A stretch of 64,000 nucleotides of DNA from Catajapyx aquilonaris (lineage: Eukaryota): the NCBI GenBank assembly GCA_000934665.2, contig KZ538074.1:62001-126000 (forward strand), given 5' to 3'. A program made the position numbers and the translations under genes. Positions 1-64,000 of this stretch are shown here, piece after piece (positions within the stretch are counted from its first letter, which is position 1; every line of letters starts with the position of its first letter). The notes beneath the pieces are model-generated. The model was not told the origin of the DNA and ran no database searches. It was given only the letters and a program-made list of their open reading frames with translations.

Positions 1-140
1 CCCCGAGAAAACCCATGTGAACACAGAGGGAATCCAACCAAACTCTTTCCACATACGTATCCTCTGTCCGACCCAGGGATTGAACTCGGGACCTCAGAGG
101 TGGAAGAGTGTGGCGCTAACCACTAGACCAACCTGTTGCC
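1..140 (-). mobile_element. SINE family 1, partial copy (tRNA head and part of body)
   Basis: Reverse complement matches the head and body of the full copies at 32829-33105 and 38209-38509. Confidence 0.8.
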
Positions 141-196
141 CTGTTATTTCTAATTTACACTTTGAAGGTGAAAATCCAGGTGCAAAGTGCTATGAG

Positions 197-252
197 CAGG
201 GATGGAAAAAGAACCGCTTCCTCCCAAAGTAGCGGTTCTTTTTCCATCCCTG
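197..252. mobile_element. 56-bp hAT-type mini element
   Basis: Perfect 22-bp TIRs CAGGGATGGAAAAAGAACCGCT around a 12-nt spacer; 8-bp TSD gctatgag at 189-196 and 253-260. Confidence 0.85.
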
Positions 253-438
253 GCTATGAGGTAAAATTTTCATTATAATTCATCATGTGTTACTGTCAAG
301 CCTAATGAAATGAACCATCTTGAGAGTTGTGCACCAAGCATTAGCAAATGCACTAAAATTCTTCACATATTGAGATTATAAAGCAATTTCACTGGAACAG
401 AAGTAGACTTCATTAGCATAAAGTATGTGCATACATAC

Positions 439-2495
439 CACCTGATCCTTTCCTTCAGATGTAATGTGAGGATTATCAGACAGTAGTGGGCCCTCTGAAT
501 GTGAGTCCAGAAGGCCATCATTTGAGTCACTATGGTTCAACCCTTCCTCTTCCCATCGCACCATTTCCATATCTTGAAAAATAACGTGTACATGATTAGT
601 AGGTCCTATTGCACAGTAATTAAATCAGCATTCTAGCACCCCTATTTTGGACATGTTTAGGGTGATTAAAATACTTGTCCAACTAATATGGAGTTTGAAA
701 AATTACTTTATATGGTTATCCAAAGGATTTGCTGCTAATATTAGGTTACTTGTTCCAACCCAAAGCATCATTGATTATTTTTATTTCAATTTTTCTGGAA
801 ATGGTAGCTAATGGCTGCTTTTTTGATTGTCCAAGTGTCCATTAAAATTGAAAATAAAAGTTTGTGACTTACAAGGTGCAAGTTTTTGCTGAAATATGGA
901 GTTGCAAGGTTTCACATTTTGCATATTGATGTGCATTTGGATTACTTAGTTGAGAACTTTTTCACTTAAGGTTTTAAAATTATCACAAAGTTAATCATCC
1001 ACCATATCAGCACTGTGTAATTCAAGTTTATGTGACATGATGAATGGAATGGGGATAGACTGGCATTAGTGCTATGAATATGGAATGGGATTCCTCAACC
1101 CTTTTCAATCCTTGCACTATTTCTCTATTGGTAAGTATGAATCATATTCAAAAACAATATGGACTGCCTATGTGCAAGGAAATTTTGGTAATAAATATAG
1201 CCATGCATGTAAAAAATCACTAATAGTTCACCATTAATCATACAATGATAGTGGAACCACAGCTGGTTGTACTACTTTAGCACTCATAACAGTTAGCTCT
1301 TATGTTAATAAGTCACATAAATTAGTTTGTGCAATTTACCAACACATTAAAATGGTTAGGTGATGTGGAATGAAGTTGCCAAATGTATGCACTGCGGCAC
1401 CTGAAAACACAGAAATCAGGGTGTGCCTTCAGCAGCTTAATACTTATTTTGCATGGAGGCAGTGCATTTCATTTGAAAGCTGGGTTCAACAAACCAGGCA
1501 ATACATCCTGACTCTCAGGATTCCATTGGTTTTCTCAGAAGATAATTATCGGAATGGCAAGAGCCACAAAGCTGTCACTGCTAGCTAGTGGTGTACTATA
1601 TAGCGCAAAAAAAAATGAAGATGATTTTGCATTTGGTTTCAATGCAAAATGGTCTCCATCTTTTTGAGCGATATAGTACATTGTTGGAAGCCATAGACTA
1701 TAAATTTTCAGGTAATCATTGAGTACCTCCTGCTTCAGGCAGATTTTGCGAGCCTGCACATGCAGGCCCAACCTCTGAGACTACTAAAAAAGTCTGGTTT
1801 TCCAGTTCCATAAGCAGTGCTGGGTGTCACCCCATCTGATGAACCCACAGTCCCCTTTGGCTGACGAAAATCAGGATGCCCAGTTTTTAGAACTTAACTT
1901 GCAAATTGCAATGGCCCATTCAGCCTTGTCCTAGTGCATATTCTCTAGCTCTGTTGAAGATGACCTTTCTTTCCAGAAAAGTAATTTGACCATCACTGGT
2001 TTAGTTTGCAGTTTTCCTGATCAGGGTAGAAAGAAAAGATTGTCCTTTTTATGCACATAAAACTGGTTTCCCATGCCTAGAATAATAATACTCAATAGTC
2101 ATTTCGCACATTATCTGGACCATTGCAGTTGCGTACATGCACCTTTAAGGAATATTCTCAACACAAGAAAATAAAGGGGTGTGACATTGTATGTGTGGGG
2201 ACCAGGCCCTACGATAGCAGCTAATAAAAATAATAAATTACTTCATATAGCAATAGAATCTTGGTGTGGCAACAATGCAAAATAAACATGGGCACATATA
2301 AGCAAAGACCAACTTCTAAAATTACGCTTCCTCACCCCGAAAAAATGAGGAATTCTGATAGCCCGTTGGGGAACAGGTTTTTAGGTCGAATTGAGGTCAA
2401 CCATTTCTTAGTTTCCTCTTCCTTCCTCATACCCCCCCTCCCCTTCATGCACACAAAAAAATAACCTCAATTAGCTCACCTTCCTCACTGGCCAT
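439..2495 (-). CDS. N-terminal coding exons of an unidentified gene continuing off the left edge
   Basis: ATG GCC AGT GAG GAA G|gtgag (2495-2480) joins in phase to ttatttttcaag|AT ATG GAA... (572-439, donor gtatgt). This gives MASEEDMEMVRWEEEGLNHSDSNDGLLDSHSEGPLLSDNPHITSEGKDQV. An upstream acceptor lies at 2715 and a donor at 2965. No family recognised. Confidence 0.45.
1593..1679. mobile_element. GTAC-bounded palindromic mini-element, family A
   Basis: GTACTATATAGCGCAAAAA...TTTTTGAGCGATATAGTAC; homologous to 41008-41113 and 51852-51958. Confidence 0.75.
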
Positions 2496-2954
2496 GTTGA
2501 ATTATTTACTTCTATATATAATATGATTGTAGCTATGATAACGTCGATTAAAACTCTTCCGTTTCCATCCACTTCCTTCCGCGACAGTCCCCAGAGGGGT
2601 CCGTAACATAGGCATTTCACACGAGTCCTGGCATTGCACGTATGATGCGGCACTGAGTTCTCATACTGCTCTAGATTTTGTAACACTTCCTACATATGTC
2701 CCATCCTGTCCTGTCTGGAAGTAAGGCAAACTTCAGTGTGAATATCTGACCAAGGGATAAACACGAGCTGTGACTGTGAATGGAATAACTGCCAATGAAG
2801 GTTCCGATCGCGTTCGAGAGATGACGACTCTGATCGTTTTAATGGCAGATTTTGGGACCAGGAGTAGCAGAATTAATTCTGACAATATTTATCGGCATTT
2901 TAAAATCCTAACTTTGTAGTTTTGCAACATTGTGGCTTGGTAACTAAAACTTCT

Positions 2955-3200
2955 TAACGGCTCACTTCCTGTGGTACAGCTGCGGGAGGACGCTATTACA
3001 ACGAGTTGCATCTGCGCGCAAGGAAGCAGTCAGAGGTGGTTAGTTCAGGGCTCACCAATCAGAGCAGGGGCGTGTGTAATTCAGTGAATTGTATCATCTC
3101 CCCACATACTTCTAGATTTAGACTAGTAAAGCAGCTCAACTGTGTGGAAAGTGGCGCCGTCGTCGGAGGTTGTAAGAAATACGGCCGCCATGTCATCTTA
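2955..3200. promoter_or_regulatory. Probable (bidirectional) housekeeping promoter
   Basis: CpG-richer patch between divergent units, with ACTTCCTG (ETS-like), TGCGCGCA (NRF1-like), CCAATCAG, GGGGCGTG and GCCGCCAT (YY1-like) motifs. Confidence 0.55.
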
Positions 3201-3570
3201 TGGCAATATAACTATTATTTTGAACAAATTATCTACAATATTACTTACGTATATTTTTTGTTGTTCTATGATTGGTTGAGTTAATGCGAGTTAATGTGTG
3301 TAACCAGAGTTTAACATATATTGCACAGCGGGGTAGAATGATACAAATCTGGACAAAAGTATCCCCTCAATTATACCCCCAAAAATACAAAAAGGAAATA
3401 GATTGAAATAGATAGAGCTAATTTATTTAACAGCTATGCTCGAAGTATCAGTTATATTGACATAATATGCAATGGCGGTATTCATGAGCCGAAGTTAGAG
3501 GCGCCACCCGCCCCCGGACCCTCCCCACTGACACTCTTCGACAGCCCCCAGTCACTCTCCCTCTTTTCGC

Positions 3571-3860
3571 GTGAGCTTAGCTGATCTCCCACACAGAGGG
3601 GGGGGGGGGGTTGGCCACGGTCGGCGCTAGAGTCAAGTGCTGAGATAGGAGGCGGCTTACCTAGCGGTCAACTCTGAACCATTTCGGTTCGGTCGACCTC
3701 CTGTGCTACTCCATGGCTCTCCACAGGAGCCAATCGGAGTCGACACTAATGGATCAGAATTGCCCCGCTAGGTAAGGCGCCACCTGTACTGGCACTTGAC
3801 TCTAGCGCCGACCGTGGCCTACCCCCCTTGCCTTCGGTGGGGGAGCTCTGCTAAGCTCAC
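3571..3860. mobile_element. Palindromic MITE
   Basis: GTGAGCTTAGC...GCTAAGCTCAC ends with long internal complementarity; a further degenerate arm lies at ~4330-4381. Confidence 0.7.
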
Positions 3861-4069
3861 TGGGGGATGATGCTCCAGCCAATCGAAGTCGACCGATATG
3901 GTTCGGAATATCCCGCTAAAGTGCTGAAAACGATTTGACGTCATCGTCACACAATTATGAGCAAACAGCTCGGTAAACAGTGTCAACAAAAAGAACATTG
4001 TTTACTCCTATTGTTGCATGAGAACAAAATGATGACGTCAGATCGTCGTTTCTGCCGTCGTTTCGTTTA

Positions 4070-4273
4070 GGGGCGTTCAGACGAAGCAACTTAGTTGTAT
4101 ACCTGAAATACAAGGAGAGAATAGGAACCTGGTTGCAGCCCCCACCCGGTTGCAGAATAGTTGCAGCATTTTTTGGGTTGCTGCAACTTCCTATTCTCTC
4201 CGTGTATTTCAGGTTGTATACAACCAGGTTGGAGCCACGTCGCTCCAACCAAGTTGCCTCGTCTGAACGCCCC
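4070..4273. mobile_element. Harbinger-type MITE
   Basis: TIR GGGGCGTTCAGACGA / TCGTCTGAACGCCCC preceded by TTA. Confidence 0.7.
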
Positions 4274-4379
4274 CTTTTCCGCACTATAGATAAGGCGCCA
4301 CAACCAGGCCACAACGTTGGGATGTGAGACTAGCGCCGCCCGTGTCAAACCCCCCTCGGTGCGGGAGCAGAGCTAAGCT

Positions 4380-4737
4380 CAGACTGGCTCAGAGGAGGAG
4401 CATTGTACTGCGATAGGGAGTGTCAGGGGGTACGACCGCCCGTGCTGCGACTGCTACCGCAATTTCCTCTGAACAGGGAGTCGGAACTGCGTCATCGGTG
4501 CGAACCACGGTCGTGGTGCGAACGTTTTGTTTTATTTGCATCCCGCAAAAATTATTTCTGCACTGCTCCCAGGTAAGTAATCCCACCTCCCTTTTCTCGT
4601 CCTTGGCCCCTGCTGAAGCCTTGTTACGTCACTTATAATGTTGTTTCGCTTGTTAAGCAGGCTAAGAAACAGCCAACTGAAAACCACTCAGGAAGAGCCC
4701 TCCTAAGAAGGTGGAGATCACGACACTAAACAGAAAT
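4380..4737 (+). other. WBP4: Putative ATG-free 5' leader exons (..4572 and 4661-4737) ending in the AT of the WBP4 start codon
   Basis: CAG|gtaagt at 4572/4573, an 88-nt intron ending ttaagcag|, and the second exon ending cagaaAT|gtgagt at 4737/4738. Neither exon contains an ATG. The 5' boundary of the first exon is uncertain. Confidence 0.65.
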
Positions 4738-5059
4738 GTGAGTATAATTTGGTTGTGGGAGAGATGTAGCTATATTAAGGGGCAGGTGCCTGTGGTTTTT
4801 TGTTAGCCAAGTGTCACTGGTATGGCTTGTAGCTCCTGTTACGACCTCAACTTAAGTCGTCTGCCACTGGAGTATCATTGCTGTACTTAACCCAGATATG
4901 CCCAGCTTCCCCTATAGGCAACACCTGCACAGTTGTTACATTTTAATTTTTTTACTGTACTTCTGCTGCTAAAGAGCTAGCAGTAGGCATGGGTGCTTCA
5001 GTAGAGTCACAGCTAATGATGCAAGTGCAAACCTGTTGAGTATTGTTTCAGCTTGTTAA

Positions 5060-5315
5060 CCCTGGAACCGTGGCATGGGGTCTTTTAGGACCCCATCCAT
5101 ATTTTAATTTTTATTAATTTTTATATAATACTATTCAATGTATTGACTATATGCAATCATTCTTTGAACAATGCCTAAAATGATCGCTAATTCAAAATAA
5201 ACATGCACATACTGTTATATATGTTTAAAAAATGGTAAAAGTTCATTGTAATTATCATTTTAATGCATTTTAATTCCTTGGGGGTCCTAAAAGACCCCAT
5301 GCCACGGACCAAGGG
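5060..5315. mobile_element. piggyBac-type MITE nested at a TTAA
   Basis: TTAA|CCCTGGAACCGTGGCATGGGGTC...GACCCCATGCCACGGACCAAGGG|TAA; absent from the host copy at ~18340. Confidence 0.8.
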
Positions 5316-5501
5316 TAAGATACAGTTGTACATGTGTTTGAATTTTAACTCAGGGAAAAATGGCTGCACCTTCATGTTCCGAATATGATTAGTAATTAAT
5401 TCTTGAATGTTGATTAGTGTTATGAGTAATTTATTGTTTGTAATACTTTGAGAACTTATCAATGATGAAGTCAATGGGGAAATATAGGCATATTTTTTTA
5501 C

Positions 5502-5778
5502 CAGCCCCCTGACACAAATATGATACGGTAGTTTAATATAAAAGGCTCTGCTAGGCGGCTACTGATGCCAGCCACCCGAATCATAGTCTGTGAACGCTCT
5601 TCGAGGAAAGAACGGTTTGGGCTGGTTCCGAATTCGGCGCTGGCGTGCCCCCACAGCTGGCTAGTGGGGGGACTAGCCGTCTGTGGGGGGTGCGCCAGCG
5701 CCAAATTCCCCACCTGGCAGATCCTTTTATATTAAACAACCTTCAACACAGGGCTAGGCTGGATGTGTCAGGGGGCTG
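5502..5778. mobile_element. MITE with 9-bp TSD (Mutator-like by TSD length)
   Basis: 15-bp TIR CAGCCCCCTGACACA; TSD tttttttac at 5493-5501 and 5779-5787; empty site at ~18507. Confidence 0.75.
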
Positions 5779-6789
5779 TTTTTTTACTTTCCTTGTCTGA
5801 CAGTACTGTTGAAATCTGGTGTCCCCTCTGGGGAACGCAAGAGGCAAATGCACCCACATTTGGACAAGTAAAATATGTGTGTGTATTTTGTCCGTTTTGT
5901 TGAACTGTATTGTAATGAATTCATATAATTAAAAGGAGATTACATGGCTAAGGGTGGCACCAATCCTTGGTTGTTGTTGATTGTTACTCAATTACAACCC
6001 CTTCTTTACTCGACCTGTTTTCCGTGGTAATGCAATGGACAACAATCAATCATTGGTGATATTTTGAAACTATGGTTATTGGTGAATATCATTGTTGCCA
6101 TCGTAATGTCATCAGCTATTATAGCCATACTAGGCTACATTTTCCTAGCATCCCGTAATAGGGAAGGCCATTTTCTCGCAAACAAGCATTCAGAAAAATG
6201 TTTTATCTCCATTTTTGTTGTTTTGGGAACTAATATGAACTAATAGAAACAAAAAAAGTTCAAAAATTCAACAAAAAATTTCCCCGGCACATCTGGGTTA
6301 ATAGTGGCCCTACAGCAGTCTTATTTCTTGAAGCTTGCTAAAATGTATACAATGCTGGCTGTAGTTATACAGATAAACCACTTGATTTCTAAACCCAATG
6401 TTAACTTGGGTTGAATGTTTTCATGAGTTGTAGACAATTCTTTGTCAGAGTCTACATGAAATACTGTATGATGAAAACCAAAGCCTTTTGTGTTACAAGC
6501 ATTTAATCTTTTACATACCTGTTTACTTGAATACCACTTCTGGAAGATTTTATCATTAATGTTTCATGGGAACAATGTTGGACCTACTGAAAGTGAATTT
6601 TTGTTATGAAATTATATATTCTCCCTGGCAGTGATGCTCCAATGAGGATAGCAATGGAAGTGACTAGCTCAGAGCTGATCTATTGCTTTCTGAGATAAAT
6701 AATGATGTTAATACAACATTTGTGGTGGTGGCAAACAACAAACTACCCTCAAACCAACAAATACTTTTCTGCCAGTGTTTCCAATGGAT

Positions 6790-8291
6790 AAGGTGTGTTC
6801 AAATGAACATAAAGTGAGGCAATATCTCTGGAGCTATTTGTCTCAGCTGAGTTCTAGTGGTATCTCTGGGTAGGCACTTGCATGGCTAATTTTCATGCAG
6901 AGTAGTTAGTAGTCAGTATGCGTGGAGTGGACAGGGGAGCATTTTATGCAAGTCAACCAGGGCTATGCATTTGTCCAAACAGGCACAACTCGTCATCATC
7001 CTTTTTCTTCATCAAGGAAGGAACTGCACCAGTGGACATTGTCCATTGGATGCTAAAGGCGGGTGGGAAAGCCTGCTTCAAGCACAACACCTTGGTGGAC
7101 AGATTGGTACAGAAAACCACTAAGGAAATGTTATCTCGATAGGTCCTTCATTCACTAACGTCTGGACAGAAATTCCCTACACCTTTGAAGAGAGTCTTGT
7201 GGTTGAAACAGACATTCCCATGCATCTTCTGCATCCAATGGACGATGTCCACTGATTCAGTTCCTTTCTTGATGAGGGAAAAGGATGATGGTGAGCCTTG
7301 CATGTTTGGATGAATCCATAGCCCTAGGAGACTTGCATAAAATGCTCTCTGGCCCACTACATGCATACTGACTACTAACTACTCTGCATGAAGGGGAGGC
7401 GGAGTGGTGCTGCTGTAACGTATGTGCCCACGAATGTAAGAGTCCTGGGTTCCCTTCCTGGACATAATACCGACAGCCTAAACACTACCTCCCAAAATAC
7501 CGACACTCCACTATACGACAAAAATCATACTTGGATGTTCGACTCACTTGTTCAATCAGGCCCAGGTTTAAAACAGGCTGGGCTGTCATATCAGGAGACC
7601 CTGCACTTTACCTACTTTCCTAGGCTTGTATCTTCTGAAGGATAGACGTGTATCCACTGAAGATATGTCTGTATCCGCAAGGAAGGAAGGTTAGGTTTAT
7701 TGGTTATGTTCGTACAGCGTGCCCCTACGCCTGCCAAATACGGTCTCCTACCTCCCTTCTTCGAGGTATTATTTACAATATGCATCTACAGTATAGATAT
7801 GGTACCTGTATGTAGCCTGTATGTGGCAGTGTCGATGTTATGGTTTTAGGTATTATGTCCCAGATACCCGGGTTTGATCCCAAGCTCGGGCATTCCCCTC
7901 TTCATCTCATGCAGAGTTCGGGGTCATCTCAGGCTTCGTCTCGGGTGGGATTCCTTGAGACTTACCACCCGGAGGAGTTCACAAAATGACCATAGCAACA
8001 ACATTGCACTGCATCTTGCACATCCCCTCCCACTCATCCCCCCTCGCTCGCGGTACCTGGGCATTATGGAAAAGGACCAACAAAGCTTGTACACTTAAAA
8101 AGCAAAGAAAGGTACCATGCCAAATGTCCATCCAATGGGCGGTGCACTAACCCATTATTAATAATATTATTATTAACTACTCCGCATTAAAATTAGCCAT
8201 GCAAGTGCCTACTCAGAGATACCACAAGCACTCAGCTGAGACAAATAGCTCCTGAGATATTGCCTCATTTATGCTCATTTTAACACACCTT
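6790..8291. mobile_element. Fold-back mariner derivative (two inverted 5' ends with decayed transposase N-terminus)
   Basis: Arms 6790-7090 and 7190-7392 plus 8174-8291 are reverse complements. ORFs 6918-7142(+) and 7148-7366(-) are homologous (FFIKEGTAPVDIVHWM) and resemble a mariner HTH. Confidence 0.7.
7393..8173 (+). mobile_element. SINE family 2 with a nested Mutator-type MITE (7453-7866)
   Basis: tRNA-like head, (att)n tail and ~17-bp TSD taactactc(t/c)gcat(g/t)aa. The body matches 61940-62270. The insert has a near-9-bp TSD cctgggttc/cccgggttt. Confidence 0.75.
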
Positions 8292-8631
8292 CTAGTTCAA
8301 CTGAGTGTCATTTTCACATGGTAATTTAACCTTTTGTGTATCCATGAGAATATCAACATGGTTCACCTGCATTTTGTTCCTGCATCATGAACATGTTCTG
8401 GAATGGCCTGGTTTTTACTTTTGTTTATTGTAAAGGCTGGCGACTCAACATTTCATGCAGTAAAGGGAAATGTATGCTAATACCAAAATACAGTGTGTTC
8501 CAAGTGAATTGTCCATGATTGTTAGCAAATTTTGTATGCATGAAACTGCTTAGGCTATTGTTCTACAGTTACTTTTGAACAGTTACTTCTAGTAGTTGTC
8601 AAGAGTACATCTGGCAGTGTTGCATTGAATA

Positions 8632-8883
8632 CAGGGTGATTCCAAGTTCGTGGGGCCTTTTAGTTATAGGAAATTTCGCTCAAAGCTGTTATTTTTGTAG
8701 CTGCTTGTGCCCCAATCCAGGTGCCCTATTTGATAAAAACTGCTCTATTCGACCACCTGATAAGTACCATTGAGGCACCTGGATCGGGGCACAACAAGAA
8801 CAAAAAAAAACCTACTACTACTACTACTACTTCAAGCGCTATCAGTGATAACTAAAAACTACCAACGAACTTGGAATACCCTG
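8632..8883. mobile_element. Tc1/mariner-type MITE
   Basis: TA|CAGGGTGATTCCAAGTTCGT...ACGAACTTGGAATACCCTG|TA; a related fragment lies at ~31160-31316. Confidence 0.75.
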
Positions 8884-10784
8884 TATAAGCATTCATTCAG
8901 ACCTCGTAATATGCTGAATTTCTACTCTTAAGAAAATGCAGATGACCTTTTTTGACCCAGGGGCATTTGAGGGCAAGGGTTGAACTCATTAGCCTTATAT
9001 GCATAAGTTTAAAAGGACACATCCATTTGACTGAATATTAGCAGCTAATATTTTTGATAACCTTGAGAAGTACAGGTTCCTAAGTAACTGCATAAAAACT
9101 AGCATCTTGGTTTTAAGAAATCACTAACCACTATGGATGACTAAGTTGGAACACACTGTGTAATGGAAATACGGGCAGTCCTTATGCTACGATCATGTGC
9201 TGTGGCACTTGACATAATAATGACCTCGCCCTTTTCATAAAGAACATGTCCTGGAATTAAATTAATGTCATCAAGTAATGATTTTTCACGAAGATTGTTG
9301 CTACTAATTATCTTAACACGAGCTCGGCATGTAACATGCTCTGCGAGTGGTGAAGAAAAAACTGCTTTATTTTTGTACCTATGAAAGTAAGGTTTCTGTC
9401 ACAAAGTAAAATTCTTTATGCGCTTGTGCTGAGCATGAAGTTTTTTCCAAGTATGGAATTGTAAATAAGCATACCCTTATTAAACTTTTTAGTGATGATT
9501 TGAAAAAACAAAACAAAAACAAGGCACATCTTTTGTCACTTATTCTTATAGCCCCTGTCTTCCCTTTTTGGCAAGCAAGTTTCTTGTGGACCATAACAGA
9601 CATCTAGTCTGATTTTCACTTTGTCTACATCATTAAACTCTCACTAATTATGCAAATGCAGCAAATGTGGCTCTTGATTTTATCAACAAGCACAGCTCTT
9701 CTTTCAAGGATTTATACTGACTGCAATAATATTAGACTGTTCCCACCCAATTTACACTTCAGCTCTGCACTTGCAAGCAGTGACTTGTATGCACACAATT
9801 TCTGTTTAACACATATAGAGGATAGATGCCATTTTATACTTAGAAATTTTGGGCAGGGGTCAGAAATAAAACCAGCCTGGGCATGGGAAAAAATTGCATT
9901 CATTTCCATGTCTCAGGTTGATCTAGTATATATGGCTAAAGTAGTTTGGGTCACAGATGATTAAATTTTATCTTGCCATGGGCTGGGGAGCAGACATTCT
10001 AATGGACACATTAGGAGTAGGATCACCTCAGCATTTTACAATTTCATTCTACTTGATCGGGTGTTTATGCAGTCCACACAATAGCAATGTCGGGTGGTGA
10101 CCTCTGACCGAGTATGTCTTATGACGGGGAAATCTTGAGGCATTCTGCCAGAGGATAAGAAAAAATATACTATCAGTGCCTGGTTGCTAAGCAGGTATTT
10201 TTTCTTTCTCCCTGCCCCTGCAGACTACAGTTTTCAACAACTACTTTTAAAACTGTGTTGGGTTAATTTTTGGGTGGAAATTGTTGACGAGATTTGAGAG
10301 AAGCCCTTGATGCTGTAGTCGGGGATCAAGAAGATCAACTGTATCTTTTGCTGGATTTTATTTTTATGAGGAGCAAAATGTGTCAGCTTGATTATTATTA
10401 CAGTTCTTTATGGTTAGTTTTTTTTAATGGTAATAACTGCATTATTTTGTGGAGAAACACTTCGAGTTTTGGCAACATAAATTTTTGAACTGCCAATGGA
10501 GCATTTCCAACACCTGGTCTTGTCGGCATTAAAACATATTCTGGGGGGTATTGTATTTAAAAGTCAATTATACCTGGGATATCAGGGAGGAAGGGTGTGG
10601 ATGTTTGTAATCGCTAGTTCAGGACATGGGGCCTGCAATCCAGAAAATGTAGCTTTAGGAGACTGAAAATGGAGCAAAGTTCCATCATAAGCTACTGCCA
10701 GCATTTCTGGATATGGAAAACTGTGCCATTCAACTCCTAGTTTATGAATTTTATTTTAGATTAGTGTGCAGGAGTATATGGTGA

Positions 10785-11128
10785 CCATGATCTTAGAATA
10801 CTCAGGTCTGGTCACTCCCACTTATCACCTGCCGGGGCGTTTTGCATGAGGTGCTCACTTGAGAGCGCCATGAGACCTTTCATATCTCTATTATGTGGCT
10901 ACCTCAACGGGACCGCGCTGAACTTTATAGGTACAAAAGGGAAGTGCTACATTGGGGGACCCAGCATGGTCGCCGGTGGCCATGTTGGGCCTGCATGTAG
11001 CGGCTTCCCTTTTGTGCCTATAAAGTTCAGCGCGGTCCCGTTGAGGTCGCCACATAATAGAGAAATGAAAGGTCTCATGGACCTCTCAAGTGAGCACCTC
11101 ATGCAAAACGCCCCGGCAGGCGATAAGA
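10785..11128. mobile_element. Palindromic MITE, CCATGG-ended family (right end lost)
   Basis: Near-perfect hairpin about 150 bp per arm; homologous to 32664-33330. Confidence 0.8.
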
Positions 11129-11740
11129 TAAGACTGTAGGGGTAGTGTCCGTGGGCTGATTGTGACCATCGAATTTTGTAATTCTCTTAACTTATAGAGA
11201 ACTCTCACTTAGGCAAGTTCTAGAAGTCCCACTGTATTATTTAAAAATTGGCATCCATTACAGTTCTCATGTCATGACATGATCAGAATTATTTGGAAAG
11301 AGAGGAGTAATCATTGCAAACACTTTGCTGGTTTCTAGTAGTAGGAGACTTATTAAAAATTATTGTTACAAGGCAAAATCAACCCTGAGAGAGACAGTAA
11401 TTTAAGACACTTGACATAAAGCTTTGGCACCAGCTATAAGGAAATTGTGTATGTGGGACAACTGGATATTAAATTTTTATGAGAACAGGGCTAAGCTTGA
11501 CTAAGAATTGGGAGTGATTTTTAGCCTCAATGTAGGGGAACTACTCTTCGACTTCCTGCCTGATTTATCTCCAATCTGACCTTGGAATGTGCCATTTGAA
11601 GCACATTTTTGAGTTAAGAGGGTCAAAACCAACAACAGGAAAATTGTGGGAACTACTTTTTTGGGGATTGAAGTGCAGTTGCTATTGACGTGAGGGTTTT
11701 TGAATTGTAAGGGCAATGTTTTAAATCAAATTAAACCATT

Positions 11741-12257
11741 ACCATATTACCTCACATAAAGTGGCATGCCAGTATAAAACGAGGTCGACCAGCATGCCGG
11801 TATAACCCGAGGTAGATTTCCGTAATTTTGATCCTTGCCAAAAATTTTGGAATGCTTCTGGTGTTGCACTAAAATAATGTTGCAATGAAAATGGGCGAGT
11901 GTACAGGCAAGTTCTGTTGCACAGGGCATATAAAAAATGTAGAGTGTGTGACTAATCCCATTATTATCAGACTGCTTTGACAGGGGAAACCCCTGCTCCA
12001 ACATAGGCCCTACTGTTTAAATAGAGATTATTGCCAGACACTGCTATTGAAAACAATATATGGTGCAGGTACCGTATTCGGAAAATGTGCGTTTTCGATA
12101 GCCTTTACGTGAATTTAGATTATCAGGCAAATGTCAAGTTCGGAAAGGATAATGTAACTTATGCGAAAACCTCTCCTTATACCGGCATGCCAGTATAGCC
12201 TAAAAACTGGTCGACCTTGGCTACACCGGCATGCCACTTTATGTGAGGTAGTATGGT
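11741..12257. mobile_element. MITE
   Basis: ~35-bp TIR ACCATATTACCTCACATAAAGTGGCATGCC, with internal repeats of ggcatgccagtata. Confidence 0.7.
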
Positions 12258-13130
12258 ATCATTAAAACTGAAACATGATTTTTGATGGCTCTGTGCATTT
12301 TCTTCTGGGTAGTAAATGCAGTACTATTGATCTTTTGAAAGTAAGCACCTTCAGGATTACTGAGGATAAGACAAAGAAAGGGAGGGTAATTAATGCAGTC
12401 AGTCTGGCAACAGGTTAATGGTTTTGGTCATAAGTCAAGGCTGCCTCCATTAGGGTGGGTCATATTTCATGCCATTGTTGCTGTGTACTCTGATAAAAGT
12501 GTTTTAATGCAAATGTGTAAATGGAAAAGAGACTTCAGGGCAACAATATTGATCCTTTTTAGAGGCAAAATTCCCCCTGCAAAATTTTGTGAGGAAATTA
12601 ATAGATAAAACTCAAATTTATTGTGTTACATGTATTCTGAATTTGAGGTTTACGAAGTGGATATGGACAGGTGTCTAAATTCTTTCTGCTTTGATGTCCC
12701 TATTGAGAAGGACTGCCTGAATTATTTTGTGAAGTTACTCACTTGCAGAAGTTAATACTTCCACACTTAAATTGCAAGTGGATAACTAACACCAATGCAT
12801 TGAATAGCTGATGCATTTGTGAGTTGCCAGCTTGTAGCCTTTCGTCATTAAGTATGTCGTGCCTTATACCTAAGGCTAGTGTATTTGACTGCATTACTGC
12901 TTAACAGGTGTTTGGATGCATAATTAATATGAAATGAATTGATATGCTTTTACTCTCCATTAATTTAAGATAGATAAATTTGAGGCTTCTTGCATCAATC
13001 TTTCCATATTTATAGTCACCAAGCAATTTTTTTAGAAACTAAGCATGATGTCTTTATATGTTGCACAGTATTTCTAAGGCTCGACATACTTGATTGACCC
13101 ACCACCTATTGTTTCCTGACCAGATTGGTT

Positions 13131-13988
13131 ATGTCAGAATCGGAGACTCGCTCACTGGCTGCCCGTCAACGGTGGCACCGCCTGTCCAAGGCACTGTTGG
13201 GCCAGAAGAACCGTCCTGTATCTGATCCTGACCCACGCCGTTTTACCTCATATGGCCTATTTCTCTGCCAACCTTGTCTCGGGAGGAGACAGGACAACCC
13301 CTACTGGCACCTCTACACCTCCCCTGAACCAGAGCTGTCCCGTTTCCGACTGTGCATCCGACACGCACCCTGCCGGTTTGATGCTGCAGAGCTGTCTGGA
13401 TTCGACAACACCGGCAACGTGCAAATATGGCCATCCGAAGAAGTCCTAGCATACTATTGTGCCACAAATCCAGGCCTTTTCAAACAAAAGTCGGTGCTAG
13501 AACTTGGGGGTGGTATGACATGTTTGGCAGGGTTGACAGTGGCGTTATGTGCTGAGCCACGCCTGGTGACTCTGACTGATGGCAATCATCGCTCTGTTGA
13601 AAATGTGCAGGAGATATTAACGGATAATACTTTTGGTTGCGACATTGAGACATTTGTTTTGGACTGGTCCGGCGAAAGAATTTCTGACCAATATGACGTG
13701 ATAATAAGTGCCGACTGCCTGTTTTTTGAGCGAGGGCGCTCCAATCTGCTCAAGTGTCTATATGAAAGGCTCAAGTGGGATGGGATGGCAATTGTTGTAG
13801 CACCACGACGTAACAAGTCATTTCAAGGTTTTGTTACAAGTGCAATGAAGTTGTTTGAGGGTTGTGAATGGTCAGGGAGATACAGTGAGAGGGTGTGGAA
13901 TCTACATGAGCAGCTCAAGGGGAACCTCAACTATAAGGAAGATGAGCATTACCCTTGGATGCTCACACTTACTAAGAAGCGCATGTGA
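13131..13988 (+). CDS. CAMKMT: Calmodulin-lysine N-methyltransferase (intronless CDS, 285 aa)
   Basis: N-terminal ARQRWHRLSKAL, RRFTSYGLF, GFDNTGNVQIWPSEEVLAYY, SAM motif VLELGGGMTCLAGL, LTDGN, YDVIISADCLFF and C-terminal YKEDEHYP. The first ATG is at 13131 (the ORF track starts at a TTG). A splice acceptor ctgaccag| lies at 13123. Confidence 0.93.
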   Translation: MSESETRSLAARQRWHRLSKALLGQKNRPVSDPDPRRFTSYGLFLCQPCLGRRQDNPYWHLYTSPEPELSRFRLCIRHAPCRFDAAELSGFDNTGNVQIWPSEEVLAYYCATNPGLFKQKSVLELGGGMTCLAGLTVALCAEPRLVTLTDGNHRSVENVQEILTDNTFGCDIETFVLDWSGERISDQYDVIISADCLFFERGRSNLLKCLYERLKWDGMAIVVAPRRNKSFQGFVTSAMKLFEGCEWSGRYSERVWNLHEQLKGNLNYKEDEHYPWMLTLTKKRM

Positions 13989-14368
13989 AATTTTTGTTGA
14001 TATCCTGTTAAGTGAACTGAAATGTTCTGTTTTGCACCATAACTTGGATGAAAAGTACCAGTACTAGGTAATCTAATGTGTATATCAGTTATTCAGTATT
14101 AAACTTAGCACAAATCTAGTTGACCTTTTCATTCAAAAGTAACGCAAGCAGACATTTTGATTCACATGTGTTCCTGTGGGTGCCTAATGGTGCAATGCAA
14201 AGGTTTAATTTCCAGTATGAAGTAAAAATGTATCTGCTTGAGAAGAATATTGTGAAGATATTTTCAAAGCTAATTAGTCTTTTAAGCTGTGAGGGAATGT
14301 TTAGAGTATAGAAAAGACACCCCATATGAAGTAACGAGCCCACTCTCTTAGTATAACTCTCACATTAA

Positions 14369-15184
14369 GGGGCACTACAGTCAAAATAAAGGGTTTTGTA
14401 AAAAATCGCCAAAAAAAAACCCATTAGAGACGAGAAGTTGGGACTTCATTTTCATGAATGTACATATAGCGCCTATAATCGAATCATGTTGACTCATGTG
14501 TCGAAGGGCCTCCAGGGCCGCGTGACGTCACGCCACTGTAACCACGATTTAGGGCGCTGGGGTGAACCTACAACCGTCAGATTGGACCTCAGGCTTCCTT
14601 GAGCATGTAGTTTTCGTTTGACCCATAATTATAATTTTTGAAATCGTTTTAGTATTTTTTTGAAGATAACTACCAAATTAAGCACTTTTGAGAAAACATT
14701 TAATGAAAGTAAAAATAGAAGTAGTTCGAGCAGGCTAATTCTTTTGGTCCGAACGATAGTGCCATGTTTGAGGATAAATATGGTGAAGTGGGAAGTCCGT
14801 AGCTACATTTTTGTGGCCTGGGCGATGGTGACAGTGTCCAAATCTGGCAAACTGAGAAAGTTAAAAGCAGGGTAACGTAACAGAGCAATAATGCGATTCA
14901 AAAAATACATTAGTGTGACACAGACGCGCTGTGGCCAGCAGGACTAGCGTAGTGCCTCTGCGTCCGCGCGAGAGCAGCATCTGATGGCGCTCATGCCAGA
15001 GGATAGGTGGGGAGAGGAGGGGGCCTTGCCAGGCAAGGTTGCCAGGCGTCCGCTCCCAACTCGCCAATTTGTTTAATTTCGGGACGCGGTTTGCCGTGTT
15101 CGACGCAGGAAAAGACGCTTGATTTTTTTCAAAAAAAAACCCCAAAAAAACGAGGTTTTGAAGGTCAATGACTGTAGTGCTCCC
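14369..15184. mobile_element. Kolobok-type non-autonomous element
   Basis: TTAA|GGGGCACTACAGTCA...TGACTGTAGTGCTCCC|TTAA, purine-start termini. Confidence 0.7.
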
Positions 15185-15446
15185 TTAAGGCAGTTCCTGT
15201 GAGGAGGCAGGATCCAGGGGGGACATTCACGAACTGTCACAGGGCAAAATATTTATCCTAAGACAGAAACACAGCCTAAGTCTTATTCAGGACTATAGCA
15301 GTATTACCCATTCTTTGCATGGGGATTGAAAAATGGGAATTTTCTTTTCTTAATTTTTTTAGAGGAATAATGTGGTTTCCTCGTGCCCTCTACTGTGCCC
15401 TTGCTCTGATCTCCCTCCTCCTCAACCCCCTCAGCTCCCCCTAACA

Positions 15447-15619
15447 CAGGTGTTCTTAACCTTTTCGGGCCTCCACACCCCTTTGAAAACAGTTGGTCCT
15501 TGTCGCATCCCCTATACCAGGGGTGATTGAGTAAGTTCATAGTTAGACTATAAGTCCAGAGGTGCACCTTGCTCGCACCCCCAGGGGAGCTACTTCACAC
15601 CCCAGGGAAAGAACCACTG
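15447..15619. mobile_element. hAT (Charlie-like) MITE
   Basis: CAGGTGTTCTTAACC...AAGAACCACTG with 8-bp TSD ccctaaca on both sides. Confidence 0.75.
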
Positions 15620-18034
15620 CCCTAACAGCATCAGTAGCATGTGACAGAATTGCCAGGTAACACTCCAATGGCAAAATGACAAAAATCGTCTGAAAATCCG
15701 GTGTATACCCAAAAAAGTGCTGTTTTGGCATTTTTCTTTTGAATTCTGAGCACATCAACTATAAGTGTGTCAATTTTCAGCTCTCTTGGTAGTCTGGGAG
15801 TGGGTTAGATAGCTTGGATATACAAACATACATACGAACTTTGCGCTTTGTATATATAGAAAAGTGTCCTAGGAGCAAAAAGTAGCTGAAAGGTTGACAC
15901 CTCTGGATGTGTCCTGTGACATTTTTTGGGGGGTTGGCAAAGTTGTTGGAGGAGGGCAATATATGGTAGGCAGAGAGCACTATTGGACAATGAGTCTGGA
16001 AGTAGGCGGCATACTTTGAATGGGGTTTTCCAGGGCAAAATTGACCCTCATGCTGATGTACTAGCTGACTGACAAGGCCTTCACGCCATTTGATATAGTT
16101 GCTCTTCAGGTTGTGCTATTTCTTCAATTCATTGCTTCAAGAAGATTTCAGAACATAACCTTGACAACCACTTTTGGTGTCAACCAGTCAGTGTGGCACA
16201 TCATTACTAACACTTCTTTGCTTGGTGCCACCTTTGACAATGATAAGAAAACTTCCTGATGAATGCCTTGATTATTTAAATAACCAAAATTTCTGTTATT
16301 CCAAATTGAAAGTATCCCTTCTGGGATTGTTGTCGGCTCCTAACACAATAATTTTTAGTGATGTTGCTCCCAATAATATTAGGTGAAAAAGTGAACGATT
16401 TTGCCTACCTAGATCTCCAATTAAGAAATGTGGATTTGAAAATTCACTTTTTCCAACTTCAAGTGGCCACATAAGGTATTAAGAGCATTTTAAAACCTTT
16501 CTTTCATTTTATTATCATTTTATACTAATTAAATTAATTATATTATTAATAATCTGGGTCTCAGTGCTTTCTCCCCTCTTGGGGTATATCACACAGACCT
16601 TTGTCATCATCATCATCATAATTATACATTGCTCCATACATCACAGAAAACACCCTGGACAATGGGTGTTGGGGGTGACGGAGATTCCTAAGGGAGGGCA
16701 CTCTTAAATAGTTTCTAGTCATTTCGGACCTTTTTAAGTACCATAGATTTTCTCTTGGCCATTGGCAGAAAAGGGAGTGCAAGTCTGCCCGGACATGTCG
16801 GGTGAAAAGAGGAAAAAGACCCGACCAAACGAAGGTGACAGGATTTGAACCCCGCTTGGCTGGCCAGTAACCAGCCCTATGACATTCCTCTAATACGGCA
16901 GTGTAATATCTGTGTCCCATGGTTTAAGCCGCCATCTTGATCAAGGTGCAACTCGGGCGGTAGGTAGTGGGTGAGTCTGCCGCGATTGGCTTGATATTCC
17001 TTTTCTTCCGCAGACTTACCACTTGAGTGCACCTTGAAAAAGATGGCGGATAGCAAATGCTGTAGCGCCACCAGTGCCAATATCCGGGCCTGGTGGAGAC
17101 ACGAATTAAACTACCGTATCTATACAGCTAGGGGGAAGTGACACGGGGCTGCCAGTAACATAGCCACTAGACAACTGTACCTCCCTTATTTATTTTATTA
17201 ATTTATTTTATTTACAAAAGTTAGAGGGGATGAGCAATTTTTGGGGTTGCAAATTGTCCACTAAAATCTATATTAATGATTAACATGTGAATTCTTACTG
17301 TAGTTTTCCATTGCATTGCCCCATTTTAGGGGTTGCCAAATTGTGCAAACAGTGTTGTTACAATCACTTATGAAATATTTACTTCTCTTGAACAACAAGC
17401 AACATTAAAAATAAAAAATTCTTTTTTTAAGAGCGCGCTCTAGGCTACGCGACTCATTGTTGCGGGGAGCCCGTCGCGGCCCGGCCCGTGAGTTTGACAC
17501 TTCTTCCTCTCGCTGTCAAGGTCGCAAATATGGAGGTATTGGCATGACACTGGAGTATCTGGACGCGAAAGAGTTGCACTTTGAGATGGTGCGTTTATTT
17601 TTCTCCTGGGGCGATATTTGCGGCCGCCACGGCCAGGTACAGTTTTTTATTTTGACCCGCAATCACTCCTTTCCATGTCGGTACCTGTGAGATTCGAGCC
17701 CATGACGAGGTTTTTACGCCGAATTACCGTAAGTGTGTGAAAGGGCACGAGTGTGGCAGTCTTGGTTTGGCCAAACTTCGGGATGAAAAATACCCCCCTC
17801 CATGAACAATAAAAACTCGCATGAAGAACGCGAAGATCTGGCAGCGCCGCGCTGACTGCCAGTTCCGTAACCACGGCGACGGGGGTAAGGTAGTAATAAT
17901 TAGCGCTCTACCCCCGTCGCCGTGGTTACGGATCATAATTATGTTGGGTTAGCTTGCGTCTCCCTTCATCGCTGACTACCCCTCATAGGGAAATGTCGTG
18001 ATGATGATGATGATGATGATTCCTATTACAACAG

Positions 18035-18115
18035 TTGGACGGTGTTATGCAGTAACCATGTAAACCATACGGGTAGCCGTATGGGTTACATGGTTACTGC
18101 ATAACACTGTCCAGT
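18035..18115. repeat. Near-perfect short palindrome
   Basis: ggacggtgttatgcagtaaccatgtaaaccatacgg / ccgtatgggttacatggttactgcataacactgtcc. Confidence 0.75.
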
Positions 18116-18170
18116 TTGGCTCCTGCACATCTATTAGGGCTGCAGGAAAGAAAGAAGTCACCATTATTAA

Positions 18171-19040
18171 CCCAGATATGCCCAGCGTCCTCTATAGGGG
18201 ACACCTATACAGTTGTCACATATTAATTTTTTGCGCAGGTTCTTCTGCTGCTAAAGAGCTGGCAGTAGTCACATGTGCTTCAGGAGAGTCCCAGCTAAAG
18301 ATACAAGTTCTAACTTGCTCAATATTGCTTCAGATTTTTAAGATACAGGTGTTTGAATTTTAACGCAGGCAATAATGGCTGCACCTTCATGTTCCGAATA
18401 TGATTAGTAATTAATTTACGAATATTGATTTGTGTTATGAGTTATTTATTGGCTGTAATACTTAGAAAACTTATGAATGATGATGTCGATGGGGAAATAT
18501 AGGCATGTTTTTTACTTTCCTCGTCTGAGAGTATTGTTGAAATCTGGTGTCCCCTCTGGGGAAAGCAAAAGGCAAATGCACCCACATTTGGACAAGTAAA
18601 GTCTGTGTGTGGATTTTGTCACTTTGTTGCACTGTATTTTAATGAATCCATACAATTAAAACAAGATTACATGGCAATTGGTTAACATGGCAACCGCTGC
18701 AACAATCCTTGATTGTTGTTGATTGTGACTCAATTGCAACCCATTCTTTGCACAGCCTGTTTCCTTGGTAATGCAATCAACAACAATCAATCATTGGTGA
18801 TACTATGAAACTATTGATATTGCTGAATGTCACTGTTGCCATGGTAATGTAATCAACAACTGTTATAGCCATACTAGGTTACATTTTCCTAGCATCCCAT
18901 AATTATAGGGAACAGGTTCTCGCAAACAAGCATTCAGAAAAATGTGTTATCTCGATTTTTTGTGTTTTGGGACCTAATATGAACTAATAGAAACAAAGAA
19001 AGTTCAAAAATTCAACAAAACTTTTCTGGGCATATCTGGG
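18171..19040 (+). mobile_element. Non-autonomous piggyBac-type element, copy 2 (uninterrupted)
   Basis: TTAA|CCCAGATATGCCCAG...CTGGGCATATCTGGG|TTAA. Confidence 0.88.
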
Positions 19041-19085
19041 TTAATCTAAATCTGGAGCACTACCTGTTACTTCAGGTCATATATA

Positions 19086-19646
19086 CAGGGTGTTTATTGT
19101 AACTCTGCAAAGACTTTCAGGGGTAATAGAGGGGACCAAGACAAGTATTTTTGACATAGAAACCCGTGTCCGGAAACGCCATCTAGAGGGGGTTCATAGA
19201 CAAGGAACGGGTGCGCTCAGACGCGTCAGGCGGGCGGCGTTAGCGAGCGGACTGTTTTGTTGATAGATGGCGCTCGGATAGTAACCAACGATATGATGTG
19301 CCATAACCTGGCAACAACAGAGTCATCTAGCATCTAAAGTCCGCCTCCTAGGAGACGTGCCGATAGTCAACAGCGGTTCTGTTGTTGCCAGGTTATGGCG
19401 TATCGCGTTTTTGTTTACGTACAACGACGCGATACGCCGTAACCTGGCAACAGCTGTGCGCCATCTATCAACAAAACAGTCTGCTCGACTAGCGCCTCTC
19501 GCGTGACGCGTCTGAGCGCATCCGTTCCTTGTCTATGAACCCCCTCTAGATGGTGTTTCTGATCACGAGTTCCTATGCCAAAAATACTTGTCTTGATCCC
19601 CTCTATTACCCCTGAAAGTCTTTGCAGAGTTACAATAAACACCCTG
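19086..19646. mobile_element. Long fold-back Tc1/mariner-type MITE
   Basis: TA|CAGGGTGTTTATTGTAACTCTGC...GCAGAGTTACAATAAACACCCTG|TA; arms pair over more than 200 bp. Confidence 0.85.
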
Positions 19647-20630
19647 TATAATACTGATATTCACATAACTGGGGGGGGNGGGGGGGGTAGTTGACAAGTG
19701 GAGTCAAGGTGGGAGAATTGAGCAGGAGGAAAGGCTGCAGGGGTTGAATCTTAATTTTGTGTCCAGGTGCAAAGTTTGCATTCCAGACTTTCATTGGGAG
19801 CACAAATTACATGGAGTGCTTAATTCTTAATTACTGGGTTTAGCCAGGTTAAAAAGCAAGACCAACTGGAGTGAAAATTGCACCTGTGTGTTGGAATATT
19901 TCAACCCCTGAGGCTGTGATTGGTGTGGATGGGTATACTTGGAAAATGCTTTTCTCCTAGGATAATTTTGCATAAGATATTCCAGGACGGTAATTGTGAA
20001 TATGACTTAGGAAAGGTCCCAGTGCGAATGCAATTCTAAATAATCATTCTAAGCTAGCTTTCCTAGGAAATAATTTTATGAATGTCCCCCTAGATGGATA
20101 GAGAGAGACCTGGCTGATTTTTGTTCATGAAAAAGGGAAGATTAGTGTGCTATTTGGCATATGAACAGGATTTACTAGTAGATGTATAGGTTGATTTCCG
20201 GCCTCCATCAAGCCGTGTGAGGTAATATTCTTCAGCTTAATTATACATACAGGAATTGTGTTATTGACAGCGGTTGTTTGTACATGAGAAATTCTGTGCG
20301 GGGTCTAATTCCATCTTCCACTAAGCAGTGTGAGCCAGAAGCATGTAATAGGACCATGTTATGACACAACTGAAACCTCTTCAGGTGATGTTTGATTGAT
20401 TGAGTGGGAAGAATCCAAGAGTAACTAAGGCAAATTGGCAGTAAGAGCATAGAATGAAAGAAAGAGCAAGACAGTGGGGGGATGGCTCCTACCCCACAAA
20501 GACCTGTCTGACTTGGAAGGCCCTATCAGTTGACAAGCTGCCACCTTCGCAGCTGTCAGAGCGCACAAGTGCCCCCCCCCCCTCCCCCTCTTCCCACCAT
20601 GTGAAGATGAAGTCGGGTGCTGCCATTAGG

Positions 20631-20777
20631 GTACTATCAGTCCACCAAGAATTGTCGTAGCGGCAGCACACGAACTACAGTTACGAGCACTTCCGGGGGG
20701 AGAAGTCAATGGAGAAGTGCTCGTAGACTGTAGTTCGTGCGCTGCCGCTACGACAATTCTTGGTGGACTGATAGTAC
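20631..20777. mobile_element. GTAC-bounded palindromic mini-element, family B
   Basis: GTACTATCAGTCCACCAAGAATTG...CAATTCTTGGTGGACTGATAGTAC. Confidence 0.8.
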
Positions 20778-20844
20778 ATGGCATGTGTCACGAGAATGTA
20801 AACACACTGACAAAGATGCTTGTCTGAGGTATACTGATATTATA

Positions 20845-21188
20845 CAGGGTGTATCAGAGTCACGGGTCAAGCGAGTGCGAGGGGGTGGGGAAAAATCGTA
20901 GGTGGCGACAACCCCGGTCGGTTTTATAAAGCAATTAGAAATACGGCAGTAATCAATTTATTTATTACGGCCGTATGGCGTGATGTCACGTCCTATCTGT
21001 TTAAATCGAGTCGGGCGGGCTGGCAAGAGTCAAGGTAAGATTGCAGTGGTTGAACGGGTTTTTAGCCTTGCGGGTTGCACTGAAAAAGGCTACGCCGGCA
21101 GGGTACTGAACACACTACAGTAGTGTGTTCAGTACCCTGCCGGCGTAGCCTTTTTCAGTCGCTTGACCCGTGACTCTGATACACCCTG
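20845..21188. mobile_element. Tc1/mariner-type MITE with an internal perfect hairpin
   Basis: TA|CAGGGTGTATCAGAGTCACGGGTCAAGCGA...|TA; 39-bp perfect stem at 21079-21159. Confidence 0.85.
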
Positions 21189-21404
21189 TATTGTTCAGAT
21201 TGCTTGTGCAGATAACATTGCAGCACAACTTGCTGGTAGCATACCAAGTTATGAATCCGTCCAAATGTGACCAAAGGGCAACGATTCAGTTCAAGTGAAA
21301 GTGCTGGTATCATTTTGCTGCGTGACAATTCCCGTCCAGTTATTGTCTGGGTAGTGCAGTACGAACTGAATGCCATGTGATGTGATGATAAGTTATATCC
21401 TGGA

Positions 21405-21585
21405 TGCCTTTGGACAGTTAAAGATGGCTTTTCAAGGCCGTATGTTCACATTTGATGACAAAGTGCATGAGGCTGTGGTAGTTTATTTAGGCAACAGCTC
21501 AAGGAAATATTGTAAATGGGATATGCACATACAGAGACTTGTGCATTAGTGGTAATTCTGTCTAATTCCTGTGGTGATTTTTAAA
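21405..21585 (+). pseudogene. Decayed mariner transposase C-terminus
   Basis: Frameshifted translation FGQLKMA.QGRMFTFDDKVHEAVV...RQQLKE...IQRLVH*W.FCLNSCGD resembles the mariner C-terminal consensus. Confidence 0.55.
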
Positions 21586-23349
21586 TAACTGTTACAATAC
21601 CTTAGTTTGGTTGGGTACATTCTCACACAGGTTGCAGTTGAATTTTCTGAATACTTGTTGCCACCAAGTATTTAGTAATGTTTCAACATCATTGCCACAA
21701 CCGTTACGCAGCATTGTTGGAATACATCAATCAGCTCTGATGGTCATATTGTGCGTCTAGTACCAGATTTCAATAGTTGGTCTCTAAACACTGTATGTTC
21801 ACTAATGCTTGGTCACCATGAATAAGGGAGTGATCAGTGCTTGTTTTCCAAATTTTTCAATTGTAATACCACAAGGTGTTTCAGTATCAATGGTTATGCC
21901 ATTAAAGAATCACTCCCTTTGTTGTGAAGGCCATGCAGATTACTGTTAGGGACCAAAATTATAAACACAGGTGAATCATGTGTTGATTGTTGTCCATCCC
22001 CCTGCCACCAACCCCAATTGTTACGAAATGTTTCCATCGATGCCTATGTCTGCTCAAGAGATGGAACGGGTAACTGTTTTTTTTATTATTTATTGCATAG
22101 ATGAGAGAAATGACTTCCTTGACTGAACTTTGCCCTTGGCTGTGTGGTAAAATGATGATACTGGGTTGAATAAATAAATACATTGTAACAGCTCTGATGG
22201 TTTTTCCCTTCTGCAACTAAAAAATGTTCATTTATGTTTATTATATTAGTACTATTTTTCTGCTAAATAATTGGTTGTAGTTTTTATTGTTGACATTAAA
22301 TTTATGTAAGTAGTGTTGGCCTGTTAAGGAAATAAAATATTATGAAATTAATTTTATAAATTTAGCTCCAAATTAAAAATCAATTTTGTACTTTTGCAGA
22401 GAAAAGATACCTTAGCTTAGACCAACAGTACTTTTATGACTTCCATGTCAACAGTGCGAAAAACAGCCTATTAACCAGGAAAAGAATGCTGATGTCAGCT
22501 CTTGATGTCATGAACAAATGAAAACCTGACTTTACCAAACCTACGCGTACTTATCCATGCGATATTTTCTATATATCATAAAACTTCATGCTTAAATTTT
22601 AGAACAACTTTGCTCAGTAGGTGTAGAATAACAGGAAGGAACACATTTGATTCATTCAGCTGTCTGTAGGTGGTTAAATAAAACTAACAAAACCAGTCAA
22701 CTGGATGCATAACAACTACAGTATTTTCAAAATTGAGCAAGGTGGCTGATGCTTCAGCAATAATTGGCATCAGAAGCAACCACTACACATACAACATATT
22801 CAGCCTTATGACCCATATGCATAAATGCAGAATAGAGATTGGATTGATATAAATGACATACAACTGAATGCCAGTCTATGTGCATAATGCCAGGATTGAG
22901 AATGTCATCCTTGCACAGGGGCCTCAGGATTGAGAATGTTGTTAATATTGGATTGGGAATGATGGGTAATTTCAGGACAAAACACCCCCTTTTTCCTCAG
23001 AATAACACCCTCCATTTTTTGATTGTGATGAAATTTGGCATGCAGGTTCCAAATGTGAAGAGTAAGTAAATCCCCAATTTTCAGCCACCTATGTTCAATA
23101 GGTCATGAGTTATGTCATGGTCAAATCGGAGAAAATCAAAAACATGGACTCAAATATTGCCTCATATCTCAGTGAGTACATGCTCGACTGCGTGTTTCGC
23201 CTGTCCATGGATTTGCAATTGTGTGGGTGATGAATGATTTTTAAAAATAATGCCGGAAACTAGCCAATTTTGGAATATCAAGTTTTGTGACCTTTGCCCA
23301 TGTGCTGAGGTCTAAATGCTTGGGACACACTGGTACCCACCTCTCTGTT

Positions 23350-23443
23350 GTACTATGGGCGCCAAAAGAATTGACCGGAGTTGATGGGTATATAGCGCCA
23401 TATACCCATCAACTCCGGTCAATTCTTTTGGCGCCCATAGTAC
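23350..23443. mobile_element. GTAC-bounded palindromic mini-element, family C
   Basis: Perfect palindrome GTACTATGGGCGCCAAAAGAATTG...; the opposite arm of the host has a single GTAC at 24957-24960. Confidence 0.88.
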
Positions 23444-24218
23444 ACACCCGTATAAGTTTCATTTTAGTAGCACAATGTCTTCTGGGTGAAAAAAATCCAG
23501 ACTACTACCTTCTCATGGAAATCGTCAATGGCGGTAAGGTGGAGATTACACACGAGTCTCCTCCAATCTCAACCTTATTGGTTAGTAGATGGGTTATTTC
23601 CCCTGACAATCCGCTCTTCCTGCTGGACATATGAAGATGAAAGTATTGATGGATTGCAGCAGCTTGTTTTGATTGTGTGAGAACAGTCGCAAAAGAAGAT
23701 ACTGGTGGTGGAAGCAGACGTTGGAATTAATATCTGAAACTGGTAGTCTGGATCGAATGGACAGCCAATACTCTACTTCTTTTCTTCAGAAGATACCCAC
23801 CGACCTGACTTTTTGATGTACCACTGGTACCAGTACTTATGTTGGTTGCAATTTACACCCGATTTTTGCCAGCGGACAGTTCATCATGCTGACTGGCAAT
23901 TACTGAACACTGTGGAACACAGCATGTACAGTCTCAAACACTGACGTTCTGCATACACAAAGCACTAGCACTATCACTTGGTGCTACTGGCCAGCAACTG
24001 AAAAGCAACGACAGCGACACTGACAGGCTTCCTATGCTGCCGAGATACAATGACCTGTTCCTATAAACACAACTGGAGCTGCAACAACATATGAGAAGGC
24101 TCCCGAAGTGTCACCTTTCTTTTGTGTGGTAAGATGGCAATAGAGTAACATTAACATGCACATTGATGATATGGGCTTATTGTGAGACTGCCGCATATTT
24201 ACTACATCTGAAAGCACG

Positions 24219-24522
24219 ACCGAAGCAGTTTGGTGGAGTGGATAAGGTGTTCGACGGCTAATCGGGAGGTCCTGGGTTCGATTCCCAGGGCCGGCAATCC
24301 TAACCGTGGTTTTCTGTAGTTTCCCACGTTCCCCCCAGGAGAATTCCGGGATTGCTTCCTAAATAATAGGCCACAGCCGCTTTCTTCCGTCCCTATCCTA
24401 TCCCAAAAAGCAAAAGTAAAAATGAATGCAGAGTGTTCCAGTCAAAACAAAATTGGGATGAACTTCCCCCCTAAAGAGCAGCCGGCTGATAACGGGGTAT
24501 GAATTATTATTATTATTATTAC
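24219..24522 (+). mobile_element. SINE family 4
   Basis: A box tggtggagtgg, B box ggttcgattcc, (att)n tail; TSD tactacatctgaaagcacg at 24200-24218 and 24523-24541. Confidence 0.85.
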
Positions 24523-25545
24523 TACTACATCTGAAAGCACGGCTTTGAACGACCTGCAGAATGACCATCAAGTGCTACTTCAGCATGAAATCTCCAGATA
24601 CATTATTATTGTTTCACTTTGGGCATTAGGGGCGTATTTTAAACCAATCCCTTCTTTGTTCACTATAATTATGTAGCCCCCATAAAAATGTACTGCGTTG
24701 ACATAAATGCAAACATATGATTGGAAACTGCAGAATTGTAACCCCGGCAACATAATTATGATGGCGTAGTGGGTAGGCGTAATACTCATCCGTCGCAAGA
24801 ACAAAAAACCATCCGCTAACCAATAAGGTTGAGATTGCAGGAGACGTGTGCAATCTCCACCTTACCGCCATTGATGATTTCGATGAGAAGGTAGTAGTCT
24901 GGAATCTTTTTCGCCCAGAAGATATTGTGTTACTAAAATGAAACTTATACTGGTGTGTACAGAAGAGATGTGGTTATCAGTGTGTTTATTCTCATGCATT
25001 TCGACCTCAGCACATGGGCATGGTCAACGATCACAAAACTTGATATCTCGAAAATTGCTATTTTCCCACATTTAAAATGCTTAAATCATGCATCCATCGT
25101 CTCCCCCACACGATTGCGAATCCATGGACATGCGAAACACACGGTCAGCATGTACTCACCGAGATATGAGGCAATATTTGAGTCCATGTTTTTGATTTTC
25201 TTCGATTTTGACCATGGCATAACCCTTGACCTGTTGAACGTAGGTGGCTGAAAATTGGGGATTTACTTACTCTTCACATTTGGAACCTGCATGCCAAATT
25301 TCATCACCATCAAAAAATGGAGGGTGTGTACCTGGAATTACCCTGACAGCAAATTGTGTCTTGAGCAATGGCAACAGATTGAGGTGGTGCACAACTCAAT
25401 CCTGCTCACAACCAGGATTGATGTGAGAATGGGGACCAGGAGAGTGGCAAAGAAACATGTCGGAAGGCAATTTCTGCCTAAACAGACCATATGGTGAACT
25501 TTGGGGGTTATGGTTGTTCTATGAGTGAATTATTGTAATGATTAA

Positions 25546-26683
25546 GGCACGATTTCTCGAACAGTGGTTCAAATGTAAACCCGGTTCAAATCCGGTTTAA
25601 ACCCAGTTCAGAGAAATTTCCATTTCTTGAGGCAAAAATAAACTCCTGATGTGGTTTAAACTCGGTTCACATCTGACGGCCCGATTGCCGGCCGTTATCT
25701 GAAATAAACCGGGTTTGGAATGCCGGGAACAACAATGAAAGATGTCATTTTTTGACTAGTTGCCGACGTTACTCCGCAAAATGAGTTTTTTATGACACTT
25801 CTCGAAGGCCAAAAAATTCCCCCTGTGAACCCTGGATAGTGCACATCTTTGTCTATCTAATGATATATTTGAAACTTAGAAATCGCAACTATGTGTAATC
25901 AGAATTAAGTTAATTGCACACCTCTGTTATCTCGGCCGTTTCTCATCCGAATTACTTCGCGAATGTATCGATGGCAAGCCAGAAATGTGCGTGATAAAAT
26001 TACATCGTGCTCTATTACACTGAAATTTTTAAAAGTATTGTTTTAGTAAGTTTAATAAACAAGTACTCAGCCTGCTTTCTGGCAGGAATAGACGGTGATA
26101 CTTTTAAATACGTTTAAAAATTTTAGTGTAGCACAATGTAATTTTATCACGCACATTTCTGGCTTTCCGTCGGTACATTCTCGAAGTAATTCGGATGAGA
26201 AACGGCTGAGATAATAGAGGTGTGCAATTAACTTAATTATGATTATACACAAATGCCGATTTCCGAGTTTCAAATATATCATTAGAAAGACAAAGATTTG
26301 CACTATACAGGGTCCGCAGGGAAATTTTTTGGCCTCCGAGAAGTGTCAAAAAAAAAATCATTTTGCGGCATAACGTCGGCAACTAGTCAAAAAATGTCAC
26401 TTCTAATGCGATGTCTCTCACTCCACTTTCTAGACTTGCTAACAAGAGTCTGTTTACTAGCCGGTAAAGACTCGCGCTGAAGCTCAGACTGGTTCGGGGA
26501 AATGGGGAGGACAGGAAATGGCAAAGGCGCAATTCTAACCTGAGCTTGTCGTTCGCATAGTAACGGAGGGTTTGTTTACGCTCGAGAAATGCTCACACTC
26601 AGAAGGAGAGTTTAAACTGAATCCAGCGTGTAGACGCAAACCCAGTTCAAACTGGCTTGAACCACTGTTCGAGAAATCGGGCC
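25546..26683. mobile_element. Harbinger-type element with a nested inverted repeat (~25745-26400)
   Basis: TAA|GGCACGATTTCTCGAACAGTGGTTCAA...TTGAACCACTGTTCGAGAAATCGGGCC|TAA; a partial copy starts at 32421. Confidence 0.8.
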
Positions 26684-27290
26684 TAAGTGAATCAACTCAA
26701 TTATTTTGTAGAAAGTGTGTTTGCAAAAGTAATACAATGGGCATCAAGCAGATCAGACAGAGGGCTCAAGAGCTCTATGGTTTTCCTACTTAGCACAATG
26801 TTTGATTTTGAATTCTCCACCTAGCATTCTTTCCAGTGCTGGCCAGTTAGGCCAGACCCTGAATGGCTGCCTGTGTGAATGATTATAACAAACAGTATGT
26901 AGTGGAAAGTATGGGAAGGTTGAATGCTGTGTATGTCACTGATTGAGGAGACCTTTATAACCATATGTTACATCAGAATGGGCAATGGCTGTCAACAATA
27001 TAACTATTAAAGGCTTGTGACAGCAATACTGTTGTAAGGCTGAGTATATTATGGATATGTTACATGTGATTAAATGGTACATCTGTGAGCAGAACCCATG
27101 GAAATATTAGAATATGTCTAGATCAGCATACTTTCATTGCAATTGTTATCTGTAGCCACTATCTTAAGAATGATCAATACCTGCTACTACTTCCTTCTCA
27201 ACATACAGTATTAGGTTCGTGCAGGTTTTTTTTTTTTTGGGGGGGGGGNGGGGGGGAGGGGGAGGCAAAACATTCATTTATCAACGTATT

Positions 27291-27623
27291 TATTTATTTT
27301 ACTTACCCCATTGGGAGACAATGCTCCTTTAGGGGGGTGGAACACTACCATTTTTCCATAACTATTTTCTTAATTTGCTTCGGACACCGTGCAAGGGAGA
27401 AAGGAACATAGGGAAGGGAATGAGGATTTTTGGGGACGAGACATGGGTACATGTGCAATGTCTGAAACTGGGCCATGTGCAGTCTCCCTGGAGGTTAGGT
27501 TGCCAGACGCCTCCAAGGCGCGTGTCCTGACGCAGGCGAAAGGGAACTCCCAGGCGGGGTTTGAACCTGGGACCTTTCGCACAGCAAGCCAAGACGTTAC
27601 TGTCTCGGCCACCACGCCTCCCC
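27291..27623 (-). mobile_element. SINE family 3
   Basis: tRNA-like head at the right end; TSD catttatcaa..tatt; homologous to 43897-44236 and 56071-56401. Confidence 0.85.
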
Positions 27624-28763
27624 CATTTATCAAAATATTGACCATCAATTTAAATAATCCTTTGCCAACAATCATTGGGGCAGCAGGTGAATGAAAGCTT
27701 CCAGGCTTTGACTAAAGGAAGTCACTCACTCATTTCTGACAATCACTGCGGCTGGTGAAGTGCTCTCCAGACAAGCCATGTTACATAGAACAGAACAGGT
27801 TGTAATCTGAAGGGGCAGTGTCTGGCTCAGGGGTTCCCAACGAGGGGTACCCGTACCCCCAGGGGGTGCGAGGTGGCCCTCCTGGGGGTACGGAGCTAAG
27901 TACCCCTGAGTCCAAATCGAGCAATTTTGGACAACACAGCCCATAAGTGGCTTGCGCAAAGGAAAATAGAGCTGGATTATAATCAAAAGAATTACTTAAT
28001 TTTCTTTCACTTCATCATATTCTTGGTCCCAAAATATTGATTATAAGGTAGTTATCACAATTATCACGGATTAGTTAAATGTCAAGGATTCAATAAATCT
28101 GTCATCCTGGTAGGGGGTACGAGAAGGACCTCTGGTTAGTGCACTGGATGCGGCAGCACCTCCCATCCCAGCTACAGCAATGTCTTTTTTTGTCGCTCTC
28201 ACTCTGATTTATAAAGAGAGAGAAAACTGTGGTGAAAATGGGTCTTGTCAGGGTTCATCTCAAAATGAGGGCATAATAGCAACTGATAGAGCAACACTAA
28301 AAAAATAACCCCACTCGACATATTGCATGTGCTTGTAGAGTCACGCTGCCACCACGTAAGAAATGTGGGTGCTAAAATTGCTAAAGTTATTGACCATGCA
28401 AAGTTAAATGCACAAACTTTTGCATAGACTCAATATGATGTGGCCATAGCCCCATCTGCTTTGTGTTGCTACATGGAACATGCAGACACCTTGTGTTCAC
28501 ATTAATCCGCTTAAATAATGAAACATTATGGTTTTTCAGCACAATTGTTCAAGTCATTTGCTTTTGAGGGGCATAATAATATTTTGGAAAGCGCATGAAA
28601 TATTTTGAGACCTGAAACATAATTTGGCAATGTTCTGTTTTCATTTGTGTGTGACATTGGCACTCTTTTCCTGGTTAATGGATAGTAACTTGAAAATAGC
28701 CCACCTGTCACCTACCTCTACTGCAATGGTTAGGCATGTTTTCCATTAATAAATTGTGTGCAG

Positions 28764-31700
28764 GGCTGACTACTGGAAGTCCCAACCAAAGAAGTTCTGC
28801 GAGTTCTGCAAGTGCTGGTTAGCAGACAACAAAGCCAGCGTTGAATTCCATGAGAGAGGGAAAAGGCACAGAGAGTCTGTGGGCAGGCGCATTACAGATA
28901 TCCAGAAGAAGGGCACAGCAGAGGCCAAGAAGAAGAAAAAGATGGATGATGATATTGCAAGGATGAATGAGGCAGCCCTCAGGCAGTACAGGTATGGAGA
29001 ATATCCAATATGTAGCTGGTGATAATAATATGCCATGTTGGCTCACATACAGTATATTGACTGACTCTACTGTTTGGCATGACCATAATTTGTTTTGAAT
29101 TTACTTTGAGGAGCCAAGTTATGTGAGAAGCATTTTGTCAATGCAATAGTGAAGACACTATCTAATACAAATTGGAGTTGTTATCTATTTCTCTCGACAC
29201 AAGGTTTTTGAAAAGTACATTTCACTAAGGACATGGATGTAGTGTGTAGTGCAATTCTGTCCTGCGAGATGGTCATTAGACATTTTTGGGTCGGAAAGCA
29301 ATGCAGGAGTGGCAGGAGTGTTCAGCATAAGCATACCTCATTTAAGGCCATTCCATTAGTGTGAGCCATTAACCTATAAGTATCAGCCCAAGAATTCTGA
29401 TTGGATCACAATAAATCTCGATGTCAGTGATTGAGTGTAATGATAAATTGCATTTAATTTTAAAAGACCCCCATTTATAAGCGACTAACAGGTGACTCGT
29501 TCTTCGCTTGGGGATTGATAAATGAAAGAAGGTAGTTTGTAAAACATGCATTTACTGTATGGTGAGCTAAGTCAGAAGGACTGTAAATGCTACGTGCTCA
29601 TTGGCGAGATGGCTCGCGGTACCCGGACGTTACGGAAAAGGACCACTTGTAAGCTTGTACATCTGAAGCATAATAAAGGAACCATGCCGGATGCCCTTCG
29701 ATGGGTGGTGCACTAACCAAATTATTATTATTATTATTATTATTTTTATTTTTATTATTTTATTATTATTATGATTATGATGATGATGATGATGATGATT
29801 ACAGTAGATTCCCGATAACTTGAAATTCTCGATAAGTCGAAGAAAATCTTGGACTTGGCGGATTCTCCATAAAATGTAATGCAAATTGAATTCCGATAAC
29901 TTGATTTTCTCGATAAGTCGAATATATTTTGTGAACTCTGCAGCACTTTCGCTATTAATTAGTCGAATTCTGTCAACACCAGGGAATTTCCAAATTGAGA
30001 AAGACACTCAAGCCATCTATTTCTTGCCATCCCATATGAAATCCACGGGGAGCAGCTCCTAGCCACCCAGCCTCCACCCCACCACCCAAAATTCCCCCTC
30101 CCTCGAGAGTGGTCACAAATGCCCTAGGCGAGGATTGCTGTGGCTTCACCTGGCACGGGAGGGTGTACTCAAAATGGCTACCTTTTTCTTTACGAAGATT
30201 GCACGCGTCACGAAATCGCAGCATGACGCGGGCAGTGAAAACTGCCTACTAGTCATCTAGCGGTCACTTGCAATCATGTCCCAGTAGCGAGACGCATACT
30301 GTAGGTGTTTAATTTGTGCAGGTGCTGTTTTCCCCACCATACTCGATAAGAATTTTTTTCCTCAGTCCCATGGTGGTTCAAGTTATTGGGATTCGACTGT
30401 ATTATTAAATCCGACAGACGGTTGCGGGATCTAATCAAAGTTCTTGAGGTCATAAAAAGGGAGCATAGTTTTCATTTTTTATTTGCGATGAAAAAGTAGC
30501 CAAACATAAAATTGCTGGGAAGGGAGAACAATGGTTACCAGAACATGGGCAGATTTCACCACCTTGATTTTAACTTAATGAAGTAATTACTATCCTTTTG
30601 GTGTATGTTCCTGGGCTTAACTCAATTTTGACATTTTTGTGGGTTGACCCATTATTACATAACACTGTCCAACTGACTATCAGTTATAACAGACTGAAAA
30701 GGCCGGTACCGGCATTCCATAAGGCCCTGTGTATTTTGTTACTCCTGATATTAACCGATTCATTTTCACCTCACGTCGGCTATAACCGACCATTTCTTGA
30801 CCTCTCGAAAAATTTGCAGCTTTTGATTAAGTTACTCGACTTCCTTTCCCACGGCAGCAGAAGAATTCCCCCAAATATAAAGGATCCATGGCAGAATGAA
30901 AGTATTGAAACAAGGCAGGAGCACGTAAGACCTTCACCAATATATTCTTGATTTATTAAGGATATGGCTAACCCAGTGGTTTCCAACCTTTTACCAACTG
31001 CAACCCCCCAAACATGTTTCCATAAATGTGCGACAACCCCCCCCCCCCTCCCCTGCGTGCGCTTCCTCCCGGCCCCGGCCCCTCCTACAGCTGCCCCCTT
31101 TCCAGAAAACACACTCTGTACGGCTGCAAAAATGGTTCAATTGCAAAAAGGAATCTTGTTGTTGCACCCAATCCAGGTGCCCCATTACTCCCAGGTAGTC
31201 AAATGTAGCAGTGGCTATACAACAGCACCTGGATCAGGGCACAATGAGCTAAAAAAAAAAGAAGCTTTGATGAAATTTCCTATAAGTAAAAGTTCTAATA
31301 TAATTGGAGCACCCTGTATGTCGGTAAAACAATGTATGATTCAGCTTCAATGCAACTTGAAAATATACATTGCTTTAAGCAATGTCCTTATAGAAACAAA
31401 CTGCCTGGACATCCTCTCTGACTCATAAATATGGACTGTCCCATTAACAGAGAAGATCTTCACCTGAACCCAGAGGCAGACATATCTGCAGAGAACTTCG
31501 TGGAAGAGGAGAGAAAGAAGTCACTTCAACGGTACAAGGAGGAGGAGGAGAGGCTAGAGGCAGAGCGGGCACCAAAAAAGAGGAAGTGGATGGAGGCTGT
31601 CTCTGACCATGGGCAGACCTATTACTACAACTCAAAGACTGGAGGTAAGTGCAGTGGATCATACTTCGAACACCCCTAACTTCGAACGTTCCAGAGTTCA

Positions 31701-34700
31701 AACTCTAAATTTGAGAGAAATTGGATCTGGAGTTTGAATGATACTTCTTAGTTTGAACGATGCTTCTTAGTTTGAAAAAACGCTCCCGCTGCATAGACGT
31801 CATAAGTTTTTCGACCAAGTCATGTCTCACTCTCTCTGTGAAAGCATATCTTGCATTCCACTCATGTGTTTTCAGTGCTTTTATCACTATTATTAGTGTT
31901 TGGCTATACTGTATACTAATGGAAGGTGACTCCCCTTCCAAACAGTAACCCGTCTCTTCCTCTCCACAAGCCACACTGGTCATCACCACTCCTCCATTGT
32001 ACAGTAATTTCAATTTTCATAATTTTACAGAGTATTTAAGTATTTAATTTATTTTCACGTTTTAATTGATTATTATTTAGGGCATTTAATTGTGTTATGT
32101 TTGCCTTCAATTGTGTCTGTTTGCTGTTTAAGTTTATCAAAATGGGTATTCTTTAGTGTCTGGGAACAGATTGATTCACTTTCCATTATATCTTAATGGT
32201 GAAAGTTCATTCAGACATTGAACAATTCAGAGTTCGAACGCCCTCCTGGAATGAATTAAGTTTGAAGTTCGAGGCACCATTGTAATGCCATTGAGTTGCT
32301 ACATCACTTGGTTCAGTTCTCTTCCCTTTCCATTAAAGGGCCAGTGGAAATATTGAAAAAGACTTTAAAAATCTGATGTAGAAATGTGGCCTCACACATG
32401 TGCTGGATATAGTATACTAAGGCCCGATTTCTCGAACAGTGGTTCAAATGTAAACCCGGTTCAAGTCTGGTTTAAACCCAGTTCAGAGTCTCTGAACTGG
32501 GTTTAAACCGATAGGACTCGAGGACTCTGAATTTACACATTTTTTGTTTCGTTGCATTTGAAGTATTACTTACATTTATATCGGACCGGGTATCGGACTT
32601 ACGGATGGATTATTACGGACTGTGCTAGCCACTTGGTTCGGTGGGTTCAGTTCAACCCCCGGACCATGGTCTTATAATACTAAGGTCTGGTCACTACCTC
32701 CTATCGCCTGCCGGGGCGTTTTGCATGAGGTGCTCACTTGAAAGCACCATGAGACCGCCTTTCACTGCTACATTATGTGGTGACCCTACCGGACCGCCCT
32801 GAACTGTATAGGTACAAAAGGGAAGCGCGGGGGCGACACGGTGGCCGAGTGGTTAGCGCCGCAGCCTTCCACCTCTAAGGTCCCGAGTTCGATCCCCGGG
32901 TCGGACGGAGGATACTTATGTGGATAGAGTTTCGAAGGGTTCTCTCCGTGTTCGCGTGGGTTTTCTCGGGGTTCTCCCATTTCCTCCCACTATCAAAATC
33001 CATCACATTTCAGGCAAATGATTAAAGTCGGTAATTCAAAAGATGATCCCCTAAGAGGCCCAAGGGGCCTATCACGGGGTATCCATTATTATTATTATTA
33101 TTACTAAAGGGAAGCGCTACATTGGGGGACCCAACAGGGTCGCCGGCGGACATGTTGGGCCCGCATGTAGTGGCTTCCCTTCTACCTAAGTTAAGCGCGG
33201 TCCGGTAGGGTCGCCACATAATGTAGCAGTGAAGGGCGGTCTCATGGCACTCTCAAGTGAGCACCTCATGCAAAACGCCCTGGCAGGCGATAAGAGGTCG
33301 TGACCAGACCTTAGTATTATAAGACCATGGGTAAGACCTACTTTCAAAAAAAATTCCGCATTTTTCTGATGATATTTTTTAATTTAAATTTTGGTACTGA
33401 AATAGCACATTTTTTCACTATTGACCCATATCCCAGATGGTCAAGTGTTGCCAACGGGAATATCCCAGCATATTTTTTTTCAACCTATGTGAGCCATGGT
33501 AATGGCACCTATATTGCCGTCACGGCAATATGGCTGAAGGCGTTAACATCTGATCTAGAAGGTCTGGCAGTTTAGGTCGCAGCTGATTCACAATTTTCTC
33601 ACAAGGGTCACACTAGACGACTAGAGAATGAATGTCTAGGTGGTATTTTTAAAAAAGTCTTTCTATATGATAGTAAAGTTGTTGATGCAACCTTCATCAA
33701 TGACAGTGTCTGACTCTCTGACCTGGTATGTGTCATTTGACTGAGAAAACTGCAGAGAACCAGAGACCCTGCCAGGGGATAACCATACAATACCTTACCA
33801 GTAGCTTCTCGCAAGGCCTACTCCATTGGTGACAAGTCTGTTGCCCACCTGGTGTTTCTATCAGAGGCTAGCTGGTTGGCCCTTCAGGAGGCATTTCCCT
33901 TCCAACTTCACAGTTGCAGACAAATAAACTATCTTTAAAATGAATAGTAGTCCAGCTGAGTTAACCTTTGGTAGAAAATGTAGACGAGGTTTGGAGGAGA
34001 CTTATTTTCTGAAACTGGTTAAGTTCAAAAGCATTTTTAAAGGGATTTCTGTGCAAGGAACAAAAAATGCTAGCATCTGCAAAAATCTGCCTAATTATGG
34101 AAACTTTTGGTGACAATAATAATTGGGTTTGTAAATCATTACAAAATATATAAAAAGCACACAAAACATATTACTCTTTGAGATATGCTGATTTTCGTCA
34201 ACATCATTTTTTAAACCTGGTAATGCAGCATTTGCAATGTCTGCCCTAGTACCATTAACACAGCCGTTGTCCTTATTTCCATTGTCATGCCATCCATTAA
34301 TCCAGTCGGTTCTTTCACAGAATCAACATGGGAACAGCCCAAGAGCTATATATCATTAGCAGAGCAGCGAGTGCAGTTGCGGGAGTCGAAGAATGCTGCA
34401 AGGGCTGAACGACGTAAGGAGAGGGAGATAGAAGCAGCCAACAGAGCTGGTCCATCAAAGAAACGCGATCCTTATGGTGGGTGGAAAGTAGTGGTCAAGG
34501 ACTCATCATCAGATGAGGACGACCCATTGGACCTCCCCCAAAAGAAAGAGGAAGTAGCATTGCCAGTAGCTATAGTAGCTGAAACAAAGCCTAAGTTCCA
34601 AGAGAAAACTGTTAAGAGCCTGGCTTCTGTGGCATGGGATCAGAGTGCCACCTTCAAGAAGAGAAAAGTGGCAGCTAAGCAGAATGTCCGACAGAGACTT

Positions 34701-34715
34701 GATGATGATGAGTGA
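28764..34715 (+). CDS. WBP4: WW domain-binding protein 4 (FBP21); coding exons 28764-28991, 31451-31644, 34321-34715
   Basis: ADYWKSQPKKFCEFCKCWLADNKASVEFHERGKRH (U1/matrin-type zinc finger), WW domain WMEAVSDHGQTYYYNSKTG|ESTWEQP, DPYGGW and C-terminal FQEKTV...FKKRK...NVRQR. Phases are consistent. Adding an upstream AT gives 819 nt, 272 aa. Confidence 0.93.
29612..29800 (+). mobile_element. Isolated retroelement 3' tail with (att)n/(gat)n
   Basis: Matches the tail of the SINE at 8046-8173 (gctcgcggtacc...ggaaaaggacca...ggtgcactaacc). Confidence 0.65.
29802..30399. mobile_element. pogo/Tigger-type MITE
   Basis: TA|CAGTAGATTCCCGATAACTTGAA...TTCAAGTTATTGGGATTCGACTG|TA with subterminal repeats. 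Confidence 0.8.
31652..32282. mobile_element. pogo/Tigger-type MITE
   Basis: CAGTGGATCATACTTCGAAC...TTTGAAGTTCGAGGCACCATTG|TA with ttcgaac repeats. Confidence 0.65.
32664..33330. mobile_element. Palindromic MITE, CCATGG-ended family, interrupted by a SINE
   Basis: Perfect TIR CCATGGTCTTATAATACTAAGGTCTGGTCAC; the empty version is at 10785-11128. Confidence 0.85.
32829..33105 (+). mobile_element. SINE family 1 (tRNA head, V-domain-like core)
   Basis: A box tggccgagtgg, B box agttcgatccc, (att)n tail; 12-bp TSD aaagggaagcgc at 32817-32828 and 33106-33117. Confidence 0.9.
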
Positions 34716-35226
34716 ATCAGCATGCCTATGGTCAGCTATGCTGCCAAACAATTATGTGACACACTGGAAGTGTGTGAGTGACCATGTTTGGCATGAAATG
34801 TTTTTGTATGTGCTTAGACCATTGTACCAACCACTGCCACCAATCATTTTATCATGCCACCACAACTGCAAATTTTAAATTGTTGATCTGGTCTATGCAG
34901 GCATCACCCATGTGTCCGTTTTAATTGGTACTTGAAGGCATTGTCACTGGGTCCAAATTAGGATGTAGGGAGACTGGGGCACAGTGGTCCATTTGTGCAA
35001 ATTTGAATTTTTATAAGAGTCCTGTTATACCTACACACCCAATATTTTCCAGCATGGTGGAGGTACTCGTTGGTAATATAGGTTATTAATATATTCACAG
35101 GAAGCTTTCCTATGCAAATGGGCCACTGTACTCCGATGGCTGGGGCACAGTGGTCCGGAAGTAATTGGGACCCATAATGCACACAAGAAGTATATTTTAT
35201 TTTTAATAAAAGGTCTACATCTAACC

Positions 35227-35708
35227 CAGCGGTTCTCAAACTTTGCAACCTCTCTCTCTCTCTCTCTCTCTCTNNNNNNNNNNNNNNNNNNNNCCCCCAA
35301 GCAAATAAGCTGGCAGCAGGCAAAAAAAAAATTTTTTTGGTCAAGGCCACAGTCTTGTGTAATAACTGACAAGTACAGTGGAATCCTCCTATAGTGTAAG
35401 CACATTGGATATAACCAAGTAGAAAGATCGGTCCCTTCATATTTCCAGAAGTGCCAATGTACAAGTGCAGTTGAATCCTGATATAACAGACTCAGACTTG
35501 TCTGCTATTATTTGACTGCACAAATCCTTATTCAGAACTGCGAATTTGGCTTTTAGAATTGCACAAATTGTGTAGAACTGCACACTACAGTAAGCCCTGA
35601 GAAGTAGTTCTTACCTAATCAATGCGACTTTTGTGCTGCTTTCGAGACACATAATTTTTGGATTCGCACCCCCGCAGGGAGGCGTGCCCCACAGTTTGAG
35701 ATCAGCTG
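35227..35708. mobile_element. hAT (Charlie-like) MITE containing (CT)n and an N gap
   Basis: CAGCGGTTCTCAAACT...AGTTTGAGATCAGCTG with 8-bp TSD atctaacc. Confidence 0.7.
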
Positions 35709-37936
35709 ATCTAACCCCTCTAAATAAATAGGAAATAAGAAAAAGGGACTTCTGTTACTGCAACCTGTGGACTTAAGTGAAACGCCGTTTCTCTCCGGAA
35801 TATAGACCTTGTCCTTCCACATCCTTCAGCGCATGAACTTCATTTCATAATAGTGTCTGTCATGAAACCATTAGCATATAAACCTGTGATGACATTAATT
35901 ACTGTACAGAGGCAAAAAAAAAGGCATAGTTGTCCATGGCCTCAGAGGGCAGCAATTGACAATGAGTGGAATTCCATCCGAAAATTCCATCCATGATGTT
36001 ATGAATCACAGCTTTCATTGCAAATTATGCTTTCCAAATTCCAGCATTTATGGACAAAGGATGACACCATTCCACAATATTTTTACATCAGGGTCATGCC
36101 CAGCATCTATGCCTGACATGGCATTTAAACTGTGGGTTAGAAGTTACTTCACTTCCGTTGAAGTAGCTTTCCCTTGATACAGCAGAATTTCAGAGGTGGC
36201 TGTCATGTTGGCAGGATGCACAACAGTGACTTGTTTCACGAGGTACCAGATGAAGATGTTATTCCGGTTTCTTATATTTTTAAATAGAAAGGACCAGTGT
36301 ATGCCCCATGGACCACTGTGCCCTGCTCTCCCCTACCTACAGGTATGCAGGTTGCATGCACAGCTGTAGATTGTTGCAGCCTGATCAATTCACAAATGAC
36401 ACTTTGGATGGCATACAACTGTTGACCAAAGCAAGGTTGGTGCAAGGTATATGTGCTGTACACTTCAACCATTCTGAATCATTATTATGGCAATAAAGCA
36501 ATGAATTTTTTGAAGAGTGAGTTTTGGGGAATGAAGGAAACTTGTTACCAAAGGTCAGCAATAACACAAAGAAATGTCACTAACCTGTAAATTTTACTTC
36601 ATGTGTCAACTACTTGTTAAAGCCAAGTGACATCTGAGAGATTCACACGTGTCCAAAATAACAATGATATACAAATCACATCATAACCAAAAACACATAA
36701 GGTAAACAGGCACTTACACAACATCAATTGTGGACGGGAAAGAATCCCACTTGTGGCTGCCAAGTAATGACATAATATTATGCTGCACATCCAAGTAGCT
36801 TGGGTCCAAAATTAAAACCTACATAACTAAACACTGAAATTGGCTGCCAAGAACATTAAATATAACAGTATGGACAACAACCACAACAATAGTTAAAATA
36901 TCCATTTGTATAAATTTTTCAATACATAACAGTTATGACCAGAGATGGATGGCTATTAAAAATGGCTTTGATATGTCACTTAAAAAAAGAGTGAGTAAAA
37001 CTTGGAGAGCAAAGGTCTGGATATCATCAAAACATTTGATTCAGGTAAGACTATGATTGATAGTAATCAGCTTCAATTGTTGGTCTGAACTGACTAGATA
37101 CCCTGAGGTTATGAAATGGAATATATTGATGCTCTTGGTAACTTTCGACATCTCGTCTTGTAGATGAATGAAGGAATTCGTGTAGTTCTCATGCAGAATT
37201 TCAGTTGCTGTGGGGTGCAATTGCACTCATATAAAATAATCCCAAAAAGTTTAGTCACAAGCACCCATAAGGATTTCTATTGACCTGCTTTTGAGTTCTT
37301 AAGGCAATTGAAAAATTCACGTGCAAGTCCAGGAAATCATTACCATAGTTAGATCTAAAATATGAAGATAATTTGTGTGTGGACAGTACAGTACCGTTCA
37401 TAAAGAATGGCATGACTCTATTTAGACGAAATGTTTATTCTGTTCCCAACCCCTGGGTCGCCAAGCATGTTTTTAGGGGTCATGAGGAAGTCCGGGAAAA
37501 GGGAATCAAAATAAAATAAAAAGGAGAAGAAAAAAACAAAGCAAAGTAGGAAAATTTTAAGGGGGGAATTCACAAAATCTGCATAAGCATTGCACGTGGT
37601 TGGACATTTTGGTAATTAAAAATTTAATTTAAAAATCGGGATGGGTCATACGAGTCACCAGAGGTCCAGCAAAGGTTGTCCATAGGGTTTCGTCGAAATA
37701 AGGTTGGGAATAATGGTGGATAATCAGGATAAACATTTCATCCATAGTCATACGAGATTCACTGTACAACACATTTGATGTCGCCAGGTAAAATCTCGGA
37801 TTCTGCCCTCAGTTGGTGCAATTATACCATATTTCCCCACAATATGCAACATGTCAGTATAAAGCAGGTATGCTGATGTAGAATGAGGTTTTGTCTACAT
37901 TTTACCTAACTCTCCAAATTATTATTTATTAATATA

Positions 37937-38205
37937 CAGTGGAGCATCGATTATTCGAACACCGATCAACCGAACCATCGGTTAACCTAACATTTTCGGG
38001 TCGGCAAAAAAACGAGCCTCGGCACTCAAGGAAAAGAAATTGGCCTTTTCCCCCTCTAACTGTAGGACTACTTCATGTAAGGACAGTAAGGTATATGTAC
38101 AGTATTTTTAAGACGTGCCTGTGACAGAAAATATACCGTTTTGTGGTTAATGTCACTGTTTCTTAGTTTCATATTGCTCCTATGACACCGGTACCATTTT
38201 TCCCC

Positions 38206-38258
<53 letters not shown>

Positions 38259-38583
38259 GATACCCCGTGATAGGCCTTGGGCCTCTTAGGGGATCATCTT
38301 TTCGTGAACCGACTTTAATCATTGCCTGCGTGTGATGGATTTTGATTGCGGGAGGAAACGGGAGAACCCCGAGAAAACCCACGCGAACACGGAGAGAACC
38401 CATCGCAACTCTATCCACATTAAGTATCTTCTGCGTGACCCGGGGATCGAACTCGGGACCTTAGAGGTGGAAGGCTGTGGCGCTAACCACTTCGCCACCG
38501 TGTCGCCCTATTTTTCCCCATAAATGATCGGTTATCCGAACACCCCCTGGGCAGACTCAGTTTGGATAATCGATGCTCCACTG
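37937..38583. mobile_element. pogo/Tigger-type MITE interrupted by a SINE
   Basis: TA|CAGTGGAGCATCGATTAT...ATAATCGATGCTCCACTG|TA. Confidence 0.85.
38209..38509 (-). mobile_element. SINE family 1
   Basis: Reverse complement of 32829-33105; TSD atttttccccata at 38196-38208 and 38510-38522. Confidence 0.9.
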
Positions 38584-38676
38584 TATTATCATCATCATCA
38601 TCAACATTGAACCAACTCAAGGTAACCTACTTCTTGTATGACACTGAATTTAACAGCAAGGATAGGGTGGAAGTAA

Positions 38677-39058
38677 GGCCCTGGCCACACTAGATGGAAT
38701 TTCCGCGACGGAAAGCCCGTCGCCGAATGATTTCGCAACTTTTTTTCACATGGAATTTCTGTTGACCGCCTTGCCGCCCTTTCAGCTACCAATCCCCTGG
38801 TTTCCATGCCAGCGACCCCGCTTTTTCCGTCGTAGTGTAGCCTTCCCCCGGCGGAATCAATGTATTGCAATGGGATTATTGTCCCCGACGGAATCGGCGG
38901 CCGATTTTTTCAGCTGTGTCTTCAGCTGGTGCTCGACGGAAGGACGGAAAATCCGTCGTGTGTCTCTCATCCTGACAGATTCCCGTTTACTCCCATGTGT
39001 TTGACATTTTTGAGCGGACTGCCACGGCGCGGAAATTTCGTCTAGTGTGGGGGGGGGG
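38677..39058. mobile_element. Harbinger-type MITE
   Basis: TAA|GGCCCTGGCCACACTAGATGGAATTTCCGCG...CGCGGAAATTTCGTCTAGTGTGG. Confidence 0.65.
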
Positions 39059-39534
39059 AAGCTGTGCCCATTCCAAAATTTTACTGGTAGTGGCTGGGAA
39101 AACTTAACAAAATGCCAGTCAGGATGGTCAGTATCAAGGATTGAACCCATGGCTTCCGAAATGACAGCCTACACACCTAACCACTAGCCTAGGATGCCTT
39201 GGGTTTTTCTTTTTCCCCCAAAAGGAATGCACAGAAACAACTTCCCCTCACCCTGTCCCCAGAGCATTTTAAAAATGGCATACAGAGTGTTCTGCTTCAA
39301 GCTATAATAAAAGAAAAATGCATAACTTACAGATTGCTAGTTGCAATGACAGGCCAGTGTGCCAGTGTAAAAAGCAGCCCTGAGCATTTTTTTTTTACAC
39401 GTCTATTACACTTCAAATGAGCTCCATTGGTGGTGAGGCAAATGTCTAACTGGCTGTCTGCCTCAACCTATGTGTTGAGGACCTCCCTTACCTGAAAAGC
39501 ATACCTGGTGTAAGAATGCACAGTCAGCTTCAAT

Positions 39535-40120
39535 TTAGGACAACATTGTTTCCACAAAGTTTTTCCCGGCCATCCTGTCATTCAGCTTCACCTGTTGATG
39601 CACTTGTATCTTGTAGGTACATAAACACAGCCTTTTTTGGAGTACATAATGCACAGTTGTTGGTGGGAATTTTAGCTGGACACTAGCCTGTTGGATGGAT
39701 CTCTTTGGGATTCTCTGAAATGCCTCATGAATCCATTCAATGGTTTTCTCAGACACCTTATGCTTCGTATGGGAACCAGTCATTGGCAGCAAACTTCCTG
39801 ATTCTCAGAGTGTCTTGTCCCACTTCATAATGGACACGTTAAGTTGGGACACCTGCAATTGGCCCAAGATTGTACTCGCGGCAGAAACGGCACTGTACAA
39901 GCATCACAGACTTCAGTTCTGCAAGTGCCAGCACACAAAAAACTTTCTGCTGTGGGGTCCACATGGTGACAGATACCTCTCCGGCTGATAGCTTCTGTGC
40001 ATGCTCTGCACACCAAGATGTGCTATGGATCTGCTCCTTGAACTGTCGCACACCTTCTGTCATTACAACTAGTATTGTGTATGCCATGAATTTTTCTTTT
40101 ATTGTAGCTATATATCATCC
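39535..40120 (-). pseudogene. Tc1/mariner transposase N-terminal remnant
   Basis: MWTPQQKVFCVLALAELKSVMLVQCRFCREY...(stops)...IHEAFQRIPKRSIQQASVQL...VHYVLQKRLCLCTYKIQVHQQVKLNDR is typical of the paired HTH region; no catalytic domain follows. Confidence 0.8.
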
Positions 40121-41007
40121 TATATTTAAATTAAGCATATCATATGGGTGTACATGAGAAATCCACTAACAGTAAGTCCAAAAAACCCATTTCGAGATAA
40201 TCCAAAGTAAAGATTTGCTTACATTGTAGTTAATACAAATTCCTGGCCTCCTGGCTCATTCAGAATTAAGTGGACTCCACCAGATGATAGAGCAGAAAAA
40301 ACTATACCATTCTTACAAGGTAACCTTGCGAAGTACTATGCAAAGTTCATGTCCAAATTATTTTTTTCGGGTACTCTCTCTGCTAGAGAGAATCCACTTC
40401 CAGAAAATTTTTCCATCTCAAGTGTTTTTGATACTGGGGATCAAAAATAGGAAACACTATGAAAGGCCCCAAGGAAGCTATTATCAGTGCTATCGATGAG
40501 ATTTTTGGTACCCAGAATTTTTTTGGGATGAGAAATACGATGGCAAAGGTGGAAATTGTGAATTATGCAATTTAATGGTATTTCTTGGGGAGGGGGATGG
40601 GGTTAAAATTGATTTAAAAAAACAGTACACATCTTTAGACCAGGAGGACTTTCAAGAGGACCAATGTGGCCAAAGTTGCTGGGACAAGGTTTTTACTAAA
40701 AGCAGAGGTGATGGACTCCCAGCAGTGTGATCTGGTGGCCTTATGCAAAGGTAACAGTCTCACAAAAGGAGTATTGCAAAACTTTTCTGATGGTGAGAGA
40801 AAGCACACAAATACCCCTGAATAGAGGAAACCAAATACAGATGTGGACTTTCAATTCCGTATTCCACTCATATCGATGATGCATTGTGGTGCATAATGTT
40901 TGCAACTGGAAGGTTAAAATGTCAGATGGCAAGTAATGTAGGTATTGCCAGTTGTTGCCATTAAGCAATATGTATGCTCATTGCATTATGGTACAAAATG
41001 TCCTCAT

Positions 41008-41113
41008 GTACTATATCGCCCAAAAAGATAGAGATGATTTTGCATTTGACGCAAGTGCAACTTGCACTTGAATCAAATGCCAATCGTCTCTCTCTTTTTG
41101 AGCGATATAGTAC
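41008..41113. mobile_element. GTAC-bounded palindromic mini-element, family A
   Basis: GTACTATATCGCCCAAAAA...TTTTTGAGCGATATAGTAC. Confidence 0.8.
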
Positions 41114-41249
41114 TTATGTTGATCAATGGTAAACTCATTCTAAATGTTCAGGAACTTTTACTTGCGATATGCAAAATAATGTCCAAAAGCAAGTCTTAAA
41201 TGCTATTTGGGGGTGATAATCCTGTTCCAATATTTCATCACTGGTACTA

Positions 41250-41849
41250 CAGTAAAATTGATATAAGTCGAAGTTCTCTAAGTCGAAGTTCTCTACAAGT
41301 CGAAGAAAATGATGAACTTGGTTGGTCACAATGTCAAATAATAGGAAATAAACTTCCCTAGCTCGAATTTCTATAACTCGAAGTTCTCCATAACTCGAAG
41401 TGCAGGCAGGGCCTTACGATGGGATATCAATGCATTTTCAGTCTCCTTAAGTCGAAGGTCATGTTGGAGAGTACATAAAATTGTCTTATTTCCCACCCGA
41501 AGGGTAGAGAGTAAGCCACATGTACAGATAGGCTCAATTTCCTGATCTCCGTCTACCAGACGTACCGAAAGAAGACGTGTTTGACTATATTTATTGAATC
41601 CTTGAATCTAAGAGTAGGCAAAATGTCCATAACGGAGATTTTTTTTTACAACAAAACAATGAGGAACATTGTAAATGTGATAGTGACAGTTGTTTTTAAA
41701 TTTTGAACACCTTGCGTCGCTGAATATAAAGGCAGGCTTCCTTATAGAGTTACGTGCTTTAAAAAATCCAGACTTCTCTAACTCGAATCTTCTATAACTC
41801 GAAGCTTTTTCCCGGTCCCATGGAGATTCGACTTATAGAAGTTTTACTG
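41250..41849. mobile_element. pogo/Tigger-type MITE
   Basis: TA|CAGTAAAATTGATATAAGTCGAA...TTCGACTTATAGAAGTTTTACTG|TA with taactcgaa repeats. Confidence 0.8.
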
Positions 41850-42141
41850 TACTTCATTACAGCACAGGATGCAAATGTCAAAAACATATCCCTATTTGCA
41901 CTGGTCAAATGGGTGCCAAAGTCTATCCTGAAAATGTTCTGAAGAGACCTTTGCTCTCACATGAAACTCCTTCCCCCCCATTCTTATTCACCCCTTCCCC
42001 ACCCCTTAAAATGGTCAACCCTCCCTCCCTCCCTCCCTCCTGGTGTGTTAAGGCTCATATCGAAGTGGCAGCAATGCTAAATCTACCGGCGAGAACTGCA
42101 ATGTGATTGGTCAGCTTTGGCCCCGCCCACCCACTGGGTCA

Positions 42142-45100
42142 TCAGCTGAACTTCAGCCCCTTTGGACCGATCAAAAGCTCTCGGTCATAAAAGTCCCAGT
42201 AGGCCGTCATGTGGTACGCCATGTTGGTCATCACTACCACATACTCACATAGGGCGAAGCACGTATATACTGAAAAGATTAAGCTTGTTTAACATCAGCA
42301 ATAATATAGAGGTACAACACACCTTTACCATAATTTTCACAGTGCCAGTTGTGCCGTGTGAAGAAGTAACCAGCAAGGAAGAAAAATATTATATTGGTGA
42401 GCATGAGCTTCCCCTTGATGCTGAGTGAACGGGCTTCAACTGCATTTGCTGGCACATAGCGGTTGTACTTCAATAAATAACACATCAGCATCATATATAT
42501 TTCCGATGTAATCATAAATGTGATGAAGCACTTTTCGTGGATAGCTGAGAAGAAAGAGAAGATCATGATATGTTGCAAGCTGATGTAAATGCACTGAGGT
42601 TTGAACATGATGGGATGGATCAGTAAATCCCTTCTAGCCACCACATTTTCCTATTTCTTTTTCTGATTTTCAAATTACCATCGCCATAAATTTTGATGTT
42701 AATAGCTTTAATATTCCAACATGATTTCTCCAGCTATTACTGTGCCCAGTTACACTATTGACTTCCTTCTTACCTGTTCACTGCAGCTGCTACTTAATGT
42801 ATGGAAAACGAGAGAACGATATGACATCATCGTTTCTTCCATTGTTGCTTTTTGTTGACACTGTTGACTCATATATTGTTCTGTGAGGGTATTTCCATGG
42901 AAACCTTGACGACGTCAGATCGTTCTCTCATATTCCGTATATTATCTTATGTTACTTCCAAAGACAATTTTTAAGGTCACAGAGTTGTACATTGTTATCT
43001 GTTGCAATTTTAAATTGAGCATGGAGAAACCAAACTCAGCAAGTCACATCCACCAGATTTTTCCACAAAAGCCTTGTTATTAGACAACCAATAAATCAAT
43101 AATTCATACTAAGTGTTTTGTTGCAAAATCTATCTGCAATTGTTTCACTGAATTCAATGTTCCTCATCTTTGGATAAGCTTTTATTTACTTCAAAAATGT
43201 TTAACTGATAAATATTGCAGTTCTCGTGTTGTTTCATCCTGCATGTCACATACAGAGTGAACCAAGTTGGGGTACACATTCCACCCAGGGAAATGCATTC
43301 CCCTACCTCCACCCCATCTTTTGATTCAAACCCAGTGTACATGATAAATGCAAACAATGCTGGTCCCAATAAGTGTTAATGACAAATTCCTGAATAAGTA
43401 AAGGTTCATTCAGATGGCAAACTTCCACTCCAGAAGTTCTGATTGCAATCTCCAGTTACCCTTGGCTATGCTAGGGCCAGTTGTATGAACATTAGTTACA
43501 TGTAACGATGGAGTTAGTGTATGTGTAAACAACAGCTAACTCCAAACATTAACTCATGTTAATACAAATTATAAAAGAAATCAGCGTTTACTCCAAAAAA
43601 ATTAAAGGAGGAACACAACCATACCCAAAGTAGCAAGTCAAAAACAGGATAACAATGAACACAGATTATAGCAACACTACACATATTTACAGCCTTCAGG
43701 CCCATTCACACAGCCCATCGATGGTTTTGGTGTTTGGTCGCATTGGTTGACGCCGCAGACCAATCATGACTCATGTAAACAAGCTGTAAACAATGTGTTA
43801 CCCTTGTTTACACGAGTCATGATTGGTCCGTGGCGTCAACGCGACCAAAACCGTCGACGGCCTGTGTGAATGGGTCTTTATCCTGTTTTCCTACCCTTTT
43901 TTGGGGGTATGACCCTGTGATAAGGCCAGAGGCCCTCTTAGGGGGGGTGGACATAGTTTCTATTCAATTTTTCGTATTTTTCCTCAAACTCCGTGCAGGG
44001 AAGAAAGGACATGGGGGTAGGGATGGGGATTTTTCGGGGAGGAGACACGGGTGCTAGTGCAATGTCTGAAACTGGGTCATGTGCAGTCTCCCTGGAGGTT
44101 AGGTTGCCAGACGCCTCCAAGGCGCGGGTCAGAGTCCCTCCTGACGCAGGCGAAAGGGAACTCCCAGGCAGGGATCGAGCCCGGGACCTTTCACTCAGCA
44201 AGCCGAGTCGTTACCAACTCGGCCACCACGCCTCTCGTTTCCCTACTATTTTGCTGTGAGAATTCCATATCCTGGGTCTAAATTTTTGGGAAAAATTGCT
44301 CCATGTAATTTTTATATGCTGATATAATGCAGTGCTAATTCCAATGTAAATAACCATGTACATGGTGAAGGGAAACTTGTGGACAATCGCCAGGTTGACT
44401 GATCGTACTCGTAAAACTAATATAGGGATGTGAAATTAGTTTTGGTTGGACGCCTTTGCATAGTTAATGCGTACAGTGCCTTTAAAGTGTAGAGGGCCGG
44501 ATGGTAAAATAAGAGGTAAAAATGACAAAGTGAACGGGTTAGTACCCAGATTCTTACTCTGACGAGATTTGATCGCCTACTGCACCTGGACGATGTGTTG
44601 CAGAACGAAGGCTGGATTGTTCGGAGGCCCTCAAGATAGCTGTTGCTTCTTAGAAGCTGGCAGAAAGGATGTAATGTCACAAAACTTTAAAGGGGCCGTA
44701 CGCATTAACTACACAACGGCGCCCAAAACTAATTTCACATCCCTATATTAGTTTTACGAGTACGATCAGTCAACCTGGCGATTGTCCACAAGTTTCCCTT
44801 CACCATGTATAATGAGCCTTATTATAATCTGAAATATGTACTTTCATAACAAAACTTCAACAAGTTTCCCAAAAAATAGTTAAATGGGAGGAGGAGTGGA
44901 AGAAGCTGCTTGATGCTAGCCATCACTTATTTCTGCTCGAAGGGATTCACTGAAAAACCTCAGGTAAATATTGCACATTTTAAAATATGGCAATTGTTGA
45001 TCAAAGATTCAACACACCATAGTTCTCAGAGGAAGAGACATAGGTGAGTCCTATCAGGGAGAGATTTTCCATCACATTTAGCATGCAGGCAACTCTTGCA

Positions 45101-48100
45101 AGGACCCAACTCCATTCATATAAGACAGACTTCATGTACTTGTAGTACATGGCCGCTGCTAGCAGTCGGGGGGCTGCATGGAGGGCAATGGCCACCCGCC
45201 ACACATACCGCTGAGGTGAAAAAGTACCGATGGCTGCTGAGATGGATGGCAGAAAATTGTGGACCTGCCAGTAGCATGAAGAAGGATTAACACTATCAAA
45301 TATCAGTTAATTCTGCAGAATAGTTTTCGAACTAAGTTGGGCAAAAATATTGATGCCATTTTGAATCAGTATATTTTTTCTGATATAGTACCTTTGCACA
45401 GGAATTCCAGCCTACATCAGAAATGGTTATTAGAAATGTCAGAATTGTTACACTTACTCAATGGGTGCTCTCCCAAAATCTATTTGCCAACAATAGCTTC
45501 ATTTTTTGAAATTTCTTGCATTGTCCAAAAACCTCCCTAATACACAAAAAGGATACCCACAATGATTCATTTTGCAGTGCTTCTAATATAAGTAGTAGGT
45601 AATTATATCAGATGCCAAGATGAAACTTCATTCTACCCAATTTATTATGTAAGATGTGAAAATCTGCATTTGAAACTCATCCAAATTACTAGCAAAATAA
45701 ACTAGGGAATCTGTGCTATGCCTATTTTGCTCTGGGCAGTAAGATTTTTTGTGGAAAAGGTGTGTAATACTGTGAATGAAGATAGTGAAAGATAGAATTG
45801 CCAAGCAGAGATGCAACTGTCAAAATATTTAAACTGTGCTATTTTTTCAATCTTCAAACAGCTGCATGTGTGGGACGGAATGTGCAGAAATGTTAATCTT
45901 TATTTTGATAGCAAAGGTCAATGAAGCCCCATTTTCAAAGGTGCATGTTGCTTTTTAAGGAAGGCTTTTAATGAAATCAATTATTGCTCAAAATTTTCTG
46001 AAAACACACACAAACACCGTCATGTAGTGTTGATAACCCTTAGGGTGGGGAAATACTACGGCAACCTCATCAATTTCATTAAATGTTAATTTTCTTAAAT
46101 AAGATGCAACTTAAAAAACTGGATCTCACTTAGTAGTGCTGTAAAAATTATAAGTGAAATTCTTACACTTTCCAAGCTCTCCTGTGGCCCTTTAAAGTTT
46201 CATAAAATGGCATATTTGCAATATTTCGACCCCTGTCTCTTAACGTGTCACTCTTGCAATTCTAACTTTCACTTTTGTAAATTGCATTATTATGCATACT
46301 TTGCAGCAATTAGTACCTGGGCCACAAGATGCTGCTCACATCTTCAGGACCTGTACCCTACAAAAAGTAAATGGGGCACGCAGCCTCTTATGATGCGAAA
46401 TGGTGATGAAGGGGTTAGTATGGCCATGCTCTCAGCCAGTCCTTTAATGATTTCTGCTTGTCAATGGATTCTTAGTTTGGGCTTTGGATCGCTTCAGTTT
46501 CTCTAATCAATTAAAGGGTCTCTCCACTCAAAATACAAGTTGGCCTCTAAAAATCAGGCAAAAAATCCTGATTCCGAGAATGCGATGCGTTTATCTCTGA
46601 GGCGACAGGGGAAGAGACGAAAGTCGGATAAAATTCGAGGTCTGATCGAGCGTGGCGCCGTGCTGCCCCCCGGCCACCAGGCGAAGTTGGATGCGGATCC
46701 CCCGCGGGTTTGAAATACAATTCGGTCGTATATTTCTGGCTGCTGCCAATGCATATGTTGTCACCGAGGTGTTGCTTTTCGGCAAAGGCGAGGTCCTAAA
46801 AGTAAAACACCTCGGTCCTCGGTGATAACATATTTGTTTGTTTGTTTGTTTTACCCCGTGATAGGCCTACAAAGGCCCTGTTGGGGGGTGGTACACCACC
46901 ATCAATTTTCTAGTATAATTTTTCTTTCCTCCAGTGCAAGGGGACAGGATAGGGATAATGAGGGGGGGACACTGGTGCAGGTGCAATGTCTCAAGTTGGG
47001 GGTCGTGTGCAGTCCCTCAAGGGGCCCATTCACCAAGATGACCCCCTAGATGCAGGTCAGAAACCACTGACACTGCACCTCCTCATGGACAGGACAGGAA
47101 TAGGAAAGGAAGGAAACGGCTGTGGCCTATTATTTAGGGAGCAATCCCGGAATTCTGCTGAGGGGACCGTGGGAAACCACAGAAAACCACGGTTAGGATT
47201 GCTGGCCCCGGGACTCGAACCCAGGACCTCCCGATTAGCAGTCGAACACCTTCTCCACTCCACCAAACTGCTTCGGTCATGGTGACAACATATACATTGG
47301 CAGCAGCCAGAAATATCAGACCGAACTGCCTTTCAAACCCGCCGGTGATCCGCATCCAACTTCCTCAGGCAGCCGCCAGGTGGCCGGGGGAAGTGTGGGC
47401 TGTACTAAAGGGGCAGGGGGATAGCAGCCGGCCTACTTTGACCATTATTTCTCGGATTACCGTTCACCGTAAAAAAAAAACGATGGTATCACCGGAATCC
47501 GGATTTTTTGCCTGATTTTTAGAGACCAACTTGTATTTTGAGTGGAGTGTCCCTTTTTTAACGCTTGAGGGGGGGCAAGTTTTCTTCTTTCCCAATTGTG
47601 GCCACTGTTATTATTCATTCACCTAGTTATTGCCAAATGCATCAACACCAGATTCGAGGTCTGATGACGCCCAAGCCTACTGTTACTGCCAAATGCACCA
47701 ATGCAAGATTTTGATGGCAGGTTACCGCCTCTTTTCGGGACTAATGCGGATATTTGCTGGTGACTCCAAGCCCAACCCTACTGCGATGCCGCATGGCTTC
47801 GTGACGTCTGCACATCTATGGACTTTACCTCATTCTGTAATATGAGGAAATTTATGTGTGCTCACTTTTGGTGGCCCATTGTAATAATAGTACACTAGAA
47901 GGTATATATTCCTGCAACAAACACTGCAATAATCAATATCATAATGTCAGTTTTGGTGAACAAAATGTGTCTTTAAATAATTAAATAAAAGTAGCATATG
48001 TCATAGCCAGCAAAATGCAATAAAAATCTGGTACCTTCCAACCTCTTCCTGGGGGAGAGGGGGGGGGGGGGAGCAAAGTGAATCACATGTGTAATTCTGT

Positions 48101-49595
48101 CAAGGTCACTGCACATACCTCTGCTGCAAATTCATATTTCATGCTATTGTTACTGTGCACTTTTTAACAGTGCAGCACAACTTTATAATCAAGGAAACAA
48201 ATGTGAAGGCCAAGTGCAAACTTTTTTTTTATTGAAAAGCCCACCACATAATTTTTATCTCCCATGACTAAATTGAAGATGATGCCAACTTTCACTGCCA
48301 TGGTTTGGTTTGTGATCTTTCCAAGATTCACATAAACTTACATGAATAAGTGGATATCACCAAAAATCCCCGAATTCTCAGCAGCTGGTAAATTTTTAAA
48401 AAAAAAATGATTATTTGACCTCAAAAGCATGAGACAAGACCCATTGCACAGTAACTGAACATCTTAACATCCATATTGGCAGAAATGTTGAATACATTCA
48501 CAAGTCCTCTTGGCCTCCTGAAGGAGAGTAAAGGGAGAGAAAGGGTGTCCATTTGGTTCATCTGACCAACTAAAATTGGTAGCTCAGGAATACCAACTTG
48601 ACGCAGGACAGTTGATGACATTTCAACCTATATGGATGTGAGCTAAATAAAATATGAAACATACCATAATTATTTTTTTCCAAATAGCATTTTATGAACT
48701 CTGGCGCTGCACGCTTAATTACAAAAAAAAAACACAGACACACACACATTCAGACCCATGGAGTAAATAAATACCCCATTGTCCTTATGGATCCTGCGTT
48801 CCCCCAATTCCTGCTACCTGGTCAATGCCTATCTAGGATACATTACTAACCATTCAACTGTGGCGTGTATATTTCCCAATATTTCACTTTTTGTCTAAGT
48901 CACAAAAATAAACAAAAGTAATTGGAAATATAAGAACATACAATCCCTGTTAGAAGGCAGCAATGATAACAAAAGCTAATCACTCTCATGATACACAAAT
49001 TATGCATGAGAAATTAGGCACAGGACTGCAGGTGAACTGCAAAAAAGACTAATTTATTATACAATTATATAACCTCTGCATGTATCTGACCAATCACTGG
49101 AGGTTTCCTTGCTGATATCACTAGATGGCTAGGTGTGTGCACCTTATGGAATCAGAATAAATTATTATTTTTTGCAGCTCACCATACCAAGTTAAATACA
49201 TTGGCCCAGGTGCAAGGGGCATCAAGTACCCTGCTGGGCATTTTACTTAGCCAGTCAACTACTCAATTCTCTATTCATACTATCAAATGATAGTGATTAC
49301 AAATGCCACTTCATCACTCTCACAGTACTTTCGCCAGTTTCAAACCATATAATTTTCAGCATAACAAGACTCTAAGTGTTCTGTCCTAAAATAAAATGAT
49401 AGTCAACACTGTCATTACCCCGCAGTGAGTGGATGTAGCCTCGTTGAAGTTGGCATACAAAGACCAGATGACACAGAAGGCGAAGCTTCCCAAGGGCAAG
49501 GAAACTGTGGCCCAGGCTACATTCCGGAATGGTAGCTTGATGATGATATTCTCAAGCTTACCACCTCCCAGGGCCTGGTACTTATTGCTGGTCAT
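42142..49595 (-). CDS. PGAP2: Post-GPI attachment to proteins factor 2 (Frag1/DRAM/Sfk1 family); exons 49595-49419, 45264-45018, 42544-42329, 42269-42142
   Basis: [17 protein letters not shown]...[23 protein letters not shown]...[17 protein letters not shown]...[31 protein letters not shown]...[40 protein letters not shown]. All introns are GT-AG with consistent phases; 768 nt, 255 aa. Confidence 0.93.
43698..43877. mobile_element. Harbinger-type palindromic MITE
   Basis: AGGCCCATTCACACAG...CTGTGTGAATGGGTCT|TTA. Confidence 0.7.
43897..44236 (-). mobile_element. SINE family 3
   Basis: Head gagaggcgtggtggccgagttggtaacg...gggctcgatccc; homologous to 27291-27623. Confidence 0.85.
44361..44807. 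mobile_element. Tc1/mariner-type MITE with ~80-bp perfect TIRs
   Basis: TA|CATGGTGAAGGGAAACTTGTGG...CCACAAGTTTCCCTTCACCATG|TA; a related left end is at ~62933. Confidence 0.85.
46515..47554. mobile_element. Kolobok-type fold-back element interrupted by a SINE
   Basis: TTAA|AGGGTCTCTCCACTCAAAATACAAGTTGG...CCAACTTGTATTTTGAGTGGAGTGTCCCT. Confidence 0.75.
46834..47280 (-). mobile_element. SINE with family-4 head and family-3-like 3' region
   Basis: 47085-47280 matches 24219-24405; 46850-47000 resembles the family 3 3' half; TSD ggtga(t/c)aacatat. Confidence 0.8.
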
Positions 49596-49689
49596 TCTCC
49601 TTTCCTTCTACCCTTCTCACAACCCAATGCTGCAGCTGGTGATCTGCTCTTTCCTGCATTCACTACCCAACTGCTACTGGCGCTATGGA

Positions 49690-49900
49690 AGTATGGGCGC
49701 ATACATGTTGGAAACCTGATCATGTGATATCTATAAGAATTGGCCATTGGTTGGGAGAAGGGTAGAGTGGAAAGATGGTTGCGTACTGGGACGTCAACAT
49801 TTGCTTCAAGAGAGGGTGGGGAAGGGGGAGTGCAATGCAGCTGAGAGGGTTGTAAGTACTGCGGTAATTCCGGTTGGCGCCAAGATCAAACGGGTAGGAT
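49690..49900. promoter_or_regulatory. Probable PGAP2/ATG13 divergent promoter region
   Basis: Tandem ATTGG (CCAAT on the - strand) at ~49739-49750, a GACGTCA CRE-like site at ~49790, and position between head-to-head genes. Confidence 0.5.
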
Positions 49901-50686
49901 CAGTAGTCAAGGGTGCTTCCTAGTGAAAAGGTTACCTTGGACAGGTGCATCAGGCTCAAACACGCGATGAGGCGAAGTTTTTGATTCGCTACAAGGGCAG
50001 CCTGAAAAAGAATATATTTACGTGCAGTGTACACCATGATATAATGCATTTGGGATATGTTGCAATGCATAATGAATACGTGATCATGTTACAAGCTACA
50101 TTGTATTTGAATGAATCGTTGGGTATGTGCTCGAGTGCTTATGTTTTAAACTTTTGAAGCGTCACAACTATTCTGAAAATGCTAAAAATACCATGCATAT
50201 AGTGATTCAGAGTGATGATGTTCATAATCAGGAAGCACAGGTATTTCCAGGCCTGCTGTGTCCTTCCTACATTGTGAAGTATACATTTGTAATGTTTTAA
50301 GAGCAATAATTACTCGCAATATTTCGACACTGTTGTGGTAATAAAATTATTAAATATGTTACATGTGCTGGCAACCTTGTCAATAGCACAGGTCAACACT
50401 GGCAATCTTGCACTAAAGATGGCGGCCAAGTAGTAGTTGCTGAAAAAGCTGCGAAACATTTCTACACGCTCATTACTGATCCAATTGAAAGTGTTTTCAC
50501 GCGTGAACAGCTTAACAACACTTGTACATAGGGTGTGATATAACCTTGTCACCCTACCGCAAAAGTCACGTAATGGAGCTGCTGGTTGCACATTGCATAA
50601 CATTAAGAGTGGTATTGACTTTTTTTTTTTGTTTTCAGGCCAATCACCTCAACATGCTGTAGGTTGATCAGGAGTACAGATGAGCA

Positions 50687-53600
50687 ATGGAGGGGCACGG
50701 TGTGACGTCGCAGGAGAGGAAAACCATTGAGAGGTACATTAAGTATCTTTCCATGAAGTTCATCCAAGTCATTGTGCAATCGAGGCTTGGCGAGAAGATC
50801 AAGACCACCTCCAAGGTGTCACCTTCAGGATCTGATTGGGTGAGAGGTCGGTCCGTGAAGTTGTGGTGTGGTTTTCGTTTGGTAGTTAAGAATAAGCAGT
50901 CATCAGATTGCTATGTTCGTTGAATGAGCAGATGCTTCAGCTATGGGCTGACTCGTGTAACTTCGTGGCTGGCACTACCAACATGGAAGATCTCACGTAA
51001 CTCAGGGTTCCCTATAGTTAGGTTGGCCTATTCAAATAGCACCAGCATGAAGTTGTGGTAACTACTTATTTCAAACTGGATTAAAATTGCTTATCCTATT
51101 CCAGCAGCACAAGATGATTTTGTTAAAAGTATTGCTATAAATATTGTACCAAATAGGGGAGAGGGCTGTACCATGGAACACTTTTTCAACATTTATTTTT
51201 ATTTAGTGAAGTTGTTCATGTTTTCAACATGTGAAACTGTCCATGTATAAAGCATATTGTTGCCCACACAATGGAACTTACTCATTTTGTATGTCACTAA
51301 TAACTTTACTAAAATTAATTAATATGTGATAGTGTTGCAAATGTTCCATGGTACAACATGCTGATGTACCTTGGAACAATCTGATGTATCCTTGGAACAA
51401 TTTATTTTCCAGCATGATATTAGGCTCAACAATGCAAATATTTTATTTCACGTTGTAGTGTTCATTCTTTTCAAAGCCAATTTTGAACACTATTCTTGAT
51501 GACACCCTGACACAACACCCTAGCTGATGTGTTCCAAGGTACATGCAGGGCTACTTTTAGAAATGAACTTGCCTCTCTTTCGTGCATTACATGATTGGTA
51601 GGTAATAATGATTCGGCACGGTAGACTATTGGTGTACACTTCAGAGCAGAACTTCATCTACTACAAATCTGTTATATGACAGGAGCAATAATCCACAAAA
51701 GGCCTGCCAAAAAACTTACTTTTGAGTATGAAAAAACACCTTCGCCACTCACTACCTCCAAAATGGCTACCTGCTAGGGTCTGCTTCCAACTAGGGGGCA
51801 TATGCATCCTTTGATTCAGAAAGTGGCCGGTACATGTCAACACGAGCTGTGGTACTATATCGCTCAAAAACATAGAGACGATTTCGCATTTGATTCAAGT
51901 GCAGGCTGCACTTGAGTCAAATGCAAAATCGTCTCTATGTTTTTGAGCGATATAGTACATTGAGTGTTCCGAGGTACATTGTACTCAAGGTACAGCCCTC
52001 TCCCCTACTGTATACCAAAAGCAAAATGTCATTTATGATTATCTGCAGTTGGTAGTGACATGATCAGCAAGAAACACAATGATAACACGGGAGGAGTTGC
52101 ATTGCATTCAGAAACCTCACTATCATGTACATTCCATTTAACTATTCTATGCAGTGCCCAGTAGGCAAACAGTCCTGCCTGCATGTGTTTCTGAACTACA
52201 GTCTGCTGGAATGCAATTGACCAATTTCCAGATGCGAGCCTCTGGCGGCCAACTTTGGCCTGCCATCAAAATGGCGGCGTTATGAGTGCAGAAGCGGGGC
52301 TTTCCAATCCCTGCCCATGTTAAATGGCCTCTGCTTGCTCGCGTCTGGGGGTCTGGCCCCGGGGCAGATCTTGTTCACATATTTTTTTGTGGAGTGAGGA
52401 GGTTCCTGGCCTGCCCTCACCAGGTTCCAAAAGTTAATTGGCCCCCGGGCGGACTGCCCCTGGAGTGATTTTGTGAATGGTGATTGCGCTTTTCTCATTG
52501 CTGTCCGAGCTCCGATTGTCCGTGTCTGGTGGTCTGGCCCCGGGGCAGATCTTGGTGAGATTTTTTTTTTTTGTATTGAGGAGGTTCCCGCCCTCGGGTT
52601 CCAAAACTTAACTGGCCCCGTGGCAGACTGCCCCTGGGCTGATTTTGTGAGTGCGAGTTTCTCATTACTATATCCTGGCTTTGCTTGTCCACATCTGGTG
52701 GTTTGGCTGGTTTGGCTCCGGGACCGATCATCATTATGTCAATATTTTTTTGGAGTGACCAGGGATGCACACATCGAAGCTGATCTGCAGAACATAAAAT
52801 GCAAAATCCAAATGCCACCATTCCTGCAAAGTCAAAGGCAATTTACAGAAGACCAGATGATGTCGACTAAGAATAACATTGTTGCTGTCAGGGTACAGTA
52901 CATGTGGAATGTGCCATGAATACTCAATTAAGGTGGAAATGAAGCGACTTGCTAATCAAATGAAAGTCTAGAATTGGAATGTTAATAAGAAGGGCTAAAA
53001 TCAGGGAAACATACGCAACCGATGCAGCAGTAAATGCTGTTCAATCCTATGCATTCCATTCGAATCCGCGTTTTAAACTCGATTTAATATGGGCCTATTA
53101 CCAGCTGCAAGTTTTTGTGCGCAGGCGCAACTTTCACGACTGCCAACTTAAACATGGTATTTGGAGGTGGGCTTAATATTTTTTATTTTTTATGGAAATC
53201 GATTTTATTCGGTCGTAATTACGAGGTCCCAATTTGTCATGGCATTTTTAAAAGTTTAGTTCCGAAAGGGGAGCCTGTAGCTCTTCATTTGTGTCGGATT
53301 TGGAACACGTTCAGTTGGTACGCGTGTGACAGGTAGAATCGGCAACACAGCAAAGGTCCGGGCCAATTATCGCGTAGCAGTATGTGACGTCATTGCCGGG
53401 TGGATTCGAATCAGTCGATTATTATAATATTATAATTATAACTATATAAACTAATATAACGGTTCTGACGTCTGACAAACACCCCCGCCTAACGAAAAGC
53501 CTGTGTGAGCCATTGTAAAAACCATCATACTAACTTGTACTCATATTTCGCGGTCGTATGCAACCGTATCTCGCTACCGTAAACAACGCTGTGTTGCCAC

Positions 53601-56600
53601 TGCCTGACTGGAGTGGAGCAATGTGACGTCACTGGATCATTTTCAGATCGTTTTTCAGCAATACAAATTGAAAGAGCACGGTGAGGTAGGTTTTTCTTTT
53701 TGCTGTTACGATCAGTATACAATATCTGCCCCGGGGCCAGACCCCCAGACGCGAGCAAGCAGAGGCCATTTAACATGGGCAGGGATTGGAAAGCCCCGCC
53801 TCTACACTCATAACGCCGCCATTTTGATGGCAGGCCAAAATTGGCTGCGAGAGGCTCACATCTGGAAATTGGTCAATTGGTAGGTCTCGGGAGTAGTGTG
53901 CCTGACTAGAATGTGCAGGGAGGGAGATATTTGAGGGAAATGGGACTCAGCCACAATGTTACATTGCATCAGCCGATATTATAATATCTTGTCATACTGA
54001 ATGTACAGTTTCAATTTATCAGGACATCATAAATTCAGGCCAGTTTTATGACACTGTTATGACCCCAGGTCTTGTACATATTATTCTGCACATTAGGAAA
54101 ATTTCATATTGCTCTGAAAGTAGTTAGATAAATCATTACAATGGTGGCCTATGCCACTATTGATGGTTGGTAGTACTACACTCTGAAGGACCTAGTTAGT
54201 AGGTCACATATATGGTCTTAGAAGAATAGGTCAGGACACTCACTGCCATCTTGTGTGCCGTTATTCCTTCCCGCAGTGGTGCTAATATATTTGCAATGGA
54301 ATCTCTCGCTGCATCATAAGTTCAGCACACCTTATGGCACAACTATGCACTAACACCTAGACTAGAGCATGACCTAGAGCTAGGTGTTAGTGCATAGTGG
54401 GGCCATAAGGGGCGCTGAACTTATGATGCAGCAAGGGATTCCATTGCAGATATATTAGCACCACTGCGGGAAGAGATAACGGCAGAGCTTTTTCTATTAG
54501 CCTGGGATGGAAGTGTCCCTGGGCTGGTCACATATGATTACATTGTTGATTGATACTATCACAGTCAAGGTTTGGAATAGTTCACAGATTTGTCCTGCCA
54601 TTCTTACAAGAGTAAAGGGGGGTTCACACTAGTTGACGGGAGCATACGAAAAGAACGATCCGAAAGAGTGGACCAATCAGAGCCCACTTGAGGATGACGA
54701 AAAGTGAAAGGGATTACGAAACGGAAAAGTTGGGAGAAATCAACTTTTGACGGACACGGAATACGGAATACGTAGGCTTACGGACCTATCCACCAATGGA
54801 AGAGCCAGGAAAGCGGTAGGGGTGTGGCGAGCGAAAGTGAAAGGGAAAGCCGGCAGCGCCTCTGGCGGGGACAGGACGAAGGACATCAGTTGGGACTCGG
54901 GACCCAGGGCGAGCGGGCCTCGGGAGATGGGAGAAGAGAAGGGTATGACCGTGGGTCCGAAGGGAGGGTTGCCACAGACCTTGAAATCCTTGAAATCCTT
55001 GAAAAGTCAGGGAATAAAAAAATCGTCAGGGAAATCAGTGAAAAGTCAGGGAATTTGAAAATGGGTCAGGGAAAATGTGTTTAAAATCGCTGACCTAACG
55101 TCGGTCGCGGATAGGACCGTCTCAGTTTGTACATGTGATTATCATTGCGGGCCGGCATGCGTTTCATTAAACAAAAAAAAAACCAAAAATGCGTCTGATT
55201 TACACCCCTTGCTGTGTTCTTTTTTTGGAATGGGTTTTTTGAGTTTGCTATGGGTATGTCGAAAGGTCAGGGAATTTTGATAAAAGGTCAGGAAAAAGTC
55301 AGGGAAAAGTCAGGGAAATTAAAAATGGGAAGCCTGTGGCAACCTTGGGAGGGAGGGCCCGAGGGAGATCCGGCTTCCTCCCCGAGAATTCAAGCACAGC
55401 GCATGCGCTGCGGGATACGGAGGCTAAAGCCATGCCACTCGCTTTTGTGTCTGAACACCTTTCCCCTCTTTCCGTTTGTTCCGTCATACCGTTCCGTTCG
55501 TTTCGTATGCTCCCGTCAGCTAGTGTGAACCCGCCTTAATATGACCAGCCAGTGTAAGTTAGCAACCCAATTGCATCAGTCATGCCTTTCTTGGCCTTAT
55601 TGGCCACCTCCAAACAACTACCACAATATACCTTATTGATCAATTCCTTTTCCTTCATTCCCTCTCTATTCCCAAACCACCCATGAAGTGACTCATCCTT
55701 GATTCATGACAGTTTTGTCTATACAACTTGAAAATTATTGGAATCAGGGTTGGCTGGTTTAAACCACGGTTTAAATCAAGTGGTTTTTTTAAAAAAAAAA
55801 CCTTCATGGTTTTTTTAATGAAAAGTAATCCCTAGGCTAGTGGCTACCCCAGTATTTTGGGGAAAATGCCGTGATTGTATGCATGTAATGTATGTTACGT
55901 ATGTATGTATATTGTATAGTCATTTATCATTTTATCTTTTAATGTTTAAATCATTCATAAGGCTGCTGGAGCCATAGAAGATAGACTGTTAGTGCTTTTT
56001 GAACTCAGGTTAAAAGTTAAGTTAATTAGTTTTAGTATTGTACAGTATTATTATACAATGCCACTATTTTTTTTTTACGTTACCCCGTGATAAGGCTGAG
56101 CCTTTTTAGGGGGGTGGAATACCACCATTTCACTCCATTTTCCTGTATTAACTTCATTCACCGGTGCAAGGAGTCAAGGATGTAGGGTAGGGATAGGGAT
56201 TTTTGGGGAGGGAACATGGGTGCAAGGTGCAATGTCGTAGCTATGGGTCATGTGCTGTTCCCCAGGAGTTAGGTTGCCAGACGGTGCAGGTCAGAGACCC
56301 TCCTGACGCAAGTGAAAGGAAAGTTCCCCAGGCGGGGATCGAACCTGGGGCCTTTCACTAAGCAAGCCGAGACGTTACCATCTCGGCCATCTACACCTCC
56401 CCAATGCCACTATTTTGTTATTTGTTTACATTGATATTGAAACATTTAAGCAGCATTTCTGTGTGAAATCTCTACATTGTAGTTTTCAAAATTATACCAT
56501 ATTTTGAGATTCAGCTTTCAATTTGCCGAATAATTATAATTTTGAGCAAGATACATTTTCTTAATCAAAAGTATAACTTATTATTTACCTCACTATGAGT

Positions 56601-57297
56601 TGGGAATGGGCATACGTAGATGATAAGAAGTCACAACTTGTTTAAATGAATTTAAACCAAAAATTTGAAATTTAACCTGGTTTAAACCAAAAAAACCTGG
56701 TTTAAACCCCAAAAAATTGTTTTTTGGTGTTTAAAAAAATCCGTTTTTTTCCAACCCTGATTGGAATACTCATGGGAATGTTGTAAATCTTCCTTTGTAT
56801 TGTGTGGCTTGTTTTGGACATGGTGGGAACTACATTTTTGCAGCCTGCCTAGCCTGCTATAAGTGCAACTAAGGCACTCCTAGGTTTCAGGTGTGGTTCT
56901 TTGTGTTCACACGAAAGATGGGCGGATTGATTTGTCACGAGAATAGGGATTTCCATAGTTTAAGAATGGCAGAAAAATGTGTCTAAAATGACGTTGCGGT
57001 AGTGCTTTTGTAAGACTATTTCAGCATACATAATCAGCAAAACAAATGTGATAACTGAAGTCAAAGTGAGGCTGTCAAAGGTAAGAGATTTTCATGTTAT
57101 GCATTTGGCAAAAGGTACCTCACATTTTATCAAAAACAATTCATGACATCTCAACATCTTTGTGAGCCTTGTGACACAAACGCTCAAACAGGATTTTGCC
57201 ATTAATTTTTTAACTAGTAATTTTTTCCCAAGACCATTTGTTCGGCGTCAGAAACATGCTTGTAACCTGAATTTTTGAAGCACTGACCAATACATCA

Positions 57298-57373
<76 letters not shown>

Positions 57374-59750
57374 AGATATAAAACTGCCATTATGTACTCT
57401 CATTGAATGATGTGTGATTTTCTTTTTCTTTTTAACCACCCAGTTTTGTCTGGTGATTCATGACAATGCAGAAGTTGCTTCAGAGACGAAACGTGCCCTG
57501 GGTGGTGAGATCCCTTCAGTGGGACTTCCCTTATGCGTGGAGATATCCCTCCGCACTGTCGAAGGAGACAGCATGGCACTTGAAACGTGGGTTCTCAGCC
57601 TGCTTGAAGGGGCACCTGGTGTGGGAGGAGGGCCCTCTGGGGAAGGAGTTGCAGGAGGTAGCCCTGTGCATGACAAACACATGGTGTACTCAAGGATGGG
57701 TGTACTGGTCAAGTCATTGGTGTCTGTCTCAAGGGTGACTCCAGCGTACAAGCTGTCCAGGAGACAGGGACCTGACTCTTATGTCATCTGCTACAGAGTG
57801 TACTTGGGACAGCCACAAGTCTCTCATCTGGGTAAGTGTGAATATGTCTAGCATAATTTTATTTTGAAGATTCTAACGACTTCATTCTTGATTTAGGTGA
57901 AGGTTATAAGTGCATGAAAGTGGGACAACTAGAAACGTGTGTTGGAATCCTACATCTTTCACTGGCATACCGCACCAAGATGACAATATCTCCACACCGG
58001 GTGGAGAAGGACAACCCAATTATGCTCAAGAGTGATCATTTCCGACCAGACCTCAGTCCCAAGCATGCCAACAGGAACAGGTTTATTGCAAATGAGAGCC
58101 ATATTTTCACTGTCAATAGTTTATGGGGCCTTTAGTCTAACTTCCCAGTGTAATGGTTCAAATTAGAAATTATTTAATGAAAGTAAAGGAGTAAACAAAT
58201 ATGCGAATTTGAGTTTTCAACACTATTTAAAGGAAGGGTTCAGTGAGTTTGTTTGTTGGGCTTCAAAGATCAAGGAAGACTCCCTGATTCCAAAAATGTG
58301 GTCGGTTTTTGAATCTGACAGTGCATAAGCAAATGCCCTCATGTGAAAGTCGCAATCCGCTATGGTATTCGCTACGGTAATATCGAGTAGCGGAGATCCC
58401 GGTAACCTGCATGGGCTTAGCCACAAAGTCAATTTTTAAACTAGGAAGTGGATGGATCACTTGGCCCTTCGCCCCTTCCTCCGACGCCGCCACATGCAGC
58501 CAAAATGTGGGCAATGTGTATTCCTCGTCTCTCTCCGGATTATACCTCGTGACACTACCCGTCTTGGTAAGACTCAAACTGGTACGGAAGTGTCCTGCCA
58601 TGGGCATCACTCAGCCACATGGTCCGATCACTCGCGCCCCTCTATTGTCTTCGGAGCTCACCGCTAGAGGAAATGCCTGTTCGGAGCTGATTTTTTTAAA
58701 AATCGACTTTGACTTGAAATTTTACGCTTATGGTGCATTTGCTACTAAAACGGACTGGATATTCATAATCAGGGAGTCCTGGGTGATTTTTGAAGCCCAA
58801 CATGCAAAATCACTGAACCCTTTCTTTAAAGAATATGTGGTGCTACATGTGCTAAAGTTAAGTGTAGCTCATCCAGTTCAAGTAGATAACTACAGTCAGA
58901 CAATGGACTGTCCATAAATTACGTAGACACTTTTCAAACGCCCCCCCCCCCCNNNNNNNNNNNNNNNNNNNNNNNNNNNNNNNNNNNNNNNNNNNNNNNN
59001 NNNNNNNNNNNNNNNNNNNNNNNNNNNNNNNNNNNNNNNNNNNNNNNNNNNNNNNNNNNNNNNNNNNNNNNNNNNNNNNNNNNNNNNNNNNNNNNNNNNN
59101 NNNNNNNNNNNNNNNNNNNNNNNNNNNNNNNNNNNNNNNNNNNNNNNNNNNNNNNNNNNNNNNNNNNNNNNNNNNNNNNNNNNNNNNNNNNNNNNNNNNN
59201 NNNNNNNNNNNNNNNNNNNNNNNNNNNNNNNNNNNNNNNCCCCCCCCTTCCTGTCTACGTAATTTATGGATGGCCCCCAAGAAACACTTGACCTTATTGC
59301 AAATTGCTGTTGCCGATTTACTTTTCTGATGCCACAATTACTTTTTCAAGGTTCTCTGATCCATTGTCCCGTCCGCAAGAGTCCCCCCATCCATCAACAT
59401 CACCCCCTGAAACGGTAACAAGACGCAGCTCTGATCCATCTGCAGAGAGGGATCGCGATAGGGAGGTCAACCTGTTAGCCGACTACCAAAAAGTTGGTGC
59501 CTTTGCAGATTCTGAGAAGGCCAAAAAGGTGGCAGCAGTTGTCGGAGCAGGAGCAATACCAGGAGTACCCGATGTAGCATTTGGTAGCTTGCTGAAGATG
59601 GCAGGTGTGAAGGATGACAGCAAGACATCTGAAGGGATTAAGGGGGACACAGTCGCTGTGGAGGCCAATATCACCCAATCAAATTCTGACTCAAGGAGGT
59701 CAAGTGGGTCAGTTCACTCGGGAGCTGACGACTTCATCATGGTTGAACTT
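50687..59750 (+). CDS. ATG13: Autophagy-related protein 13, partial; exons 50687-50839, 57444-57831, 57897-58080, 59351-59750
   Basis: HORMA domain K..QVIVQSRLGEKIKT...GSDW|FCLVIHD...LCVEISLRTVEGDSMALETW...RVTPAYKLSRRQG...ICYRVY.G, LSLAYRT, IMLKSDHF, KVGAF and LIR motif DDFIMV. Phases are consistent. The final exon was not found in the window. Confidence 0.92.
51150..52010. mobile_element. pogo-type element with a nested GTAC element
   Basis: TAGGGGAGAGGGCTGTACC...GGTACAGCCCTCTCCCCTACTG|TA. Confidence 0.7.
51852..51958. mobile_element. GTAC-bounded palindromic mini-element, family A
   Basis: Almost perfect 107-bp palindrome GTACTATATCGCTCAAAAACATAGAGACG... Confidence 0.88.
52214..53879. mobile_element. 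Non-autonomous DNA element with ~155-bp TIRs
   Basis: CAATTGACCAATTTCCAGATG...CATCTGGAAATTGGTCAATTG; internal tandem duplication ~52340-52510 / ~52520-52690. Confidence 0.8.
54256..54484. repeat. ~230-bp palindrome (probable MITE)
   Basis: tgccgttattccttcccgcagtggtgctaatatat... pairs with ...atatattagcaccactgcgggaagagataacggca. Confidence 0.75.
54616..55536. mobile_element. Harbinger-type MITE with a nested hAT-type MITE (~54965-55347)
   Basis: TAA|AGGGGGGTTCACACTAG...CTAGTGTGAACCCGCCT|TAA; insert AGGGTTGCCACAG...CTGTGGCAACCTTG with aagtcagggaa repeats. Confidence 0.75.
55745..56759. mobile_element. hAT-type MITE interrupted by a SINE
   Basis: CAGGGTTGG...CCAACCCTG with 8-bp TSD attggaat; ggtttaaacc subterminal repeats. 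Confidence 0.8.
56071..56401 (-). mobile_element. SINE family 3
   Basis: TSD caatgccactatttt at 56056-56070 and 56402-56416. Confidence 0.85.
57293..57370. repeat. (CAT)/(ATT)n microsatellite
   Basis: More than 20 trinucleotide units just upstream of ATG13 coding exon 2. Confidence 0.9.
58231..58825. mobile_element. Kolobok-type MITE
   Basis: TTAA|AGGAAGGGTTCAGTGA...TCACTGAACCCTTTCT|TTAA with extended inverted arms. Confidence 0.75.
58905..59278. mobile_element. Harbinger-type MITE spanning an assembly gap
   Basis: TCCATAAATTACGTAGACA / TGTCTACGTAATTTATGGA flank the N run. Confidence 0.6.
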
Positions 59751-59835
59751 GTGAGTTAATTATTAGAAACCACTTTAAAAAGTACAGAAGTCAAAAATAT
59801 GCTGCTACCACGATGATCCAAATGTGTTCCAGATA

Positions 59836-60498
59836 CGAGGGTCGTTCCGAATAAGTTAAGATTTTTACTGTCAGTTGTTAGAGGACATTCTTCTGCATGG
59901 GTGATCCAAATTTAGTCTAGCTTGTGCTCTCCGCGTATGCACAGGAGTAAGCGGAAGAAAGCGACTTTCGCCCCGAGCGTGTCCACTCTATAAGTGCTTG
60001 AGTCACAGGTCGTGGACGAAAGATGGAGTGTGGGCGGTTATCTGAGAGTTCCACATCATAGTCCAGACAACTGTATCCACAGTCACCCGCAGCAAATGGC
60101 CGTTACAGTGCAGTAGAGGAGCAGGGGCTGGAAGGCTGTAGATGTCTGCGACTAAGGTGAATGTTGCACGTGTGGATGCCAAGATTCGCTCTGACGGTCG
60201 GGTCACTGTCTCACAGTTGTCTGGATGATGACGTGGATCTCGCAGATAACTGCCCTCACTTTATCTTTCGTCCACGTCTTTTGACTCAAGTGCTGATAGA
60301 GTGGGCACGCTCGGCGCGTAAGTTGCATTCTTCCACTTCACCCCTGCGCATGCGAGGAGTGCACAAGGGAGACCAAGTTTGGCTCACCCATGCAGAATAA
60401 TGTCCTCTAACTGCTGACGGTAAAAATTTCCCCATATGTAGCCTACAATACTTTTGGAAGTAATCGCGAAGGGAAACTTATTTTCGAAACGACCCTCA
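59836..60498. mobile_element. Mariner-type fold-back MITE
   Basis: TA|CGAGGGTCGTTCCGAATAAGT...TTTTCGAAACGACCCTCA|TA; internal arms are inverted; a related segment lies at ~60860-60975. Confidence 0.75.
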
Positions 60499-61320
60499 TA
60501 TTTATGTGATGTTCTTGATTGGCAATTCTGTCTCGTACTTATTTCTGAATCTGATTCTGTGAGCAAATGCAGTTCATCAGGTCAGCTTTTAACCTGTTTG
60601 TGATGTCACTACCCAGGGTGAGGCATCAGTGTCTACTGACAGGGATGATGGGAACTGGGAAATACAGGGTGTATATGAATAAATCTGCCAATATGATACG
60701 GGTAGGGGGTGCATAATTAGGGAAGAACCATGGCATGGGTCCGAATGGCCGGTGACAATTTGTTTTGGAGATGTCTTGACATCTCTAAAATGGATCGTCA
60801 CCGGGCTTTCTGACCCATGCCATGCTTCTTCTCTGCTTCTTCTCTTCACGTCTCTCTCGTGCATTCCGTTCATGCACAGGAGTAAGCGGAAGAAAGCGAC
60901 TTTCGCGCAGAGCGTGCCAACTCCATAAGCGCTTGAGTCAAAAGATGTGGACAAAAGATGAAGTGAGGGCTCATGAGACTCGACAACGTATATATGAAAT
61001 GAGCCCGATAGGAGGAGCCACCTGAAAGTGATACTTTGAGCGTTTCTAGCGGCAAAATGGCACATTAGATATTTCTTTTGCCCTTCAGAACAATACATTG
61101 ACCAGGTTTCAGCCAAGTCTCTCTGGTTCAACTTTTCCCATAAGGTGCTTTGTGATTCATGTGCCTAGGGCAAGGTATGAAGTTTTAACTTGCTATCCAT
61201 GAAAAGCCTCCCAGAGGAGGTACTGTACAGTGCAATAGATGTGATATTTCAGTCTGTCACAGCGAATTTTAAAAAACAAGTTTATCCGGGTAAAATCACC
61301 CAGAATACAATGAGCATTTA

Positions 61321-61817
61321 AGCCTGTTTTAGGAATTCCCTTTTCGCATTATAAAGAGAATTCACACCGCAAACTGCAAGTCGTCGCTGCATATGGGTGG
61401 GCAGCAACAAGCTGCTTCCTGCTGTGTGTCAATTTATGAAAAGGTTGCCGCTCGCGGCAAAGTATGAGAGGGTATGGGCAAGTATGAGAAGCGGAGGGTC
61501 GGAAAGGTACATGCGCCATTAGCAGCCAGGCGGACAGGGGAAAACATAGGAGGAAAAGAAGCAAGACGAGCAGGCGAGGAGGTGAGGGAGGCGTGGATAT
61601 CACGTGACTCGATGGGACTTCTTCAGATTGGCTCAGCCCGACAGCATACAGTCGGACTTCTAGATATTTTGAAGTTTGTAGCTGGTGCTTTCGGCAGCAA
61701 AACGCGGCTGTGTGCTGCTCGTTGTCATTTAATCAATTTGTCTGCCGCGCGCATTGCTTGCAGTCCGGCGTTATGAAGTCGCTTTATAACACGAAAAGAT
61801 AATTCATAAAACAGCCT
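61321..61817. mobile_element. Degenerate inverted-repeat element (Harbinger-like TTA flanks)
   Basis: agcctgttttaggaatt...ttataaagagaattca pairs with tgaagtcgctttataa...aattcataaaacagcct. Confidence 0.5.
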
Positions 61818-61939
61818 TTAGGCAAAAGTGATAGGGTAAGCAGCCTGTTCTAACAAGGGATGTTTGCCAAATGCAAGTAATAGATTTTTTTCAAACCTAG
61901 TAGTTAAGGAAGCCACCCTCAGTAATAAATAATAATTAT

Positions 61940-62270
61940 GGGGAGGTGGAGTGGTGCTGCGGTAACGCACGCGCCCACGGATGTTAAGGTCCCGGGTTCG
62001 ATCCCAGCCCGAGGTTCCCCCCTTCATCTCGTACAGAGTTGGGCCATCTGTGGCTTTGTCTTGGGTGGAAATTTCCGCTAGACTAATCCACCCGGGGGAG
62101 TTCACAAAATGACCAATATACGACATTGCACTTGCACTTTGCACATCCCCCTCCTACTTACCCTTGGAACAATTAAATACATTCAGTGTATGGTTCCAAA
62201 CAAATGGTGGTATCCCACTCCCCTAACAAGGGCCTAGAGCCTGATAATGGGGTACAGTAAAAATAATAAT
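61940..62270 (+). mobile_element. SINE family 2
   Basis: Head ggggaggtggagtggtgctgcggtaacg...gggttcgatccc; body matches 7867-8040; AT-rich tail. Confidence 0.8.
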
Positions 62271-62472
62271 AATTATTATGATGATGATGATTATTATTAT
62301 TATAAAAGTTATATTTGCTGAATGTGTATTGTATTTAAGGTTTAAAATAGAGTTATGGGGGTGGGAGGGGTCAAATTTCAACATTTTGATTGTCAGACTG
62401 TACTGAAAATGCATTTCTTGTATTTTTACCCCTCTGGAGTATAAATTGTGGGCATGCAAGATATATATCTAA

Positions 62473-62720
62473 AGCCTGCTTCACAGATTCGGCGGAAGGC
62501 TGAGGGGCGACAAGAGTGCGTTTGGGGACGTGGTTTGGGGCACGGAACCTGTGCTGTGGCAATCGCACAAGTCCATCTGGATGGACTTGAGTGATTCCCA
62601 CCGCACCAGTTTTCGCCCGCAGCGCCACCGCCGAATTTGTGAATTGCCACACTCACATTCCGCACCCCAATCGCACGTTTTCCGCTCGCTCAGCCTTCCG
62701 CCGAATTTGTGTAGTGGCCT
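62473..62720. mobile_element. Harbinger-type MITE
   Basis: TAA|AGCCTGCTTCACAGATTCGGCGGAAGGCTGAG...CTCAGCCTTCCGCCGAATTTGTGTAGTGGCCT|TAA. Confidence 0.7.
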
Positions 62721-63565
62721 TAACAAGTCAGATGTTGGTGATTTTGAGTTATTTATAGCAATAAGTAGCATTCTTCATGCTCTATTGCTTGGTGAAGTCC
62801 ATTTAGTCCTAAAAATTCATAAGCCAGAGGGCCAGGATTTTCTGTCTTGACTACCATGTAAGCAACTGCAAGGTCAAATCTTTGCCTATGGCTACCTGAG
62901 ACTGGTTTATTGGTTCGTAGATTTCTCCTGTACAGGGTGAAGGGAAACTCACGGACAATCGCCATGTAGACTGATAGTACCTGTAAAACTAATATAGGGA
63001 TGCACTAATTTGAGGAGCTGCACGCCTACACTGCAGCGAAAATTATTACTATTATTCCGAACGGATGATGAGAATGTGGATACCAACAGGCCCCAGTGAA
63101 ATAAGGAATGAATGGACCATGCCTACTAGATTTGAATTGGCTGTTTGGGAGTCTTGGTCCGCCGTGTTCCACCACGATATTCGCTGTGTGTCGCCTGTTG
63201 GTTAAAATAACTAAAGGAATGGGCCAAGCGCCAAAACTAAAGCAATGCCAGTAGTTAAGATTTCCTTGTCCGGGCACAGTTCAGATGTAATAGACCTTGT
63301 TTCGGGCACGGTAGGCTAGAGGCCAGATGATCCCTGTCGTTATTTTAACAAAGGGCACTCCTGTTTTGCTCATTTTTGGTTGGGATGTGTTGTTGGTGTT
63401 TGGTGATAGCTGTCCATGGCAAACTGAGGAAGTCAAGTTCGATAGTTTTTTTAGGGAATTATTTCTTTAGTTGAAAAACATGCTGATGCTGGAAAATATT
63501 TTGGATCTCTTTCTGAAACACCTGACACTTTGAAAATTACGATTTTTCTGCTAAGTGCAACACAC

Positions 63566-63641
63566 CGACGCCTAAGGATTATATTGTCGTATGTCGTATG
63601 TTAAAACATACGAGATACGACAATATAATCCTTAGGCGTCG
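63566..63641. repeat. 76-bp near-perfect palindrome
   Basis: cgacgcctaaggattatattgtcgtat...atacgacaatataatccttaggcgtcg, flanked by acac on both sides. Confidence 0.75.
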
Positions 63642-64000
63642 ACACCAAATAGCATTACTTTGCCCCATGAAATATTCAGGTCCTTGCACACGATCGCTTC
63701 GCTGGTTTCTCACCTGATGTTAATAGCCATCCTTCAAGTGATAAATACAACATTCGGCAATTTTCGAGAACCTATGTTTAGGACCTTAGAGCTGGATTTT
63801 TATGGGACTTAGCAAGGACCATGCAATCTCCAAAAATGACTCTGTACTTCTGGAACCCAAAATGTTGCATTCAGGCATCCCCAGTCTACAAGGCTAACAG
63901 CACAGTCGAGTTCAAGTTCTGTACATTGAGATGGGTAGGCCTCCATCTTCGCCCCCTCTCTCTGACTGGAATGACTACTACACAGACTCCACAAGCGATC

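What the first reader, a model, noticed from the sequence alone, without database searches (positions are those of the whole stretch)
4661..28991. One leader, two unrelated proteins: split AT|G start codon of WBP4 with CAMKMT nested behind a competing acceptor
Seen: the first WBP4 coding exon begins cag|G GCT GAC TAC TGG (28764) and lacks AT. An ATG-free leader exon 24 kb upstream ends cagaaAT|gtgagt (4737). Joining them gives ATG GCT GAC TAC, MADYWKSQPKK, the expected WBP4 N-terminus. Inside that intron, on the same strand, the CAMKMT CDS has an acceptor (ctgaccag|, 13123) 7 nt before its ATG, no obvious promoter of its own, and an ATTAAA at ~14098. Splicing the same donor there gives AT|ATTGGTT ATG, so no false start is created. 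Inference: 3' splice-site or poly(A) choice switches one transcription unit between a calmodulin methyltransferase and a spliceosomal protein, and the WBP4 start codon exists only in one outcome. Established: WBP4/FBP21 is a spliceosome B-complex factor, so autoregulation is conceivable.
Basis: partly seen in the sequence, partly recalled or inferred. Interest (0 to 1): 0.85.

Follow-up and report, generated by a model that had tools for sequence, protein, structure and literature searches.

The report
Shared leader for CAMKMT and WBP4
In this animal genome an intronless calmodulin methyltransferase gene lies upstream of the splicing-factor gene WBP4, probably inside its long first intron, and appears to borrow the same non-coding leader exons, an arrangement already known from loci such as ChAT/VAChT.

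Summary
The donor is cagaaAT|gtgagt with its exon ending at 4737. An acceptor ends at 13123, 7 nt before an intact 285-aa CAMKMT ORF. The first WBP4 coding exon starts at 28764 and lacks only the AT of its ATG.

Contigs of run X5 (same organism, different sample and study; kind not on record) add RNA-like evidence:
- One 289-letter contig covers 4361-4569 plus 80 letters that do not continue in the genome. That equals the 3 ambiguous letters 'cag' plus the 77-nt exon 4661-4737.
- Another contig starts with 30 non-colinear letters and then runs from exactly 13124 into CAMKMT.

So the CAMKMT acceptor is used. A two-exon, 289-nt, ATG-free leader is expressed, and it seems to end at a branch point at 4737. 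The 4737>13124 join was not displayed, because the tables were truncated. The WBP4 exon lay outside the 20-kb stretch, so 4737>28764 rests on sequence logic only.

Verdict: a real feature, partly supported, and a new member of a known kind. Known parallels are ChAT/VAChT and intronic retrocopies that ride on host exons. WBP4 autoregulation is pure speculation.

The parts
4361..4572 (+). Leader exon 1 (minimum extent; transcription start at or upstream of 4361), non-coding, ends cag|gtaagt
   Evidence: X5 contig 9 fits 4361-4569 exactly. The 3 letters 4570-4572 'cag' also fit 4658-4660. The patch is CpG-rich: 4201-4600 has CpG o/e 0.94. X1 DNA contig 4244-4950 has depth 29.6, so it is single copy.
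4573..4660 (+). 88-nt intron between the two leader exons (gt..ag)
   Evidence: Sequence. Contig 9 does not continue colinearly past 4569.
4661..4737 (+). Leader exon 2, 77 nt, ATG-free, ends ...cagaaAT|gtgagt and supplies the AT of the WBP4 start codon
   Evidence: The 80 remaining letters of contig 9 equal 3 + 77 in number, an inference from lengths. The depth sum of bin 4200-4866 leaves room for it.
13124..14120 (+). CAMKMT terminal exon. The acceptor ends at 13123, the CDS is 13131-13988 (285 aa), and ATTAAA lies at 14098-14103. The 3' end is approximate and untested.
   Evidence: X5 contigs fit 13124-13362 (after 30 non-colinear letters) and 13525-13982.
28764..28991 (+). WBP4 first coding exon. 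It begins with the G of the start codon and encodes ADYWK... and the U1-type zinc finger.
   Evidence: In tblastn of 8 homologues, 6 of 8 align from their residue 2 at 28765; the other 2 have longer annotated N-termini.
31451..31644 (+). WBP4 coding exon 2 (linker and first half of the WW domain)
   Evidence: The WW Pfam hit scores 22.9 bits, below the 26.9 cut-off, because the domain is split by the next intron.
34321..34715 (+). WBP4 last coding exon (rest of the WW domain, C-terminus, stop TGA at 34713-34715). AATAAA lies at 35205.
   Evidence: The reading frame closes: 2 + 228 + 194 + 395 = 819 nt = 272 aa plus stop, by my count.

Best explanation
There is one promoter region, in a single-copy CpG-rich patch just upstream of 4361, and it drives a non-coding leader. 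The leader is ATG-free and has two exons: at least 4361-4572, and 4661-4737.

The donor at 4737 has two alternative partners on the same strand:
(a) The acceptor at 13124 opens a terminal exon that holds the whole intronless CAMKMT ORF. This mRNA probably ends at the ATTAAA near 14100.
(b) The acceptor at 28764 lies 24 kb away. The AT at the end of the leader and the G at the start of that exon make the WBP4 start codon, in a good context (G at -3, G at +4, in-frame TAA two codons upstream).

In both mRNAs the first AUG is the correct start. CAMKMT is therefore a nested gene that rides on the WBP4 promoter and leader. The ratio of the two products is set by competition between the proximal acceptor plus poly(A) site and the distal acceptor.

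Shown: the sequence features, use of the CAMKMT acceptor, and expression and splicing of the leader. Inferred: that the letters joined to 13124 are the leader, that WBP4 uses 4737, and the position of the poly(A) site.
For: - Sequence features are all present.
- 4737 ties for the best donor score among 188 AT|GT sites upstream of WBP4.
- The 289-nt leader is ATG-free. Such windows make up 0.56% of this sequence.
- In one search, X5 contig 9 has 289 letters: 209 fit 4361-4569, and the other 80 lie beyond 4569. Their number equals 'cag' + 77 nt, so the contig would end exactly at 4737.
- In one search, X5 contig 11 has 30 non-colinear letters, then fits 13124-13362. Contig 12 fits 13525-13982.
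- The X5 depth of bin 12871-13537 is fully explained by contigs 11 and 12 (2.139 predicted, 2.14 observed).
- DNA run X1 is colinear over 4244-4950 and 12221-14418, so the joined forms are not visible as DNA.
- The other CpG-rich patches in 14400-21200 are high-copy repeats by X1 depth. The patch at 25400-26600 is an element with terminal inverted repeats and a second copy at 32418.
- None of the 149 ORFs of at least 55 aa scanned in 1-25529 has a Pfam hit. The 9 ORFs dropped were 8 overlapping CAMKMT and 1 containing an N.
- WBP4 homologues start M-[AS]-[DE]-YWK, and 6 of 8 align from residue 2 at 28765. Only AT is therefore missing.
Against: - No row for 4737>13124, and no loose-end consensus at 13124, was displayed. 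The tables were truncated by repeat noise (91 joints and 1,320 loose ends not shown).
- The kind of run X5 is not on record. That it is RNA is my inference from its splice-like contigs.
- WBP4 exon 28764 and the region 24200-28763 were outside the laid stretch, so a private WBP4 leader there is not excluded. One candidate is aaAT|GTGGGT at 28364, which scores 6.32.
- The second branch at 4737 could be unspliced RNA. A surplus of 332 depth*nt in bin 4200-4866 fits either reading.
- A 24-kb first intron contrasts with the 2.5-2.7 kb introns of the rest of WBP4.
- No own-species WBP4 or CAMKMT protein was found in the protein collection.
Confidence: 0.55

Rival explanations
1. The leader 4361-4737 belongs to CAMKMT only. 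The AT at 4737 is then coincidence.
For: Only the CAMKMT side has RNA-like support. Other AT|GT donors exist at 22305, 25422, 25986 and 28364. A short first intron would match the 2.5-2.7 kb introns of WBP4.
Against: - Those donors score lower.
- They have short ATG-free runs of 13-69 nt and, except for 25986, low CpG upstream.
- 25422 and 25986 lie at the edge of and inside repeat elements.
- The leader contig seems to end at a graph branch at 4737, so a second continuation exists.
- By rough estimate, a leader ends in AT by chance only about 1 time in 16.
Confidence: 0.2
2. The leader belongs to WBP4 only. CAMKMT is an ordinary nested gene whose 30 upstream letters come from another, unidentified exon.
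For: The 30 letters before 13124 were not displayed. Nested intronic genes with their own 5' exons are common (general knowledge).
Against: No exon-like X5 piece lies between 4738 and 13123. The only exact single-copy piece there, 8504-8753, has no splice signals at its ends. There is no CpG-rich patch between 4600 and 14400. The exact lengths, 80 = 3 + 77 and a 30-letter overlap, fit one shared branch point.
Confidence: 0.08
3. Spliced-leader trans-splicing: a common SL RNA ending in AT is added at 13124 and 28764, and the 4361-4737 transcript is unrelated.
For: A 30-letter non-colinear start at an acceptor 7 nt before the ATG is also what SL-carrying contigs look like in a 31-mer graph (and my inference).
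Against: The rival leaves unexplained a single-copy, cis-spliced, ATG-free leader that ends in AT|gtgagt on the same strand and stops at a branch. No SL ending in AT is known to me (recalled). Nothing here shows that the organism trans-splices.
Confidence: 0.04
4. The leader is a separate non-coding transcript, and neither gene uses it.
For: No join to either gene was directly displayed.
Against: It requires several coincidences at once: the best AT donor, ATG-freeness, the exact contig lengths, and the lack of another promoter-like single-copy region.
Confidence: 0.05

Closest known systems
Cholinergic gene locus (VAChT inside the first intron of ChAT)
   Same: A whole ORF on a single exon lies inside the first intron of a host gene on the same strand. 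Alternative splicing yields mRNAs for two different proteins. The arrangement is conserved in nematode, Drosophila and mammals (PMC3053374, passages read). That some VAChT and ChAT mRNAs share a 5' non-coding exon is recalled, not read here.
   Different: There the two products act in one pathway, and VAChT also has promoters of its own. Here the products have no known link. The host start codon is split by the intron (AT|G), so it exists only in the host-type splice. Conservation in other species could not be tested.
Intronic retrocopies expressed as chimeric transcripts with upstream host exons (e.g. Taf9 in Ak6)
   Same: An intronless copy inside a host intron is spliced to the host's upstream exons and uses the host promoter. 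Thirteen human and 14 mouse cases were reported (PMC4772013, passages read).
   Different: I saw no poly(A) remnant or target-site duplication around 13124-14300 (by eye). A parental multi-exon CAMKMT could not be sought, because no genome is held. This may be the organism's only CAMKMT. It is intact over its full length, with 56 invariant columns among the 10 aligned sequences.
Alternative last exon / intronic polyadenylation isoforms
   Same: A proximal acceptor plus poly(A) site inside an intron competes with the distal acceptor (general knowledge).
   Different: The proximal terminal exon here encodes a complete, unrelated enzyme rather than a truncated host protein.

Membership tests
Calmodulin-lysine N-methyltransferase (CAMKMT; Pfam PF10294) | Methyltransf_16 domain above the curated cut-off | tested here: met
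   55 bits against a cut-off of 21
Calmodulin-lysine N-methyltransferase (CAMKMT; Pfam PF10294) | Full-length likeness to proteins annotated as CAMKMT, with conserved motifs kept | tested here: met
   741 proteins with E<=1e-20 among 1,288 candidates. Among the 120 best listed, identity is 37-46% and the best E-value hit has 43% over 98% of the query. There are 56 invariant columns in a 10-sequence alignment that includes the N-terminal R..W..L motif.
Calmodulin-lysine N-methyltransferase (CAMKMT; Pfam PF10294) | Methylates calmodulin | not testable with these tools
   Needs an enzyme assay
WBP4 / FBP21 | N-terminal U1-type zinc finger | tested here: met
   zf-U1 at 47.5 bits against a cut-off of 22. 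There are 166 homologues with E<=1e-8 among 175 candidates, the best 68% identical.
WBP4 / FBP21 | WW domain | tested here: inconclusive
   The single-exon fragment scores 22.9 bits, below the 26.9 cut-off, because the domain is split by an intron. tblastn aligns both halves at 31587-31643 and from 34311.
WBP4 / FBP21 | Complete ORF with a start codon | tested here: inconclusive
   The exon lacks AT. The supplying exon is inferred, not read in RNA.
Nested gene pair with a shared 5' leader (cholinergic-locus type) | [quoted passage not shown] | tested here: inconclusive
   True only if WBP4 uses the donor at 4737. Geometry and strand fit.
Nested gene pair with a shared 5' leader (cholinergic-locus type) | Both mRNAs carry the same 5' non-coding exon | tested here: inconclusive
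   The CAMKMT acceptor is used with 30 non-colinear letters, and the leader contig ends at 4737 by length arithmetic.
Intronic retrocopy riding on host exons | Poly(A) remnant and target-site duplication at the insert | tested here: not met
   None seen by eye in 12900-14300. An old insertion would have lost them.
Intronic retrocopy riding on host exons | Parental multi-exon copy elsewhere in the genome | not testable with these tools
   No genome is held for this window
Spliced-leader trans-splicing | The donor is a multi-copy small SL RNA gene | tested here: not met
   The leader locus is single copy in DNA run X1 (contig 4244-4950 at depth 29.6, against about 33 elsewhere). It also contains a cis-intron.
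Spliced-leader trans-splicing | The same leader sits on many unrelated mRNAs | not testable with these tools
   It would need the run's contigs themselves

The most novel reading that the evidence does not exclude
One transcription unit toggles between a calmodulin methyltransferase and the B-complex splicing factor WBP4 by choice of 3' splice site. WBP4 becomes translatable only after a correct 24-kb splice creates its AUG. WBP4 protein then feeds back on that choice, so the cell's splicing capacity sets the CAMKMT/WBP4 ratio.
Probability: 0.06. Interest if true: 0.75.

Novelty: new member of a known kind. Interest (0 to 1): 0.45.

Why it matters
If both junctions hold, this is a clean natural case in which two unrelated proteins are made from one promoter and leader. 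The start codon of one of them is assembled only by splicing. That makes it useful in three ways:
- as a test case for gene annotators, which usually miss split start codons and 24-kb first introns;
- for studies of how nested or retroposed genes acquire expression;
- for studying competition between a proximal terminal exon and a distal acceptor.

It does not open a new class. ChAT/VAChT and host-exon-sharing retrocopies already show the principle.

Tried and rejected
- No listed holder is on record as RNA. X5's kind is '?'.
- No whole genome is held. I therefore could not look for a parental CAMKMT, copies of the leader or an SL gene.
- Searching for own-species WBP4 fragments of 41-133 aa gave no candidate.
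- Exact look-up of the CAMKMT protein and of two partial forms expected from the X5 contigs found none in the collection.
- Earlier findings of this scan returned nothing by place or by the two proteins. A words query failed on its word limit and was not repeated.
- In one search, parts of the stretch without X5 cover are no evidence. Examples are 12871-13123, just upstream of the CAMKMT acceptor, and 22209-22875.
- Only one paper holds both WBP4 and CAMKMT, a mouse thalamus study with no bearing here (search listing only).
- A search for 'split start codon' plus 'intron' listed one unrelated preprint.
The donor there is poor (ccAT|gtcggt) and the region is a high-copy repeat.
- The CpG-rich patches at 14400-15200, 17200-18200, 19000-19600 and 20600-21200 are rejected as promoters for the same reason.
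- The patch at 25400-26600 is rejected as a promoter because it is an element with inverted repeats.
- 105 of the 417 ORFs (those starting beyond 48424) were not scanned against Pfam.
Full report
**What is in the sequence.** The window is animal-like DNA. It is 42% G+C, has CpG o/e 0.55 and is rich in repeats.
- An exon 4661-4737 is preceded by ttgttaagcag| and ends cagaaAT|gtgagt.
- An acceptor ctgaccag| ends at 13123, 7 nt before an ATG at 13131. That ATG opens an uninterrupted 285-codon ORF with its stop at 13986-13988.
- ATTAAA lies at 14098.
- An acceptor gtgtgcag| ends at 28763 and is followed by G GCT GAC TAC TGG.

The ORF is a full-length calmodulin-lysine N-methyltransferase.
- Pfam Methyltransf_16 scores 55 bits.
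- 741 homologues have E<=1e-20. The 120 listed are 37-46% identical, and the best is 43% identical over 98% of the query.
- A 10-sequence alignment has 56 invariant columns.

The exon at 28764 encodes the U1-type zinc finger of WBP4. Its best homologue is 68% identical, among 166 hits. Of 8 homologues laid by tblastn, 6 align from their residue 2 at 28765, so only 'M', that is AT, is missing. I completed the WBP4 model as 28764-28991, 31451-31644 and 34321-34715. The frame closes at 272 aa if AT is supplied.

**Is the AT donor more than chance?** Among 188 ATGT sites on the + strand upstream of WBP4, 4737 ties for the best donor score (the PWM is from recalled approximate frequencies). Just upstream lies a further exon end, cag|gtaagt at 4572, and an 88-nt intron. 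The joined leader 4361-4572 + 4661-4737 is 289 nt without a single ATG, where 4.4 are expected. Only 0.56% of 289-nt windows here are ATG-free. Joined to 28764, it gives an ATG with G at -3, G at +4 and an in-frame TAA two codons upstream. Joined to 13124, it creates no new ATG.

**RNA-like evidence.** No run is on record as RNA. Run X5 is the same coded organism, from another sample and study. It has 32 million letters and holds 54% of the sampled words of 12900-14300, which is too much for shallow genomic sequencing. I laid X5 and the DNA run X1 on 4200-24199, the one call allowed. Three X5 contigs matter.
- Contig 9 has 289 letters. Letters 81-289 fit 4361-4569 exactly, and the other 80 lie beyond 4569 and do not continue in the genome. 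I checked the orientation rule on contig 13 and its listed loose end at 18277. The letters 'cag' fit both 4570-4572 and 4658-4660, so 80 = 3 + 77 is exactly exon 4661-4737. The contig would then end precisely at the donor.
- Contig 11 has 269 letters. Letters 31-269 fit 13124-13362, and the first 30 do not fit 13094-13123. The predicted acceptor is therefore used.
- Contig 12 fits 13525-13982.

Contigs of a 31-mer graph overlap by 30 letters at branch nodes. A leader contig stopping at 4737, and a CAMKMT contig starting 30 letters before its acceptor, are what one shared donor with at least two continuations would give. Depth arithmetic agrees. Contigs 11 and 12 alone reproduce bin 12871-13537 (2.139 against 2.14). 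Bin 4200-4866 has room for all 289 letters of contig 9 (3.94 of 4.44). DNA contigs of X1 run colinearly over 4244-4950 and 12221-14418, at single-copy depth of about 30-33.

**What this does not show.** The joint and loose-end tables were cut by repeat noise (91 and 1,320 rows hidden), so I did not read the 30 letters before 13124 or see a 4737>13124 row. The WBP4 exon and 24200-28763 were outside the stretch. The second continuation at 4737 may be WBP4 or merely unspliced RNA; the surplus of 332 depth*nt in the first bin fits either. X5's nature as RNA is inferred from these splice-like contigs. It is also suggested by a contig that ends at 22192, 14-18 nt after two overlapping AATAAA signals, with 5 extra letters.

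**Alternatives for WBP4's AT.** X1 depth there is about 5,800-19,800, against 33 for single copy. The CpG-rich patches at 14400-15200, 19000-19600 and 20600-21200 are high-copy repeats too. The patch at 25400-26600 is an element with inverted repeats and a second copy at 32418. The remaining AT|GT donors (22305, 25422, 28364) score lower and have ATG-free runs of only 35-69 nt and low CpG. The sequence around 28364 is AT-rich with several ATGs. None is excluded by RNA.

Pfam finds nothing in the 149 ORFs scanned in 1-25529. Nine were dropped: 8 overlapping CAMKMT and 1 with an N. Downstream, Pfam finds only WBP4, a Frag1/DRAM gene on the - strand and a sub-threshold KASH match on the - strand. 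No other gene competes for the leader.

**Most likely mechanism.** One promoter and a two-exon ATG-free leader are followed by a choice between two acceptors. The proximal acceptor at 13124, with its poly(A) site, gives CAMKMT mRNA. The distal acceptor at 28764 gives WBP4 mRNA, whose AUG is made by the splice. I put CAMKMT's use of 4737 at about 0.8, WBP4's at about 0.65, and both together at about 0.55.

**Comparison with what is known.** The closest parallel is the cholinergic locus. The whole VAChT ORF lies on one exon inside the first intron of ChAT, and alternative splicing and multiple promoters give both mRNAs, from nematodes to mammals (PMC3053374, passages). The second parallel is retrocopies inside introns that are expressed with upstream host exons. 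Thirteen human and 14 mouse cases are reported, including Taf9 in Ak6 (PMC4772013, passages). Retro-origin is not shown here: I saw no poly(A) remnant, and no genome is held in which to look for a parent copy. WBP4 is indeed described as a B-complex-specific spliceosome protein (PMC10327195, passages), but nothing here bears on autoregulation. The split start codon is a twist, not a new principle.

**Verdict.** This is a new member of a known kind, of moderate interest.

Noticed in passing
window 21259-22192 (+?): X5 contigs fit 21259-21729 and 21732-22192 exactly. Their depth (5.4 and 27.8) matches or exceeds that of the CAMKMT contigs (3.1-5.8), and the region is single copy (X1 depth 38). 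The second contig ends 14-18 nt after two overlapping AATAAA signals (22169, 22173) and carries 5 extra letters. This looks like a polyadenylated RNA without a long ORF or Pfam hit, lying inside the putative WBP4 first intron. It could be a third outcome of the same unit or an independent transcript.
   Followed up: partly
window 4887-6282 and 18167-19026: Two copies of a dispersed repeat, 82-93% identical and about 13 kb apart on the same strand. One starts 150 nt after the leader donor. DNA-run depth shows it is high copy.
   Followed up: partly
window 25543-26690; also 32418-32488: An element with terminal and internal inverted repeats, CpG-rich, with a 96% identical end copy inside a WBP4 intron. 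Similar palindromic elements lie at 10783-11127, 19082-19650 and 32664-33330.
   Followed up: no
window 4323: A second AT|GTGAGA donor lies 38 nt upstream of the first base covered by the leader contig. It is preceded by a 289-nt ATG-free, CpG-rich run. It could be an alternative leader end if transcription starts further upstream.
   Followed up: no
window 42282-45306 (-): Two exons of a Frag1/DRAM/Sfk1 family gene lie on the minus strand (E 2e-19 and 1e-7). A weak, sub-threshold KASH match lies at 38071-38460 (-).
   Followed up: no
window 8504-8753 and 20101-20522: Exact single-copy X5 contigs without splice signals at their ends lie inside the putative intron. They may be pre-mRNA or stray transcripts. 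The strand is unknown.
   Followed up: no
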